Of a stretch of DNA of 64,000 nt, positions 1 to 64,000 are shown piece after piece. The stretch's first letter is position 1. Every line of letters begins with the position of its first letter. The notes below the pieces were generated by a model. It did no database searches. It saw only the letters and a program-made list of their open reading frames with translations, and was not told where the DNA came from. Origin of the DNA: Prorocentrum cordatum (Eukaryota); contig CAUYUJ010000267.1 in assembly GCA_963575745.1 (NCBI GenBank), forward strand, positions 1 to 64,000. Reading direction: 5' to 3'. The translations under genes and the position numbers were made by a program.

Positions 1-1010
1 CCCACCGCAGGTCCCAACGGCTGCGTTCGCATGACACCGCCGCACCCGTTTCGGCGCACTCCTGACATGTTTCGTGGCCCTATAAGGATCTCCACCGAAG
101 GCCCCAGTGGTTGCGTTCGCATTGCACCGCCGTGCCCGTTCAAGCGCACCCCTTACATGTGTCGTGGCCGCACCAGGAGCTCCACCGAGGGCACCAATGG
201 TCGCATTCGCATGGCGCCGCCGTGCCCGTTTCGATGCACCTCTCACACGTTTCGTGGATCCATCGGGAGCTCCACCGAAGACCCCAGAGGCTGCGTTCGC
301 ATGGCACCGCCAGTCCCATTTCAGCAAACCCCTCGCACGTTTTCGTGGCTCCATTCGGGGATGGACAGACCCCCCTTTAGTAAAACGTGGTTTAGTGAAA
401 ACGACCTGATGCCCAAACCTGGCGGGCGCAAGCCTGGAAAATAACGGCCACGGCGCCCTCTCGAGAACCGAAAACGGACAATTCACTAATCGACGTGTCA
501 CTGTTGGGGGTTCTGTCCATCCCCGATCCATAGGAAGCTCCTTCGAAGGCCCCAGGGGCTTTGTTCGCATGGCAATCTTCAGCTCATTTCGGCACCCCCT
601 CAACACGTTTCGTGACCTCATCGGGAGCTCCACCGAAGGTCTCAGCGGCGGCGTTCGCGTGGCACTGCCTTGTCGGCACACCCCTCGCACGGTGACCCCA
701 TTCGGGAGCTCCACCGCAAGCCCCATGGTTGCGTTCTCATGACAACTCCGTGCCCATTTCGGCACACCCCTCGCACATTTCGTGGCCCCATAAGGAGCTC
801 CACCGGAAGTCTCGATGGCTGCGTTCGCATTGCACCGCCGCACCCGTTTCGGCAAACCTTTTACACGTGTCGTGGCCCCTTCGGGAGCTCCACCAAACCC
901 CTCTGCGACTGCGTTCGCGTGGCACCGCCGCGCCCATTTCGGCACCCCCCTCACACCAATCGTGGCCCCAAGGAGCTCCACCGAAGGCCCTAGCGGCTGC
1001 GTTCGCATGT
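1..1010 (+). repeat. Degenerate ~90-bp satellite, related to the 33.3-37.8 kb satellite but in opposite orientation
   Basis: Core tttcgtggc...gagctccaccgaagg recurs at about 70, 160, 250 and 341 and continues to ~1000; it is the reverse complement of the 33-37 kb unit. Confidence 0.85.
355..526. mobile_element. 172-bp MITE, TCGGGG family, with 5-bp TSD
   Basis: Termini TCGGGGATGGACAGA and TCTGTCCATCCCCGA are inverted repeats. TCCAT flanks both sides (350-354, 527-531) and removing the insert restores the satellite unit. A second copy lies at 39375. Confidence 0.9.
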
Positions 1011-2590
1011 CACCGCGCGCGTCGCTTCTCCGTCGCACGCTTCGGTTGCACTAACGTTCTATCGGTCCTGGGAGCTAGTGTATAACGCGGAAGAGGGACT
1101 TCGTCGGAATAGATGGGAGACGCTGGCTTTGAAGCCGACGCGTCCGTTGCTGACGGCGGGATTAGGGGCTCGGGTTAGGGTAATGGATGTACGGCGACCT
1201 GCACGTACGTATTAATGCATGCAAACATGTGTACTCCCCCGCGGTCGCCCCCCCGCCCCGCCCCCGCGCTCTCCACCAACAGAGAAAGGGTAGCGGGAGG
1301 GGAAATGAGGAGTGAGTGGGTGCAGGGGCGGGGCGAAGGGAAGAGTGGGGAGGCGGGAATAGGGGTAAGAAGCGGATGAGGGGGGAGTCAAGAAGAGGAA
1401 TGAGGATGATAAGAATGTGGATGGAGAATGGCGAGGAGGAATGAGTCATGAGAGTGGGCAGGTGTGCTCTTCCTGAACCTTTCCCTTGTCCACATCTTCC
1501 ACCACCTTTGCATCTGTCACCAAGCTTTCGCACGGCCATCTATGGGCCACCTCTGGGCTGCCTCGGGGCACTGTGGGCCCAGATCTGGTTCTCCTTGGGC
1601 AACCTTTGTGGCCTCTTGGGGCCATCTTGGATCCACATTGGGCCATCTTAGGTTCCTCTTAGAGCCTCTTAGGGCCATGTCTTGGCCCATCTAGGGGCCG
1701 TCTTGGAGACCTCTTAGGTTTCTCCCGACGCCGTCTTCAGCCCTACTGGTGTTATCTTGGGACCCTCTTTGGGTACTTGTGGCCGCAGTTGGGCTCCCAT
1801 GAGGCCATCTTGCCAGGATTACAGGAAACTAACACTAAGACCTCAGGGCATTGAATGTACTTCTCAATCGAGGTCTTATTATGTTATATTGGGGTCGCCT
1901 TGGGTTCATGCTGGCACCTGTTGGGCTCTCTTAGATTGTGAGGGAGCCGTTCTGGGGCATCTGCATCTCGGGAACACTTAGGTCCCTCTGAAAGAACGCG
2001 GATGGGGCGTTGGGTAGCCGCGACGACGAACCGTCATGTCTCATTCACTCTTGCAAGCCTATCGGCGACAGCGCGCCCGAGACGACAAAGCATGTAAAGA
2101 AGAAGAAAAAGAAGAAGAAGAGGTGGAGGAAGAGGATCCCCCCACGAACGCAGATCGTATCCACAACCATGCCATCGCTATCTGGATGCCCAGGCGCGAG
2201 CCCGTGGATACGCAATCGAATGTATATGGAGCCCCGTGTTCATGGGGTCGCGGCCCGGGCCAGGCCAAGCCAGCTCTCGCCTGCGTGAGGGGCAACGACA
2301 GGGGGCGACTGGCCCTGAGGGGGGAGGACATCGACGTGGAATCTGCGATGCGTCGCCGCTAGATCGGCGGTGCGCCTCCGACAGCGAGGCTGCACGCTCT
2401 GGGGCAAGGGGGGCCATCGCGCCCCTCTCGGCGACCGATGGGCGATAGAGAGCCGATGCGCTCCCCCCTGAGCCGACCCTTAGGTCGGGCCTGTCCCCCT
2501 ACAGAGAATTGTGGGCGACAAATGCGACAGATCCCCCAAAATACACCAAACAAGCTCAGAAATACTCAAAACAACATCCCCAGACTATTT

Positions 2591-4974
2591 CCCAACCCTC
2601 CTGTGTCGGGTTCTCGTTTGGGATAGAGCAGTGTGGTCTCCACCCTCCTTCTCCCGCCTCCTCGCTCCTGCCTTCTGTGCTCTCCTGCCGTCTGGTTCCT
2701 GATTCCTGCCTCGCCGTCTTGTCTGTTGGGTGGCCTTGCCTAGGGGTTGCGATCACTGGGGGGGGCTGCGATCTGCGCAACTGTCGCCACTTTCGTGGGC
2801 TCCTAGGAAGCCCAACGGGGGTACGTCATACGCGGATCACCACGGGACCTCGCCGCCCCCGCTTGCGATCTGCGCAACCGTCGCCACGTTCGTGGGCTCC
2901 TGAGAGGCCCAGCGGAGGTACGTCACACGCGGATCACCACGGGACCTCGCCGCCCCTGGGGGCTTGCGATCTGCGCAACTGTCGCCACTTTCGTGGGCTC
3001 CTGGGAGGCCCAGCGGCGGTTACGTCACACGCGGATCACCACGGGACCTCGCCGCCCCCTGGGGGGCTTGCGATCTGCGCAACTGTCGCCACATTCGTGG
3101 GCTCCTGGGAGGCCCAGCGGGGGTTACGTCACACGCGGACCACCACGGGACCTCGCCGCCCCTTGGGGGGGGCTTGCGAGCTGCGCAACTGTCGCCACTT
3201 TCGTGGGCTCCTGGGAGGCCCAGCGGCGGTACATCATAAGCGGATCACCACGGGACCTCGCCGCCCCCTGGGGGGGGCTTGCGATCTGCGCAACCGTCGC
3301 CACTTCCGTGGGCTCTTGAGGGGCCCAGCGGAGGAACGTCATACGCGGATCACCACGAGACCTCGCCGCCCCCTTGGGGGCTTGCGATCTGCGCAACCGT
3401 CGCCACGTTCGTGGGATCCTGGAAGCCCAACGGGGGTACGTCATACGCGGATCACCACGAGACCTCGCCGCCCCCTGGGGGGCTTGCGATCTGCGCAACT
3501 GTCGCCACTTTCGTGGGCTCCTGGGAGGCCCAGCGGAGGTACGTCATACGCAGATCACCACGGGACCTCGCCGCCCCCTGGGGGGCTTGCGATCTGCGCA
3601 AATGTCGCCACTTTCGTGGGCTCCTGGGAGGCCCAGCGGCGGTACGTCATACGCGGATCACCACGGGACCTCGCCGCCCCCTTGGGGGCCTGCGAGCTGC
3701 GCAACTGTCGCCACTTTCGTGGGCGCCTGGGAGGCCCAGCGGAGGTACGTCATACGCGGATCACCACGGGACCTCGCCGCCCCCTGGGGGGCTTGCAATT
3801 TGCGCAACTGTCGCACCTTTCGTGGGCTCTTGAGCGGCCCAGCGGAGGAACGTCATACGCGGATCACCACGAGACCTCGCCGCCCCCTTGGGGGCTTGCG
3901 ATCTGCGCAACCGTCGCCACGTTCGTGGGCTCCTGGGAGGCCCAGCGGAGGTACGTCATACGCAGATCACCACGGGACCTCGCCGCCCCTGGGGGGCTTG
4001 CGATCTGCGCAACTGTCGCCGCGTTCGTGGGCTCCTGGGAGGCCCAGCGGAGGTACGCCATACGCGGATCACCCCGGGACCTCGCCGCCCCCTGGGGGGC
4101 TTGCGATCTGCGCAACTGTCGCCACTTTCGTGGGCTCCTGGAAGGCCCAGCGGGGGTTACGTCACACGCGGATCACCACGGGACCTCGCCGCCCCCTGGG
4201 GGGCTTGCGAGCTGCGCAACTGTCGCCACTTTCGTGGGCTCCTGGGAGGCCCAGCGGAGGTACGTCACACGCGGATCACCACGGGACCTCGCCGCCCCCT
4301 GGGGGGCTTTGCGATCTGCGCAACCGTCGCCACGTTCGTGGGCTCCTGAGAGGCCCAGCGGCGGGACCTCGCCGCCCCCTGAGGGGCTTGCGATCTGCGC
4401 AACTGTCGCCACTTTCGTGGGCTCCTGGGAGGCCCAGCGGCGGTACGTCATACGCGGATCACCACGGGACCTCGCCGCCCCCTTGGGGGCCTGCGAGCTG
4501 CGCAACTGTCGCCACTTTCGTGGGCTCCTGAGAGGCCCAGCGGAGGTACGTCATACGTGGACCACCTCGGGACCTCGCCGCCCCCCAGGGGGCTTGCGAT
4601 CTGCCGCCCACTTTTGGTTCCACTTTTAGGTGCTTATCTTTGGGTTCGCTGCCGCGCCATTGTGTCTCCACTTCTGGATGAGTCTCCACCCCCGCTATGC
4701 ACCTCATGCATTTGCACCGCTCAGCGCAGCGCGTTGCTGAGTTAAACTGATGTTCTGTTGTAGCCCTCGCCGCCGCGCCCCTGTGTTCACTTTTTGGGCG
4801 CGTTTCTTTCAACGCCCCTGTTTCCATGTTGTATATTGCTGCGCTCTTCTGAAATCACTGCTGGGTGCTCTTCTTGCGTACTGCGGGTCCTTCAGAACGC
4901 CTGTCAGCATTAAGTGGTCCTGAGTATAGTCGCCACATGTGCAGAACGGGTTTGGTACGTCACAGAGTATTGTT
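2591..4974 (+). mobile_element. Helentron/DINE-1-like non-autonomous element, copy A, carrying the 103-bp satellite
   Basis: Begins TTT|CCCAACCCTCCTGTGTCGGGTTCTCGTTTG, homologous to the reverse complement of the termini at 21583, 26575, 35536 and 37878. Inserted in a T-run of a MITE with no TSD. The far end is degenerate. Confidence 0.6.
2755..4605 (+). repeat. ~103-bp tandem satellite, about 18 units
   Basis: Unit gcttgcgatctgcgcaactgtcgccactttcgtgggctcctgggaggcccagcggaggtacgtcatacgcggatcaccacgggacctcgccgcccc; measured period 103 (3541 to 3644). Confidence 0.95.
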
Positions 4975-5265
4975 TACAACTATTGTTGAAGAGTCCCTCC
5001 TGTAGAGGGACAGGCCCGACTTGAGCCTACCCCCTTCCCAGCGTTGCCCACGAGTGGGGTCGCGGCCCCAAGGCCTGGCCGGCGAGGCCGTGGATAGATG
5101 GATGCTGTGCCCACCCTCGCTCGGGCGTCCCGTGCCGTCCGTCTCTTCGAGGCCGTGCGCCCCCGGGGGGGCTGCGCGGGGGCCTCGGCCCCGAACGGAC
5201 CAGCAGGGGCGGTCGAAGGACCTGCGCCGCTCCCCACAAGATCCCTCGCAGAAGCGCCGAGCAGG

Positions 5266-6589
5266 GGAGGAAGAGGAGGAGGAGGAGGAGGAGGAGGAGG
5301 AGGAGGAAGAGGAGGAGAGGAGGAGGAGGGCCCCAAAGGGCCAAGATGTCCTCGAGGGTCCCCCGACGACAGCCATGACACACTCGAGCAGACTGCAAGC
5401 GTGTGCTCCAAAAGCCGTTTGCATGCTTTTATGCCGTACGGCTCGCGCCCCCGGCCGCGAGGCCAAGACGGAGGGCCACCCGCCGCCGCGTTTGTCCCCC
5501 CCCCCTCCTCCTCCTCCTCCTCCTCCTCCTCCTCCCACCTCCTCCTCCTGCTCCTCCTCTCCTCCTCGCGTTCCTCCCCTCCTCTCCACATCCTTCCTGC
5601 TCAGCCCAGCACTCTCGCGCGCCCCTCTCCTCCTCCTCCTCCTCCTCCTCCGTCCTCCTCCTCATCCTCCTTCTTCCTCCTCCTCCTCCTCCCCGTCCTC
5701 CTCCTCCTCCTCCTCCTCCTTCTCCTCCTCCTCCTCCTCCTCATGTTCCTCCTCCTACTCCTCCTTTTCCTCCTCGTCCTCTTCCTCGTGGGGGGGCTTG
5801 GAATCCCCCGACCCTGTCGGCGTGTGTGAGGGGCTTCTCCGTTCGACTCGTCGTCTCCGTCGTCTCCGCTCTCCCCCTCCCAGGGCTCTCCTCCTCAAGC
5901 GCGCTACCCAAAGCGAAACTAAACGACGTCCTAGTGGAGTCGAAGGGAAGCCCCTTCCCTTTGATCCCTTCCCCGCAGGGGGGGGGGGGGTCCCGGGGCA
6001 GATACGACGCCCGCCGGGCCGCACTTTCCTCGAGCGGGCACGCACGGGGGGAGATGAGTACCTCCCTCCGGGTCCTCCTCCTCCTCCTCCTGCTCCTCCT
6101 CCTCCTCCTTTTCCTCCTCTCCTCCTCTCCTCCTCTTCCTCTCTGCTCCTTCCTCCTTTCCATCCTCCTCCTCATCATCCTCTCCACATCCTCCTCCTCC
6201 TCCTCCTCCTCCCCTCATGCTCCTCCTCCTCCTCCTCCTCCTCCTCCAGCCTCCTCCTCCACACCTCCTCCTCCTCCTCTTCGCAGAGGCTGTCCCGGGA
6301 GCGGGCCCCGGGAGTCCAAAATACCACACCCCTAGGGCGCATTTTCACGAGCGGGCCGCCGAGATGCACTTTTACCTCTTCGGGGCACGTCCCAAGGCAG
6401 AATATCACACTCCCGTGCGCCACTTTTCTTCGAGCGGGACAACAAAGGATGCACTTCCTCCTCCTCCTCCTCCTCCTCCTCCTCCTCCTCCTCCTCCTCC
6501 TCCTCCTCCTCCTCCTGCTCGTTCTCCTGCTCCTCCTGCTCCTCCTCCTGCTCCTCCTCCTCCTGCTCCTCCTCCTCCTCCTCCTCCTC
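5266..6589. repeat. Interrupted (GGA)n/(CCT)n microsatellite tracts
   Basis: Direct reading of the sequence. Confidence 0.9.
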
Positions 6590-7452
6590 GTATAGTGGCA
6601 TGGCTCAGCATTTGAAGGATCACTGGTCTCAGGTGCAGCTGGAAAAGGTTCAGGCTTATTTAGACGTCCAGGATGCCACCGATGATCGGGATGGCCATTT
6701 GCGGCAAGGCAACGATTGGGCTGTTAAGACGGCCAAGGAGGCGGTGCTCTTGCATCCTATGCCGTCGTCCGCAGAGCTCGAGGGCCTTGATCACGATGTT
6801 GCTGTTGCCAGAGCCGTCGGCCGACTAGGGGCCAAGCTGCTTCCTCTCTGGCCTCGTCTAGTATTGGGCCCCAATGTCCAGCGTGTTCCTCCTCCCCCTG
6901 CGGTGCGTCAGCAGGGGGAGAAAAGGCCTGTCCATCAGTGGAGCTGGGTGGGTACCTATTGGCAGTGTGCTGCGTGTTTGCGAGGCAAGCGAACCATGCC
7001 TTCGACCCAGCCACCTGCTGGGAAGTGTGACGCTGTCCTGAAAGTTTCACCTGCCAGGCTCCGAGCGCTCGGACACGTGTGCGTGCTGCTAGATTGCTCT
7101 GACGGGTCCTTTATTTGTATTTGCCACAAGTGCGGTTATATGACTTCGGGGGGCCAATTGAGGAACCTCGACAACAAATGTGAGCCAGACAAAGTGGCCA
7201 CACACAGCAATCCGTGGACTAAGTTGAAAAAGGGACTTCATCCGAAAAAGTGTGGGGTCTCCGTCGATTTAAGCACGTTTTGCCACCTTTGAGTGCTATG
7301 CCCTGTGTGCACAGTGCAAGGCACACTCTCTGGTCCGTGCCGATCGTTGTCAGTGCGGTCGGTCACGGCTCTTTACTGATGTCCCTCAAGGCCTCGCCCA
7401 CCCTGAGTGGTGTATGTGGGCTGCAGCATGGTCCCATGCAAAAAAAAAAAAA
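6590..7452 (+). mobile_element. 5'-truncated LINE 3' end: RNase H C-terminus, Cys-rich tail and poly(A)
   Basis: ORF 6600-7292 has KVQAY...GNDWAVKTAKEA (RNase H KxxAH...GNxxAD-like) followed by WQCAAC and CICHKC motifs. A13 tail at 7440-7452; CCT tracts on both sides. Confidence 0.7.
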
Positions 7453-7533
7453 TCCTCCTCCTCCTCCTCCTCCTCGTCCTCCCCCTCCTCCTCCTCCTCC
7501 TCCTCCTCCTCCTCCTCCTCCTCCTCCTCCTCC

Positions 7534-10500
7534 CACTCCTAGCCCTTTCGATCAGGGTCGGCGGCACCGGCCGTCAGGCCTCTCCAATACCACGTGGCTT
7601 TCTTGGTGGATAGCTGCGCTTCAGTGCTCTCAGAGTGTGGCTACCGATCCTGTGGATGAGGGAGTGCGGCGTCTGATTAGCCGTGTGCCCGCCTTCCAGT
7701 GTTATCCAGGCTCAGACCAGAAGTTCGGTGATTTCGATTGCCAGGAGGGTCTCGAAGATTCAAGTCGTAGAGTGGATGAAATGGACCGTGATGCGGAGAA
7801 CCTCGGGAACCAGTCTAAAAGCGAGTATGTCCGTTCAAGCTCAGCTTGCACGATCAATACGTCGTCTCATGGGCCGTTGGTCAAGCTGCTGAGCGTTCCT
7901 GATTACAGTCGTGGAGTTGTGTTGGTCCAGGAGCATCACTGTGACAAGTCGAAGCTCCCCGACGTTCAGCACAGCTGCAAAAACGTGAGCATGTGTGGCC
8001 TTTGGGCTCCGTCAGTTTCCACCGGTCGTGGCGGTACTGCAGGTGGAGTCGCTGTGCTTGCCCCAAAACATGCGCTGCTGACAAAGCCCCCTATGCTCAA
8101 GGATCCCCTTTTATACCCTGGGCGTGCGGTGGCGGCCAAGGCCCACTGGGCTATGGCAAATGGCGTGGTTTGCATATCGGCTTATCTCGTCGTCGGCATC
8201 AGGCTCACTGGTGAGCATTTGAAGCTGCTGGCTGCGATCATTGAGTACATTGCCAAGTTGATGGTGGCAGGCCAGGAATGGATCATCGGCGCCGATTGGA
8301 ACGTGGACCCTGACTGTGGCATCGATGATTGGTTCGTCGGTTTCAAGGGTATTCGTCACAGCAGTATCGAGCCCACTTGTATCCAAGCTACGCCTTGGAC
8401 CCATCGTGATTGGTTCTATGCTTCGGAAGGCTTCTCTTACCGTATGAGCGCCCCGTCGACAAATAGCGCCGCCGACACCTTCCCGCGCTTGCCCGTGGTG
8501 GCGGCGGTGACGGGCAAAGCCACGTGCAATGTGCTGCCGTGTGCCCGTTGAGACCAAGCCGCTACCAGCGCAGCCGCCAATTGGGTGTTCGCCATTTCCG
8601 CCTGTACGTGAATGGTTGCAGGTGCAGCAGCGGCTTCGTGATGATGATGCAGCCGAGAGCTTGGCCGAGTGCTGGGACGAGGTGCTGATAGGTCTGGAAG
8701 CTGAGCTGCTCGACAGACACGGCGCGCGAATTGAAGCAGAGCGTCGCCAACATCACGGCAAGGCAGGGCCCCCCCTCAGCACAAGTGGCAGCAGGTGAAG
8801 GCGTCAGCGCCTAACCAGCCCAAGTCGCTCACGGCATGGAGATCGTTCAACAGGTGGCTACGTCATCTTCGAAGTGTGCGAGTAAAGCTCAAGTTGTGCG
8901 TGGATCAGTTCAACGGTGTAATCGAGTATTCGCCAGATGCTGAGGCTACCCTGCTGTGTATGATGTATGATATGTTTGGATGTTTCAAGAGAGCTCGACG
9001 TGGCAGGTGGATCCGCGACTTTCTTCCAGCAGACGCATGTGACTTCTTTGAGGGCCCGATTGTCAGCTTCTACCGCGACGATTTCGACGCGGAGGTGCAG
9101 AGGCTCATTGACATGGCTGAGGAGCGCATCGCTGAAGGCATGGACGAGTCTTCGGCCAGTTGGGCCAGGTGGGCCCAAGATGCGTTCGTCAAGGGAGCTG
9201 GCAAGGCACACCGATACTCCAAGATTCGCGAGCTGCAGGAGGTAGCCGATGACAGGGGTGAGGCGTGCCAACCGTTCGAGCGCGTGGACGAGTGCGTTGA
9301 TGAGTGGCAGACCATATGGAATCTACATGGCTGCTCAGAGGTGCCGCTGCCTGCCGACGCACATGAGTCGCCGTTGCTCGAGCCCTTCTCGGTCCAGCAG
9401 ATTCGAAAAGCATTGCGAGGCTTCAAGCCGACGGCGCTGGGCCAGGTGAAGCTGCACCCGCGCTCGCCCGACGCGCGCTCCGACGTGGCGCTGGAGGCGC
9501 TCGCGCTGCTGTACGCCACCGGTGAGCGCCTTCTCTGCTGGCCTTGCAACAGAGCGCAGTCTCGGCTGATCAGGCTGAGTAAGCCTTCTAGAGGCCATCG
9601 CCTCATCGCGCTTTTGAATACTGCAGTTCGAATCTAGGGCCGGCTTCGTCGGCCGATCTCGCAAGATTGGGAAGCTCGAAATCGACGCCCCGCCTTTTGG
9701 GGAAGTGGGCCCGCCAGGAGCTCTTCCGATGCTGCCTTTGCTCATAACGTGGAGGCGGAGGTGGCTAGTGCGGTGGGGGGGGGGGGGGGTCGGTTTCGGT
9801 TCTGATCGATATGTTAAACGCTATGAGTGCATCAGAGTAGCCAAGTTGCTGGAAGAAGCTCGTGCCCTCCAGTATCCCTTGCGTATGCTTTGGATGGTCT
9901 TGTGTTCTTACCGTTGTCCCAGGGTCGTCCAGGCGTTCGGGTCCTTGAGCCTGTCCGTGGTCACCATCCTAAAGACTCTGGCTGGGTGTAGTCACGCCAA
10001 CACGATGATGCACCTTCTCTTGCATCGGGTTGTGGCGCGATGTTGTGAATTGGTATACCCCATCATACCTCGCATATTGATGGATGACGCTAGCTTCCAA
10101 TGGATTGGTAGAGATTTGAAGCAGGCAGGGCCCTTGATGGCCGCCGTCCAGTGGTTTTCCCGCATGGCCGACCGTCTTGGCATTATTTTGCAGGTGGCCA
10201 AAAGCGGTTGCGTTGCCTCGGCGGCCCGTGCTGCGGCCAAGATCGGCTCGACGGCTAAAATCATTCGTTTGAAAAGCCAGCGGCACATGCGAAACCTGGG
10301 CCACGAGGTTGTTTCTGTTTCAGGCCGCCCGCTGCGCGCACAGGAGCGCAGTCGGCCCAAGGGGGTGCTGTCTCGCAAGCGCAAGCTGCTCGCGCTGAAG
10401 CGTGGGGCCCCTGGTAAGGTCACCGCCCTCTGGCGCGCCAGTGTGCTCCCAGCGGGCGCTCACGGCGCGGGTGTGTCTGGCGCCACCGACAGCACCCTCA

Positions 10501-12900
10501 TGGCCTTGCGCGCGCTCGTTGGGTCGCTAGTCGGTGCTAAGCGGTCAGGCTCCCTCACTGTTTGGCTGATGACCCAGCGTGATCAGTATTTCGATCCAGT
10601 GTTTGATGCTTGCGTTCCGTTGTTTTTGAAATACTGCTCCATGATTTAGGATAGCCGAATCTCCCTGGGCCGGCTCCAGCGAGCCTGGCTTGTGATTGCG
10701 GGCCGTGCTCAGGAAGCTCAGTCTTGGAAGATTTGTAAAGGTCCCGTCTCGGCCGTTTTGCTGAGCTTGCGACGAGTAGGTTGGTGCATGCGGTCGGCCC
10801 GCCTCATCGACAGCGACGAGGGTCACGTGCATGACCTGCTGCGCGAGTGCCCGCGTGATGCGCGCGCTGCGCTGCGTCTCGGCATAGCTAGGTGGCAGGC
10901 CAGACGCGTGCTCCAACACGCCCCCGAGGCGACTGGTTCCGAGGAGATCTGGGTGGGGGGGCTTCGTCACGGTGTGCTGAACATCTCGGACCAGAAGCGC
11001 CAAGGGGCTGCTCGGCGCGCCCTGGGGTCAGCGATGTGGCCTCCTGCCCGTCGGAAAGCAGCTGGTTGCAGCAACTGCTCGGACTGCCATTTTTGTGGCA
11101 AGAGACACGCTGGGGCACTGGGCCACCAACTTTACGATTGCGAACCCGTGCTCGATTGCCCCCGACAATTTTATTCAATTTATCCTGAGGACGTCGTGGA
11201 ATGGAGGGGTGTGCTCCGTGCGAGAGGTGGGACTAGTCTTGGGGGCCCAGACTGGGACGCGCTTGAGCTCGCCTACTGTCTCCCCTTCCATATGTGCAAG
11301 GTCCCCCCAGCCCCCTCGGAGCACCCCGCCCATTCCTGGGGCCTTGCCCTTGGGCCTTGGGGGCGGCGCATTTACACCGACGGTTCGGGGCTGGCGAGCC
11401 CCAGCCCAGAACTTAGACGGTCTCGATTTGCCGCGGTGGAATTGGGCCCCGAGGGGCCCCGATCCGCGCGGTGTTCGGGGCCCTCCCTGGGCGGCGCCAG
11501 TCGGTGCCCCGGGCTGAGCGCTGCGCTATTCTCCAAGCCCTTCGGCGGGCCCCCCCAGACGCCCAGGAAGTGTCTGATCATTTATCTGCCGTGCGCGAAG
11601 GGGCGGAGCGGCCCCCTGCCATTGCGCAAGGCCAAACCTTGCATGCGGATATCTGGAGCAGCATTTTTGGTCGGTTTCAGGATGGCCAGGCGCGTCCCAC
11701 CTTCCAGTGGATCAAAGCCCACAGAGAGTGGGACGATATCCTGGACCGCTCCTCGGCCCAAGAAGCTCAGGATTTCCCAGGTTACCTCTGGGCCGATTTT
11801 TTCGCCAGGTTGGGGTCCGAGGGCCGCGCTCTTGCCACTTCTGTAGTCGATGCTCAGAAGCAGCATCTAGCCGACATCAGGAAAGATTTCTACTTCCTGA
11901 ATCGGTTCGCCCAATCGATCGCGTTGCTTTCCTCGGACCTCTCGACCCCTGATGCCCAGCCCGCGGGCCGCCCCGTGGCCAAAGCGGCGCTGGTGCAGCA
12001 CGAACTGTTCCACTTTCCTGCGAAGGGCAAGTGGAGGTGCAAGCAGTGTAATTTGTGGGCGCGCACCCACGACTCTCTGCTTCAGCTGCGGTCAGGGAGT
12101 CGGCGCGAGTGCACGCCCACAGCTGTGCAGGCGTTTCAGGCAGCGGAGTTCTTCCAGGCCCATGGGGCCAGTGCCATGCCCGTCAGGTCGGAGAGGGTGC
12201 AGGAAGCGATGCCGTTAGCCAGTGAGGTCCCGGGGCCCGCACCTGTGCCTGCACCGCCTCAGCCTGAGGCGCATAGCCGCTGGAGAGATCTCGGCCACGC
12301 CGTTGAGCGAGAGGGCCGAGTGATGTTTTGCTCTCTGTGCAGTGCTCACTTGATCTTGCCCGATGAGCGTGCACGCGGACTTGGCCTCCGATGTAACGGG
12401 CGCAGTGTCCACGCGAGTACCCGGTCGAGCCAGGCCCTGAAGATAAAAAAGCTTCGCGCGGCCTGCACCCTCGGACTGGGCAGCGACTGGAACCCCTCAG
12501 CGTTGCCCGGCCTGCTGGTCCGCCCGCCCCTGCTGCCGCCGCCAATGCCGCAGCGCCGTCCTGCCCTCTGGCTCTCGCTCGCGTCGCCGCTGCCCTGCGA
12601 TTGGAGGAGGCGGCCCATTCGGGAGGGGAGCTTGGTGGGGACCGCGGGGTGGAGTCGGGATCGGACTGATGCAACTCGTTTTGCTGTCAGTCTTTGGGGA
12701 GGGGGGCCTGCCAGGGGCGGAGGAGTGCCGCCTATGCCAAGCCGCTCCAATGCCTGACAAAATTGTGACGGCCCCCCTCCAATACTGTCCGCCTGCCCGT
12801 GTCAGGCGAGGAGCTCAACCTGGCGGGTAGCCAGGCCGTGCTCCCCTTTCCTGTTCGGCCCGCCCGCTCGTCATAGACTTGTGCGCGTCGGCCTCGAGTC
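7534..12900 (+). mobile_element. Decayed non-LTR retrotransposon: APE endonuclease, RT, RNase H and Cys-rich C-terminus
   Basis: Endonuclease motifs TINTS, LVQEHH, GGVAV, ISAYL, IIGADWN, RDWFY (7840-8500). RT motifs GHRLIAL, LAGCSHA, LMDD (9590-10320). RNase H motifs IYTDGSG, QSVPRAE, SDHL, WIKAH, WADFFA (11370-11830). CxxC motifs follow. Several stops and frameshifts. Confidence 0.9.
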
Positions 12901-14726
12901 CTCGAGTCCTCCTCCTCCTCCTCCTCCTCCACCCCCTGCCTGCTCAGTCCCCGCACTCTCACGCGCACCTCCTCCTCCTCCTCCTCCTCCTCCTCCTCGT
13001 CCTCCTCCTCCTCCTCCTCCTCCTCCCCTTCCCCCTCCTGTTCCTCCTCCTCCTCCTCCACCTCCTCCTCCTTTTCCTCCTCTTCCTCCTCCTCCTCCTC
13101 ATTCCTGCTCGGCCCCCACACTCTCACGCGCACCTCCTCCTCCTCCCCCTCCTCCTCCACCTCCTTCCTGCTGTCCCCGAACTCTCACGCGCACACTCTC
13201 CTCCTCCTCCTCCTCCTCCCTCCTCCTCTCCTCCCTCCTCCTCCTCCTCCTCCCCTTCCTCCCCTCCTCCTCCTCCTCCTCCTCCTCCTCCTCCTCCTCT
13301 CCTCCCCTTCCTCCTCCTCTCCTCCTCCTCCTCCTCCTCCTCGCTCCTCCTCCTCCTCCTCCTCCTCGTCCTCCTCCTCCTTCTCCCTCCTCCTCCTCCT
13401 CCTCCCCTCTCGCCTCTTCCTCCTTCCCCTCCCGTTCGTCCTCCTCCTCCTCATCCGTCCCCTCTCTTTCCTCCCGCCCTATCTTCCTCTCCTCTCTTCT
13501 CTCTCCTCCTCCTCTCCTCCTCCTCCCCCTTCCTGCTGTCGCCCGCACTCTCACGCGCGCTCCTCCTCCTCCTCCTCCTCCTCCTCCTCCTCCTCCTCGC
13601 TCCTCCTCCCGTCCTCATCCTCTCCTCTCCTCCTCCACTCCTCCTCCTGTTCCTCCGCATCCTCCTCCCTCATCCTCTTCCTCCTCCTCCTTCCTGCTCA
13701 GTCCCCGCACTCTCACGCGCACCTACCTCCTCCTCCTCTCCTCCTCCTCCTCCTCCTCCTCTCCTCCTCCTCCTCCCTCCTCCTCCCTCCTCCTCCTTCC
13801 TGCTCCAGCCCCCGCACTCTCACCGCACCTCCTCCCTCCTCCTCCTCCTCCTCCTCCTCCTCCTCCTCCTCCTCCTCCTCCCCTCCTCCTCCCCTTCCTC
13901 CTCCTCACCTCTCCTCTTCGCCTCATCCTCCTTCCCTCCCGTTCGTCCTCTCCTCCTCATCCTACCCCTCCTCTTCCTCCTCCCCCCCCCCGATCCTCCT
14001 CCTCCTCTTCCTCCTCCTCCTCCTCCTCCTCCAGGTCGTCCCCCTCCTCCTTCTCATCCTCCTCTTCCTCCTCGTAATCCCCTTCCTCCTCCTCCTCGTT
14101 GCTTCCTCCTCCTCCTCATCCTCCACCTCCTCCTCCTTCTCCTCATCCTCCTCTTCTCCCCTTCATTCGCAGTAGCGTTCGCAGTGTTACTGGTAGTCTT
14201 ATTATTGTTATTATGATTATTAGTAGTATTATTAGTAGTAGTATCATCGTCAGCATTATTATTATTAATACTATTATTAATAGTAGCATTCGTATTGCTA
14301 GTATTAGCATTCGTATTATTATTATTATTAGTATTGTTATTAGTATTGTTATTATTAGTATTATAAGTATTATTATTATTATTACTATTATTATTATTAT
14401 TTGTAGTAGTCGTAGTAGTATCATGGTTATTACTATTAACATTAATAATAGTAGCAGTCGTATCATTGTGATTAGTCTTGTTCGTGTTACTAGTAGGATT
14501 AAGGTTTATTATGCGTATCATTAATAGTAGTGTTAGGATGATTCTTCGTATTAACAGGAGTACTGATAGTATTATGAGTGTTATGAAAGTTCGTGATGTT
14601 CGTATTCGTAATGGAATTATTCTTAGCCGTGTTAGTACATGGGTATGCTTCAGTGTCTGCTCCTGAGTATGCATGGTTGTCTTATTGTTGTTAGTAGTAG
14701 TCGTATTAGTCCTATTATCCTATGAT

Positions 14727-14767
<41 letters not shown>

Positions 14768-16008
14768 TTCCAATTATTAGTATTATTATTATTACTATTA
14801 TGATTCGTAATGTTGCTGGTGTTGGTATCATTCGTATTATTATGACTCGTAATATTATGATTCATACGTTTATGATGAGTACTATTAGTATGAGTCATCT
14901 TCTGGTTCCTGTTCCTATTATGCTTATTCGTCTGCTTATTGTTAGTGATCCTCCGTCTCCTCCTCCTCCTCCTCCTCCGTAGTTTCTTCTTCTTTCCTCC
15001 TCCTCCTCCTCCTCCTCCTCTTCCCCCTCCTTGCTTATTGTTCGTATTGGCCTCCTCCTCCTCCTCCTTCTCCTCCTCCCCATCCCCCTCCTCCTCCTCC
15101 TCCTCCTGTTCCTCCTGATTATCCTGCTCATCCTGCTCCTCTTGCTCCTCCTGCTCCTCCTGCTCCTCCTGCTCCTCCTCCTGCTCCTCTCCGGCTCCTC
15201 CTCCTGCTCCTCCTCCTCCTCCTCCTCCTCCGCTCTTCCTCCTGCTCCTCCTTCCTGCTCCTGCTCCTCCTGCTCTGCTCCTGCTCCTGCTCCTGCTCCC
15301 TCCTCCTCCTCCTCCTCCTCCTCCTGTTCCTCTCCTCCGCCTCCTCCTCCTCCTCCTCTTCCGCTCCGCCTCCGCCTCCCCCTCCTCCTCCCCTCTCCTC
15401 CTGCTCGTCTATTCATTTCTTTTCATAATTCTCCCCCCTATTCTCCTCCTCCTCCTCCTCCTGCTCCTCCTCCTCTTCCTCCCCCTCCTTCACCTCCTCT
15501 CCTCCTCCTCCTTCTCCCCCTCCTCCTCCTCCTCCTCTCCTCCTACTTTCCTCCTCCCCTCCTCCTCCGCCTCCTCCTCCTCCTCCTGCTCCCCCCGCTC
15601 CTCCTCTCCCCCTGCTCGTCCTCCTCCTCCTCCTCCTCTTCCCTCTCCTCCTCCTCGTCCTCCTGCGTCTCGCCTCCTCTTCCTCCTCCCCTCTCCTCTG
15701 CCTCCTCCGCCTCCTCCGTCTCCTCCTCTTCCTCCTCCTCCTCCTCTTCCTCCCCTTGTCCTTCTCGTCCTCCTCCTCCTCCTCGTTTGCTCCTCAGCCT
15801 CCTCCTCCTCCTCCTCCTCGTCTCCTCCTCGCCTCCCCTCCTCCTCCCTCGCCTCACCCTCCTCCTCCTCCTCCTCCACTTTCTCCTCCTTCCTCCTCCT
15901 CCTCCTCCTCCTCCTCCTCCTCCTCATCATCATCATCATCATACATCATCATCATCATCATCATCCTCCATCCTCCTCCTCCTCCTCCTCCTCCTCCTCC
16001 TCCTCCTC

Positions 16009-16040
<32 letters not shown>
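12900..16040. repeat. Compound microsatellite block: (CCT)n, then AT-rich (TAT/TAG)n at ~14190-14945, then (CCT)n/(CAT)n
   Basis: Direct reading; the motif CCTGCTCAGTCCCCGCACTCTCACGCGCA recurs inside the CCT tracts. Confidence 0.9.
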
Positions 16041-16041
<1 letters not shown>

Positions 16042-16054
16042 GTCCGAGGAGCAC

Positions 16055-16108
16055 CGGGTAGATGCCGCGGTGCCCGCGCATCTTGTGGAACTTGCACGAC
16101 AGGTCTAC
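16055..16108 (-). CDS. SEC61A: Sec61 alpha internal exon (VDLSCKFHKMRGHRGIYP)
   Basis: 54 nt, phase 0, acceptor AG|G and donor CCG|GT. Matches the Sec61-alpha loop VDLxxKxxxxRGxxGxYP that directly follows IYFQGF. Confidence 0.85.
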
Positions 16109-17170
16109 CTCGTGACTGGGAGCGCGGTCGCCCCGCATCCTCCCTCCTGAGGGCGAGGTGGCAAGTGCGGTCGCCCCGAACTCCCTCCCTGGGGGCAAGG
16201 AGGGAGGAATCCAGGATCCAGTCGATCGTTTTGTAAACTCCAGAAGCCCCCGGTGACCTCAATGGACCTCCAGGTCTCCTCTCTGGAGCCCTCGCGCCTG
16301 CTGAAAAGCCTCGTGGGCCTTCGCCGAAACCGCAAAAGCGTCGTCTCAGAAGTCGTCCGAGGGCTTCCGAGAAGCCCCGCCGCCCTCAGAGAGAAGGCCT
16401 GGCCCCTCTCACTCCCTCTGGCTCGCCGCCGAGCTTCGTGCAGGCCCCGGCCGGGGAAAACTCTGGAGAGCCAACTCTCGGGTGGAAGGTTTCTCCGAAG
16501 GGCTTAGGCGACCATTCCTCCTCCTCCTCCTCCTCCTCCTCCTCCTCCTCCTCCTCCTCCTCCTCCTCCATCTCCTCCTCCCCGTTTACGGCCCCGGGGG
16601 AACCCGTGTTCGGGGCACAAAGGTGGGGTTGGGGCAAAGGTGGGTTTGAAGGGAAACTCGCTCCACACGGCCCCTGGAAGAAGGAACCGCGTTGCACGGG
16701 AGCGTCCAGTCGATGCGCAGATGACGGGGGGACATTGCGACGGTGCGGACGCGGCGGGGGGTCCCATCTCCGGCGGCGCGCCGCATTGGGAAAGCAGAGG
16801 GGGCGGGCCTTCCCAGAATGGCTCAGAGGCAAGAGGAAACTAGGACGAGGACCACATGGGGCGAGGATAAAGCGAGGAAACTAGGACGAGGAAACTAGGA
16901 CGAGGAAACTGGGACGAGGATCATATGGGGCGAGGATGCAGCGAATCTCTGAGATCTGGCAGTTCTGGAAGCTGTCTCGGGCGCCGCGGCCTGCTCGGAG
17001 CGTCTCGGAACGCTCCGGGAGGGACTGACCCTCGCCCTGGCCCCGCCCGGAGAGGGCCTCTGGCCTTCCGAAAAGATCCCCAGGCCGTCTCCGACGCCAC
17101 GGGGGGCTCCCCAGGAGGCCGCAGGAGGGCTTCCGAGAAGCGTCGGACCGCCCCCGAAGGCCTGCCCTTA

Positions 17171-17327
17171 GGTCGGGCATGCCCCCCTACAGGCGGACTT
17201 GGTGCGACAATTTTCAAAGCATAGTCAGAAAATGCGCAAGAATAATCAAAGCATAATGAGAAAACCGTCCCCCGACCAATTTTTTACCATTTTCGGATGC
17301 TCCTCCTGTAGAGGGACAGGCCCGACT
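17171..17327. mobile_element. GGTCGGG-family MITE (157 bp)
   Basis: TTA|GGTCGGGCATGCCCCCCTACAGG ... CCTGTAGAGGGACAGGCCCGACT|TAA. Confidence 0.85.
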
Positions 17328-18134
17328 TAACAGAAGCGTCGGACCGCCCTCTGAAGGCCTGCCCCTCGGTGATCTGCTGACCCGGGTCAATCCAGACCCG
17401 GGTCAGCAGGGCCCTGCAAGATGCTGCAGGATCCTGCAAGATCCTGCACCCAAACCCGGGTCAATGCGAAGGATCCTGCAGGATCCTGCAGGATCCTGCA
17501 CCCAAACCTAGGTCAGTGCGCCCCTGGCCCTGCGGGAACCTGCAAGATCGGGCGCTCTGGCTGACCCCCGTCTGCATTGACCCCCGTCTCAAGGCTCCCG
17601 ATGCCCTCCTCTCACCTTCCCCTCCGGGCGGCGCGCCGCCAAGGTGCGGTCCACGGCGCGAAGGGCTCTGCACCTGTCGAGTCCAAACCTTGCCATCGCT
17701 CGGGCGTCCATTGCCGGTGCATGTTTCGATCTCTCGTGTGCTGATGTAGAATGGTGGACGATATGGAGACTCTACGCGCTCCCAAAACACGATAGATTCG
17801 GGCAATGAAAATTGGGGATACATGTACCCAACATTCGAACCGATGTTCCCAAAGCGTATCCAGGACCATGACGAATGACGTGGAATCCATATGTGTTAGA
17901 GGCTTTTTTGGGGTGGAAGGTCTCCTGGGAGCATCTGAAAAATATGTTTGGGGCCTCTGAGGCCTCGAAGACTCCTTTTCAACATTGTTTGGGCGTTTTC
18001 TTACGATCAACCGCAGAGCGGCTGCTACTGGACAGTCAGCGGCGAAAGGGTATACCAAGCGAATTCTGTCAATCGCAAGTCCAACGACTGCAATGACAAA
18101 CAAAAAGGCCTTGTAGCTTGCACGACCACATTTC

Positions 18135-19264
18135 TCAAAAATATGCCACTGCGGTTGAGGCGTTCTTGGGACTGGCACCAAGACCAAGCCCGTCAAGCGA
18201 GAGCAAACTGATTCTGTTCTGGCAATTCAGACTGGGCTCAGCTGCGGCCGTGTGGTCGTCCAATCCCAGAATCCCGCCCACAGGATACCCTGCAAACTTC
18301 AGGTTGCGGACGAAAAGGTTCAGGTAGACGATGCCACTCTTAGTGTGGCCCTGCACCACCTTCAGCTCCACCTGGCCGAATCGCAGCCAACGCCCGGACT
18401 CCTTCTCAGCGACATGGCCGGCGCTGAAGGCGCGGCCCTTTGAGCCGACCCATCTCCCCGTCAGGTTCACCGACTGGAAGTACATGTCAGCGCACGCCAC
18501 GCCCATCTGACGCGCCTCCGCATCGACGCTCAGCAAGGCGGCCCCGCGTTTGGCACCCCGGGGAACCCGCACCAGCGTGTGCCATCCCTCCTTGCGGAGG
18601 TCGAACCGCTGCCCGAACACGTTGGCGAGGTGAGGGTCCCCTTATTTGCCTGCGCGCCTGTTCCTTGTTCACCGCCGCACGCGCCGGCGCGGGGGCGGCC
18701 TCGGAGGACGACGGGCTGGGAGTCGGGCCTGGCCGTCGGTTGGGAGCGGGCTGTTCGTCGTCGGGCACGCTACGCTTCCCGACACCGTCGCTTGGGGTAC
18801 AGATTGGAAAGCCCTCCATCAAGACCATGGTGTGGCCTATCAGGAGAGTGAAGCTTGACGACGTGCTGCAGGCCCCCAGCGTGAATTCGACGACCGCCCA
18901 GTCGTCGTAACCGTCGTAGCCAGGGCAAGTGGAAATCACGCTTGTCGAAAAGCCGTTCGCGCACAGCGAATCCAGGATATGAGACGGATGTGTCTGGTAG
19001 CTCAAATCTGCTTGCCGCGTGATCTGGTTGCCCGAACTCTGTCGCGCCAAGTCATGGTGCCTGCATGCTGGCTCGCTCAGTGAAGATGCCAGTGCTGCAC
19101 GAACGCGAGCTAGCTTGCCTGCGGCGAGTGCAGCGGGGGCGGAACTTTGTGCCGTCTGCACGGCGAACGTTTCGCCCAGCCATTGCAGGCGCCCCCGCCA
19201 GCATACGGTTGCGGTGCGAGTGCCCCCCATGAACACAGCGTGATGAGCAACCCATTGGGGTCAT
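18135..19264 (-). pseudogene. GDPH/VWD-like secreted protein, array copy 1 (frameshifted or error-laden)
   Basis: The C-terminal 161 aa are identical to copy 2; the 5' half has many small indels. Confidence 0.75.
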
Positions 19265-20092
19265 CTTCTCTGAGGTACTGAATACAATGAGGATCCTTGA
19301 TCTCTGCTTAATGGCATAACGCTCTGGCAGCGTGTCCTGAGCCCCCCCCCAAACATCATGCTTCTTGGTCAACCCCGAGGTCGCTCATTGTTTCCCATCC
19401 GTCACCACCTCTCATTCTCTCGCTTTCCTCTCTCTTCTCTCTCTCTGTCTCTGTCTCCGTCTCTCTCCTCTCTCTCTCTCTATCCCACTCTCCCTGCAAC
19501 CCGCCCTCACCCTCTCTTTACGCATGTCGATGCCTCAAACATTGTTTGCTTAGGGTTCTTGCACTTCGATGTGTGAAGTCATTGGATGGGCTTGCCCGGC
19601 TTTGGCCATGCTGCTGCCTGCGCCGCCGCTTGGGCGCCTCGTGGGCGCCCCGTGCGCTGGGTGGGCTTCCCGAGGTTGCGCCGCGCTGCCGTCCGTGCCG
19701 CCTCCTGGGCACTCCGTGCGCTGAGTGGGATGTCCGAAGTTGTGCCACGTTTGCGCCAGTGGCGCCCTACGAGCGCCCCGTAATCTGACCTAACATGACA
19801 CAGTTGTCGCCACATGTTTTACCCCACATAGCCTGCACCGCACAGATTGCACAGCATAGCTTGAATCTCATAGCTGGCATTCAATAGCGCGCACCTCCAA
19901 GTCACACCGCCTAGCTTGCACCACATAGCCTGCACCGCATAGTTTTACCTACACAGCTCACACCACACAAGTTACTCGACGCAGCGTTCGCCGCATAACT
20001 TACACCGCATGGCTTTCACCTCCTTTAAACGACGTGGAAGCCATATGCTTTAGAGGCTTCTTGGGGTGGCAGGCCTCCTGGGAGCATCTAAA

Positions 20093-21312
20093 CATTATCC
20101 TGGCGAAGGACCCAACCATATATTCACTTGTGAGTAACGCATTGACGGTGCCGTTATCGGTGGGACACAACACGCGCAAGGGGCGCGCCGTAATGGGTGT
20201 GGCGGACGCGTGCGGGCACCCCCACTGGGGCCTTCGGAGGAGCCCCGATGGGGCCACGAAGCGCTGTGCTGGGTGTGGCGGACGCATGCGGGCGATGGAG
20301 CTCCCTATGGGGCCACGAAACGCTCTGCTGGGTGTGGCGGACGCATGCGGGCACCCCCACATGCGCGCGTCGGTGGAAGCCTCCCCATGGGGCCCACGAA
20401 ACGCTGTTGCTGGTGTGGGCTGACGCCAATGCTGGCACCCGCCCTGGGCCTTCCGGTGGAGCTCCCTCTGGACCACGAAACGCTTGTGCGGGGTGTGGCG
20501 GACGCCAATGCGGAACCCCCACTGGGGCTTTCGGTGGAGCTCCCTATGGGGACAACGAAGCGCCGTCGAAACGCTGTGCTGGGTGTGGCGGACGCATGCG
20601 GGCACCCCCACTGGGGCCTTCGGTGGAGCTCCCTGTGGGGCCACGAAACGCTGTGCTGGGTGTGGCGGACGCATGCGGGCACCCCCACTGGGGCCTTCGG
20701 TGGAACCCCCTATGGGGCTGCGAAGCGCTGTAGTGGATGTGGCGGACGCATGCGGGCACCCCCACTGGGGCCTTCGGTGGAGCTCCCTGTGGGGCCACGA
20801 AACGCTGTGCTGGGTGTGGCGGACGCATGCGGGCACCCCCGCTGAGGCCTTCGGTGGAGCTCCCTATGGGACCACGAAGCGCTGTGCTGAGTGTGGCGGA
20901 CGCATGCGGGCACCCCCACTGGGGCCCTCGGTGGGGCTCCCTATGGGGTCCCGAAACGCTGTGCTGGGTGTGTCGGACGCATGCGGGCACCCCCACTGGG
21001 GCTTTCGGTGGAGCTCCCCATGGGGCCACGAAACGCTGTGCTGGGTGTGGCAGACGCATGCGGGCACCCCCACTGGGGCCTCCGGTGGAGCTCCCCATGG
21101 GGCCACGAAGCGCTGTGCTGGGTGTGGCGGACGCATGCGGGCACCCCTACTGGGGCCTTCGGTGGAGCTCCCCATGGGTCCACGAAACGCTGTGCTGAGT
21201 GTGGCGGACGCATGCGGGCACCCCCACTGGGGCCTGATGGCGATGATGGCGATGATGATGATGAAGACGGTGATGATGACGTCGATGGTGATGATGATGG
21301 TGACAATGATGG

Positions 21313-21382
<70 letters not shown>

Positions 21383-21438
21383 ATTGATGATGGTATTGAA
21401 GATGCTGATGCTGATGCTGATGCTGATGATGATGATGG

Positions 21439-21506
<68 letters not shown>

Positions 21507-21583
21507 GGGAGGAGGGGCGAGGAGGAGTGCACGCGGGGCGCTGTCTCTTCAAAACGAGGACCCAACACCACAAGATGGCTGGG
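20093..21583 (-). mobile_element. Helentron/DINE-1-like element, copy B, with 77-bp satellite and (GAT)n
   Basis: Ends ATCCTGGCGAAGGACCCAACCAT and CTCTTCAAAACGAGGACCCAACACCACAAGATGGCTGGG. The empty site catctgaaaaatatg is present at ~17932 and ~28715. Period 77 (20581 to 20658). Confidence 0.75.
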
Positions 21584-21778
21584 AAATATGTTTGGGGCCC
21601 CTGGGGCCTCGAAGACTCCTTTTCAACATTGTTTGGGCGTTTTCTTACGATCAACCGCAGAGCGGCTGCTACTGGACAGTCAGCGGCGAAAGGGTATACC
21701 AAGCGAATTCTGTCAATCGCAAGTCCAACGACTGCAATGACAAACAAAAAGCGCTTGCAGCTTGCACGACCGCATTTC

Positions 21779-22903
21779 TCAAAAATATGCCACTGCGGTT
21801 GAGGCGTTCTTGGGACTGGCACCGAGACCAAGCCCGTCAAGCGAGAGCAAACTGATTCTGTTCTGGCAGTTCAGACTGGGCTCAGCTGCGGCCGTGTGGT
21901 CGTCCAATCCCAGAATCCCGCCCACAGGATACCCTGCAAACTTCAGGTTGCGGACGAAAAGGTTCAGGTAGACGATGCCACTCTTAGTGTGGCCCTGCAC
22001 CACCTTCAGCTCAACCTGGCCGAATCGCAGCCAACGCCCGGACTCCTTCTCAGCGACATGGCCGGCGCTGAAGGCGCGGCCCTTTGAGCCGACCCATCTT
22101 CCCGTCAGGTTCACCGACTGGAAGTACATGTCAGCGCACGCCACGCCCATCTGCCGCGCCTCCGCATCGACGCTCAGCAAGGCGGCCCCGCGTTTGGCAC
22201 CCCGGGGAACCCGGACCAGCGTGTGCCATCCCTCCTTGCGGAGGTCGAACCGCTGCCCGAACACGTTGGCGAGGTGAGGGTCCCCTTTTGCCTGCGCCTG
22301 TCCACCGGCCGCACCGGCCGGCGGCGGGGGCGGCCTCGAGGACGACGTGGGGCTGGGAGTCGGGCTGGGCGTCGGGTTGGGAGTCGGGCTGTTCGTCGTC
22401 GGGCACGCCACGCTTCCCGACACCGTCGCTGGGTACAGATTGGAGCAGCCCTCCATCAAGACCATGGTGTGGCCTATTAGGAGAGTGAAGCTTGACGACG
22501 TGCTGCAGGCCCCCAGCGTGAATTCGAAGACCGCCCAGTCGTCGTAACCGTCGTAGCCAGGGCAAGTGGAAATCACGCTTGTCGAAAAGCCGTTCGCGCA
22601 CAGCGAATCCAGATAGGAGATGGATGTGTCTGGTAGCATAAAATCTGCTTGCCGCGTGATCTGGTTGCCCGAACTGTCCGATAAGGTCATGGTGCCTGCG
22701 TGGCTGGGCTCGCTCAGTGAAGAGTGCCAGTGCTGCACGAACGCGAGCAGCTTGCCTGCGGGCGAGATGCAAGCGCGCACTTGTGTCCCATGCCGCCGCG
22801 AAACGTTCGCCCCTCCAATTGCAGGCGCACCCGCCAGCAGACCGGTTGCGGTGCGAATGCCCCCCATGAACACGAGCGTGATGAGCAACCCCTTGAGGGT
22901 CAT
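21779..22903 (-). CDS. Intronless secreted protein, 374 aa: signal peptide, Cys-containing domain, Pro/Thr linker, GDPH-initiated VWD-like domain (copy 2)
   Basis: Open frame MTLKGLLITLVFMGG...PTPNPTPSPTPSPT...KGDPHLANVFGQRFDL...GGILGLDDH...AYF*. High GC3 and conserved across the array copies. Confidence 0.8.
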   Translation of the reverse strand: MTLKGLLITLVFMGGIRTATGLLAGAPAIGGANVSRRHGTQVRACISPAGKLLAFVQHWHSSLSEPSHAGTMTLSDSSGNQITRQADFMLPDTSISYLDSLCANGFSTSVISTCPGYDGYDDWAVFEFTLGACSTSSSFTLLIGHTMVLMEGCSNLYPATVSGSVACPTTNSPTPNPTPSPTPSPTSSSRPPPPPAGAAGGQAQAKGDPHLANVFGQRFDLRKEGWHTLVRVPRGAKRGAALLSVDAEARQMGVACADMYFQSVNLTGRWVGSKGRAFSAGHVAEKESGRWLRFGQVELKVVQGHTKSGIVYLNLFVRNLKFAGYPVGGILGLDDHTAAAEPSLNCQNRISLLSLDGLGLGASPKNASTAVAYF

Positions 22904-22924
22904 CTCTGAAGGTACTGAATACAA

Positions 22925-23024
22925 NNNNNNNNNNNNNNNNNNNNNNNNNNNNNNNNNNNNNNNNNNNNNNNNNNNNNNNNNNNNNNNNNNNNNNNNNNNN
23001 NNNNNNNNNNNNNNNNNNNNNNNN
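22925..23024. other. Assembly gap (100 N)
   Basis: N run; sequence 21874-22924 reappears at 23025-24075. Confidence 1.
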
Positions 23025-24054
23025 GACTGGGCTCAGCTGCGGCCGTGTGGTCGTCCAATCCCAGAATCCCGCCCACAGGATACCCTGCAAACTTCAGGTT
23101 GCGGACGAAAAGGTTCAGGTAGACGATGCCACTCTTAGTGTGGCCCTGCACCACCTTCAGCTCAACCTGGCCGAATCGCAGCCAACGCCCGGACTCCTTC
23201 TCAGCGACATGGCCGGCGCTGAAGGCGCGGCCCTTTGAGCCGACCCATCTTCCCGTCAGGTTCACCGACTGGAAGTACATGTCAGCGCACGCCACGCCCA
23301 TCTGCCGCGCCTCCGCATCGACGCTCAGCAAGGCGGCCCCGCGTTTGGCACCCCGGGGAACCCGGACCAGCGTGTGCCATCCCTCCTTGCGGAGGTCGAA
23401 CCGCTGCCCGAACACGTTGGCGAGGTGAGGGTCCCCTTTTGCCTGCGCCTGTCCACCGGCCGCACCGGCCGGCGGCGGGGGCGGCCTCGAGGACGACGTG
23501 GGGCTGGGAGTCGGGCTGGGCGTCGGGTTGGGAGTCGGGCTGTTCGTCGTCGGGCACGCCACGCTTCCCGACACCGTCGCTGGGTACAGATTGGAGCAGC
23601 CCTCCATCAAGACCATGGTGTGGCCTATTAGGAGAGTGAAGCTTGACGACGTGCTGCAGGCCCCCAGCGTGAATTCGAAGACCGCCCAGTCGTCGTAACC
23701 GTCGTAGCCAGGGCAAGTGGAAATCACGCTTGTCGAAAAGCCGTTCGCGCACAGCGAATCCAGATAGGAGATGGATGTGTCTGGTAGCATAAAATCTGCT
23801 TGCCGCGTGATCTGGTTGCCCGAACTGTCCGATAAGGTCATGGTGCCTGCGTGGCTGGGCTCGCTCAGTGAAGAGTGCCAGTGCTGCACGAACGCGAGCA
23901 GCTTGCCTGCGGGCGAGATGCAAGCGCGCACTTGTGTCCCATGCCGCCGCGAAACGTTCGCCCCTCCAATTGCAGGCGCACCCGCCAGCAGACCGGTTGC
24001 GGTGCGAATGCCCCCCATGAACACGAGCGTGATGAGCAACCCCTTGAGGGTCAT
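23025..24054 (-). CDS. GDPH protein copy 3, probably the same locus as copy 2 duplicated across the gap
   Basis: Shares all inspected diagnostic variants with copy 2; ATG at 24054. Confidence 0.55.
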
Positions 24055-24125
24055 CTCTGAAGGTACTGAATACAAGTGAGGATCCGGATCTCTGCTTAAT
24101 GCATAAGCGCTCTGGCAGCGACGCG

Positions 24126-24147
24126 CTGAGCCAAACATGCTTCGCGG
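24126..24147 (-). other. Degenerate DinoSL relic upstream of the GDPH gene
   Basis: CCGCGAAGCATGTTTGGCTCAG versus SL CCGTAGCCATTTTGGCTCAAG, ~70 nt before the ATG. Repeated at 27957-27978. Confidence 0.5.
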
Positions 24148-24865
24148 TCAGCCCCGAGGTTTCTCATTGTTTCTCCATCCGTCACCACCTCTCATTCTCT
24201 CGCTCCCTCTCTCTCTCTGTCTGTCTCTGTCTCCGTCTCTCTCCCTCTCTCTCTATCCCCCTCTCCCTGCAACCCGCCCTCGCCCTCTCCTTACGCATGT
24301 CGATGCCTCAAACACTGCTTGCTTAGGGTTCTTGCACTTGGATGTGTGAAGTCATTGGATGGGCTTGCCCGGCTTTGGCCATGCTGCTGCCTGCGCCGCC
24401 GCTTGGGCGCCTCGTGGGCGCCCCGTGCGCTGGGTGGGCTTCCCGAGGTTGCGCCGCGCTGCCGTCCGTGCCGCCTCCTGGGCACTCCGTGCGCTGAGTG
24501 GGATGTCCGAAGTTGTGCCACGTTTGCGCCAGTGGCGCCCTACGAGCGCCCCGTAATCTGACCTAACATGACACAGTTGTCGCCACATGTTTTACCCCAC
24601 ATCGCCTGCACCGCACAGATTGCACAGCATAGCTTGAATCTCATAGCTGGCATTCAATAGCGCGCACCTCCAAGTCACACCGCCTAGCTTACACCACATA
24701 GCCTGCACCACATAGTTTTACCTACACAGCTCACACCACATAAGTTACTCGACGCAACGTTCGCCGCATAACTTACACCGCATGGCTTTCACCTCCTTTA
24801 AACGACGTGGAAGCCATATGCTTTAGAGGCTTCTTGGGGTGGCAGGCCTCCTGGGAGCATCTAAA

Positions 24866-26346
24866 AATTATCCTGGCGAAGGACCCAACCATATTCAGTT
24901 GCGAGTAACGCATTGACGGTGCCGTTATCGGTGGGACACGACACGCGTAAGGGGCGCGCCGTAATGGGTGTGGCGGACGCGTGCGGGCACCCCCACTGGG
25001 GCCTTCGGTGGAGCCCCGATGGGGCCACGAAACGCTGTGCTGGGTGTGGCGGACGCATGCGGGCGGTGGAGCTCCCTATGGGGCCACGAAACGCTATGCT
25101 GGGTGTGGCGGACGCATGCGGGCACCCCCACTGGGGCCTTCGGTGGAGCTCCTCATGGGGCCACGAAGCGCCGTGCTCGGTGTGGCGGACGCATGCGGGC
25201 ACCCCCACTGGGCCTTCGGTGGAGCTCCCTCTGGGACCACCAAGCGCTGTGCTGGGTGTGGCGGACGCATGCGGGCACCCCCACTGGGGCCTTCGATGGA
25301 GCTCCCTATGGGGCCACGAAACGCTGTGCTGGGTGTGGCGGACGCATGCGGGCACCCCTACTGGCGCCTTCGGTGGAGCTCCCAATGGGGCCACGAAGAG
25401 CTTGTACTGGGATTGTGGCATGTGGCGGAGCATGCGGGCCACCCCCACGAGCTTCGGGTGAGCTACCTAGGGGGCCACGGAACGCTGGCGAAAGACATCG
25501 GGACGAATGTCGGGGCAACCCCAGCAAGAGCTCGGTGGAGCCTCCCTATGGGGCCACGCAAACGCTGCGCTAAGATCCTGGCGGCAGGTAAAAGGCGCGT
25601 ACCAACACCCAGTGTGGCGGACGTGGCCATTGGACGCTTCCCTGGGGCCCTCGGTGGGGCTTCCCTATGGGGTTTTTGTGGGCCCCCGAAACGCTGTGCT
25701 GGTGTGGGCGGACGCATGCGGGCACACAAACTGAGACCTTCGGTGGAGCTCCCCAGGGCAACCGAAACGCTGGTGCTGGGGTGTGGCAACGCATGCGGGC
25801 ACCCCCACTGGGGCTCCGGTGTGGAGCTCCCCAGGGGCCACGAAACTGCGGGTCGGGTTGGGCGGACGCATGCGGGCACCCCCACTGGGGCCTTCGGTGG
25901 AGCTCCCTATGGGGCCACGAAAAGCCGTGCTCGGTGTGGCGGGCGCATGCGGGCACCCCCACTGGGGCCTTCGGTGGAGCTCCCTCTGGGACCACGGAAC
26001 GCTGTGCTGGGTGTGTCGGGCGCATGCGGGCACCCCCACTGGGGCCTTCGGTGGATCTCCGTATGGGGCCACGAAACGCTGTGCTGGGTGTGGCGGACGC
26101 ATGCGGGCACCCCCACTGGAGCCGTCGGTTGAGCTCCCTATGGGGCCACAAAACGTGTGAGGGGTGTACCGAAAGGGGCCATGATGACGATCATGACGGT
26201 GATGGCGATGATGATGATGAAGACGGTGATGATGACGTCGATGGTGGTGATGATGGTGACAATGATGGTGATGATGGTGATGGTGATGGTGATGGTGATG
26301 GTGATGATGATGATGATGATGATGCTGATGATGATGATGATGATGC

Positions 26347-26384
<38 letters not shown>

Positions 26385-26575
26385 CTGATGCTGCTGATGA
26401 TGATGATGATGATGATGCTGATATTGATGATGATATTGATGATGATGATGCTGCTGCTGATGATGATGGTGATGATGATGATGATGATGATGATGATGGG
26501 GAGGAGGGGCGAGGAGGAGTGAACGCGGGGCGCTGTCTCTTCAAAACGAGGACCCAACACCACAAGATGGCTGGG
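24866..26575 (-). mobile_element. Helentron/DINE-1-like element, copy C, with 77-bp satellite and (GAT)n
   Basis: Same termini and same spacer insertion site as copy B, with different array lengths. Confidence 0.75.
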
Positions 26576-26770
26576 AAATATGTTTGGGGCCTCTAAGGCC
26601 TCGAAGACTCCTTTTCAACATTGTTTGGGCGTTTTCTTACGATCAACCGCAGAGCGGCTGCTACTGGACAGTCAGCGGCGAAAGGGTATACCAAGCGAAT
26701 TCTGTCAATCGCAAGTCCAACGACTGCAATGACAAACAAAAAGGGCTTGCAGCTTGAACGACCGCATTAC

Positions 26771-27885
26771 TCAAAAATATGCCACTGCGGTTGAGGCGTT
26801 CTTGGGACTGGCACCGAGACCAAGCCCGTCAAGCGAGAGCAAACTGATTCTGTTCTGGCAGTTCAGACTGGGCTCAGCTGCGGCCGTGTGGTCGTCCAAT
26901 CCCAGAATCCCGCCCACAGGATACCCTGCAAACTACAGGTTGCGGACGAAAATGTTCAGGTAGACGATGCCACTCCTTAGTGTGCCATGCACACCGTCAG
27001 ATCAACCTGGCCTGAAGCGCAGCCAACGCACCGGACTCCCTTCTCAGCGACAGGCCGGCCGCTGAAGGGCGGGCCCTTTGAGCCGACCCATCTCCCCGTC
27101 AGGTTCACCGACTGGAAGTACATGTCAGCGCACGCCACGCCCATCTGACGCGCCTCCGCATCGACGCTCAACAAGGCGGCCCCGCGTTTGGCACCCCGGG
27201 GAACCCGCACCAGCGTGTGCCATCCCTCCTTGCGGAGGTCGAACCGCTGCCCGAACACGTTGGCGAGGTGAGGGTCCCCTTTCGCCTGCGCCTGTCCACC
27301 CGCCGCACCAGCCGGCGGCGAGGACGACGTGGGGCTGGGAGTCGGGCTGGGCGTCGGGTTGGGAGTCGGGCTGTTCGTCGTCGGGCACGCTACGCTTCCC
27401 GACACCGTCGCTGGGTACAGATTGGAGCAGCCCTCCATCAAGACCATGGTGTGGCCTATCAGGAGAGTGAAGCTTGACGACGTGCTGCAGGCCCCCAGGG
27501 TGAATTCGAAGACCGCCCAGTCGTCGTAACCGTCGTAGCCAGGGCAAGTGGAAATCACGCTTGTCGAGAAGCCGTTCGCGCACAGCGAATCCAGATAGGA
27601 GACGGATGTGTCTGGTAGCATAAAATCTGCTTGCCGCGTGATCTGGTTGCCCGAACTGTCCGACAAGGTCATGGTGCCTGCATGGCTGGGCTCGCTCAGT
27701 GAAGAGTGCCAGTGCTGCACGAACGCGAGCAGCTTGCCTGCGGGCGAGATGCAAGCGCGCACTTGTGTCCCATGCCGCCGCGAAACGTTCGCCCCTCCAA
27801 TTGCAGGCGCACCCGCCAGCAGACCGGTTGCGGTGCGAATGCCCCCCATGAACACGAGCGTGATGAGCAACCCCTTGAGGGTCAT
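26771..27885 (-). CDS. GDPH protein copy 4 (indel patch at ~26930-27080)
   Basis: Near-identical to copy 2, with a 12-nt in-frame deletion in the Pro-rich linker. The frameshifts cluster in one noisy patch. Confidence 0.65.
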
Positions 27886-28925
27886 CTCTGAAGGTACTGA
27901 ATACAAGTGAGGATCCGGATCTCTGCTTAATGCATAAGCGCTCTGGCAGCGACGCGCTGAGCCAAACATGCTTCGCGGTCAGCCCCGAGGTTTCTCATTG
28001 TTTCTCCATCCGTCACCACCTCTCATTCTCTCGCTCCCTCTCTCTCTCTGTCTGTCTCTGTCTCCGTCTCTCTCCCTCTCTCTCTATCCCCCTCTCCCTG
28101 CAACCCGCCCTCGCCCTCTCCTTACGCATGTCGATGCCTCAAACACTGCTTGCTTAGGGTTCTTGCACTTCGATGTGTGAAGTCATTGGATGGGCTTGCC
28201 CGGCTTTGGCCATGCTGCTGCCTGCGCCGCCGCTTGGGCGCCTCGTGGGCGCCCCGTGCGCTGGGTGGGCTTCCCGAGGTTGCGCCGCGCTGCCGTCCGT
28301 GCCGCCTCCTGGGCACTCCGTGCGCTGAGTGGGATGTCCGAAGTTGTGCCACGTTTGCGCCAGTGGCGCCCTACGAGCGCCCCGTAATCTGACCTAACAT
28401 GACACAGTTGTCGCCACATGTTTTACCCCACATCGCCTGCACCGCACAGATTGCACAGCATAGCTTGAATCTCATAGCTGGCATTCAATAGCGCGCACCT
28501 CCAAGTCACACCGCCTAGCTTGGCACCACATAGCTGCACCACAATAGTTGTTTTTACCTACACAGCTCACACTCACAAGCAAAAGTTTACTCGACGCAGC
28601 GTTCGCGCAATAACTTCCACACCGCATGGCTTTCACCTCCCTTTAAAACGCCGTTGGAATCCCCTATTGCTTTAAGAGGCTTTTTTTGGTGCACGAACAG
28701 GCCTCCGGGTAAGTCCTCTGAAAAATAGTTTGGGGCCTCTGAGGCCTCGAGACTCCTTTTTCACATTGTTTTGGGCGTTTTTCCTTTAAGATCAAGCCGC
28801 AGAGCGTCTGTTACGGTACAGTCAGCGGGCGAAAGGGTAATACAAGCGAATCTTGTTCAATATCGAATCCCCCAACGACTGCAATGACAAACAAAAAGGG
28901 CTTGCAGCTTGAACGACCGCATTAC

Positions 28926-29734
28926 TCAAAAATATGCCACTGCGGTTGAGGCGTTCTTGGGACTGGCACCGAGACCAAGCCCGTCAAGCGAGAGCAAACT
29001 GATTCTGTTCTGGCAGTTCAGACTGGGCTCAGCTGCGGCCGTGTGGTCGTCCAATCCCAGAATCCCGCCCACAGGATACCCTGCAAACTTCAGGTTGCGG
29101 ACGAAAAGGTTCAGGTAGACGATGCCACTCTTAGTGTGGCCCTGCACCACCTTCAGCTCCACCTGGCCGAATCGCAGCCAACGCCCGGACTCCTTCTCAG
29201 CGACATGGCCGGCGCTGAAGGCGCGGCCCTTTGAGCCGACCCATCTCCCCGTCAGGTTCACCGACTGGAAGTACATGTCAGCGCACGCCACGCCCATCTG
29301 ACGCGCCTCCGCATCGACGCTCAACAAGGCGGCCCCGCGTTTGGCACCCCGGGGAACCCGCACCAGCGTGTGCCATCCCTCCTTGCGGAGGTCGAACCGC
29401 TGCCCGAACACGTTGGCGAGGTGAGGGTCCCCTTTCGCCTGCGCCTGTCCACCTGCCGCACCGGCCGGCGGCGGGGGCGGCCTCGAGGACGACGTGGGGC
29501 TGGGAGTTGGGCTGGGCGTCGGGTTGGGAGTCGGGCTGTTCGTCGTCGGGCACGCTACGCTTCCCGACACCGTCGCTGGGTACAGATTGGAGCAGCCCTC
29601 CATCAAGACCATGGTGTGGCCTATCAGGAGAGTGAAGCTTGACGACGTGCTGCAGGCCCCCAGCGTGAATTCGAAGACTGCCCAGTCGTGGTAACCGTCG
29701 TAGCCAGGGCAAGTGGAAATCACGCTTGTCGAAA
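28926..29734 (-). pseudogene. GDPH protein copy 5, 5'-truncated
   Basis: Identity with the other copies stops abruptly at gtcgaaa|ctcctttt (29734); the signal peptide is missing. Confidence 0.8.
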
Positions 29735-29984
29735 CTCCTTTTTTTCTATCCCTGGGAGGGCTAAAACTCGACACCCCTCACGAGGATCGTCGCCCCCAGA
29801 GGGGGACACTGAAAAATGCTCGCCTCATCTGCGACCGATCGCCCCCAAAATGGCCTCATCAGGCCCCCAAGACGCTCCAAGAGGCGACCCAGAGAGCCTT
29901 CGGACGTTCCCCAGACGCTCAAAAGAGAGCCCCAGAGGCCCCAAAACGGCCTCCAAGACGCCTGCCCATTGCCTTGGATACGAC

Positions 29985-30080
29985 TACTCGTCCTACTACT
30001 ACTACTACTACTACTACTACTGCTACTACTACTACTACTACTACTGCTACTACTACTACTACTACTACTACTAATCCCAG

Positions 30081-30120
<40 letters not shown>

Positions 30121-30133
30121 GCCTACTACTACT

Positions 30134-30189
<56 letters not shown>

Positions 30190-30309
30190 GGCCAATACTA
30201 CTACTACTACTACTACTACTACTGCTGCTACTGCTGCTACGACTACTACTTCTACTACTACAACTACTACTTCTACTACCACCACTACTGCTATTACTAC
30301 TACTACTCA

Positions 30310-30353
<44 letters not shown>

Positions 30354-30410
30354 CATCTTTTACTTCTACTAGTACACCTACTACTATTACTACTATTACT
30401 ACCTCACTAA

Positions 30411-30442
<32 letters not shown>

Positions 30443-30809
30443 CTACTGACTACCCTACTAGTACTAACCCCCAAACTACTACGACTACGACTACGACTAC
30501 TAACTAACTACTAAACTACTACCACTAACTAACTAACTTACACTTTACTACTAACTACTATCTACACCTGTTCTAACCTATTGAATTACTTTACTATTAC
30601 TACTTTACCTGCGACTGTTCCTCGCACTATTACTATTACTACTAACTCTACTACTCCTACTACTAACACTACTAACTACTAATACTACGAACTACTAACT
30701 ACTTACTACTAACTACTAACTACTAACTACTAACTACCAACTACTAACTACTTACTACTAACTACTACTAACTACTACTAACTACTACTAACTACTACTA
30801 ACTACTACT

Positions 30810-30872
<63 letters not shown>

Positions 30873-30967
30873 CACTACGACTACTTCTACACTTACTACT
30901 ACTGCTACTACTACTACTACGACTGCTACTACTATTATTACTACTAATACTATTTCATCTGCTACTC

Positions 30968-31043
<76 letters not shown>

Positions 31044-31057
31044 GACTACTCCTACTA
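29985..31057. repeat. (ACT)n microsatellite with (ACTA) variants
   Basis: Direct reading of the sequence. Confidence 0.95.
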
Positions 31058-31660
31058 CGAGGGGACCGAACGACTCGCACCAGGACGAGGTGCCCGAACG
31101 CCTCACACCACGAGGAGCCCGAACGACTCACACCAGGACGAGGGGCCCGAACGACTCACACCACGAAGAGCCCGAACGACTCACACCAGGAGGAGGGGCC
31201 GAACGACTCACAACAGGACGAGGCGCCCGGGCGACTCACACCACGAGGAGCCCGAACGGCTCGCACCAGGACCAGGGGCCCGAACGACTCACACCAACCA
31301 GGAGCCCGAACGACTCACACCAGGAGGGGCCCGAACGACTCACACCAGGACGAGGGGCTCGAACAACTCACACCACGAGAAGCCCGAACGACTCACACCA
31401 GGACGAAGAGCCCGAACGACTCAAACCACGAAGAGCCCGACCGACTCACACCAGGAAGAAGGGCCCGAACGACTCACACCAGGACGAGAGGCCCGAACGA
31501 CTCAAACCACGAGGAGCCCGAACGGCTCGCACCAGGACCAGGGGCCCGAACGACTCACATCACGAGGAGCCCGAACGACTCACACCAGGAAGAGGGGCCC
31601 GAAGGACTCACACGGACGATGGGGCCGAACGACTCACCCCACGAGGGGCCCCAACGACTC
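31058..31660 (+). repeat. Minisatellite of alternating ~25/28-bp units (core GCCCGAACGACTCACACCA)
   Basis: The cccgaacg core occurs at 31093, 31118, 31146, 31171 and onward; followed by (GTC)n to ~31840. Confidence 0.9.
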
Positions 31661-31743
31661 CCACCAGTCGTCGTCGTCGTCGTCGTCGTCGTCGTAGTCG
31701 TCGTCGTCGTCGCCGCCGCCTTCGTCGTCGTCGTCGTCGTCGA

Positions 31744-31784
<41 letters not shown>

Positions 31785-32091
31785 TGGTCGTCGTCGTCGT
31801 CGCGGTCGATGTCGTCGTCGTCGTCGGGTGTGTCGTCGTTGTTAGGATCATCGCTGTGGTCGTCTCCGCTAAATCCCTCTTGCCTCCCACCGCTTTCTCT
31901 CCCTCCTCCTCCGCCTCGTCCTTCTCCCGCTCCCACCACAAGAGGATGTACAAGGAGGCGGGAGGAAGGAGGAACAGGGGAGATATGCGGGGGCAGGCGG
32001 AAACACGCCTGAAAAACACGACTGTCGGCATGCTTCGCAAGACTTGCTGTTTTGAGATGGGCTGGTGGGGATACGCGAAGCGTGAAGAATT

Positions 32092-32883
32092 AATCGATCC
32101 AGTGGCAATGCTGCAACCATAAAATGCATCCATTGATGCTGGTATATAAAATGCGCAGGAGCCGAAAGACAACTCCCAAAACCTTGATGGCAACGTATAG
32201 AAAGCCACTTGAGTGTTAACGTTGGAAATTATGCAAGAAACCGTTGCAGAAATTACCGAAAAAACTATAAGCACGATCAGTGGCGACCGGTTTGCGCTCA
32301 ACTTCTGTGCGTAGCCAAGCACGAAGGGAAAGAGTATATAGAATTGCTCCTCCACGCCCAGGGACCACAAGTGAGTGAAGGGATTTAGGGCCAAATTCTT
32401 ATGTCCCCGCTCGAAATAATCGAGCTGAAGGCTCGCAAAATAATTGTTGGCCAAACCGAAAAGCCCGAGCACGCCTGCCGTATAGTAGCCGGTCAAGTCT
32501 GAAACATACGTTGGCGTGAAGATGTTGGTGAAGACCGCGGTTGTGAGCACAGTCGCCATAAGAGCAGGAACCAAGCGCCACATTCGCCTGCCAAAAAACG
32601 CAAACGTTTTATCGCACAACGGCAGGTCGCCATGAATAAGCGAAGCTGTGTTGACATAGCCCGAGATGGTGAAGAATATATCGACCCCGGTGAATCCACC
32701 TGGAAGCCACGTCGGATTGAAATGGAAAGCGATGACAGAAAGCACCGCCACAGCACGCAGCCCATCGATGTCGGCCCGCCTCTGCGAGCTGGCACTACTA
32801 TGCTCCTCCAACGCATGGGGGGCATCTTTGAAAAAAGGCTTTTCTGGGTCATCTGATTCATTACTTGCCATTGGCTCGATCAT
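32092..32883 (-). pseudogene. 3'-truncated retrocopy of an OafA/YrhL-type membrane O-acyltransferase (Acyl_transf_3)
   Basis: Motifs RADIDGLRAVAVLSVIAFH, GGFTGVDIFFTISGY, RRMWRLVPAL, HLWSLGVEEQFY, SRFWEL. Intronless, with SL upstream. The frame runs into repeats below 32092. Confidence 0.85.
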
Positions 32884-32921
32884 TGGCAACAATGACGGGA
32901 ATTACGCTTGTGCTGTCACGG

Positions 32922-32958
32922 CTTGAGCCAATATGGCTTGAGCCAAAATGGCTACGGA
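32922..32958 (-). other. Full dinoflagellate spliced leader plus tandem SL relic
   Basis: Minus strand reads TCCGTAGCCATTTTGGCTCAAG (32958-32937) then CCATATTGGCTCAAG (32936-32922), 38 nt before the ATG. Confidence 0.95.
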
Positions 32959-33293
32959 GGGTTCGGGCTCCCCCTCTTGGGCCCGCGTTGGGGCTGTCTT
33001 GAAGCCCTCCTGGGCCTTCTTGGGCGACTCTTGGGCGTCCCCGAGACCACAACCCCGCGTACACTACTCAAGATTCGCGTCCCAGAGACCACGACCCCTC
33101 GTAAATTACTCGATAGTCGCACCCCCGACGCCATAATCCCTTCTAAATCACGCCATGTTCACAAACAGGCCTCACGACATACTTCGGAATCGCCCCCCCC
33201 TGCCCCCTTTCCCCGGTGCTTAGACAAGGGGGCGACCGACAAACTAACGCAAAAACCTACAAACTAAAACAACAATCGGCAAACTAAAAAAAA

Positions 33294-35536
33294 TAGCCAG
33301 ACGAAGGACCCAACAATGTGCAGGTGTGAATACCGCAGTTGACACTACCAATTTCGGTGGGGCTCCCTATAGGGCCACGGAACGTGTGAAAGGGATGGGT
33401 GTGCGGGACGCATGCGGGCGGCAGCACTGGGGCCTTCGGTGGAGCTCCCTATGGGGCCACGAAACGTGTGAGGGAGTTGACGAAATGGGTGTGGCTGACG
33501 CATGCGGGCGCGGGCACTGGGGCCTTCGGTGGAGCTCCCTATGGGGCCACGAAACGTTGAGGGGTGTGCCGAAATGGGTGTGGCTGACGCATGCGGGCGC
33601 AGCACTGGGGCCTTCGGTGGAGCTCCCTATGGGGCCACGAAACGTGTGAGGGGTGTGCCGAAATGGTTGTGGGTGACGCATGCGGGCGGCAGCACTGGGG
33701 CCTTCGGTGGAGTTCCCTATGGAGCCACGAAACGTGTGAGGGGTGTGCCGAAATGGGTGTGGGTGACGCATGCGGGCGCGGGCACTGGGGCCTTCGGTGG
33801 AGCTCCCTATGGAGCCACGAAACGTGTGAGGGGTGTACCGAAATGGGTGTGGGTGACGCATGCGGGCGCGGGCACTGGGGCCTTCGGTGGAGCCCCCGAT
33901 GGGGCCACGAAACGTGCTATATATGTGTGTGCCGAAAACATGTGTCGGATGACGCAGCGGCACCGCGCGGGCACTTGGGGCCCTTCGGTGGAGCTCCCTA
34001 TGAGAAAACACGAAGCGTGTGAGGGGGGTCGTGCGTCCGGAATCGGGTGTGGCGAACGCACCATGCGGGCGCGGCACGGGGGCCTTCGGTGGAGATCCCC
34101 ATGGGACCCACGGATCCTCGTGAGGTTGTGTGCCGAAATGCCTGTGTGGCTGTACGCATGCGGTTGCGGGCACTGGGGCACTTCTTCGGTTGGAGCTCCC
34201 AATGGAGCACGAAGCGTGTGAGGGGCGTGTGCCGAAAATGGGTGCCCCCTCTTCTCATGCGGGCGCGGGCATTGGGGCCTTCGGTGGAGCTCCCTATGGA
34301 ACCACGAAACGTGTGAGGGGTGTGCCGAAATGGGTGTTGGTGGCGCATGCGGGCGCGGGCACTGAGGCCTTCGGTGGAGCTCCATATGGAGCCACGAAAC
34401 GTGTGAGGGGTGTGCCGAAATGGGTGTGGGTGACGCATGCGGGCGCGGGCACTGGGGCCTTCGGTGGAGCTCCCTATGGAGCCACGAAACGTGTGAGGGG
34501 TGTGCCGAAATAGGTGTGGCTGACGCATGCGGGCGCGGGCACTGGGGCCTTCGGTGGAGCTCCCTATGGAGCCACGAAACGTGTGAGGGGTGTGCCGAAA
34601 TGGGTGTGGGTGACGCATGCGGGCGCGAGCACTGGGGCCTTCGGTGGAGCTCCCTATGGAGCCACGAAACGTGTGAGGGGTGTGCCGAAATGGGTGTGGG
34701 TGACGCATGCGGGCGCGGGCACTGGGGCCTTCGGTGGAGCTCCCTATGGAGCCACGAAGCGTGTGAGGGGTGTGCCGAAATGGGCGTGGCTGGCGCATGC
34801 GGGCGCGGGCACTGAGGCCTTCGGTGGAGCTCCCTATGGAGCCACGGAACGCGTGAGGGGTGTGCCGAAATGGGTGTGGGTGACGCATGCGGGCGCGGGC
34901 ACTGGGGCCTTCGGTGGAGCTCCCTATGGAGCCACGAAACGTGTGAGGGGTGTGCCGAATTGGGTGTGGGTGACGCATGCGGGCGCGGGAACTGGGGCCT
35001 TCGGTGGAGCTCCCTATGGAGCCACGAAACGTGTGAGGGGTGTGCCGAAATGGGTGTGGCTTGACGCAATGCGGTGCGCGGGGCACTGGGGCCTCAGTGG
35101 AGTTCCTAGGGAGCCACGAACGTGTGAGGGGTTTTTTGTGCCGCCATTGGTGTGGCTCTGACGCATGCGGGCGCGGGCCACTGGGGCCTTCGGTGGAGCT
35201 CCCTATGGAGCCACGAAAAACGTGTGAGGGGTGTGCCAGAAATGGGTGGGTGGACGCATGCGGGCGCGGGCACTGGGGCCTTCGGTTGAGCTCCCTATGG
35301 AGCCACGAAGCGTGTGAGGGGTGTGCCGAAATGGGTGTGGCTGACGCATGCGAGCGCGGGCACTGGGGCCTTCGGTGGAGCTCCCTATGGAGCCACGAAG
35401 CGTGTGAGGGGTGTGCCGAAATGGGCGTGGCTGACGCATGCGGGCGCGGGCACGAGGGAGGAGGGGGCAGCGGGAGGAAGGAGACGCGGGGCACCGTCTC
35501 TTCAAAACGAGGACCCAACACCACAGGATGGTTGGG
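33294..35536 (-). mobile_element. Helentron/DINE-1-like element, copy D, with 90-bp satellite
   Basis: Ends CGAAGGACCCAACAAT and CTCTTCAAAACGAGGACCCAACACCACAGGATGGTTGGG. Period 90 (34321, 34411, 34501). Confidence 0.75.
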
Positions 35537-35540
35537 ACAA

Positions 35541-37878
35541 ATTCGCCTGACGAAAGGACCCAACCATGTGCAGGTGTGAATACCGCAGTTGACGCTACCA
35601 ATTTCGGTGGGGCTCCCTATAGGGCCACGAAACGTGTGAAGGGGATGGGTGTGCGGGACGCATGCGGGCGGCAGCACTGGGGCCTTCGGTGGAGCTCCCT
35701 ATGGAGCCACGAAACGTGTGAGGGGCACTGTGACGAAATGGGTGTGGCTGACGCAGGCGGGGCAGACGGGCCACTTGGTGCCTTCGTGGAGTTCCCTTCA
35801 ATGGGACCACGAACGTTTGGAGGGGTGTGCCGAAATTGGGTGTGGCTGACGCATGCTGGGCGCGGGCCACTGGGGCCTTCGGTGGAGCTCCCTATGGGGC
35901 CACGAAACGTGTGAGGGAGTTGACGAAATGGGTGTGGCTGACGCATGCGGGCGCGGGCACTGGGGCCTTCGGTGGAGCTCCCTATGGGACCACGAAACGT
36001 TTGAGGGGTGTGCCGAAACGGGTGTGGCTGACGCATGCGGGCGCGGGCACTGGGGCCTTCGGTGGAGCTCCCTATGGGGCCACGAAACGTGTGAGGGGTG
36101 TGACGAAATGGGTGTGGCTGACGCATGCGGGCGCGGGCACTGGGGCCTTCGGTGGAGCTCCCTATGGGACCACGAAACGTTTGAGGGGTGTGCCGAAATG
36201 GGTGTGGCTGACGCATGCGGGCGCGGGCACTGGGGCCTTCGGTGGAGCTCCCTATGGTGCCACGAAACGTGTGAGGGGTGTGCCGAAAAGGGTGTGGCTG
36301 ACGCATGCGGGCGCGGGCACTGGGGCCTTCGGTGGAGCTCCCCATGGGACCACGAAACGTGTGAGGGGTGTGCCGAAATGGGTGTGGGTGACGCATGCGT
36401 GCGCGGGCACTGGGGCCTTCGGTGAAGCTCCCTATGGAGCCACGAAACGTCTGCGGGGGGCTCTGTGCCGAATTGGGTGTGGCTGCCGCATGCGGGCGGC
36501 AGCACTGGGGCCTTCGGTGGAGCTCCCTATGGGGCCACGAAACGTGTGAGGGGTGTGCCGAATTGGGTGTGGCTGACGCATGCGGGCGGCGGCACTGGGG
36601 CCTTCGGTGGAGCTCCCTATGGGGCCACGAAACGTGTGAGGGGTGTGCCGAAATGGGTGTGGGTGACGCATGCGGGCTCGGGCACTGGGGCCTTCGGCGG
36701 AGCTCCCTATGGAGCCACGAAACGTGTGACGGGTGTGCCGAAATGGGTGTGGGTGACGCATGTGGGCGCGGGCACTGGGGCCTTCGGTGGAGCTCCCTAT
36801 GGAGCCACGAAGCGTGTGAGGGGTGTGCCGAAATGGGTGTGGGTGACGCATGCGGGCGCGGGCACTGGGGCCTTCGGTGGAGCTTCCTATGGAGCCACGA
36901 AGCGTGTGAGGGGTGTGCCGAAATGGGTGTGGGTGACGCATGCGGGCGCGGGCACTGGGGCCTTCGGTGGAGCTCCCTATGGAGCCACGAAACGTGTGAG
37001 GGGTGTGCCGAAATGGGTGTGGCTGACGCATGAGGGCGCGGGCACTGGGGCCTTCGGTGGAGCTCCCTATGGAGCCACGAAACGTGTGAGGGGTGTGCCG
37101 ATATGGGTGTGGGTGACGCTTGCGGGCGCGGGCACTGGGGCCTTCGGTGGAGCTCCCTATGGAGCCACGAAACGTGTGAGGGGTGTGCCGAAATGGGTGT
37201 GGGTGACGCATGCGGGCGCGGGCACTGGGGCCTTCGGTGGAGCTCCTCGGTGGAGCTCCCTATGGAGCCACGAAACGAAATGGGTGTGGTGACGCATGAG
37301 GGGTGTGCCGAAATGGGTGTGGGTGACGCATGCGGGCGCGGGCACTGGGGCCTTCGGTGGAGCTCCCTATGGAGCCACGAAACGTGTGAGGGGTGTGCCG
37401 AAATGGGTGTGGGTGACGCATGCGGGCGCGGGCACTGGGGCCTTCGGTGGAGCTCCCTATGGAGCCACGAAACGTGTGAGGGGTGTGCCGAAATGGGTGT
37501 GGCTGACGCATGCGGGCGCGGGCACTGGGGCCTTCGGTGGAGCTCCCTATGGAGCCACGAAACGTGTGAGGGGTGTGCCGAAATGGGTGTGGCTGACGCA
37601 TGCGGGCGCGGGCACTGGGGCCTTCGGTGGAGCTCCCTATGGAGCCACGAAGCGTGTGAGGAGTGTGCCGAAATGGGTGTGGCTGACGCATGCGGGCGCG
37701 GGCACTGGGGCCTTCGGTGGAGCTCCCTATGGAACCACGAAGCGTGTGAGAGTTGTGCCGAAATGGGCGTGGCTGACGCATGCGGGCGCGGGCACGAGGG
37801 AGGAGGGGGCAGCGGGAGGAAGGAGACGCGGGGCACCGTCTCTTCAAAACGAGGACCCAACACCACAGGATGGTTGGG
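35541..37878 (-). mobile_element. Helentron/DINE-1-like element, copy E, head-to-tail with copy D
   Basis: Junction GGATGGTTGGG-acaaattcg-CCTGACGAAAGGACCCAACCAT; same termini and same 90-bp array. Confidence 0.75.
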
Positions 37879-38839
37879 AACTACAAACTAAAACAAGAGT
37901 CGTCAAACGAAAACAAAAACCAACCAAATGTGCTACGATGTCTAAGGAAGCCTCTTGGAGACTACCTGGGAGTTTCTTGGATGGAACCTCCTACAGGGCA
38001 CAAGCCGCGCGAGAAAATGCGTGTCGAAACTCGAAGTGCGAAAACAGACGGACAGCAACAGCACCGAACGCAGAAACATGCAATGCAACGCTAATCGCGC
38101 TCGCGCTCACTTGAGTAAGCTCCGGTTTTTCTTGAGAACCGAAGAGCCCGAAGCCACCCAGAAATGCCACTGAACAACTCGAAAACCTTCTTTGGGGTCG
38201 GCGGCAGAGGCGGCAGCCTTTTCATAAATACACACAACTATAAGGATTCCCCATGTGTTCCCATATTTTCTGGGGTTTTGTCTTCCCCCCCACTTCCCAT
38301 ATTTTCCACATTTTCTGGTGAATCGCCGATTAATTGTGTCTGTGTGTTTCTTTCCCTCCTGACATTGGCTCTCTCCGATCCTTCCATTCCCACAGCTCCT
38401 CCTCCACTCTCCGTCCCTCTCCAGGTTCTCCCTCCCCGCCACCTCTGCCTCCCCTGCGCCGCCCGCTCTCTCCGGCAATCTCGGCGCGGGCACTCGCCCT
38501 CCTGCACCGGGAGCGTTCACGTCCCCTCGCTCCCAAAAGAAACACTGCTCGATCCCCCCCAACTCCTCCTCCTCCTCCTCGCCCCACCCCTTATGAGACA
38601 ACTACTGGGAGGCCATCGTCGGAGGGATCAGGTAGAACTCAGCCCCATGCGGGGGCTGCTGCGCCAGGTTAAGCCGCGCATGGAGCGGGATGAAGCCGGA
38701 CTAAGCGGAATTGCTGAGGATTCAGCCGCATCTGGGACCAGGGCAAATTCAGAATTTGACCTCCCAGGAGTTGCATCCGAACCCTGCTCCATCCTCCTTC
38801 TTCTTCTGAAGGCGGCTGAGGAGGAAGGGGGCGTCCCGC

Positions 38840-38929
38840 CTGAAATCCCTGGAAGTAGATCACCGCGAAGAATATAAACAGCGTGGCCAACAGATTCGTG
38901 AGGTTTGGGGCCGTCTGCCTGTAGAAGGC
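38840..38929 (-). CDS. SEC61A: Sec61 alpha internal exon ([30 protein letters not shown])
   Basis: 90 nt, phase 0, acceptor CAG|G and donor CAG|GC. Matches the conserved AFYRxxxPNxxNL...VIYFQGF segment (TM6). Confidence 0.95.
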
Positions 38930-38954
38930 CTGGGGCGGAGCGAGAGGACAGCGA

Positions 38955-38997
<43 letters not shown>

Positions 38998-39233
38998 GGC
39001 GATGTCGGCAGAGGGGAGGATTAGATCGGTGGCGTGCGGAAAGTGAGAGGGGGCAAGGTGAACGTTCTCTTTTTCGGCGTTTCGACACTGGGCGGAAAGG
39101 GGGGGGTGGGGAGGGCGGGGGGGTCTGGCTCCGGAGCTCTGCGTCGTGTGAGGCTCCACCTGCTCGAAACGGGCGCCCAAAGCAGCCACAGCCAAGGCCT
39201 TCTCCACGGGGGTGGGGGAGGTGTGTGTGTATA

Positions 39234-39338
<105 letters not shown>

Positions 39339-39374
39339 GCCCGCGTGGATCGGCAAGACTGTGAACGAGAAAAC

Positions 39375-39533
39375 TCGGGGATGGACAGACCTCCCTTTAG
39401 TAAAACGTGGTTTAGTGAAAACGACCTCGGGCCCAAACCTGGCGGGCGCAAGCCTGGAAAATGACGGCCGCGGCGCCCTCTGGACAACCGAAGACGGACA
39501 ATTCACTAATCGACGTGTCAGGGTAGCCCCCGA
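39375..39533. mobile_element. TCGGGG-family MITE, second copy, with shortened right TIR
   Basis: Highly similar to 355-526; TCGGGG...CCCCGA termini flanked by an AAAAC direct repeat. Confidence 0.9.
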
Positions 39534-39781
39534 AAAACGGCCGCAAGCTAAGGTGGAGAGGGAGAGGGGGCAGGCCTTCTCAGAAGGCGGTGGGCCCCAG
39601 TGGGAAGCCCTCGGGCCTCCCGAGAGGAAACCACCCCGTGCGCGTGGCCTCTGGAGAGGGCCAGGCCCCTCCCGCCGTCCACCCCCGGCGCGCCGCCGAG
39701 CGTCGCGTGCTTCGCCAGTCCCATCCAGCCAATCCAGTCCAAGTTGCCAGTCCAATCCAGTCTAATCCATGGATTGGGGGG

Positions 39782-40008
39782 CTGCGCGCCAAATCCATGG
39801 ATCGCAAATCCATGCTTGCGCGCCCACGGGAGTGCTTGTTCACGGCAGCGCGGCGATCATAGGGACCAAGAAGTGACATAAACATAAAAACTCAGAGGTC
39901 CGCGCGGATTTCTCGGATCGGCGCTGGGGCACCCCGGCGGCGCCTCCGGCGCCGCCCCTGGCGCGCTCCGCGCGCCAGGGAGGGGGGCCCCATGGATTTG
40001 GCGCGCAG
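39782..40008. repeat. Small foldback with 19-bp perfect inverted repeats
   Basis: CTGCGCGCCAAATCCATGG (39782-39800) pairs with CCATGGATTTGGCGCGCAG (39990-40008); further AATCCATGGAT palindromes lie nearby. Confidence 0.65.
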
Positions 40009-43000
40009 TCGCCAAATCCATGGATCGAGGGGGGTGCCCTCCCCAAGATGCGGCCGGTGCTGCCTCGCTCGGCGGCGGAGGTCCGCGATCTACCATGGAA
40101 ACGGGGCCTGTCGCTAACATGTTGACGATCGCCTGACATGACATTCGTGGGGGTGCGGCACGACGACGTGATGCAACGAGCCGAATGGGAAAAGATGGTT
40201 AGGAGGCAACTACTTGCGAGATTTCTCAAGCCAGGTCAAGCGGAATCAGGCCAGACGAAGCCAGATCTGGGCCAAGGCAAAATCAGAATCCCACCTGCCC
40301 TCTGGGTGGTCTAACGAGATCTCTATTTCTTCCAAAGAAAACCCTCTTCCCTTCGGGGAGGGGTACCCTCCCCCTCACATCCCTGGGCTTCTCTGGCGGC
40401 AGTCGCGAGGTGTCAGGGGGTCCGTCTTCGCTCAAGATAGCTCCAAGAAGGCCTCCGGTGCTCCAAGACAGCCTCCAAGATGGCTCGAGACAGCCGAAAA
40501 AATATCAAAACAGCTTCCGACATGCCTCCAAGAAGCCCCAAGAGGGCCACACAACAGTCCCAGGTGCTCTTGGAGACCCCTCAGGACCCCTTCCAAGAGC
40601 CAAACATCATTCAAAAACCAATGGAAATTGATGATATGTACCTTCTCGCCGTTTCTCATCCGATGCGCGTTTGAAGCCTCAAGGTGGCCCCAAGATGGCT
40701 CAAAAAGGCCCCAAGGGGACCCCAGGAGGCCCCCAAGACGGCCCCGAGAGCGCCCAAGATCGCTCCAAGAGCGCCCCACGAGGGCTCCAAGAGGCGGCTT
40801 TGAGGGCCCAAGGGGGGGCGTAGATCGGGACCTCCCCTCTTTTGATCGATGGCCTCGACGATGGCCCCAAGAGGCGCTCCAGGGCTCCCAAGAGAGCCCC
40901 AAAAGAGCCTCAAGAGGTTTCCAAGAGGGTCCCATGAGGGTCCCAAGACGGCCCCAAAAAACCCAAAATGGTTCCAAGATGCGATTTAGAGGTCTCCTGA
41001 GGGGGGGGCGACATCAAGGACCCCTCCTCATTCGACCGATGCTCTCCAAAATGTCCCCAATATGCTCTCAAGGGCCCCCGAGAGGCTCCAAAGAGGGTTC
41101 AAGACCCAAAACCTGGCCAAAGAGCCCCAAGAGGACCCAACGAGGACCCCGAGGGAACATCAGCACCAAAAGAGGCAACAGCAGCAGCACCACCACCACC
41201 AACGCCACCAGCAGCACATCCAGCACTTCACTGATCAAGGAAACTCGTATGGGCGTCGTCTCTGGATGGGTTGGTGGGGATACTTTTTTGATCGCAAGCG
41301 ATACGGAGGTGCCGCACGCCGTCAAAGTCATAGCGCGCTAGCTACGGCCCAAAGTGCGCAAGAGAGGGTCAGAGAAGAGACAACGAGAGAAACAATCCGG
41401 CGAAGAGTCGGCGAGAGCCAACGCCAGCTGGTGGGGATACGTTTTTTATGATCAGCGGCCCGCAAGGAAAAGTCCAGAGGGCGGGTCAATCGGGCTGACT
41501 GGGGCACAGAGCCAGATAATTAGCGAACCCAGCCGTCACCGTCGACAGCCGACCGCACATGCAAGCATGCCAAGTAAATTCGAGGAACCGCACCATAGCA
41601 CGGCAGCCGACGACGGACAGCGGGGCGTCGCACAGTGGCGCCAGCACCCGACAGACCGGACGGCGAAGGGCAGGGCGACAGGGGGGGAAGAGAGGGGCGG
41701 GAGAGGGACTTGTGGGGATACTTCTCTGATTTCCGGCCCCAAGGACGATTCCAGAGAGCGGGTCGTATCGAGCATGGGGCAGCACGCAAGATAATTGCCA
41801 GCTTGGGGGGCCAAGCGAGATAGTTACCAGCGGGCCAAAAGCCAATGCAGGGATGCACGTGCGAGGGGAGAGCCCCAACCCGCCAAGGGGAGCAAGCGGG
41901 AGGACAAGCCAAATAATTACCAGCGGGCCAAACGCCAACGCCGGAGCTGGTGGGGATACGCGAAGCGGTAAGAATTTGATCTCCAAGGTGTTGCATCCAA
42001 AAGATGGCAACGTTCCGCGGTGCCGACTCGTTCGCCTGTGAATGTCGTCCCAAACTAGAAGCAAATCGTCCCGCATCTCCGAAAGATCGTGAGGTCGGGT
42101 ATGTCTGCCCACGCATGTTGCACGGCCATGCGGCCATGCACGGCTCTGACAATGTTGGGCGAGTCCTCCTCATCTTCCTCCTCGCCCCTCTGATCTGCGC
42201 ATGTTCCTGCTCCTCCTCCTCCTCCTCCTCCTCATCGCGAACGGCCATCTCCACAAGATGAAACCTGGTGACCGACTGCGCAAACGCTGCTAGTCAGCCA
42301 AGCAACGGACTGCGGAAACATCGAAGTCGACGGTGTTAGATAAGTCTGGATACGCTGCTGGAGTCACTGACGTCGAAAGGCCGCATCACAAGCACCCGTG
42401 GGGCTCAGGATCTGAGGTCGGAGTTCAAGAGAAGCTCTTGAACCCAGTGGCGTTCATGGGAAAGGCTAGCCCTTGCCAACGTCGGTTACGATGACAGTGT
42501 TGTCGGCGTCTTCGTGAGGGACGAACTGAGCCCCTTGGATGACGAGGGGACGACAGACTCGCTTACTTGTCTATCCGCGTGCCCACGGAAATGTCCACGG
42601 ATCGCTTGGATACGTCATCATACCGCTGAACTGTTTGCCAGGGATTATCTGATGCTCAAGATCGACCCCCTACTGGCAATATGGTTCAGGGAAGCCGCGG
42701 ACCATACGATCTGCCTTCCAGGGCTGCCCACGGCCCCAAGACGGCTCAGAAGTTGTTCAATGTCACCCAAACACGGCTGCAGTAGTCCCCCAAGCTGGGT
42801 GCCACTCGAGGTACTGGGCAGGCGCCCGGCTGCTGTAACTGAGCGTAGCTTTTTCAAACCCCTTCCAGTCTTCAACATTGAATCATGGACATTCTCTTCA
42901 AGGGTCTCAAGTCCCAACTCACGGACGCTGCTGGGGATCCTCGCGTGAGTTTTCTCGAGGCCCCAGAAGCGGCCTTTGTTGGCCAAAGCTTCCAACATGC

Positions 43001-43288
43001 CCTACGGCAGCCTCGGGAGTCAGCCTGGCAACCGTCTTAGAGGCCTCCTGGGCCGTATTGGAGGCCCTGCAGGGGCCAGCCCAAAGGCTCGTGCCAGCCC
43101 CAAGGCTCGTTTTGCACGGTTTGTAAACAATCTCGCCATCGCGGTTTTAAAACATGCCAGGGACAGCCCTAGAGGCCCCAAAGCTCGACCGGCCCCCAGT
43201 GCCCCTAAGAAAGGCTCCCAGCCGGCCTCGAGAGCGGGGTTCGACAAGCGCGCCACCGCCAGACCGCTGGAATCCTCCCCTACAGTTA

Positions 43289-43341
43289 GGTCGGGCATAT
43301 TCTCCTACAGGCGGATGTGAGACGCAAAACTTAAAATATTG

Positions 43342-43380
<39 letters not shown>

Positions 43381-43461
43381 AACATTGTCATCAACAAAAT
43401 CGTCACCAGACTATTTGGGACTATTATTGAATATTCCTTCTGTAGAGGGACAGGCCCGACT
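43289..43461. mobile_element. GGTCGGG-family MITE with an internal A-run
   Basis: TTA|GGTCGGGC...CTGTAGAGGGACAGGCCCGACT|TAA. Confidence 0.8.
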
Positions 43462-43600
43462 TAACCCTATAGTATAAAGCAACACGCCCCGAAGGCCCCC
43501 GAGAGGAACCTTCGAGAGGCACCCGAAGACCCCAGAGAGAAGTCCCTGGAGGCCCGAAGAGGCCAAGCCCCCTAGAGGCATCAACAGGCCGCCAATCTGA

Positions 43601-43808
43601 GGGGTAACGATAGGGGGGGACTGGCACAAGGGGGGATGCATCGACCTGGAATCGGCGATACATCGCCGATGGATCAGCGATATGCCTCCGATCGTGACTC
43701 CGAACCTGCCTGGGCAGGTTGAGGCTATCGGGCCCCTATCGGCGATCAATGGGCGATTGCCTGTCGATGCATCCCCCCTATGCCTATCCCCCCCCCTATC
43801 GTTGCCCC
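43601..43808. mobile_element. Tourist/PIF-Harbinger-like MITE (208 bp)
   Basis: ~45-bp imperfect TIRs GGGGTAACGATAGGGGG...GATGCATCGAC and GTCGATGCATC...CCCCCTATCGTTGCCCC, with TGA on both sides. Confidence 0.7.
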
Positions 43809-46800
43809 TGACAATTGGGGCTTATGATCTGCCTCCCGGGCGCGGTCGTTGTCGTCGTTGTCGTCGTCGTTCATGTCGTCGTCGTCGTCGTCGTCGTCGT
43901 CCTCGTCGTCGTCGTCCTCGTCCTCGTCGTCAGCCCGAGACCGAGACCACTAGTACTGCCGCCCCCGGTGCCAGCCACCAGGCGCCCGTCGTGCCGAAGT
44001 ATGGGACAGTTCAGGGGCCTCCCATGAATCCCATCGGCTTTCGGCCCGTCTCGCGTCACCCCGCCTCACAAAGCGCCCAGAGTAAAAAAACGTGCCTCCA
44101 ATATTGCCAAGATGGCTTCAAAGACGGCCCAAGGCGGTTCAGAATGGACGCAAGCATGCATCGCTTTCAATTGGTTTCGGGCTCTCACTTGCTCCGTTTT
44201 GAGGATCAGCCAAGACAGCCCAAGAGGCTCTACAGACCAGCTCAGGACGACCCTAACAGGATTCAAAAGACCCCATGACGGCCCACGAGGGCACTCTAGG
44301 AGTGCCCACGAAAGCCGCAAGATGGCTCTCACTGTCCCGTTACCGCCGAGAGGAGCCCCCGAGCTGCCCCTGCAGGCGCCAGACGGCCCGAGAGCGCCCC
44401 GAGAAGGCCTCCGGGCCCTCTGTGTCCAACATGGCCCAAGATGGCTAAACCGGGCCTCATATGGCCCAGATGGCCTCCAATATCGCTCAAGCCTCAAGAT
44501 GGTCCAAGATTGCTCAAGAATAGCCGCCAGCATGCATCGAATAGGCGGCATGACCGCCCCGAGACGGTTCCAAGTGGCCACATAGCCTCCCAAATGTCAG
44601 CACGAGAGGCCAACACTCTTGCAAAGTCTGAGGGAAACCAATGCATGTTGACATATCGATGTTTCTCTTCCGAGGAGCTCCTGATGCCTCAGGATGACGC
44701 CAAGACAGCTAAGTCGGCTCCAATAATTGCCCAAGAATGATAAGGCGGCGCGAAGGCCACTCAAGAGCGCCCAGAAGGGCCCAACAGGGGCTGACACCTA
44801 CGACCCCCCTCCTTTGATAGGTTATCTCCAAGATTGCCTCAACAGGGCCTACGAGAGGGCCCCAAGAGCCCCAAGAGTCCCGAGAGGGCCCAAAGGAGCC
44901 CCAAGTGCTTTCCAAATGAACCCCAAGATGGCTCTCAGAGGCTCCCTGAAGTCAACTTTCAGCATTGTTAGCATGCTTGCTTCACTATGCTCACAAACAA
45001 CCATCCTCGCGACAACTCCCCTGGGCACCCATTCTGGATGGGTGGTGAGGATATGCGAAGCGTCAAGAATTACGAGGTGGAGGCGCCACGTCAACAGGAG
45101 CGTGGAGGGGGTCGATAAGATGGAGGAGGGCGGCGAGGATGAACCTGTCGCAAGGTCGGTGGGTCAGGATTTGCGCAAAGCCTGCTCACGAAGAACCGCC
45201 GATGCGAGGCGCGTGAGAGCACTGCGACCCCCCACATCGCATCACCCCAACATACTATACTATATGTGCGTCGCTCAGCAGGGGCGACGCGCGCACCGAG
45301 AAGTCTCACAGTATGTGCGTCGTGGCGGGCGCTCTCTGGCCACACCGCTCGGGAAACGATACACTACAAAGATGGGCATACTACATGTTCGGGTCAGGCG
45401 CGCCCCTCCAAGGAGGACATGCAAGTATTAGTATGTTCCCGTGCGTCACAGTCACACGTGCTGGGCACTCCCTCTTGGCAACAAAGGGTCCATGCGCCTG
45501 CTCTCGGACCCGACTGCCGGGAGCCAGTCGCTCAAGACTCCGCGGCCTCTGCGGTTCCCCCTGCTGGGGGCTTGATTGTTTTCAGCGATTTTGGAGGGGC
45601 CCAGGGACGCACAAATGAATACTCACGAATCCCATACTTCCAGCTATTTTTTATGTTTTCTAAATTTGTTTCGTCGTCCCCCCACTTAACATATATTCCC
45701 CAATTGTTCCTGGCAGTCGACGGATCATTGTGTCTGTGTGTAATTTGTCCCCTCCTGATTTTCTCCAGATCTATCTGGGTAGATGTCTGTGGACTCCAGC
45801 AACAGGGAGCGGGGGGGCTGGCTCAGAGAGGGGATCACACGTGCGGCCAATGTTACTGAAGCCAGTACACCAGGGAAACCTCCCAATCAGTGGATGGGTT
45901 GATATAGATATACATACGAATACTCACATACGCACGTGCTGTACGCACCTATGTGCGTTATGCACAGATCCACTCCGTTTCCGTCCCTATCCCTACCTAT
46001 GGCATGTATATACAGATGCCAATATATATATATATATGTATGTATATATGTATATATATAGATACATACATACACTGTGTATGTATGTATGTATATACAT
46101 ACATACAGATGTCAATATATATGTGTGTATTATACACACATATATGGATTTATACATTCATGATTATACACATATTTCCACCTCTCTCCTCTCTCTCTAC
46201 CCACATGTACTGGAAGCACGCGCGTTTCGCGCGCGATTTGGTTCTAGGAAGGTGCAATCCTTTGGCCTTGTCGGGCCGATCTCGCTGCTCATTCGTGCAC
46301 CCTGAAACTTTGTGGAACGGCCGGGCTCACGCTTCCTTGCAAACGCAGCCCTTGCCGAAGGCGCGTGGGCGCCCCAACGGATTTCCTGGCACCCTGGTAC
46401 GCCTTCAAGATAGTTTCCACAACGAGCTTGGGAGACCCCCACGCCCGCCCGAAACAAAAACAACAAGGGGCCGGCGGATGTTGCGCACGCCTGAAAAATC
46501 AACCTCAGGAGGTGACGGGCTTCGCGGCCGCCTTTTCCGCGAAGGCGACCATGCAAAGTACCCGACGTGTCCAATAAATGCATCATAGCCACATACTGGA
46601 TTGTGTTACATTATGATGTGTCCCCAACCTCCTCCTGGAGTCGCGCCATTTCCGTCGACCCAAACGTGACGGACCCTCTTTGGGCTTCGAAACCTACAAC
46701 AAACGATGAAAAATCAATGATTTGGGGATTTGGGCCTCTGAGGCCGCTTGGGGGTCCAAAGCGGCGTCAAGAGGGCTCAGGATGGCTTCGAGACGAGACA

Positions 46801-47554
46801 AGACAACCCCAAGACGGTCCAAAATGGCCCCAGGAGGGCCGAAAACACACCCAAAAACGCCCAAGAGGGCTCCAAGAGGGCCCCCCAAAAAGGGCCTCCA
46901 TAGACCAAAACCGACAATGTCCTGCGATGTTTGAAAAGATTGAGCCTCCTCTCCTTTTTGGATTCTCAGACGACCGCGACGACCAAAACACGCCAGCAAG
47001 CCCAAAAAACTTCCAAAATGGCCCCAAAACGGTCCAGGAAGCCTCCAAGAAGGCCCCATCACGGCCCAAGACGGCCTGAATATGCACCTGAACAAATCCA
47101 AGGAACCCCGGAGACGGCTCAAGAGGAACCCAAGAGGGCCCCAAGGCGGCCGCGAGATGCCCCCTGGACGGCATCCGGACGGGCGAATCGGCGCAAAGGC
47201 GCCCTCAAACGGCTCAAGACTCCCCAAGAGGCTCCAACGTGGCTCTACCAAAACCCCCGTAGAGGCCTCCTAGAAACCCCCGGGGCCGTCAAAACGCCAA
47301 AGGCCCGCGAAAGGCCCACTGACGCCACCAAAAGGCCCGCGGAATCGAAAACGAATGGCACGTTGTTGCTATGCTCGCCGGAGTTTGAACTGCGCGCTGC
47401 CCTTTGCATCAGAAGGGACCGCGCAGCGCAAGAGCGCCCCAAAACTGCCCAACACGCGCCAAAGGGGCCCCAAGACCCAAGATAATCCCAAGAAGCCCCT
47501 GCGGAGGCCCTGAGGAAACCTGCCAAAGGCCCACAGGAATCCCCGCTACGATTA

Positions 47555-47710
47555 GGTCGGGCCTGTCCTCCTACAAGGGGGTTCGACGCGAAAAATATAA
47601 AACATACCAAACAAATGCACCAAAACTTATCCAACATAGTCGAACAATCGTGCCCCGACCATTTCTTAACTATTTTCGACTATTCGTCCTGTAGAGGGAC
47701 AGGCCCGACT
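47555..47710. mobile_element. GGTCGGG-family MITE (duplicated at 53959-54113)
   Basis: Same TIRs as the other copies, TTA/TAA flanks; abuts the copia 3' LTR. Confidence 0.85.
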
Positions 47711-47714
47711 TAAA

Positions 47715-50700
47715 TGATCAGTTTTGCGCCAAAGAGGCTGCGGAAGGGTAGCGCAACGGTAGCGCCACAAGCTCCGGTCAAACCTGCTCTCTCCACGGTC
47801 TCCTTCAAACCGCCCTCGAGGTCGCTAGGTCCACTCTGGGCCCAGACCTCGTAGGGGAACGCTATCAAAATAACTTCTAAAATGGAGCGGGGGGGGAGCT
47901 AGGCCACTGAAGCCATTCCCCCCTCAAAGAATCATCTTCCCATGCTCTACGACACAGGCAGGTATCCTCCTCGCTCACTCCTTTCTCACCCGCCTCGGCT
48001 CAAGCCTCTATCTCCCTGCGAGCGTACCAAGCCAACCATCTCCGAGAATTTCCCCATCTTCTCCCTGGTCATCGGCTAAGTCATCATGTCGCTCGGGTTC
48101 TCGTGGGCGCATACTCTGCCGAAACTTAATCGTCCTTGTTCTCGCCACTGCTGCAGCGCCAGGAAGCGCATCCCCACGTGCTTCATATGTCCTGGCCCGC
48201 GTTTCTTGACAATGTGTAGCACACTGCTGCTGTCGCTCATCGCGAGCGGCAACGGCTTCTCTTCCCACTCCTCGAGTAGCGATGCCAGTCCGAGACCCTC
48301 CGCTGCTCCCGATCCCAGCGCGTGTAGCTCGCTCTCCGCCGGACTCACTGCCGCGCAGCCTGGCGTCTCGACCACGACAGGGTGGTGCGTCCGTGGTGCT
48401 TCAGGATGCCGCCCCTCGTCGAGATCCCGTCCGTCTTGTCATCGGCCCATTCTGCGTCCACCCAGCACTCCACTGCAATGTCCCCTTTGTTCGGAAGCAA
48501 CTGCATCTTGTAGTCTCGCGCGCCTGCAAGGTACCGATCCATCTTCTGCGGCCTCCTCAGGTCCTTCTCCGTCGGTCCTGACATGCCCCTGCTTAGAACT
48601 CCAATTCCACGTTGAATGTCAGGACAGCGGCTCGCCAACCCAAATTGCTTCCCCACGCAGGTCCTGTGACAACTGTGGCCCACTGTGTCTAGCTTGAACT
48701 CGTCGCTCTTGGGCAGCACTGATGGCTTCGCCGTCTCCAGGCCCAGCTCCTTCAGGACGTCGTCGGTCAAGCTCGTCTCGCCGCTGGTCGCGTAGCTGCC
48801 CTCGACTTTCTCCACCTGCGCGTTCAGGAACGGTGCCTGGTCTCCGTTCTGGGTTAGCTCCACCACGTCCGCTGACTTCCATCTCTCTCCCATCACCTCT
48901 AGCAGCAAGTCGACTTCGTCGCTCGGTCCAGTGATTAGGAAGTCGTCGGCGCCCCCACCTGCCATCATCCTGTTGCTCAGCTTCGCGAAGAGACACCCGT
49001 CGCAGTGGCCCCTGACCATCTCAAGCTCCTCCATGGTGTCCGCGCCGTGGTCCTCCCAAGCCTTCGGCGCTCCTTTGGATCTTGGAAATGCGCACAGCGC
49101 CTCCCGAACATGTCCTCCAGGTACTCCTGCTTCTGGTGGCGGCTCCAGGAAGATGCGGCCCTCGGTGAGCGGTGCCTGGTGGAAAGCTCCACTGCAGTCG
49201 CCAAACGCCACCGCGTGGTCGTGCAACCCCGCGCTGACCAGCATCGCCTTCAGGTGCGGGAGTGAGGGGTCGTGGCCACGAAGTCCCCGCGCCGCTCGAG
49301 GCCCCTCGTGGTCCACCGAGTCTTCTTGCTGCCGCCCGCCTGGTAGGTGTCGACTCATTTGCCCGTCGAGATCTCGGACGTCGTGTCCTGGATGGGGATT
49401 GCCTGTGCGATCTTCTTGCCGTCTCATGCGATATTCTCCAAGTGCCCCTTCCTCGCCTCCGTGAAGTCGCCTCCAGCGCGCGCGTCTCCTCGTCCTCCAC
49501 CTGTGGCTCCTCGCTTTTTTCCTGGCCGTGTTGATTATCTGGATGGTAGCGACCATGGACTTCTTGCCTTCGCTTCTTTCTCCGCCTTCGCGTTCTCGCT
49601 TGGGACTCCGCTCTACCGGCGGAATGCGCGCTGGCTGCGGCGGCGCCGCCCTCGGCGTTGACGGTCCCCGGGCCGCTTCGCCTCCAATCGCTTCTTGTCC
49701 ATGTCCACGTCGTCGTGCGGTGCTGCCGCCGCTGCTGCTGCTGGCTGCGGTGGTGCTGGTGGTGGTCCTCCTCCTGCTGCTGCCGCTCCTGCTGCGGCTG
49801 CGGCTGCCGCGTGCGGGCCCAGGTACTCCGGTGACCGCCCGAGCGGGATCGGTTCCCGCAGTGATCTCTGCGCCAGTAGTCCCCCCCTCGCGGTTGGCGT
49901 CGGTTCCCAGGGTGTCCACCTCATCTGGTCGAACAACTCCTTGTCCCAGCGTCGGCTCTCTACCTTCCTCTTCGCCGCCCGGGGCCTGCGCGCTCTCGTC
50001 GGCGTTCCGATCAGGTGCTCGCCCGTCCTCGCGTCGCCACCTGGCCAGATGCCCTCCAGCCACGGCAACCCGAGCTTGTTCACCTGGGCTCCTGGCCTCC
50101 TGCAGATCACTGCCTCGCCGACTCCGACGGTGGGCTTCTGGTGCTTGAGCATGTGGGTCTTCTCGAAGGGCGTGAGGTTGGCGCCCCCCCTGACCATGCA
50201 TCTGTTGCAGAGCCGCGCTGCCTGCCTCGGCAACCGCGCAAGGAAGGGGGGTCGGGCTTGAGGTCGCGGTTCAGCTCCTTGTTGCCCTGCAGCATCAAAG
50301 CCCCCACTTGCTTCCTAACCGCCTGGGTAACTCTGTCGGCCCTGCCGCGCGCCTGGCTGTTGCACCTCTCCGACTGCCCCATGAGGAACGTCTCCTTGAT
50401 CGCCCTGGCCCTGACTGCCATGATGAACGAGAAGACGGCTGCCCCCCCTGCGTGCAATTGCAATCGTGAGTGCCCCGGCTCGACGTCGTAGACGTCGAAC
50501 TGGGACAGACGTCGTCTCGAACTTTCGGAATGATGGCCGTGCTCCAGATGCCCCCGGTCGGAGCGCCGCTGCCCAATACGAACTCGAAGTCGACGGGGTC
50601 CCCCTCGATGCCCGCCTGGCCGTAGTTGAAGCTCAGCAGTGGGATCAGCTCGTCGCGGCTATCCTCCTTCTTGCGGGCTACGTCGTTGGCCCTTGCCTGG

Positions 50701-52224
50701 CTGCAGATCTCACGCCCTGGTTCAGCTGGGTAGTGCGTCAGCTCGTGTCTCTCGATCACCTCTGCAAGTGGCTCTCGAGTCTCGAGGTCCACGTAGTCCA
50801 CTGGCTGTCGTCTCGGGTCTACTGTCTCGCGGTCGTCGGGAACTGCGACTGGTCCTTCTGCGGGAGCATCCGCTAGTACATCTACAGCTCCTCGGGATAC
50901 GACCTGTGGTTGCTGCCGCTCCTGGTGGTAGTACTATTGGTCCTGCTGCCAATGCTCGGTGACCTGCGTCTCCGTCTTCGCCCTCCTCACCTGGTCGCGC
51001 TGCTGCGACTGCTGCCCCGATCGGCGCCAGCAGCGCCATCTCTCCGTGGACCACCCCCATGTCAACGTACATCTTGGTCCAGCACTCCAGTGCGTAGTGG
51101 TCGTTGGTCTTCTTAGGCTTGACCAGTCCTGCCGTCTCGTGCCTCAGCAGTCCTCCTTTGCCGTCGCACCACGCCGCGCGGTTCTCCATCTTGGTGCAGA
51201 ACTTGCCCACGCTCATGATGTGCTGCTTCACGTCAGCGGCCTGGAACTCCAAGATGATGCGCCTGTCGCCAGCTATGCAGAGCGTCGCCGTCTTCGATCC
51301 GTAGTACCGCAGTAGCGCGCCGTCTGCGACCGTCAGGTTGGGGCTGCATCCAGGTTTGAGCTCCACGTTCAGAGAGTCCCTGATGCCGCGCACGTGCTAA
51401 TCTGCGCAGCTGTCCGCCAGCGTCCAGAACGACCGCCACATGCCGTTCCCCATCATGCTGTAGACCTTCCTCTCCTGCAACCTTGGCTCCCAGTGCTTCG
51501 TAACTGCGCAGATCAAACCACTTTCCCACTCTGTCGCGTGCTCATCCATCGTGGTGATCGCTCGAATTCCTGCTCCCACTTGGCTGGCTGAAGGTCCGGC
51601 TGCCGATGGTGCTAGACCCCCTGGAAGTTGTGTGCTGATGTTGCCCCAGCCGTCGTACATCGTGATCTTGTTCGCTCCGCCGTTCTGCCATTTCTTGGCC
51701 TTCCGCTTACCCGTCGTAGTTGGGGATCTCCTGTCGACGCCCGCAATCTCTCGCATGGCGCCCCCTCTTTCCACATGATTAGCGTAGCCTCGCCCCAGGT
51801 GCTCCTGGCGTATTCCAGGCTGGCTGTCGCGTTGCTGCCGTCCTCGCCATGGGATCCGCGCCCTTGCCCTTTTGGTCTTCGCTCCTGGTCTTGCCTCTGT
51901 TGTCTCCACCTTTTTGCCTTTGCCGTCTTTGCCCTTGCCTTTGGGATACTACGATGTGAGCGCGCCCACCCCCATGGTTCCTGAGGTTCGGCTTCCGTTG
52001 CTGCCTTCGGCCCCGAGTCCCGGCGGGATCGGCCACTTCGGCTGGTGCCTGCCCTCGCGCACCGCCGCCGCCTGTAAGTGCTGCGTCGCGTTGCCGATCG
52101 GTTCGTCATAGCTCCATTCACTCTGCATCTGCAATGCCGTTCTGCTGTTCTTCGGCGCCTTCTGTCGGTAGATTCTCTTTTTGACTCCTGCATTGAACGC
52201 CTCTCCTGACGCCGTTTCGTAGCG
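47715..52224 (-). mobile_element. Ty1/copia retrotransposon, 5'-truncated duplicate
   Basis: 3' LTR at 47715-47810. RNase H (VDAEWA, ESEL, SDSSS, KHV, NPSDMMT), RT (DCSGAFHQA, ADDFLI) and INT (HELTHYP) motifs; broken within gag. Confidence 0.9.
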
Positions 52225-52520
52225 CCTCCTGATTTCCTCCAGATCTATCTGGGTAGATGTCTGTGGACTCCAGCAACAGGAAGCGGGGGGGCTGGCTCAG
52301 AGACGGGATCACACGCGCGGCCAATTTTACTAAAGCCAGTACACAAGGGAAAACTCCCAATCAGTGGATGGGTGGATATAGGTATACATATGAATACTCA
52401 CATACGCACGTGCTGTACGCACCTGTGTGCCATATGCACAGATCCACCCCGTTTCCATCCCTATCCCTGCCTATGGTATGGATATACAGATGTCCATATA
52501 TACTTAGATACACACATATG

Positions 52521-52554
<34 letters not shown>

Positions 52555-53958
52555 CATTCATGGTTATACACATACATCCACATCTTTCCCCTCTCTCTCT
52601 ACCCACATGTACTGGAAGCACGCGCGTTTCGCGCGCGATTTGGTTCTAGGAAGGTGCAATCCTTTGGCCTTGTCGGGCAAATCTCGCTGCTCATTCGTGC
52701 ACCCTGAAACTTTGTGGAACGGCCGGGTTCACGCTTCCTTGCAAACGCAGCCCCTGTCGAAGGCGCGTGGGCGCCCCAACGGATTTCCCGGCACCCTGGT
52801 ACGCCTTCAAGATAGCTTCCACAACGAGCTTGGGAGACCCACGCGCCCGCCCGAATCAAAAACAACAAGGGGCCGGCGGATGCTGCGCACGCCTGAAAAA
52901 TCAACCTCAGGAGGTGACGGGCTTCGCGGCCGCCTTTTCCGCGAAGGCGACCATGCAAAGTACCCGACGTGTCCAATAAATGCATCATAGCCACATACTG
53001 GATTGTGTTACATTATGATGTGTCCCCAACCTCTTCCTGGAGTCGCGCCATTTCCGTCGACCCAAACGTGACGGACCCTCCTTGGGCTTCGAAACCTACA
53101 ACAACCGATGAAAAATCAATGATTTGGGGATTTGGGCCTGTGGGGCCGTTTGGGGGTCCAAAGCGGCGTCACGAGGGCTCAGGATGGCATCGAGACGAGA
53201 CAGGACAACCCCAAGACGGTCCAAAATGGCCCCAGGAGGGCCGAAAACACGCCCAAAAACGCCCAAGAGGGCTCCAAGAGGGCCCCCCAAAAAGCGCCTC
53301 CATAGACCAAAATCTATAATTTCCTGCGATGTTTGAAAGGATGGAGCCTTCTCTCATTTTTGGATTCTCAGACGACCGCGACGACCAAAACAAGCCAGCA
53401 AGCCCAAAAAGCCTCCAATATGGCCCCAAGACGGTCCAGGAAGCCCCCAAGAAGGCCCCATCACGGCCCAAGACGGCCTGAACATGCACCTGAACAAATC
53501 CAAGGAACCCCGGAGACGGCTCAAGAGGAGCCCAAGAGGGCCCCAAGGCGGCCGCGAGATGCCCCCTGGACGGCATCCGGACGGGCGAATCGGTGCAAAG
53601 GCGCCCTCAAACGGTTCAAGACTCCCCGAGAGGCTCCAAAATGGCTCTACAGAAACCCCCGTAGAGGCCTCCCAAAGCCCCCGGGGCCCCCAAGAGGCCG
53701 CCAAAGGCCCGCGAAAGGCCCACTGACGCCACCAAAAAGCCCGCGGAATCGAAAACGAATGGCGCGTTGTTGCTATGCTCGCCGGAGTTTGAACTGCGCG
53801 CTGCCTTTTGCATCAGAAGGGACCGCGCAGCGCAAGAGCGCCCCAAAACTGCCCAACACGCGCCAAAGGGGCCCCAAGACCCAAGAGAATCCCAAGAAGC
53901 CCTTGCGGAGGCCCTGAGGAAACCTGCCAAAGGCCCACAGGAGCCCCCGCTACGATTA

Positions 53959-54113
53959 GGTCGGGCCTGTCCTCCTACAGGGGGTGCGACGCGAAAAATA
54001 TAAAACATACCAAACAAATGCACCAAAACTTATCCAACATAGTCGAACAATCGTGCCCCGACCATGTCTTAACTATTTTCGACTGTTCGTCCTGTAGAGG
54101 GACAGGCCCTACT
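53959..54113. mobile_element. GGTCGGG-family MITE (duplicate copy)
   Basis: Paralogue of 47555-47710. Confidence 0.85.
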
Positions 54114-57100
54114 TAAATGAAAAGTTTTGCGCAGAGAGGCTGCGGAAGGGTAGCGCAAGGGTAGCGCCACAAGCTCCGGTCAAACCTGCTCTCTCCACGG
54201 TCTCCTTCAAACCGCCCTCGAGGTCGCCAGGTCTACTCTGGGCCCAGACCTCGTAGGGGAACGCTATCAAAATAATTTCTAAAATGGAGCGGGGGGTAGC
54301 TAGGCCACTGAGGCCCTTCCCCCCTCAAAAAATCATATCCCCATGCTCTACGACGCAGGCAGGTATCCTCCTCGCTCGCTCCTTTCTCACCCGCCTGGCC
54401 TCAAGCCTCTATCTCCCTGCGAGCGTACCAAGCCAGCCACATCCGAAAATTTCTCCAGCTTCTCCCTGGTCATCGGCTAGGTCATCATGTCGCTCGGGTT
54501 CTCGCGGGCGCATACTCTGCCGAAACTCAATCGTCCTTGTTCTCGCCACTGCTGCAGCGCCAGGAAGCGCATCTCCGCGTGCTTCATCTGTCCTGGCCCG
54601 CGTTTCTTTACAATATGTAGCACGCTGCTGCTGTCGCTCATCGCGAGCAGCATCGGCTTCTCTTTCCACTCCTCGAGTAGTGATGCCAGTCCGAGAGCCT
54701 CCGCTGCTCCCGATCCCAGCGCGTGTAGCTCGCTCTCCGCCAAACTCAATGCCGCGCAGCCCTGGCGTCTCGACCACGACAGGATGGTGCATCCGTGGTG
54801 CTTCAGGATGCCACCCCTCGTCGAGATCCCGTCCGTCTTGTCATCGGCCCATTCTGCGCCCACCCAGCACTCCACTGCAATGTCCCCTTTGTTCGGAAGC
54901 AACTGCATCTTGTAGTCTCGCGCGCCTGCAAGGTACCGATCCATCTTCTGCGGCCCCGCCAGGTCCTTCTCCGTCGGTCCTGACATGCCCCTGCTTAGGA
55001 CTCCAACTCCACGTTAAATGTCAGGACAGCGGCTCGCCAACTGAAATTGCTTCCCCACGCAGGTCCTGTGACAACTGTGGCCCACTGTGTCTAGCTTGAA
55101 CTCGTCGCTCTTCATGTGCATCTCGTTCGTGGTCTCGGGCAGTACTGATGGCTTCGCCGTCTCCAGGCCCAGCTCCTTCAGGACGTCGTCGGTCAAGCTC
55201 GTCTTGCCGCTGATCGCGTAGCTGCGCGTCCGCTGACTTCCATCTCTCTCCCATCACCTCTAGCAGCAAGTCGACTTCGTCGCTCGGCCCAGCGATTGGG
55301 AAGTCATCGGCGCCCCCACCAGCCATCGTCCTGTTGCTCAGCTTCGCGAAGAGACACCCGTCGTAGTGGCCCCTGACCATCTCAAGCTCCTCCATGGTGT
55401 CCGCGCCGTGGTCCTCCCAAGCCTTCGGCGCTCCTTTGGATCTTGGAAATGCGCACAGCGCCTCCCGAACATGTCCTTCAGGTACTCCTGCTTCTGGTGG
55501 CGGCTCCAGGAAGATGCGGTCCTCGGTGAGCGGTGCCCGGTGGAAAGCTCCACTGCAGTCGCCAAACGCCACCGCGTGGTCGTGCAACCCCGCGCTGACC
55601 AGCATCGCCTTCAGGTGCGGGAGTGAGGGGTCGTGGCCACGAAGTTCCCGCGCCGCTCGAGGCCCCTCGTGGTCCACCGAGTCTTCTTGCTGCCGCCCGC
55701 CTGTTAGGTGTCGACTCATTTGCCCGTCGAGATCTCGGACGTCGTGTCCTGGATGGGGATTACCTGTGCGATCTTCTTGCCGTCTCATGCGATATTCTCC
55801 AAGTGTCCCTTCCTCGCCTCCGTGAAGTCGCCCTCCAGCGCGCGCGTCTCCTCGTCCTCCACCTGTGGCTCCTCGCTTTTTTCCTGACCGCGTTGATTAT
55901 CTGGATGGTAGCGACCATGGACTTCTTGCCTTCGCTTCTTTCTCCGCCTTCGCGTTCTCGCTTGGGACTCCTCTCTACCGGCGGAATGCCCGCTGGCTGC
56001 GGCGGCGCCGCCCTCGGTGTTGACGGCCCCGCCGCCTCGTTCCGGGCCCTCTTCGCCTCCAATCGCTTCTTGTCCATGTCCACGTCGTCGTGCGGTGCTG
56101 CCGCCGCTGCTGCTGCTGGCTGCGGTGGTGCTGGTGGTGGTCCTCCTCCTGCTGCTGCCGCTCCTGCTGCGGCTGCGGCTGCCGCGTGCGGGCCCAGGGT
56201 CTTCGGTGGCGGCCCGAGTGGGATCGGTTCCCGTAGTGATCTCTGCGCCGGTAGTCCCCCCCTCGCGGTTGGCGTCGGTTCCCAGGGTGTCCACCTCATC
56301 TTGTCGAACAGCACCTTGTCCCAGCGTCGGCCCTCCACCTTCCTCTTCACCGCCCGGGGCCTGCACGCTCTCGTCGGCGCTCCGATCAGGTGCCCGCCCG
56401 TCCTCGCGTCGCCACTTGGCCAGATGCCCTCCAGCCGCGGCAGCCCGAGCTTGTTCACCTGGGCTCCTGGCCTCCTGCAGATCACTGCCTCGCCGACTGC
56501 GACGGTGGGCTTCTGGTGCTTGAGCATGTGGGTCTTCTCGAAGGGCGTGAGGTTGGTGCCCTCCCTGACCATGCATCTGTTGCAGAGCCACGCTGCATGC
56601 CTCGGCTACCACGTAAGGAAGGGGGGGTCGGGCTTGAGGTCGTGGTTCAGCTCCTTGTTGCCCTGCAGCATCAAAGCCCTCACTTGCTTCCTAACCGTCT
56701 GGGTAACTCTGTCGGCCCTGCCGCGCGCCTGGCTGTTGCACCTCTCCGACTGCCCCATGAGGAACGTCTCGCAGATGCCGTCCTTGATCGCCCTGGCCCT
56801 GACTGCCATGATGAACGAGAAGACGGCTGCCCCCCTCTGCGTGCAATTGCAATCGTGAGTGCCCCGGCTCGACGTCGTAGACGTCGAACTGGGACAGACG
56901 TCGTCTCGAACTTTCGGAATGATGGCCGTGCTCCAGATGCCCCCGGTCGGAGCGCCGCTGCCCAATACGAACTCGAAGTCGACGGGGTCCCCCTCGATGC
57001 CCGCCTGGCCGTAGTTGAAGCTCAGCAGTGGGATCAGCTCGTCGCGGCTATCCTCCTTCTTGCGGGCTACGTCGTTGGTCCTTGCCTGGCTGCAGATCTC

Positions 57101-59011
57101 ACACCCTGGTTCAGCTGGGTAGTGCGTCAGCTCGTGTCTCTCGATCACCTCTGCAAGTGGCTCTCGAGTAAAAAGGTCCACGTAGTCCACTGGCTGTCGT
57201 CTCGGGTCCACTGTCTCGTGGTCGTCGGGAATTGCGACTGGTCCTTCTGCGGGCGCATCCGCTAGTACATCTCCAGCTCCTCGGGATGCGACCTGTGGTT
57301 GCTGCCGCTCCTGGTGGTAGCACTATTGGTCCTCCTGCCAATGCTCGGTGACCTGCGTCTCCGTCTTCGCTCTCCTCACCTGGTCGCGCTGCTGCGACTG
57401 CTGCCCCGATCGGCGCCAGCAGCGCCATCTCTCCGTGGACCACCCCCATGTCAACGTACATCTTGGTCCAGCACTCCAGTGCGTAGTGGTCGTTGGTCTT
57501 CTTAGGCTTGACCAGTCCTGCCGTCTCGTGCCTCAGCAGTCCTCCTTTGCCGTCGCACCACGCAGCGCGGCTCTCCATCTTGGTGCAGAACTTGCCCACG
57601 CTTATGATGTGCTGCTTCACGTCAGCGGCCTGGAACTCCAAGATGATGCGCCTGTCGCCAGCTATGCAGAGCGTCACCGTCTTCGATCCGTAGTACCGCA
57701 GTGGCGCGCCGTCTGCGACCGTCAGGTTGGGGCTGCATCCAGGTTTGAGCTCTCGGGGAGTCCCTGATGCCGCGCACGTGCTCATCTGCGCAGCTGTCCG
57801 CAAGCGTCCAGAACGACAGCCACATGCCGTTCCACATCATGCTGTAGACCTTCCTCTCCTGCACCTTTGGCTTCCAGTCCTTCGTAACTGCGCAGATCAA
57901 ACCACTTTCCCACTCTGTCGCGTGCTCATCCATCGTGGTGATCGCTCGAATTCCTGCTCCCACTTGGCTGGCTGACGGTCCGGCTGCCGATGGTGCTAGA
58001 CTCCCTGGAGGTTGTGCGCTGATGTTGCCCCAGCCGTCGTACATCGTGATCTGGTTCGCTCCGCCGTTCTGCCATTTCTTGGCCTTCCGCTTACCCGTCG
58101 TAGTTGGGGATCTCCTGTCGACGCCCGCAATCTCTCGCATGGCGCCCCCTCTTTCCACATGATTAGCGTAGCCTCGCCCCAGGTGCCCCTGGCGCATTCC
58201 AGGCTGGCTGTCGCGTTGCTGCCGCCCTCGCCATGGGATCCGCGCCCTTGCCCCTTTGGTATTCGCTCCTGGTCTTGCCTCTGTTGTCACCGCCTGTTTT
58301 GCCTGTGCCGTCTTTGCCCTTGCCTTTGGGATACTACGATATGAGCGCGCCCACCCCCATGGCTCCTGACGTTCGGCTTCCTCTGCTGCCTTCGGCCCCA
58401 AGTCCCGGCGGGATCGGCCACTTCGGCTGGCACCCGCCCTCGCGCACCGCCGCCGCCTGTAAGTGCTGCGTCGCGGTGCCGATCGGTTCGTCATCATAGC
58501 TCAATTCGCTCTGCATCTGCAGTGCCGTCCTGCTGTTCTTCGGCGCCTTCTGTCGGTAGATGCTCTTTTTGACCCCTGCATTGAACGCCTCTCCTGACGC
58601 CGTTTCGTAGCGCCTGGCGCCGCGCTCCCATGTCTGAGTGGCACTGCTCGAACCCCGCCAGGTCCGAAGGGAAATTCTCCACCTTCAGAATCGCTGTCAT
58701 GATACTTTGCGCCCTCATTGCCGTCGCTGCCTCGTAGCGCTTGATCAGAGCGCGCCACGCCAGCGCTCCGTTCTGGTCCTCTGCGCCCCTGATCAGCATC
58801 TGCGCGCTGCCTTTCGCTGTCAGGACCAGCGCGAAAAGCATCATCTTCGTTGCCGCATCTCCTTCAACTCCCAGACGATGGACAGCATCCGCCATGCTGA
58901 TGCCCAGGTACGCCCGCATCACGAAACTCATCTCTGACCCCATCTCCTCGTGGCCGTCGAACGTTGGTGGCTTCAGCCCGAATCCCTGCCACTCGGCACC
59001 AGGCTCCGTCA

Positions 59012-59440
59012 TGGTCACGAAGACCTCGTCCTGCTCGTCGGTGGTCGCGTAGACCTCGTCCCGCTTGTCGGTGGTCACGTAGACGTCGTCCTGCTTGTCG
59101 GAGGTCACGTAGACCTCGTCCTGCGTGTCGTTGGTCACGTAGACCTCGTCCTGATTGTCGGTGGTCACGCAGACCTCGTCCTGCTTGTCGGTGGTCACGT
59201 AGATCTCGCTCTGCTTGTCTGTGGTCACGAAAACATCGCTCTGCTTGTGTGTGGTCACGCAGACCTCGTCCTTCAGCTCTGTGGTCACGTAGACCTCGTC
59301 TTTTACTCCTGTGGTGGTCACGTAGACCTCGTCTTGCACTCCTGTGGTCACGTAGACCTCGTTCAGCGCTCCTGTGGTCACGTAGACCTTGTCCAGCGCT
59401 CCTGTGGTCACGTAGACCTTGTCCAGCTGCTCGGTGACGT
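59012..59440 (-). repeat. In-frame 30-bp repeat (DEVYVTTDKQ-like) at the gag N-terminus
   Basis: gtggtcacgtagacctcgtc recurs every 30 bp, about 14 units. Confidence 0.9.
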
Positions 59441-59589
59441 GGGCCTTTTTCCAGCTGCTTGGTCACGTGGATCTTGTCCAGCTGGTATGTCAGCTGGTTG
59501 CCGTGGACCGCTCGCCCTGCGGCCGCGGCCGCGAGAGCTATGGCCAGCGCCCCTAACCGCGGGGAAGGCGCCCATCGGGAGCTGGCCGT

Positions 59590-59606
59590 AACCAGCTCCG
59601 CTACCG
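59590..59606 (-). other. Primer-binding site, tRNA-iMet-like
   Basis: CGGTAGCGGAGCTGGTT lies immediately inside the 5' LTR and is complementary to ...CTCCGCTACC(A), an acceptor stem with U72/A73 typical of initiator tRNA. Confidence 0.7.
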
Positions 59607-60596
59607 TAGTAACTTTTGTGCCACAGAGGCTGCGGAAGGGTAGCGCAAGCGCAAGGGTAGCAGCAACTCAGGCTCTGGTTAAACCTGCTCTCTCCACGGC
59701 TTCCCTCAACATTAACGTTGCGACTGCACTGCACGCGTTCCCCCCCCGCGCACTGCACACATCGATGGCAATTTCGGCCCAAGACGCCCCCAGGAGGCCG
59801 CGGCAGGGCCCAAGCAAACTCCCAGGAGGCCCCGAGGCGCTCTCGAGGCGTTCCCAGGAACCCCCGAGAGGCTCCCACCAGGCCACGCAGGGACTGGACA
59901 GCACGCGCTCCGGCCTTGCACCCCGCGAAGCGAGAGGAATCGGAATCGGCAAGCCATCAAAATCGAACCGGAGAAATCGAATCGAAGAAGTCGAAGCGAA
60001 CCGAAGGCATCGAAGGCTTCGAAATCCAATCTGAATTCAAAACCGAGTCGAGGGGATCGACATCGGAATCGAATCGGATCGAAGGAATCCATGTCGAGAT
60101 CGAGCCGAAGGCATCGAAGCGAGCCCTGGCAGGTTGCCCGCCCGAGCGCTTCTCGGCAGCGGGCGGGGTTGGCCCGAGGCGGGCACCCCCGCCCCGCAGG
60201 GGGATCCGGGGGCAGCCGCCCCGCTCCCCCCTCTGCGGCGGCGCCCTCGGCGTGCTCCCCCCCCTTTGTGCGCGCCGCCCCCTCGAGCCTGCGCTCCCCG
60301 ATCGCCCCCACGCCTCCCCCTGCCGCCCTCTCCTCCTCCCCTCCCCTCCCTCTGCCCCCTCCTCTCCTCCAACCCCCTGCCCCCCCCCCCCGCTCCTCGC
60401 CTCCTCGCATTGCTCCTTCCGCTTCCTCTCCCCCCCACCCCTGCTCCACGGCTCCCCTCGTCCATCCTCAAGTCCTTTCCTGCCTTTCGCCTCCCCGCCT
60501 CTTGCTTACCCTCATGTTCATCGTGTTACCCCCCTCCTGTCTGTCCCCTTCACTCCATTCGACCACAAAGATGGAGGAGTGAAGCCGAGATGGCGC

Positions 60597-60710
60597 CTCC
60601 TTCAACGCCACTACCTTGTCGGTCTTCGATATCATGAGGTGGAAGAGCGCGATGATGGCCCCCTCGAACTCCGTGCCCTTTCCCGTGTTGATGGTCGTTG
60701 GGCTGAAGGC
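60597..60710 (-). CDS. SEC61A: Sec61 alpha internal exon ([38 protein letters not shown])
   Basis: 114 nt, phase 0, acceptor AG|G and donor GAG|GC. Contains the diagnostic AFSPTT.NTG.G.EFEGA motif. Confidence 0.97.
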
Positions 60711-63479
60711 CTCCGCAAGAGGAACCGACCCGATGGCGCAAGAGCTGCAGGCTGCAGGCTGCAGTCTTCGTCAAAGCTGGGGAGAAATCAAGGATTAGCG
60801 GCGAAGGGAGCGAGGAGACAGAGACAGAGTGAGAGAGAGAGAGCGAGATAATTGAGAAACCCACTGTAAACAGAGAGGGGGAGGGGGAAGGAAACATACA
60901 ACTATATACATACATGCACGCATATTGCGTATACGCCTTTACATATATGCATGTATGATTGTATGTATGTGTAGTTCTGTGTAGTTCAAAATGTGCATTC
61001 ATAATTACATACATGTATGTATGCATGCATGCATGCATGTATGTATGGATGTCTGCATGTGCACATGTCTATACATGTGAATATGTACGTACTCTGACCG
61101 TCGCCGTACTAATGCAGGCTCCCGGATGGGCTGTCCTCGGGGTCTCTTGAGACCGTTTTCAAGTCGTCTTGGGGGCCTCCTGGGCCTTCTTGGGGCCTTC
61201 TGGGCCCGTCTTTGCCCCTCTGGGCAATCTTGGGACCGCTGGAGCTGTTTTGGGACGGTCTGGGGGCCCCGTTGGGCTGTCTTGGTGCCCTCTTGGGCCG
61301 TCTGGAGCCCCTCCGGGCGTCCTCTTGGAGTCTCTCGGGGCCGTCTTTGGCCCCTCTTGGGCCGTCCTGAGCTCGTCGTGGGGCCCTCCTGGGCGCCTGC
61401 TGGGCCCTTTTGGAACGACCTCGGGGGGCTCTTCGGCGGTCTGGAGCGCTCTTGATGGGCCCGTTTTCCACCACCACCATAAGTTGGAGGGGGGAAGGAT
61501 GAGGAGGAGGAGGAGGAGGAGGACGATGAGGAGGAGGACGACGAAGAGGAGAAGAAGGAGGAAGAGGAGGACCCCCTCCCCCTCCACCTTCTGGTGGTGG
61601 TGCTGGAAAACAAGCCCATCAGCTCGGGAGTCCGAGAAGCCGAATATGCGAAAGTTGCACCGAAACCTCAAGAACACGAGCAAAAATACTGCCTCCCGGT
61701 GCCCTCCTCGGAGTCGTCGTCGGGCCCCCCTTAGGCCATCTGGGGAGACCGTGAGGCCGTCGAGTAGCCATCTTGGGTCCGTTTTGGGCCATCTTGGGCC
61801 CATCGTGGCCATCTGGGGGTGCTCGTCGGGCCCTCCTGAAGGGTCCTCTTGGGCCGTCTTGGGGCCATCTGCGGACGTTTTGGGCCCTCATAGGGCGCTG
61901 CCGACTCAGGCTCCCCGGTCGCATCCGGAGTTCTACCAGGTCAATTATACATTAAGCAGGAAACCGAGAAACCGATTGAATTAGTACAGCTATGTATACA
62001 TATTTCTACACATTTCAATCGAGGGAGAGAGAGAGAGAGAGAGAGAGAAAAAAAAAGAGAGAGAGAGAGAGAGAGAAACAGACAGACAGAGAGAGAAAGA
62101 GAGAGAGAGAGAAAGAGAAAAAAAAACAACAAAAACACACACTGACACACAGACGCACAGACACACAGACACACAGACACACATACAGACACGCACGCGC
62201 ACACGCACACACACACGCACATGCACACGCACACACAATCCCAAAAAACACAGAAACCAAACAAAAGGGGCGAAGCAAGGCGAGGAACATCGGGGAGAGG
62301 AGGCGGTCGGAGGTCCGGGGAGGCGGCTGTCCCGACTGCGCACAGCGGGCCGGTGCGAGGGCAGCGCCGGGATACGATTGGCTCAGATTGCGTTATGGAA
62401 GTTCTGGAAATTGGGGAAATTCTGGAAGTTCTGGGTTTTGTATCGGCGTTGGGCCGTCCGTGCTGGGCCCGTCGTCGCCAGGCACGCGGGGGATGCAAAA
62501 CCTCGGGGTCTTGGAGCGCACGGTCAGGTCTTAGCTCAGGTCCCCGTGCGCTCAGGTCTTAGCTGAGCACGAGCACCGGGGATGTGTTGCATGAGGGCAA
62601 TGGAAACGGCAGAAATCACAATGGCCAGCAAATCCAGCGGAATTAGGACACACGGGGGACAAAAAAGGAGCGGGCGAGGGGGGGACCTCCAGGGCGAAAG
62701 CAAAAAGGAAGGAGGGAAGCGGGAGGGAAGCAGGGCGGCTGGGGACAAGGAGGGAACACAGGGGAGGAACAAGAACGACACGTACTCAGCTGACAACTGT
62801 GCCATCCCAAAAGCATGTGATCATACGAAGCGAAAAAATTATGGTTGCGGCCCCCATCGCCCGTCGCGGCGGGATGACGCCGAAACCGCATCCTGAAAAA
62901 AGATACGGCGACGCCCCGCCCTCGAAAACACGATCGGTAACGGAAGGAATGGAATGGAATGGGCTCTATCGCGGTGCGATATTCACTAGATGCCACCCCC
63001 TGAACATGTCGAAATGCCCGACGAACTGGAAGGCGACGAAGAACGGTCCTCCCCTGATCACCCCGAGCGGCACGACAACAAGGAAGTGCATCATGGCGAA
63101 CTTAACCAGGGAGGCCCGAAGCAGTAGGACTGGGAGCTGAAAGAGCCTGAGGTTGACGAACAAAGACGACCAAGCCCCAGATGGATTCCTCACCCCACCA
63201 GGATACTGAAGCAAACTTGGCTGAAATGAAATCGGCTCGATACGGCTCTACTGTGTCACAGATAACCGAGCAACCTTTCACGCATGTCATCCAGATCGCC
63301 TCCTCCACACACAGCCTCGTAAGACAGCTACCGAAGTGTTGCTTCTTCCCTCTTGCACCCAAACCAGTACCTCGGGGAATATACACACAAAAATAAACGA
63401 GAGAACGTAGACACTGTGCAGACGTCCTGCGAATGAGAAAAACAGCCTTGGCCCAAGCACAAACTCAGCTGGTCCATTA

Positions 63480-63990
63480 CGGCACTGCAAGAGAGGGCAT
63501 GCCGACGGACCGCTGCTATTGAGCTTTGCTCCATTACGGGTAGCTGCCACTGCCCGCAATGCCTGAGTTCTCGCACCTGCTGATCACGGCACTGTAGCTG
63601 ATAACGGTCGGGCTAACATCGCCTCCCACATCGAGCCACGCTCCGCCAGGATTAGCTGCCACTGCACGCCGTTCTCGCACGTGCTTGACCCAAGATCGAG
63701 ACTCAGCGGGTCCATTACGGCACTGCAGGGGAGGATGCGCCGACGGACCGCTCGCACTGATCCTCGCACCGATACTGGTAGCTACCGCTGTCCGCCGCTG
63801 CCTGCTTTCTCGCACCACATCTGCACGATAACGTGCACTGTGGTTTTTTCGAGGATGCCGCAGCAGCGCCTCGAGGCCACCACCTTCCCTGTTGGTTTTC
63901 GAGGATGCCAATGGCAGCGCCTCGGGGCCTCCACCTTCCCTCTCTTCTGTCCGCGCTGCTCCCTGGCGCTGATACCCAGCGGGTGCATTG
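63480..63990 (-). pseudogene. Degenerate PPR-like repeat remnants
   Basis: Fragments VSPTVISYSAVISRCE, CENGVQWQL, CGQWQL and CEKAG resemble the PPR motif ISYSAAISACEKGGQWQ; frames are broken. Confidence 0.5.
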
Positions 63991-64000
63991 CGGCAACGCA

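What the first reader, a model, noticed from the sequence alone, without database searches (positions are those of the whole stretch)
2591..37878. Family of Helentron/DINE-1-like elements that carry and spread related satellite arrays
Seen: five satellite arrays (2591-4974, 20093-21583, 24866-26575, 33294-35536, 35541-37878) are bracketed by related short ends. One end is CTCTTCAAAACGAGGACCCAACACCACAGGATGGTTGGG, which can fold into a CCCAA/TTGGG hairpin. The other carries AGGACCCAACCAT, whose CCCAACCAT is the inverted copy of the far terminus; this end is degenerate in copy A. Insertions fall in A/T runs without a TSD. Known: subterminal IRs, an extra partial IR, a microsatellite, central tandem repeats and T|T insertion define Helentron-derived HINE/DINE-1 elements. 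Inference: these 'satellites' are cargo of a rolling-circle element; I know of no description of this in dinoflagellates.
Basis: partly seen in the sequence, partly recalled or inferred. Interest (0 to 1): 0.78.

Follow-up and report, generated by a model that had tools for sequence, protein, structure and literature searches.

The report
Satellite-carrying mobile elements in a dinoflagellate
Five satellite-DNA arrays in this dinoflagellate window are each boxed in by the same two short end sequences and sit as clean insertions in A/T runs, an anatomy that closely matches the protein-less rolling-circle (Helentron/Helitron2-type) elements known to spread satellites in flies and oysters, although the enzyme-coding parent element could not be looked for.

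Summary
One 39-nt end occurs 4 times against 0 expected, and the other end 4 times. A fifth, degenerate copy (A) lies in reverse orientation. These are fewer independent events than five. B and C are one insertion copied with a 2.1-kb tandem gene unit, and D and E are a head-to-tail dimer. Two paralogous units without the element show a clean insertion into GAAAAAT. A target duplication of 0 to about 5 nt cannot be resolved.

Read on the opposite strand, each element has this order:
- T-run, then a 9-bp terminal inverted repeat with a nested hairpin and a conserved core;
- a microsatellite, then a 77/90/103-bp array;
- the matching inverted repeat, a small palindrome, and a T-run.

This is the HINE/DINE-1 plan (PMC4067079, PMC7492417). 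The host is a dinoflagellate, since exact spliced-leader relics are present. A Helitron2-like Rep-helicase is published for Symbiodinium (PMC8788227).

No genome was held, so a Rep-Hel partner and genome-wide pairing of the ends are untested. In four contig sets the conserved end has 30-90 times the summed depth of its mate. Two metagenome loci carry it without the mate.

Verdict: probably a HINE-like element (about 0.55), a new member of a known kind.

The parts
2591..4974 (+). Copy A, whole element; its sense orientation (5' subTIR first) is the + strand. Degenerate ends.
   Evidence: An RE profile hits 2627-2591(-) with E = 4e-4. Alignment of both ends is, and the sequence.
2760..4604 (+). 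Copy A central array, 103-bp unit (about 18 copies; 309-bp higher-order period).
   Evidence: TRF rows. The unit shares the GGAGCC(C)ACGAAA core with the 77/90-bp units when reverse-complemented (read).
20093..21583 (-). Copy B, whole element. Order on the + strand: LE, unique block, 77-bp array 20194-21235, (GAT)n 21242-21506, G-rich block, RE 21524-21583.
24866..26575 (-). Copy C, whole element. It is the same insertion as B, copied with the 2.1-kb tandem unit. Arrays 24965-26178, (GAT)n 26181-26498, RE 26516-26575.
   Evidence: Outside flanks of B and C are 60/60 and 57/60 identical.
33294..35536 (-). Copy D, whole element. 90-bp array 33395-35453 (22 copies), RE 35478-35536.
35537..35540 (.). 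ACAA spacer at the head-to-tail junction of D and E.
   Evidence: One contig of run X3 (record 24) bridges 35484-35573 with 9 other letters and 4 gaps.
35541..37878 (-). Copy E, whole element. 90-bp array 35645-37795, RE 37820-37878.
17925..17950 (.). Paralogous empty site 1 (…GCATCTGAAAAATATGTTTGGGG…).
28710..28735 (.). Paralogous empty site 2 (…CCTCTGAAAAATAGTTTGGGG…), more diverged.
2..1021 (-). Related 90-bp satellite array in reverse orientation (72-76% identical to the D/E arrays). It runs off the window start, and no recognisable end lies inside the window.

Best explanation
These are non-autonomous DNA elements of the Helentron/Helitron2 type (HINE- or DINE-1-like) living in a dinoflagellate genome.

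- The element begins, after a run of T, with the 9-bp subTIR CCCAACCAT.
- Its first 6 bases pair with GTTGGG 8 nt downstream (the nested IR).
- A conserved core of about 35 nt follows, then CCT-rich simple sequence, plus (ATC)n in B/C.
- Next comes a central array of related 77-, 90- or 103-bp units.
- A short unique block leads to the 3' subTIR ATGGTTGGG and a 4-bp-stem palindrome.
- The element ends 17-19 nt later, before another run of T.

Inferred mechanism (not shown here): a Rep-helicase (HUH) transposase supplied in trans nicks at the T-run next to the 5' subTIR. It peels off one strand up to the 3' signal and reinserts it at a T-run without duplicating the target. Missing the 3' signal would give head-to-tail dimers such as D-E, and copies that keep only the 5' end.

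The internal array is cargo. It grows, shrinks and diverges by slippage or unequal exchange, so transposition seeds related satellite arrays at new loci.

What is shown: the ends, their inverted and direct repeat relations, the order of parts, insertion relative to two empty sites, T/A-rich targets, and different flanks.
What is inferred: everything enzymatic.
For: 1. Shared ends far above chance. RE-type and LE-type ends are paired 5 of 5 in the window's complete arrays, counting degenerate A.
2. Conservation peaks at the ends. Between B/C and D/E the last 60 nt of RE are 87-89% identical, the adjoining 40 nt 57%, LE 1-30 64-77%, LE 31-100 55-63%, and outside flanks 37-47%.
3. Homology stops at the same base in six different flank contexts of RE: A, B/C, D, E, L003 and L001/L002.
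4. Within a 2.1-kb tandem unit, two units carry the element and two do not. The empty sites read GAAAAAT(A).
5. All RE flanks start with A, and all LE flanks end in A-rich sequence. On the sense strand these are T-runs on both sides. HINEs are described as flanked by Ts of variable number, without target modification (PMC4067079, passages).
6. The order of substructures equals that given for HINEs. The left flank holds subTIR, complementary IR 1-12 bp away, and microsatellite. Then come the tandem repeats. The right flank holds subTIR plus palindrome (PMC7492417, passages).
7. One element (L003) carries two consecutive related array types, 89 bp x 9.5 and 77 bp x 5.5. This is also described for an oyster HINE (PMC7492417, passages).
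8. The D-E head-to-tail dimer. Tandem Helitrons are attributed to bypass of the termination signal (PMC4067079, passage in section 15).
9. The host is a dinoflagellate. The exact 21-nt spliced-leader relic lies at 32937-32957(-), and relics also occur in L002 and L004. A Helitron2-like Rep-Hel without endonuclease is reported from Symbiodinium microadriaticum (PMC8788227, passages).
10. One possible compensating change. In copy A the subTIR pair reads CCCAACCCT / CCAAACCCG where the others have A:T at the eighth position. This is a single event in a degenerate copy, so it is weak.
Against: - No Rep, helicase or endonuclease domain was found in 65 of the 131 window ORFs of at least 180 aa that I sent to Pfam. 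No genome was available in which to look for a coding copy with these ends.
- The subTIR is 9 bp, against 11-15 bp in the described families. The 3' subTIR lies 17-19 nt from the end, against 38-60 in mite HINEs (PMC4067079, section 5).
- The 5' hairpin is not better than shuffles in B (z +0.95), and B/C carry an uncompensated T>C in it.
- The 3' palindrome has only a 4-bp stem in B/C and E, and I saw none in D or A.
- AAAT stands on both sides of the B/C copy, so a TSD or crossover core of up to 4-5 nt fits as well as none.
- Only three or four independent full-length insertions were seen: A, B/C, D-E, and L003 cut by the contig end.
- In Logan contigs of 4 runs, the summed word depth of RE is 30-91 times that of the D/E-type LE. 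None of the 4 metagenome loci holds AGGACCCAAC a second time. Pairing of the ends is therefore not the rule, or LE is much more diverse than RE.
Confidence: 0.55

Rival explanations
1. A non-autonomous DNA element of another class that integrates through a short common core. An example would be a tyrosine-recombinase (Crypton-like) element, or an undescribed class. A circular form carrying the RE-LE junction would recombine with AAAT in the target.
For: AAAT (or AAT) lies outside both ends in B/C, A and D, and after RE in L003. The empty site holds one AAAAAT, and the left and right homologies overlap by 6 nt. A head-to-tail junction exists. The asymmetric ends lack true terminal TIRs.
Against: Nothing in this model predicts the subTIR, nested IR, microsatellite, array, subTIR, palindrome layout that matches HINEs part for part. 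E is followed by AACT and L001/L002 by AAAAAG, so the core is not constant. RE-only copies (L001/L004, L002) are not expected from conservative site-specific recombination.
Confidence: 0.15
2. A composite retroposon (SINE- or SVA-like, with an internal VNTR) whose 3' end is RE. Copies would be made by target-primed reverse transcription at A/T-rich sites and often truncated at the 5' side.
For: RE is followed by A-rich sequence in all copies. RE has 30-91 times the summed depth of the D/E-type LE in 4 contig sets. L002 has only 4.5 monomers and L001/L004 none upstream of RE, with no LE.
Against: The As after RE in B/C are already present in the empty sites, so there is no added poly(A) tail and no TSD longer than about 5 nt. 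No duplication of the RE-side flank is seen at the truncated side of L001 or L002 (read). An inverted-repeat relation between the two ends is not a retroposon feature. No tRNA or other RNA family was matched in the window.
Confidence: 0.1
3. Not mobile. The arrays and their junction sequences would be pieces of one satellite landscape, copied by segmental duplication and unequal exchange.
For: B and C are demonstrably copies made by duplication of a 2.1-kb unit. D and E are tandem. L001/L004 and L002 share about 45 nt of flank beyond RE, so they descend from one site.
Against: Homology ends at the same base in six unrelated flank contexts. Outside flanks are at random level, 37-47%. Two paralogous units lack the element exactly between the ends. 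Copy A is inverted relative to the others.
Confidence: 0.05

Closest known systems
HINEs / DINE-1 (non-autonomous Helentrons of Drosophila, mites, mosquitoes; PMC4067079)
   Same: Asymmetric subterminal inverted repeats, an IR whose 5' half is nested in the 5' subTIR, a microsatellite, central tandem repeats and a small palindrome near the 3' end. Insertion is into T-runs, with Ts on both borders and no evident target modification.
   Different: The subTIR is 9 bp (13 in DINE-1, 12-15 in mites). The 3' subTIR is 17-19 nt from the end (38-60 in mites). The arrays are much longer (up to 22-26 units, 2.2 kb). The host is an alveolate protist. No autonomous partner has been identified.
Cg_HINE elements carrying Cg170-type satellite arrays in the Pacific oyster (PMC7492417)
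   Same: Dispersed short satellite-like arrays, each boxed by a conserved left flank (subTIR, IR, microsatellite) and right flank (subTIR, palindrome). Subfamilies have related or unrelated monomers, and some elements carry two consecutive array types (as in L003).
   Different: Oyster arrays average up to about 5 monomers of 140-180 bp. Here the units are 77-103 bp, with 5-26 copies per array.
Helitron2 (Chlamydomonas) and the Helitron2-like Rep-Hel element of Symbiodinium microadriaticum (PMC4067079 background passage; PMC8788227 passages)
   Same: Asymmetric terminal inverted repeats with palindromes at both ends. It is a dinoflagellate lineage member without AP endonuclease, which makes a plausible kind of autonomous partner.
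   Different: I could not see the termini of the Symbiodinium element, so no sequence or structural comparison was made. The window's host has about 60% G+C and is not shown to be Symbiodinium.
Canonical Helitrons (5'-TC … CTRR-3', hairpin before the 3' end, insertion between A and T; features recalled, and partly stated in PMC4067079 section 11)
   Same: No long TSD, a hairpin near one end, tandem copies, and one end more conserved than the other.
   Different: The termini are neither TC nor CTRR in either orientation. The insertion lies between A and A (T and T), not between A and T.
SVA-type composite retroposons (recalled, not read here)
   Same: A central VNTR between conserved ends, simple-sequence blocks, and one end far more abundant than the other.
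   Different: No poly(A) tail or TSD at the site with empty alleles. The two ends are related as inverted repeats.

Membership tests
HINE / DINE-1-like (non-autonomous Helentron/Helitron2) | Pair of asymmetric subterminal inverted repeats, 11-15 bp in described families | tested here: inconclusive
   The pair is present but only 9 bp long (CCCAACCAT / ATGGTTGGG). It is perfect in E and 8/9 in B, C and D, and about 7/9 in A with one possibly compensating change. The length is below the published range (PMC4067079 section 5; PMC7492417 passages).
HINE / DINE-1-like | IR complementary to the 5' subTIR, 1-22 bp away from it | tested here: met
   GTTGGG lies 8 nt after CCCAACCAT in D, E, L001, L002 and L003. 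B/C have GCTGGG (one mismatch). A has a shifted AACCC/GGGTT pair. The fold z-score is only -2.1/-2.3 in E and +0.95 in B.
HINE / DINE-1-like | Microsatellite between the 5' flank and the central repeats | tested here: met
   (GAT)n, 265 and 318 bp long, lies next to the G-rich block in B and C. The other copies have GGA/GGGA-rich simple sequence at the same place.
HINE / DINE-1-like | Central tandem repeats | tested here: met
   77-, 90- and 103-bp arrays in A-E. L003 has 89 + 77 bp arrays, and L002 has 90 bp x 4.5.
HINE / DINE-1-like | Palindrome (5-10 bp) between the 3' subTIR and the 3' end | tested here: inconclusive
   There is a 4-bp stem with a 5-nt loop in C (TCCT/AGGA) and in E (TTCG/CGAA), built from different bases. 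None was seen in D or A.
HINE / DINE-1-like | Insertion into T-rich sequence (TT), Ts on both borders, no target-site modification | tested here: inconclusive
   T/A runs lie on both borders in all copies. The one site with empty alleles fits no TSD (with one substitution) or a 4-bp AAAT TSD (with one indel).
HINE / DINE-1-like | Autonomous partner with the same termini encoding Rep-helicase (with or without endonuclease) | not testable with these tools
   No genome is held. None of the 65 window ORFs sent to Pfam has such a domain.
Canonical Helitron | 5'-TC and 3'-CTRR termini, insertion between A and T | tested here: not met
   The termini are ATT…/…TTGGG, or CCCAAC…/…ATAAT on the other strand. 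The flanks are A|A (T|T).
SINE/SVA-like retroposon | Poly(A) or simple-repeat tail added at insertion, plus a TSD of variable length | tested here: not met
   The As next to RE of B/C are present in both empty sites. No duplication longer than about 5 nt is seen.
TIR (cut-and-paste) transposon / MITE | Inverted repeats at both extreme termini and a TSD of fixed length | tested here: not met
   The LE-side inverted repeat starts 17-19 nt inside the element. The outer 17 nt of LE have no counterpart at RE.

The most novel reading that the evidence does not exclude
A Helitron2-like rolling-circle family may be the main vehicle of the most abundant satellite family of a free-living dinoflagellate. 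Its initiation end has one fifth to one tenth of the summed contig depth of the satellite core in four contig sets.

One-ended transposition (bypass of the 3' signal) would place this end directly upstream of spliced-leader retrogenes and inside tandem gene arrays, always in the genes' orientation. Rolling-circle transduction would then contribute to the gene duplication and tandem gene arrays that are typical of dinoflagellates.
Probability: 0.12. Interest if true: 0.8.

Novelty: new member of a known kind. Interest (0 to 1): 0.5.

Why it matters
Dinoflagellate genomes are huge and repeat-rich, and their repeats are mostly unclassified. A 2024 review of dinoflagellate genomics contains neither the word Helitron nor the word satellite.

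If this family is what it appears to be, it would give three things:
- a named mechanism for the dispersal of a very abundant satellite family;
- an extension of the link between HINEs and satellite DNA from animals to alveolates;
- non-autonomous partners for the Helitron2-like Rep-Hel lineage, which one study places at the base of Helentrons and Helitron2.

The 60-nt conserved end is also a practical probe for finding all copies, and any coding parent element, in a full assembly.

Tried and rejected
Searches that gave nothing:
- The window's own genome is not held, so genome-wide pairing could not be done.
- Earlier notes of this scan gave nothing by place, by sequence or by words.
- Scans of genome contigs and viral contigs with the 22-nt RE core gave 0 hits each.
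- Rfam on the whole window gave 0 families at gathering score.

Pfam results:
- I sent 65 of the 131 ORFs of at least 180 aa. The ORFs lying in the arrays and some overlapping frames were left out.
- The only hits were Acyl_transf_3, a weak RVT_2 and a weak decapeptide repeat, with no Rep or helicase.
- The three ORFs next to the metagenome copies matched 0 families.
- For the six long ORFs running through the arrays, nothing scored above the curated cut-off and no stretch passed on its own. I therefore reject a coding repeat.

Read laying:
- I hoped for loose ends exactly at the termini. Only satellite-internal loose ends were listed (969 more were not shown), so the termini could not be refined.
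- The depth figures are sums over contigs and are not copy numbers.
- The small word shares of the metagenome runs say nothing about habitat.

Readings rejected:
- Canonical Helitron, because the termini and target do not fit.
- Cut-and-paste MITE, because the ends are asymmetric.
- Retroposon, because there is no tail or TSD at the site with empty alleles.

Array at 2-1021: I looked for an LE-like end to its right (1021-1100). Neither the profile search nor my reading found one.


Full report
**What is there**

Tandem Repeats Finder shows arrays at these places:
- 2760-4604, 103-bp unit;
- 20194-21235 and 24965-26178, 77-bp unit with 59-bp variants, each followed by a (GAT)n tract of 265 or 318 bp;
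- 33395-35453 and 35645-37795, 90-bp unit.

None was found in 100 shuffles. The core of the other end (LE) occurs four times, at 20104, 24877, 33302 and 35552.

Reading the borders gives, for each of B, C, D and E, the same order: LE, a 40-70-nt unique block, the array, simple sequence, a G-rich block, then RE.

Copy A is the same thing turned round. An RE profile built from seven copies finds it at 2627-2591 on the minus strand (E = 4e-4). In the alignment its other end is a degenerate LE at about 4935-4974. The LE profile does not reach it.

**How many events**

A self-comparison shows that B and C are not independent. A 2.1-kb unit is repeated four times: 17940-20059, 21584-24832, 26576-28682 and 28723-29734. 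B and C sit between units, and their outside flanks are 60/60 and 57/60 identical.

The second unit contains a 100-N gap (22925-23024) flanked by 1051 identical bases. This looks like a scaffolding artefact.

D and E are head to tail with ACAA between them and are 89% identical along their length. The window therefore holds three independent contexts: A, B/C and D-E.

**Insertion**

Two junctions between units lack the element:
- 17925-17950 reads GCATCTGAAAAATATGTTTGGGG;
- 28710-28735 reads CCTCTGAAAAATAGTTTGGGG.

The filled sites read CATCTAAA(A/C)A-TTATCC…GGCTGGG-AAATATGTTTGGGG. Local alignments place the end of left homology at 17945 and the start of right homology at 17940, an overlap of 6 nt. 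The element is therefore an insertion into an A-run.

Two readings fit equally well:
- no duplication, with one G>A substitution;
- a 4-bp AAAT duplication, with loss of the G.

No longer duplication and no added tail is present.

**Other copies**

No genome is held for this window. One scan of metagenome contigs with a 22-nt RE core gave four contigs.

- L003 has 5.5 units of 77 bp, 9.5 units of 89 bp, the G-rich block and RE, followed by a new flank (AAATAAAACATCG). The contig starts just inside the LE unique block, a weak profile hit with E = 0.42.
- L002 has only 4.5 units of 90 bp before RE.
- L001 and L004 are the same locus from two samples and have only the G-rich block and RE.
- None of the four loci holds a second AGGACCCAAC.
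- L001/L004 and L002 share about 45 nt beyond RE, so they descend from one site.

Altogether RE ends at the same base in six flank contexts.

**Conservation**

Identity between B/C and D/E, by segment:

| Segment | Identity |
|---|---|
| Last 60 nt of RE | 87-89% |
| Next 40 nt inward | 57% |
| LE 1-30 | 64-77% |
| LE 31-100 | 55-63% |
| Outside flanks | 37-47% |

Inside LE, the best-kept stretch is GGACCCAAC. The ends, and RE above all, are under constraint or are young relative to the arrays.

**Abundance**

Logan contigs of four runs were laid on 35300-35750. Two runs are labelled as organisms and two are metagenomes. Peak summed word depths per bin were:

| Run | RE | D/E-type LE | Satellite core |
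|---|---|---|---|
| X1 | 289,193 | 9,806 | 2,305,566 |
| X20 | 412,772 | 4,541 | 2,163,788 |
| X8 | 6,358 | 176 | 62,909 |
| X3 | 43,822 | 1,127 | 234,218 |

The tool warns that these sums are not copy numbers. Taken roughly:
- RE has one fifth to one tenth of the depth of the monomer core. That fits many short arrays, each with an RE.
- RE has 30-91 times the depth of this LE.

Part of the second gap must be LE diversity. The B/C-type LE is too different to be laid at 85% likeness. Part may be real, as in L001 and L002.

One X3 contig bridges the RE-spacer-LE junction with 9 differences and 4 gaps. Head-to-tail junctions therefore exist beyond this exact locus.

**Host**

The 21-nt dinoflagellate spliced leader (motif recalled) is found in three places:
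- exactly at 32937-32957(-), followed by a second partial relic, just upstream of an Acyl_transf_3 ORF at 31555-32901(-);
- in L002, with 1 mismatch;
- in L004, with 3 mismatches.

The window and the metagenome loci are dinoflagellate DNA of about 60% G+C.

**Best reading**

- a T-run;
- CCCAACCAT;
- 8 nt, then GTTGGG, which pairs with the first six bases;
- a conserved core;
- CCT-rich simple sequence, plus (ATC)n in B/C;
- the tandem repeats;
- a unique block;
- ATGGTTGGG;
- a 4-bp-stem palindrome (C and E);
- the end 17-19 nt later, then a T-run.

Thomas et al. (PMC4067079; I read section 5 and the passages returned by two term searches) describe HINEs and DINE-1 as follows:
- subTIRs of 12-15 or 13 bp;
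- an IR whose 5' side is nested in the 5' subTIR;
- a microsatellite and central repeats;
- a 3' palindrome;
- insertion into T-rich sequence, with a variable number of Ts on both borders and no target modification.

The oyster study (PMC7492417, passages) lists the same substructures around satellite-like arrays. These are subTIR, an IR 1-12 bp away and a microsatellite on the left, and subTIR plus palindrome on the right. It also reports elements with two consecutive array types.

Every part therefore has a counterpart here, in the same order. The departures are quantitative:
- a 9-bp subTIR;
- a 3' subTIR closer to the end;
- weak palindromes (RE fold z -2.1/-2.3 in E, +0.95 in B);
- much longer arrays.

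Thomas et al. also note that tandem Helitrons are thought to arise when the termination signal is bypassed (passage in section 15). This would account for the D-E dimer and, by extension, for copies with RE only.

Heringer and Kuhn (PMC8788227, passages) report a Rep-Hel from Symbiodinium microadriaticum. It branches outside Helentron plus Helitron2, lacks the AP endonuclease, and lies in an element of Helitron2-like structure. A suitable kind of enzyme is therefore known in the phylum.

**What is not shown**

- No Rep or helicase domain is in the window. This rests on 65 of the 131 ORFs of at least 180 aa.
- The mechanism is inferred from anatomy alone.

I put the HINE-like reading at about 0.55. 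The rivals are:

| Rival | Probability | Main point |
|---|---|---|
| Element integrating through an AAAT core (tyrosine-recombinase-like or unknown class) | 0.15 | AAAT lies on both sides of several copies |
| VNTR-bearing retroposon with 5' truncation | 0.10 | Disfavoured by the empty sites and by the lack of TSDs at the truncated copies |
| Non-mobile satellite junctions | 0.05 | Disfavoured by six unrelated flanks and two empty sites |

The remaining 0.15 is left open.

**Novelty**

Three library searches found no description of HINE-like or satellite-carrying rolling-circle elements in dinoflagellates:
- 'dinoflagellate' with 'Helitron': 34 papers, of which I saw the listing of 20;
- 'dinoflagellate' with 'tandem repeats', 'non-autonomous' and 'satellite': 6 papers, listing only;
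- 'Helentron' with 'dinoflagellate': 1 paper, PMC8788227.

A 2024 review of dinoflagellate genomics has no occurrence of 'Helitron' or 'satellite' (term search only). The library lacks most subscription journals, and I did not open any paper's supplementary files. Repeat tables in genome papers may list such elements.

I therefore rate this a new member of a known kind, in a new host lineage.

**A lead worth following**

Wherever a neighbour can be read, the element has the same orientation as the adjacent genes:
- the Acyl_transf_3 retrogene lies 340 nt downstream of D;
- ORFs with spliced-leader relics lie directly downstream of the RE-only copies in L002 and L004;
- the minus-strand ORFs of the 2.1-kb unit lie around B and C, with third-position G+C of 0.69-0.75 against 0.50-0.58 at positions 1 and 2.

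This is three or four independent cases. It is too few to exclude chance, or a general strand bias of insertions in unidirectional gene blocks.

Noticed in passing
window 355-526: A 172-bp foldback or MITE-like insert with 45-nt arms (82% complementary) interrupts the reverse-oriented 90-bp satellite array at 2-1021.
   Followed up: partly
window 2479-2504 and 5000-5025: Copy A lies between 26-nt inverted repeats (88% complementary). They sit 86 nt and 26 nt outside its ends, and their sequence (…GGGACAGGCCC…) resembles the arms of the foldback at 355-526. A may have inserted into or between such elements.
   Followed up: partly
window 31555-32957 (-): An Acyl_transf_3 ORF (Pfam E = 1.3e-17) is preceded by an exact 21-nt dinoflagellate spliced-leader sequence and a second partial relic. 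This is the signature of a retroposed gene. It lies 340 nt from the LE side of copy D, in the element's sense orientation.
   Followed up: partly
window 17940-29734: A tandem array of a 2.1-kb unit carries a minus-strand ORF of about 330 aa (contains GDPHL; GC3 0.69-0.75; no Pfam family). Two of the four junctions between units hold the element, and two are empty.
   Followed up: partly
window 22925-23024: A 100-N gap is flanked by 1051 identical bases on each side (21874-22924 = 23025-24075). This is probably an unmerged overlap from scaffolding, so this unit is artificially long.
   Followed up: yes
window 46131-52227 and 52531-58615: A tandem duplication of about 6.1 kb (94-96% identical) contains a 641-aa ORF with a weak RVT_2 (Copia-type reverse transcriptase) match, below the cut-off.
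   Followed up: no
window 12907-16033, 29993-31826: Very long simple repeats are present: (TCC)n of 1.2 and 1.1 kb separated by (TTA)n/(TAG)n, (CTA)n of 1.1 kb, a 28/53-bp minisatellite of 0.6 kb, and (GTC)n.
   Followed up: no
L001 1688-2063; L002 340-700 (minus strand reading): Another dispersed or tandem repeat family lies next to RE in L001/L004 and L002. TRF gives a period of 162 bp in L002, and the unit contains GGACATAAAGGGGGGACCCTACCGG and GGAAATATGTGAAGAAATTGCC.
   Followed up: no
window 1606-1706, 40686-40957, 61165-61413; L001 60-300: Degenerate 11-nt or 21-nt repeats of the type GGCCCCAAGAG recur at several places. They also occur in what appears to be the 3' untranslated region of the L001 retrogene.
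   Followed up: no
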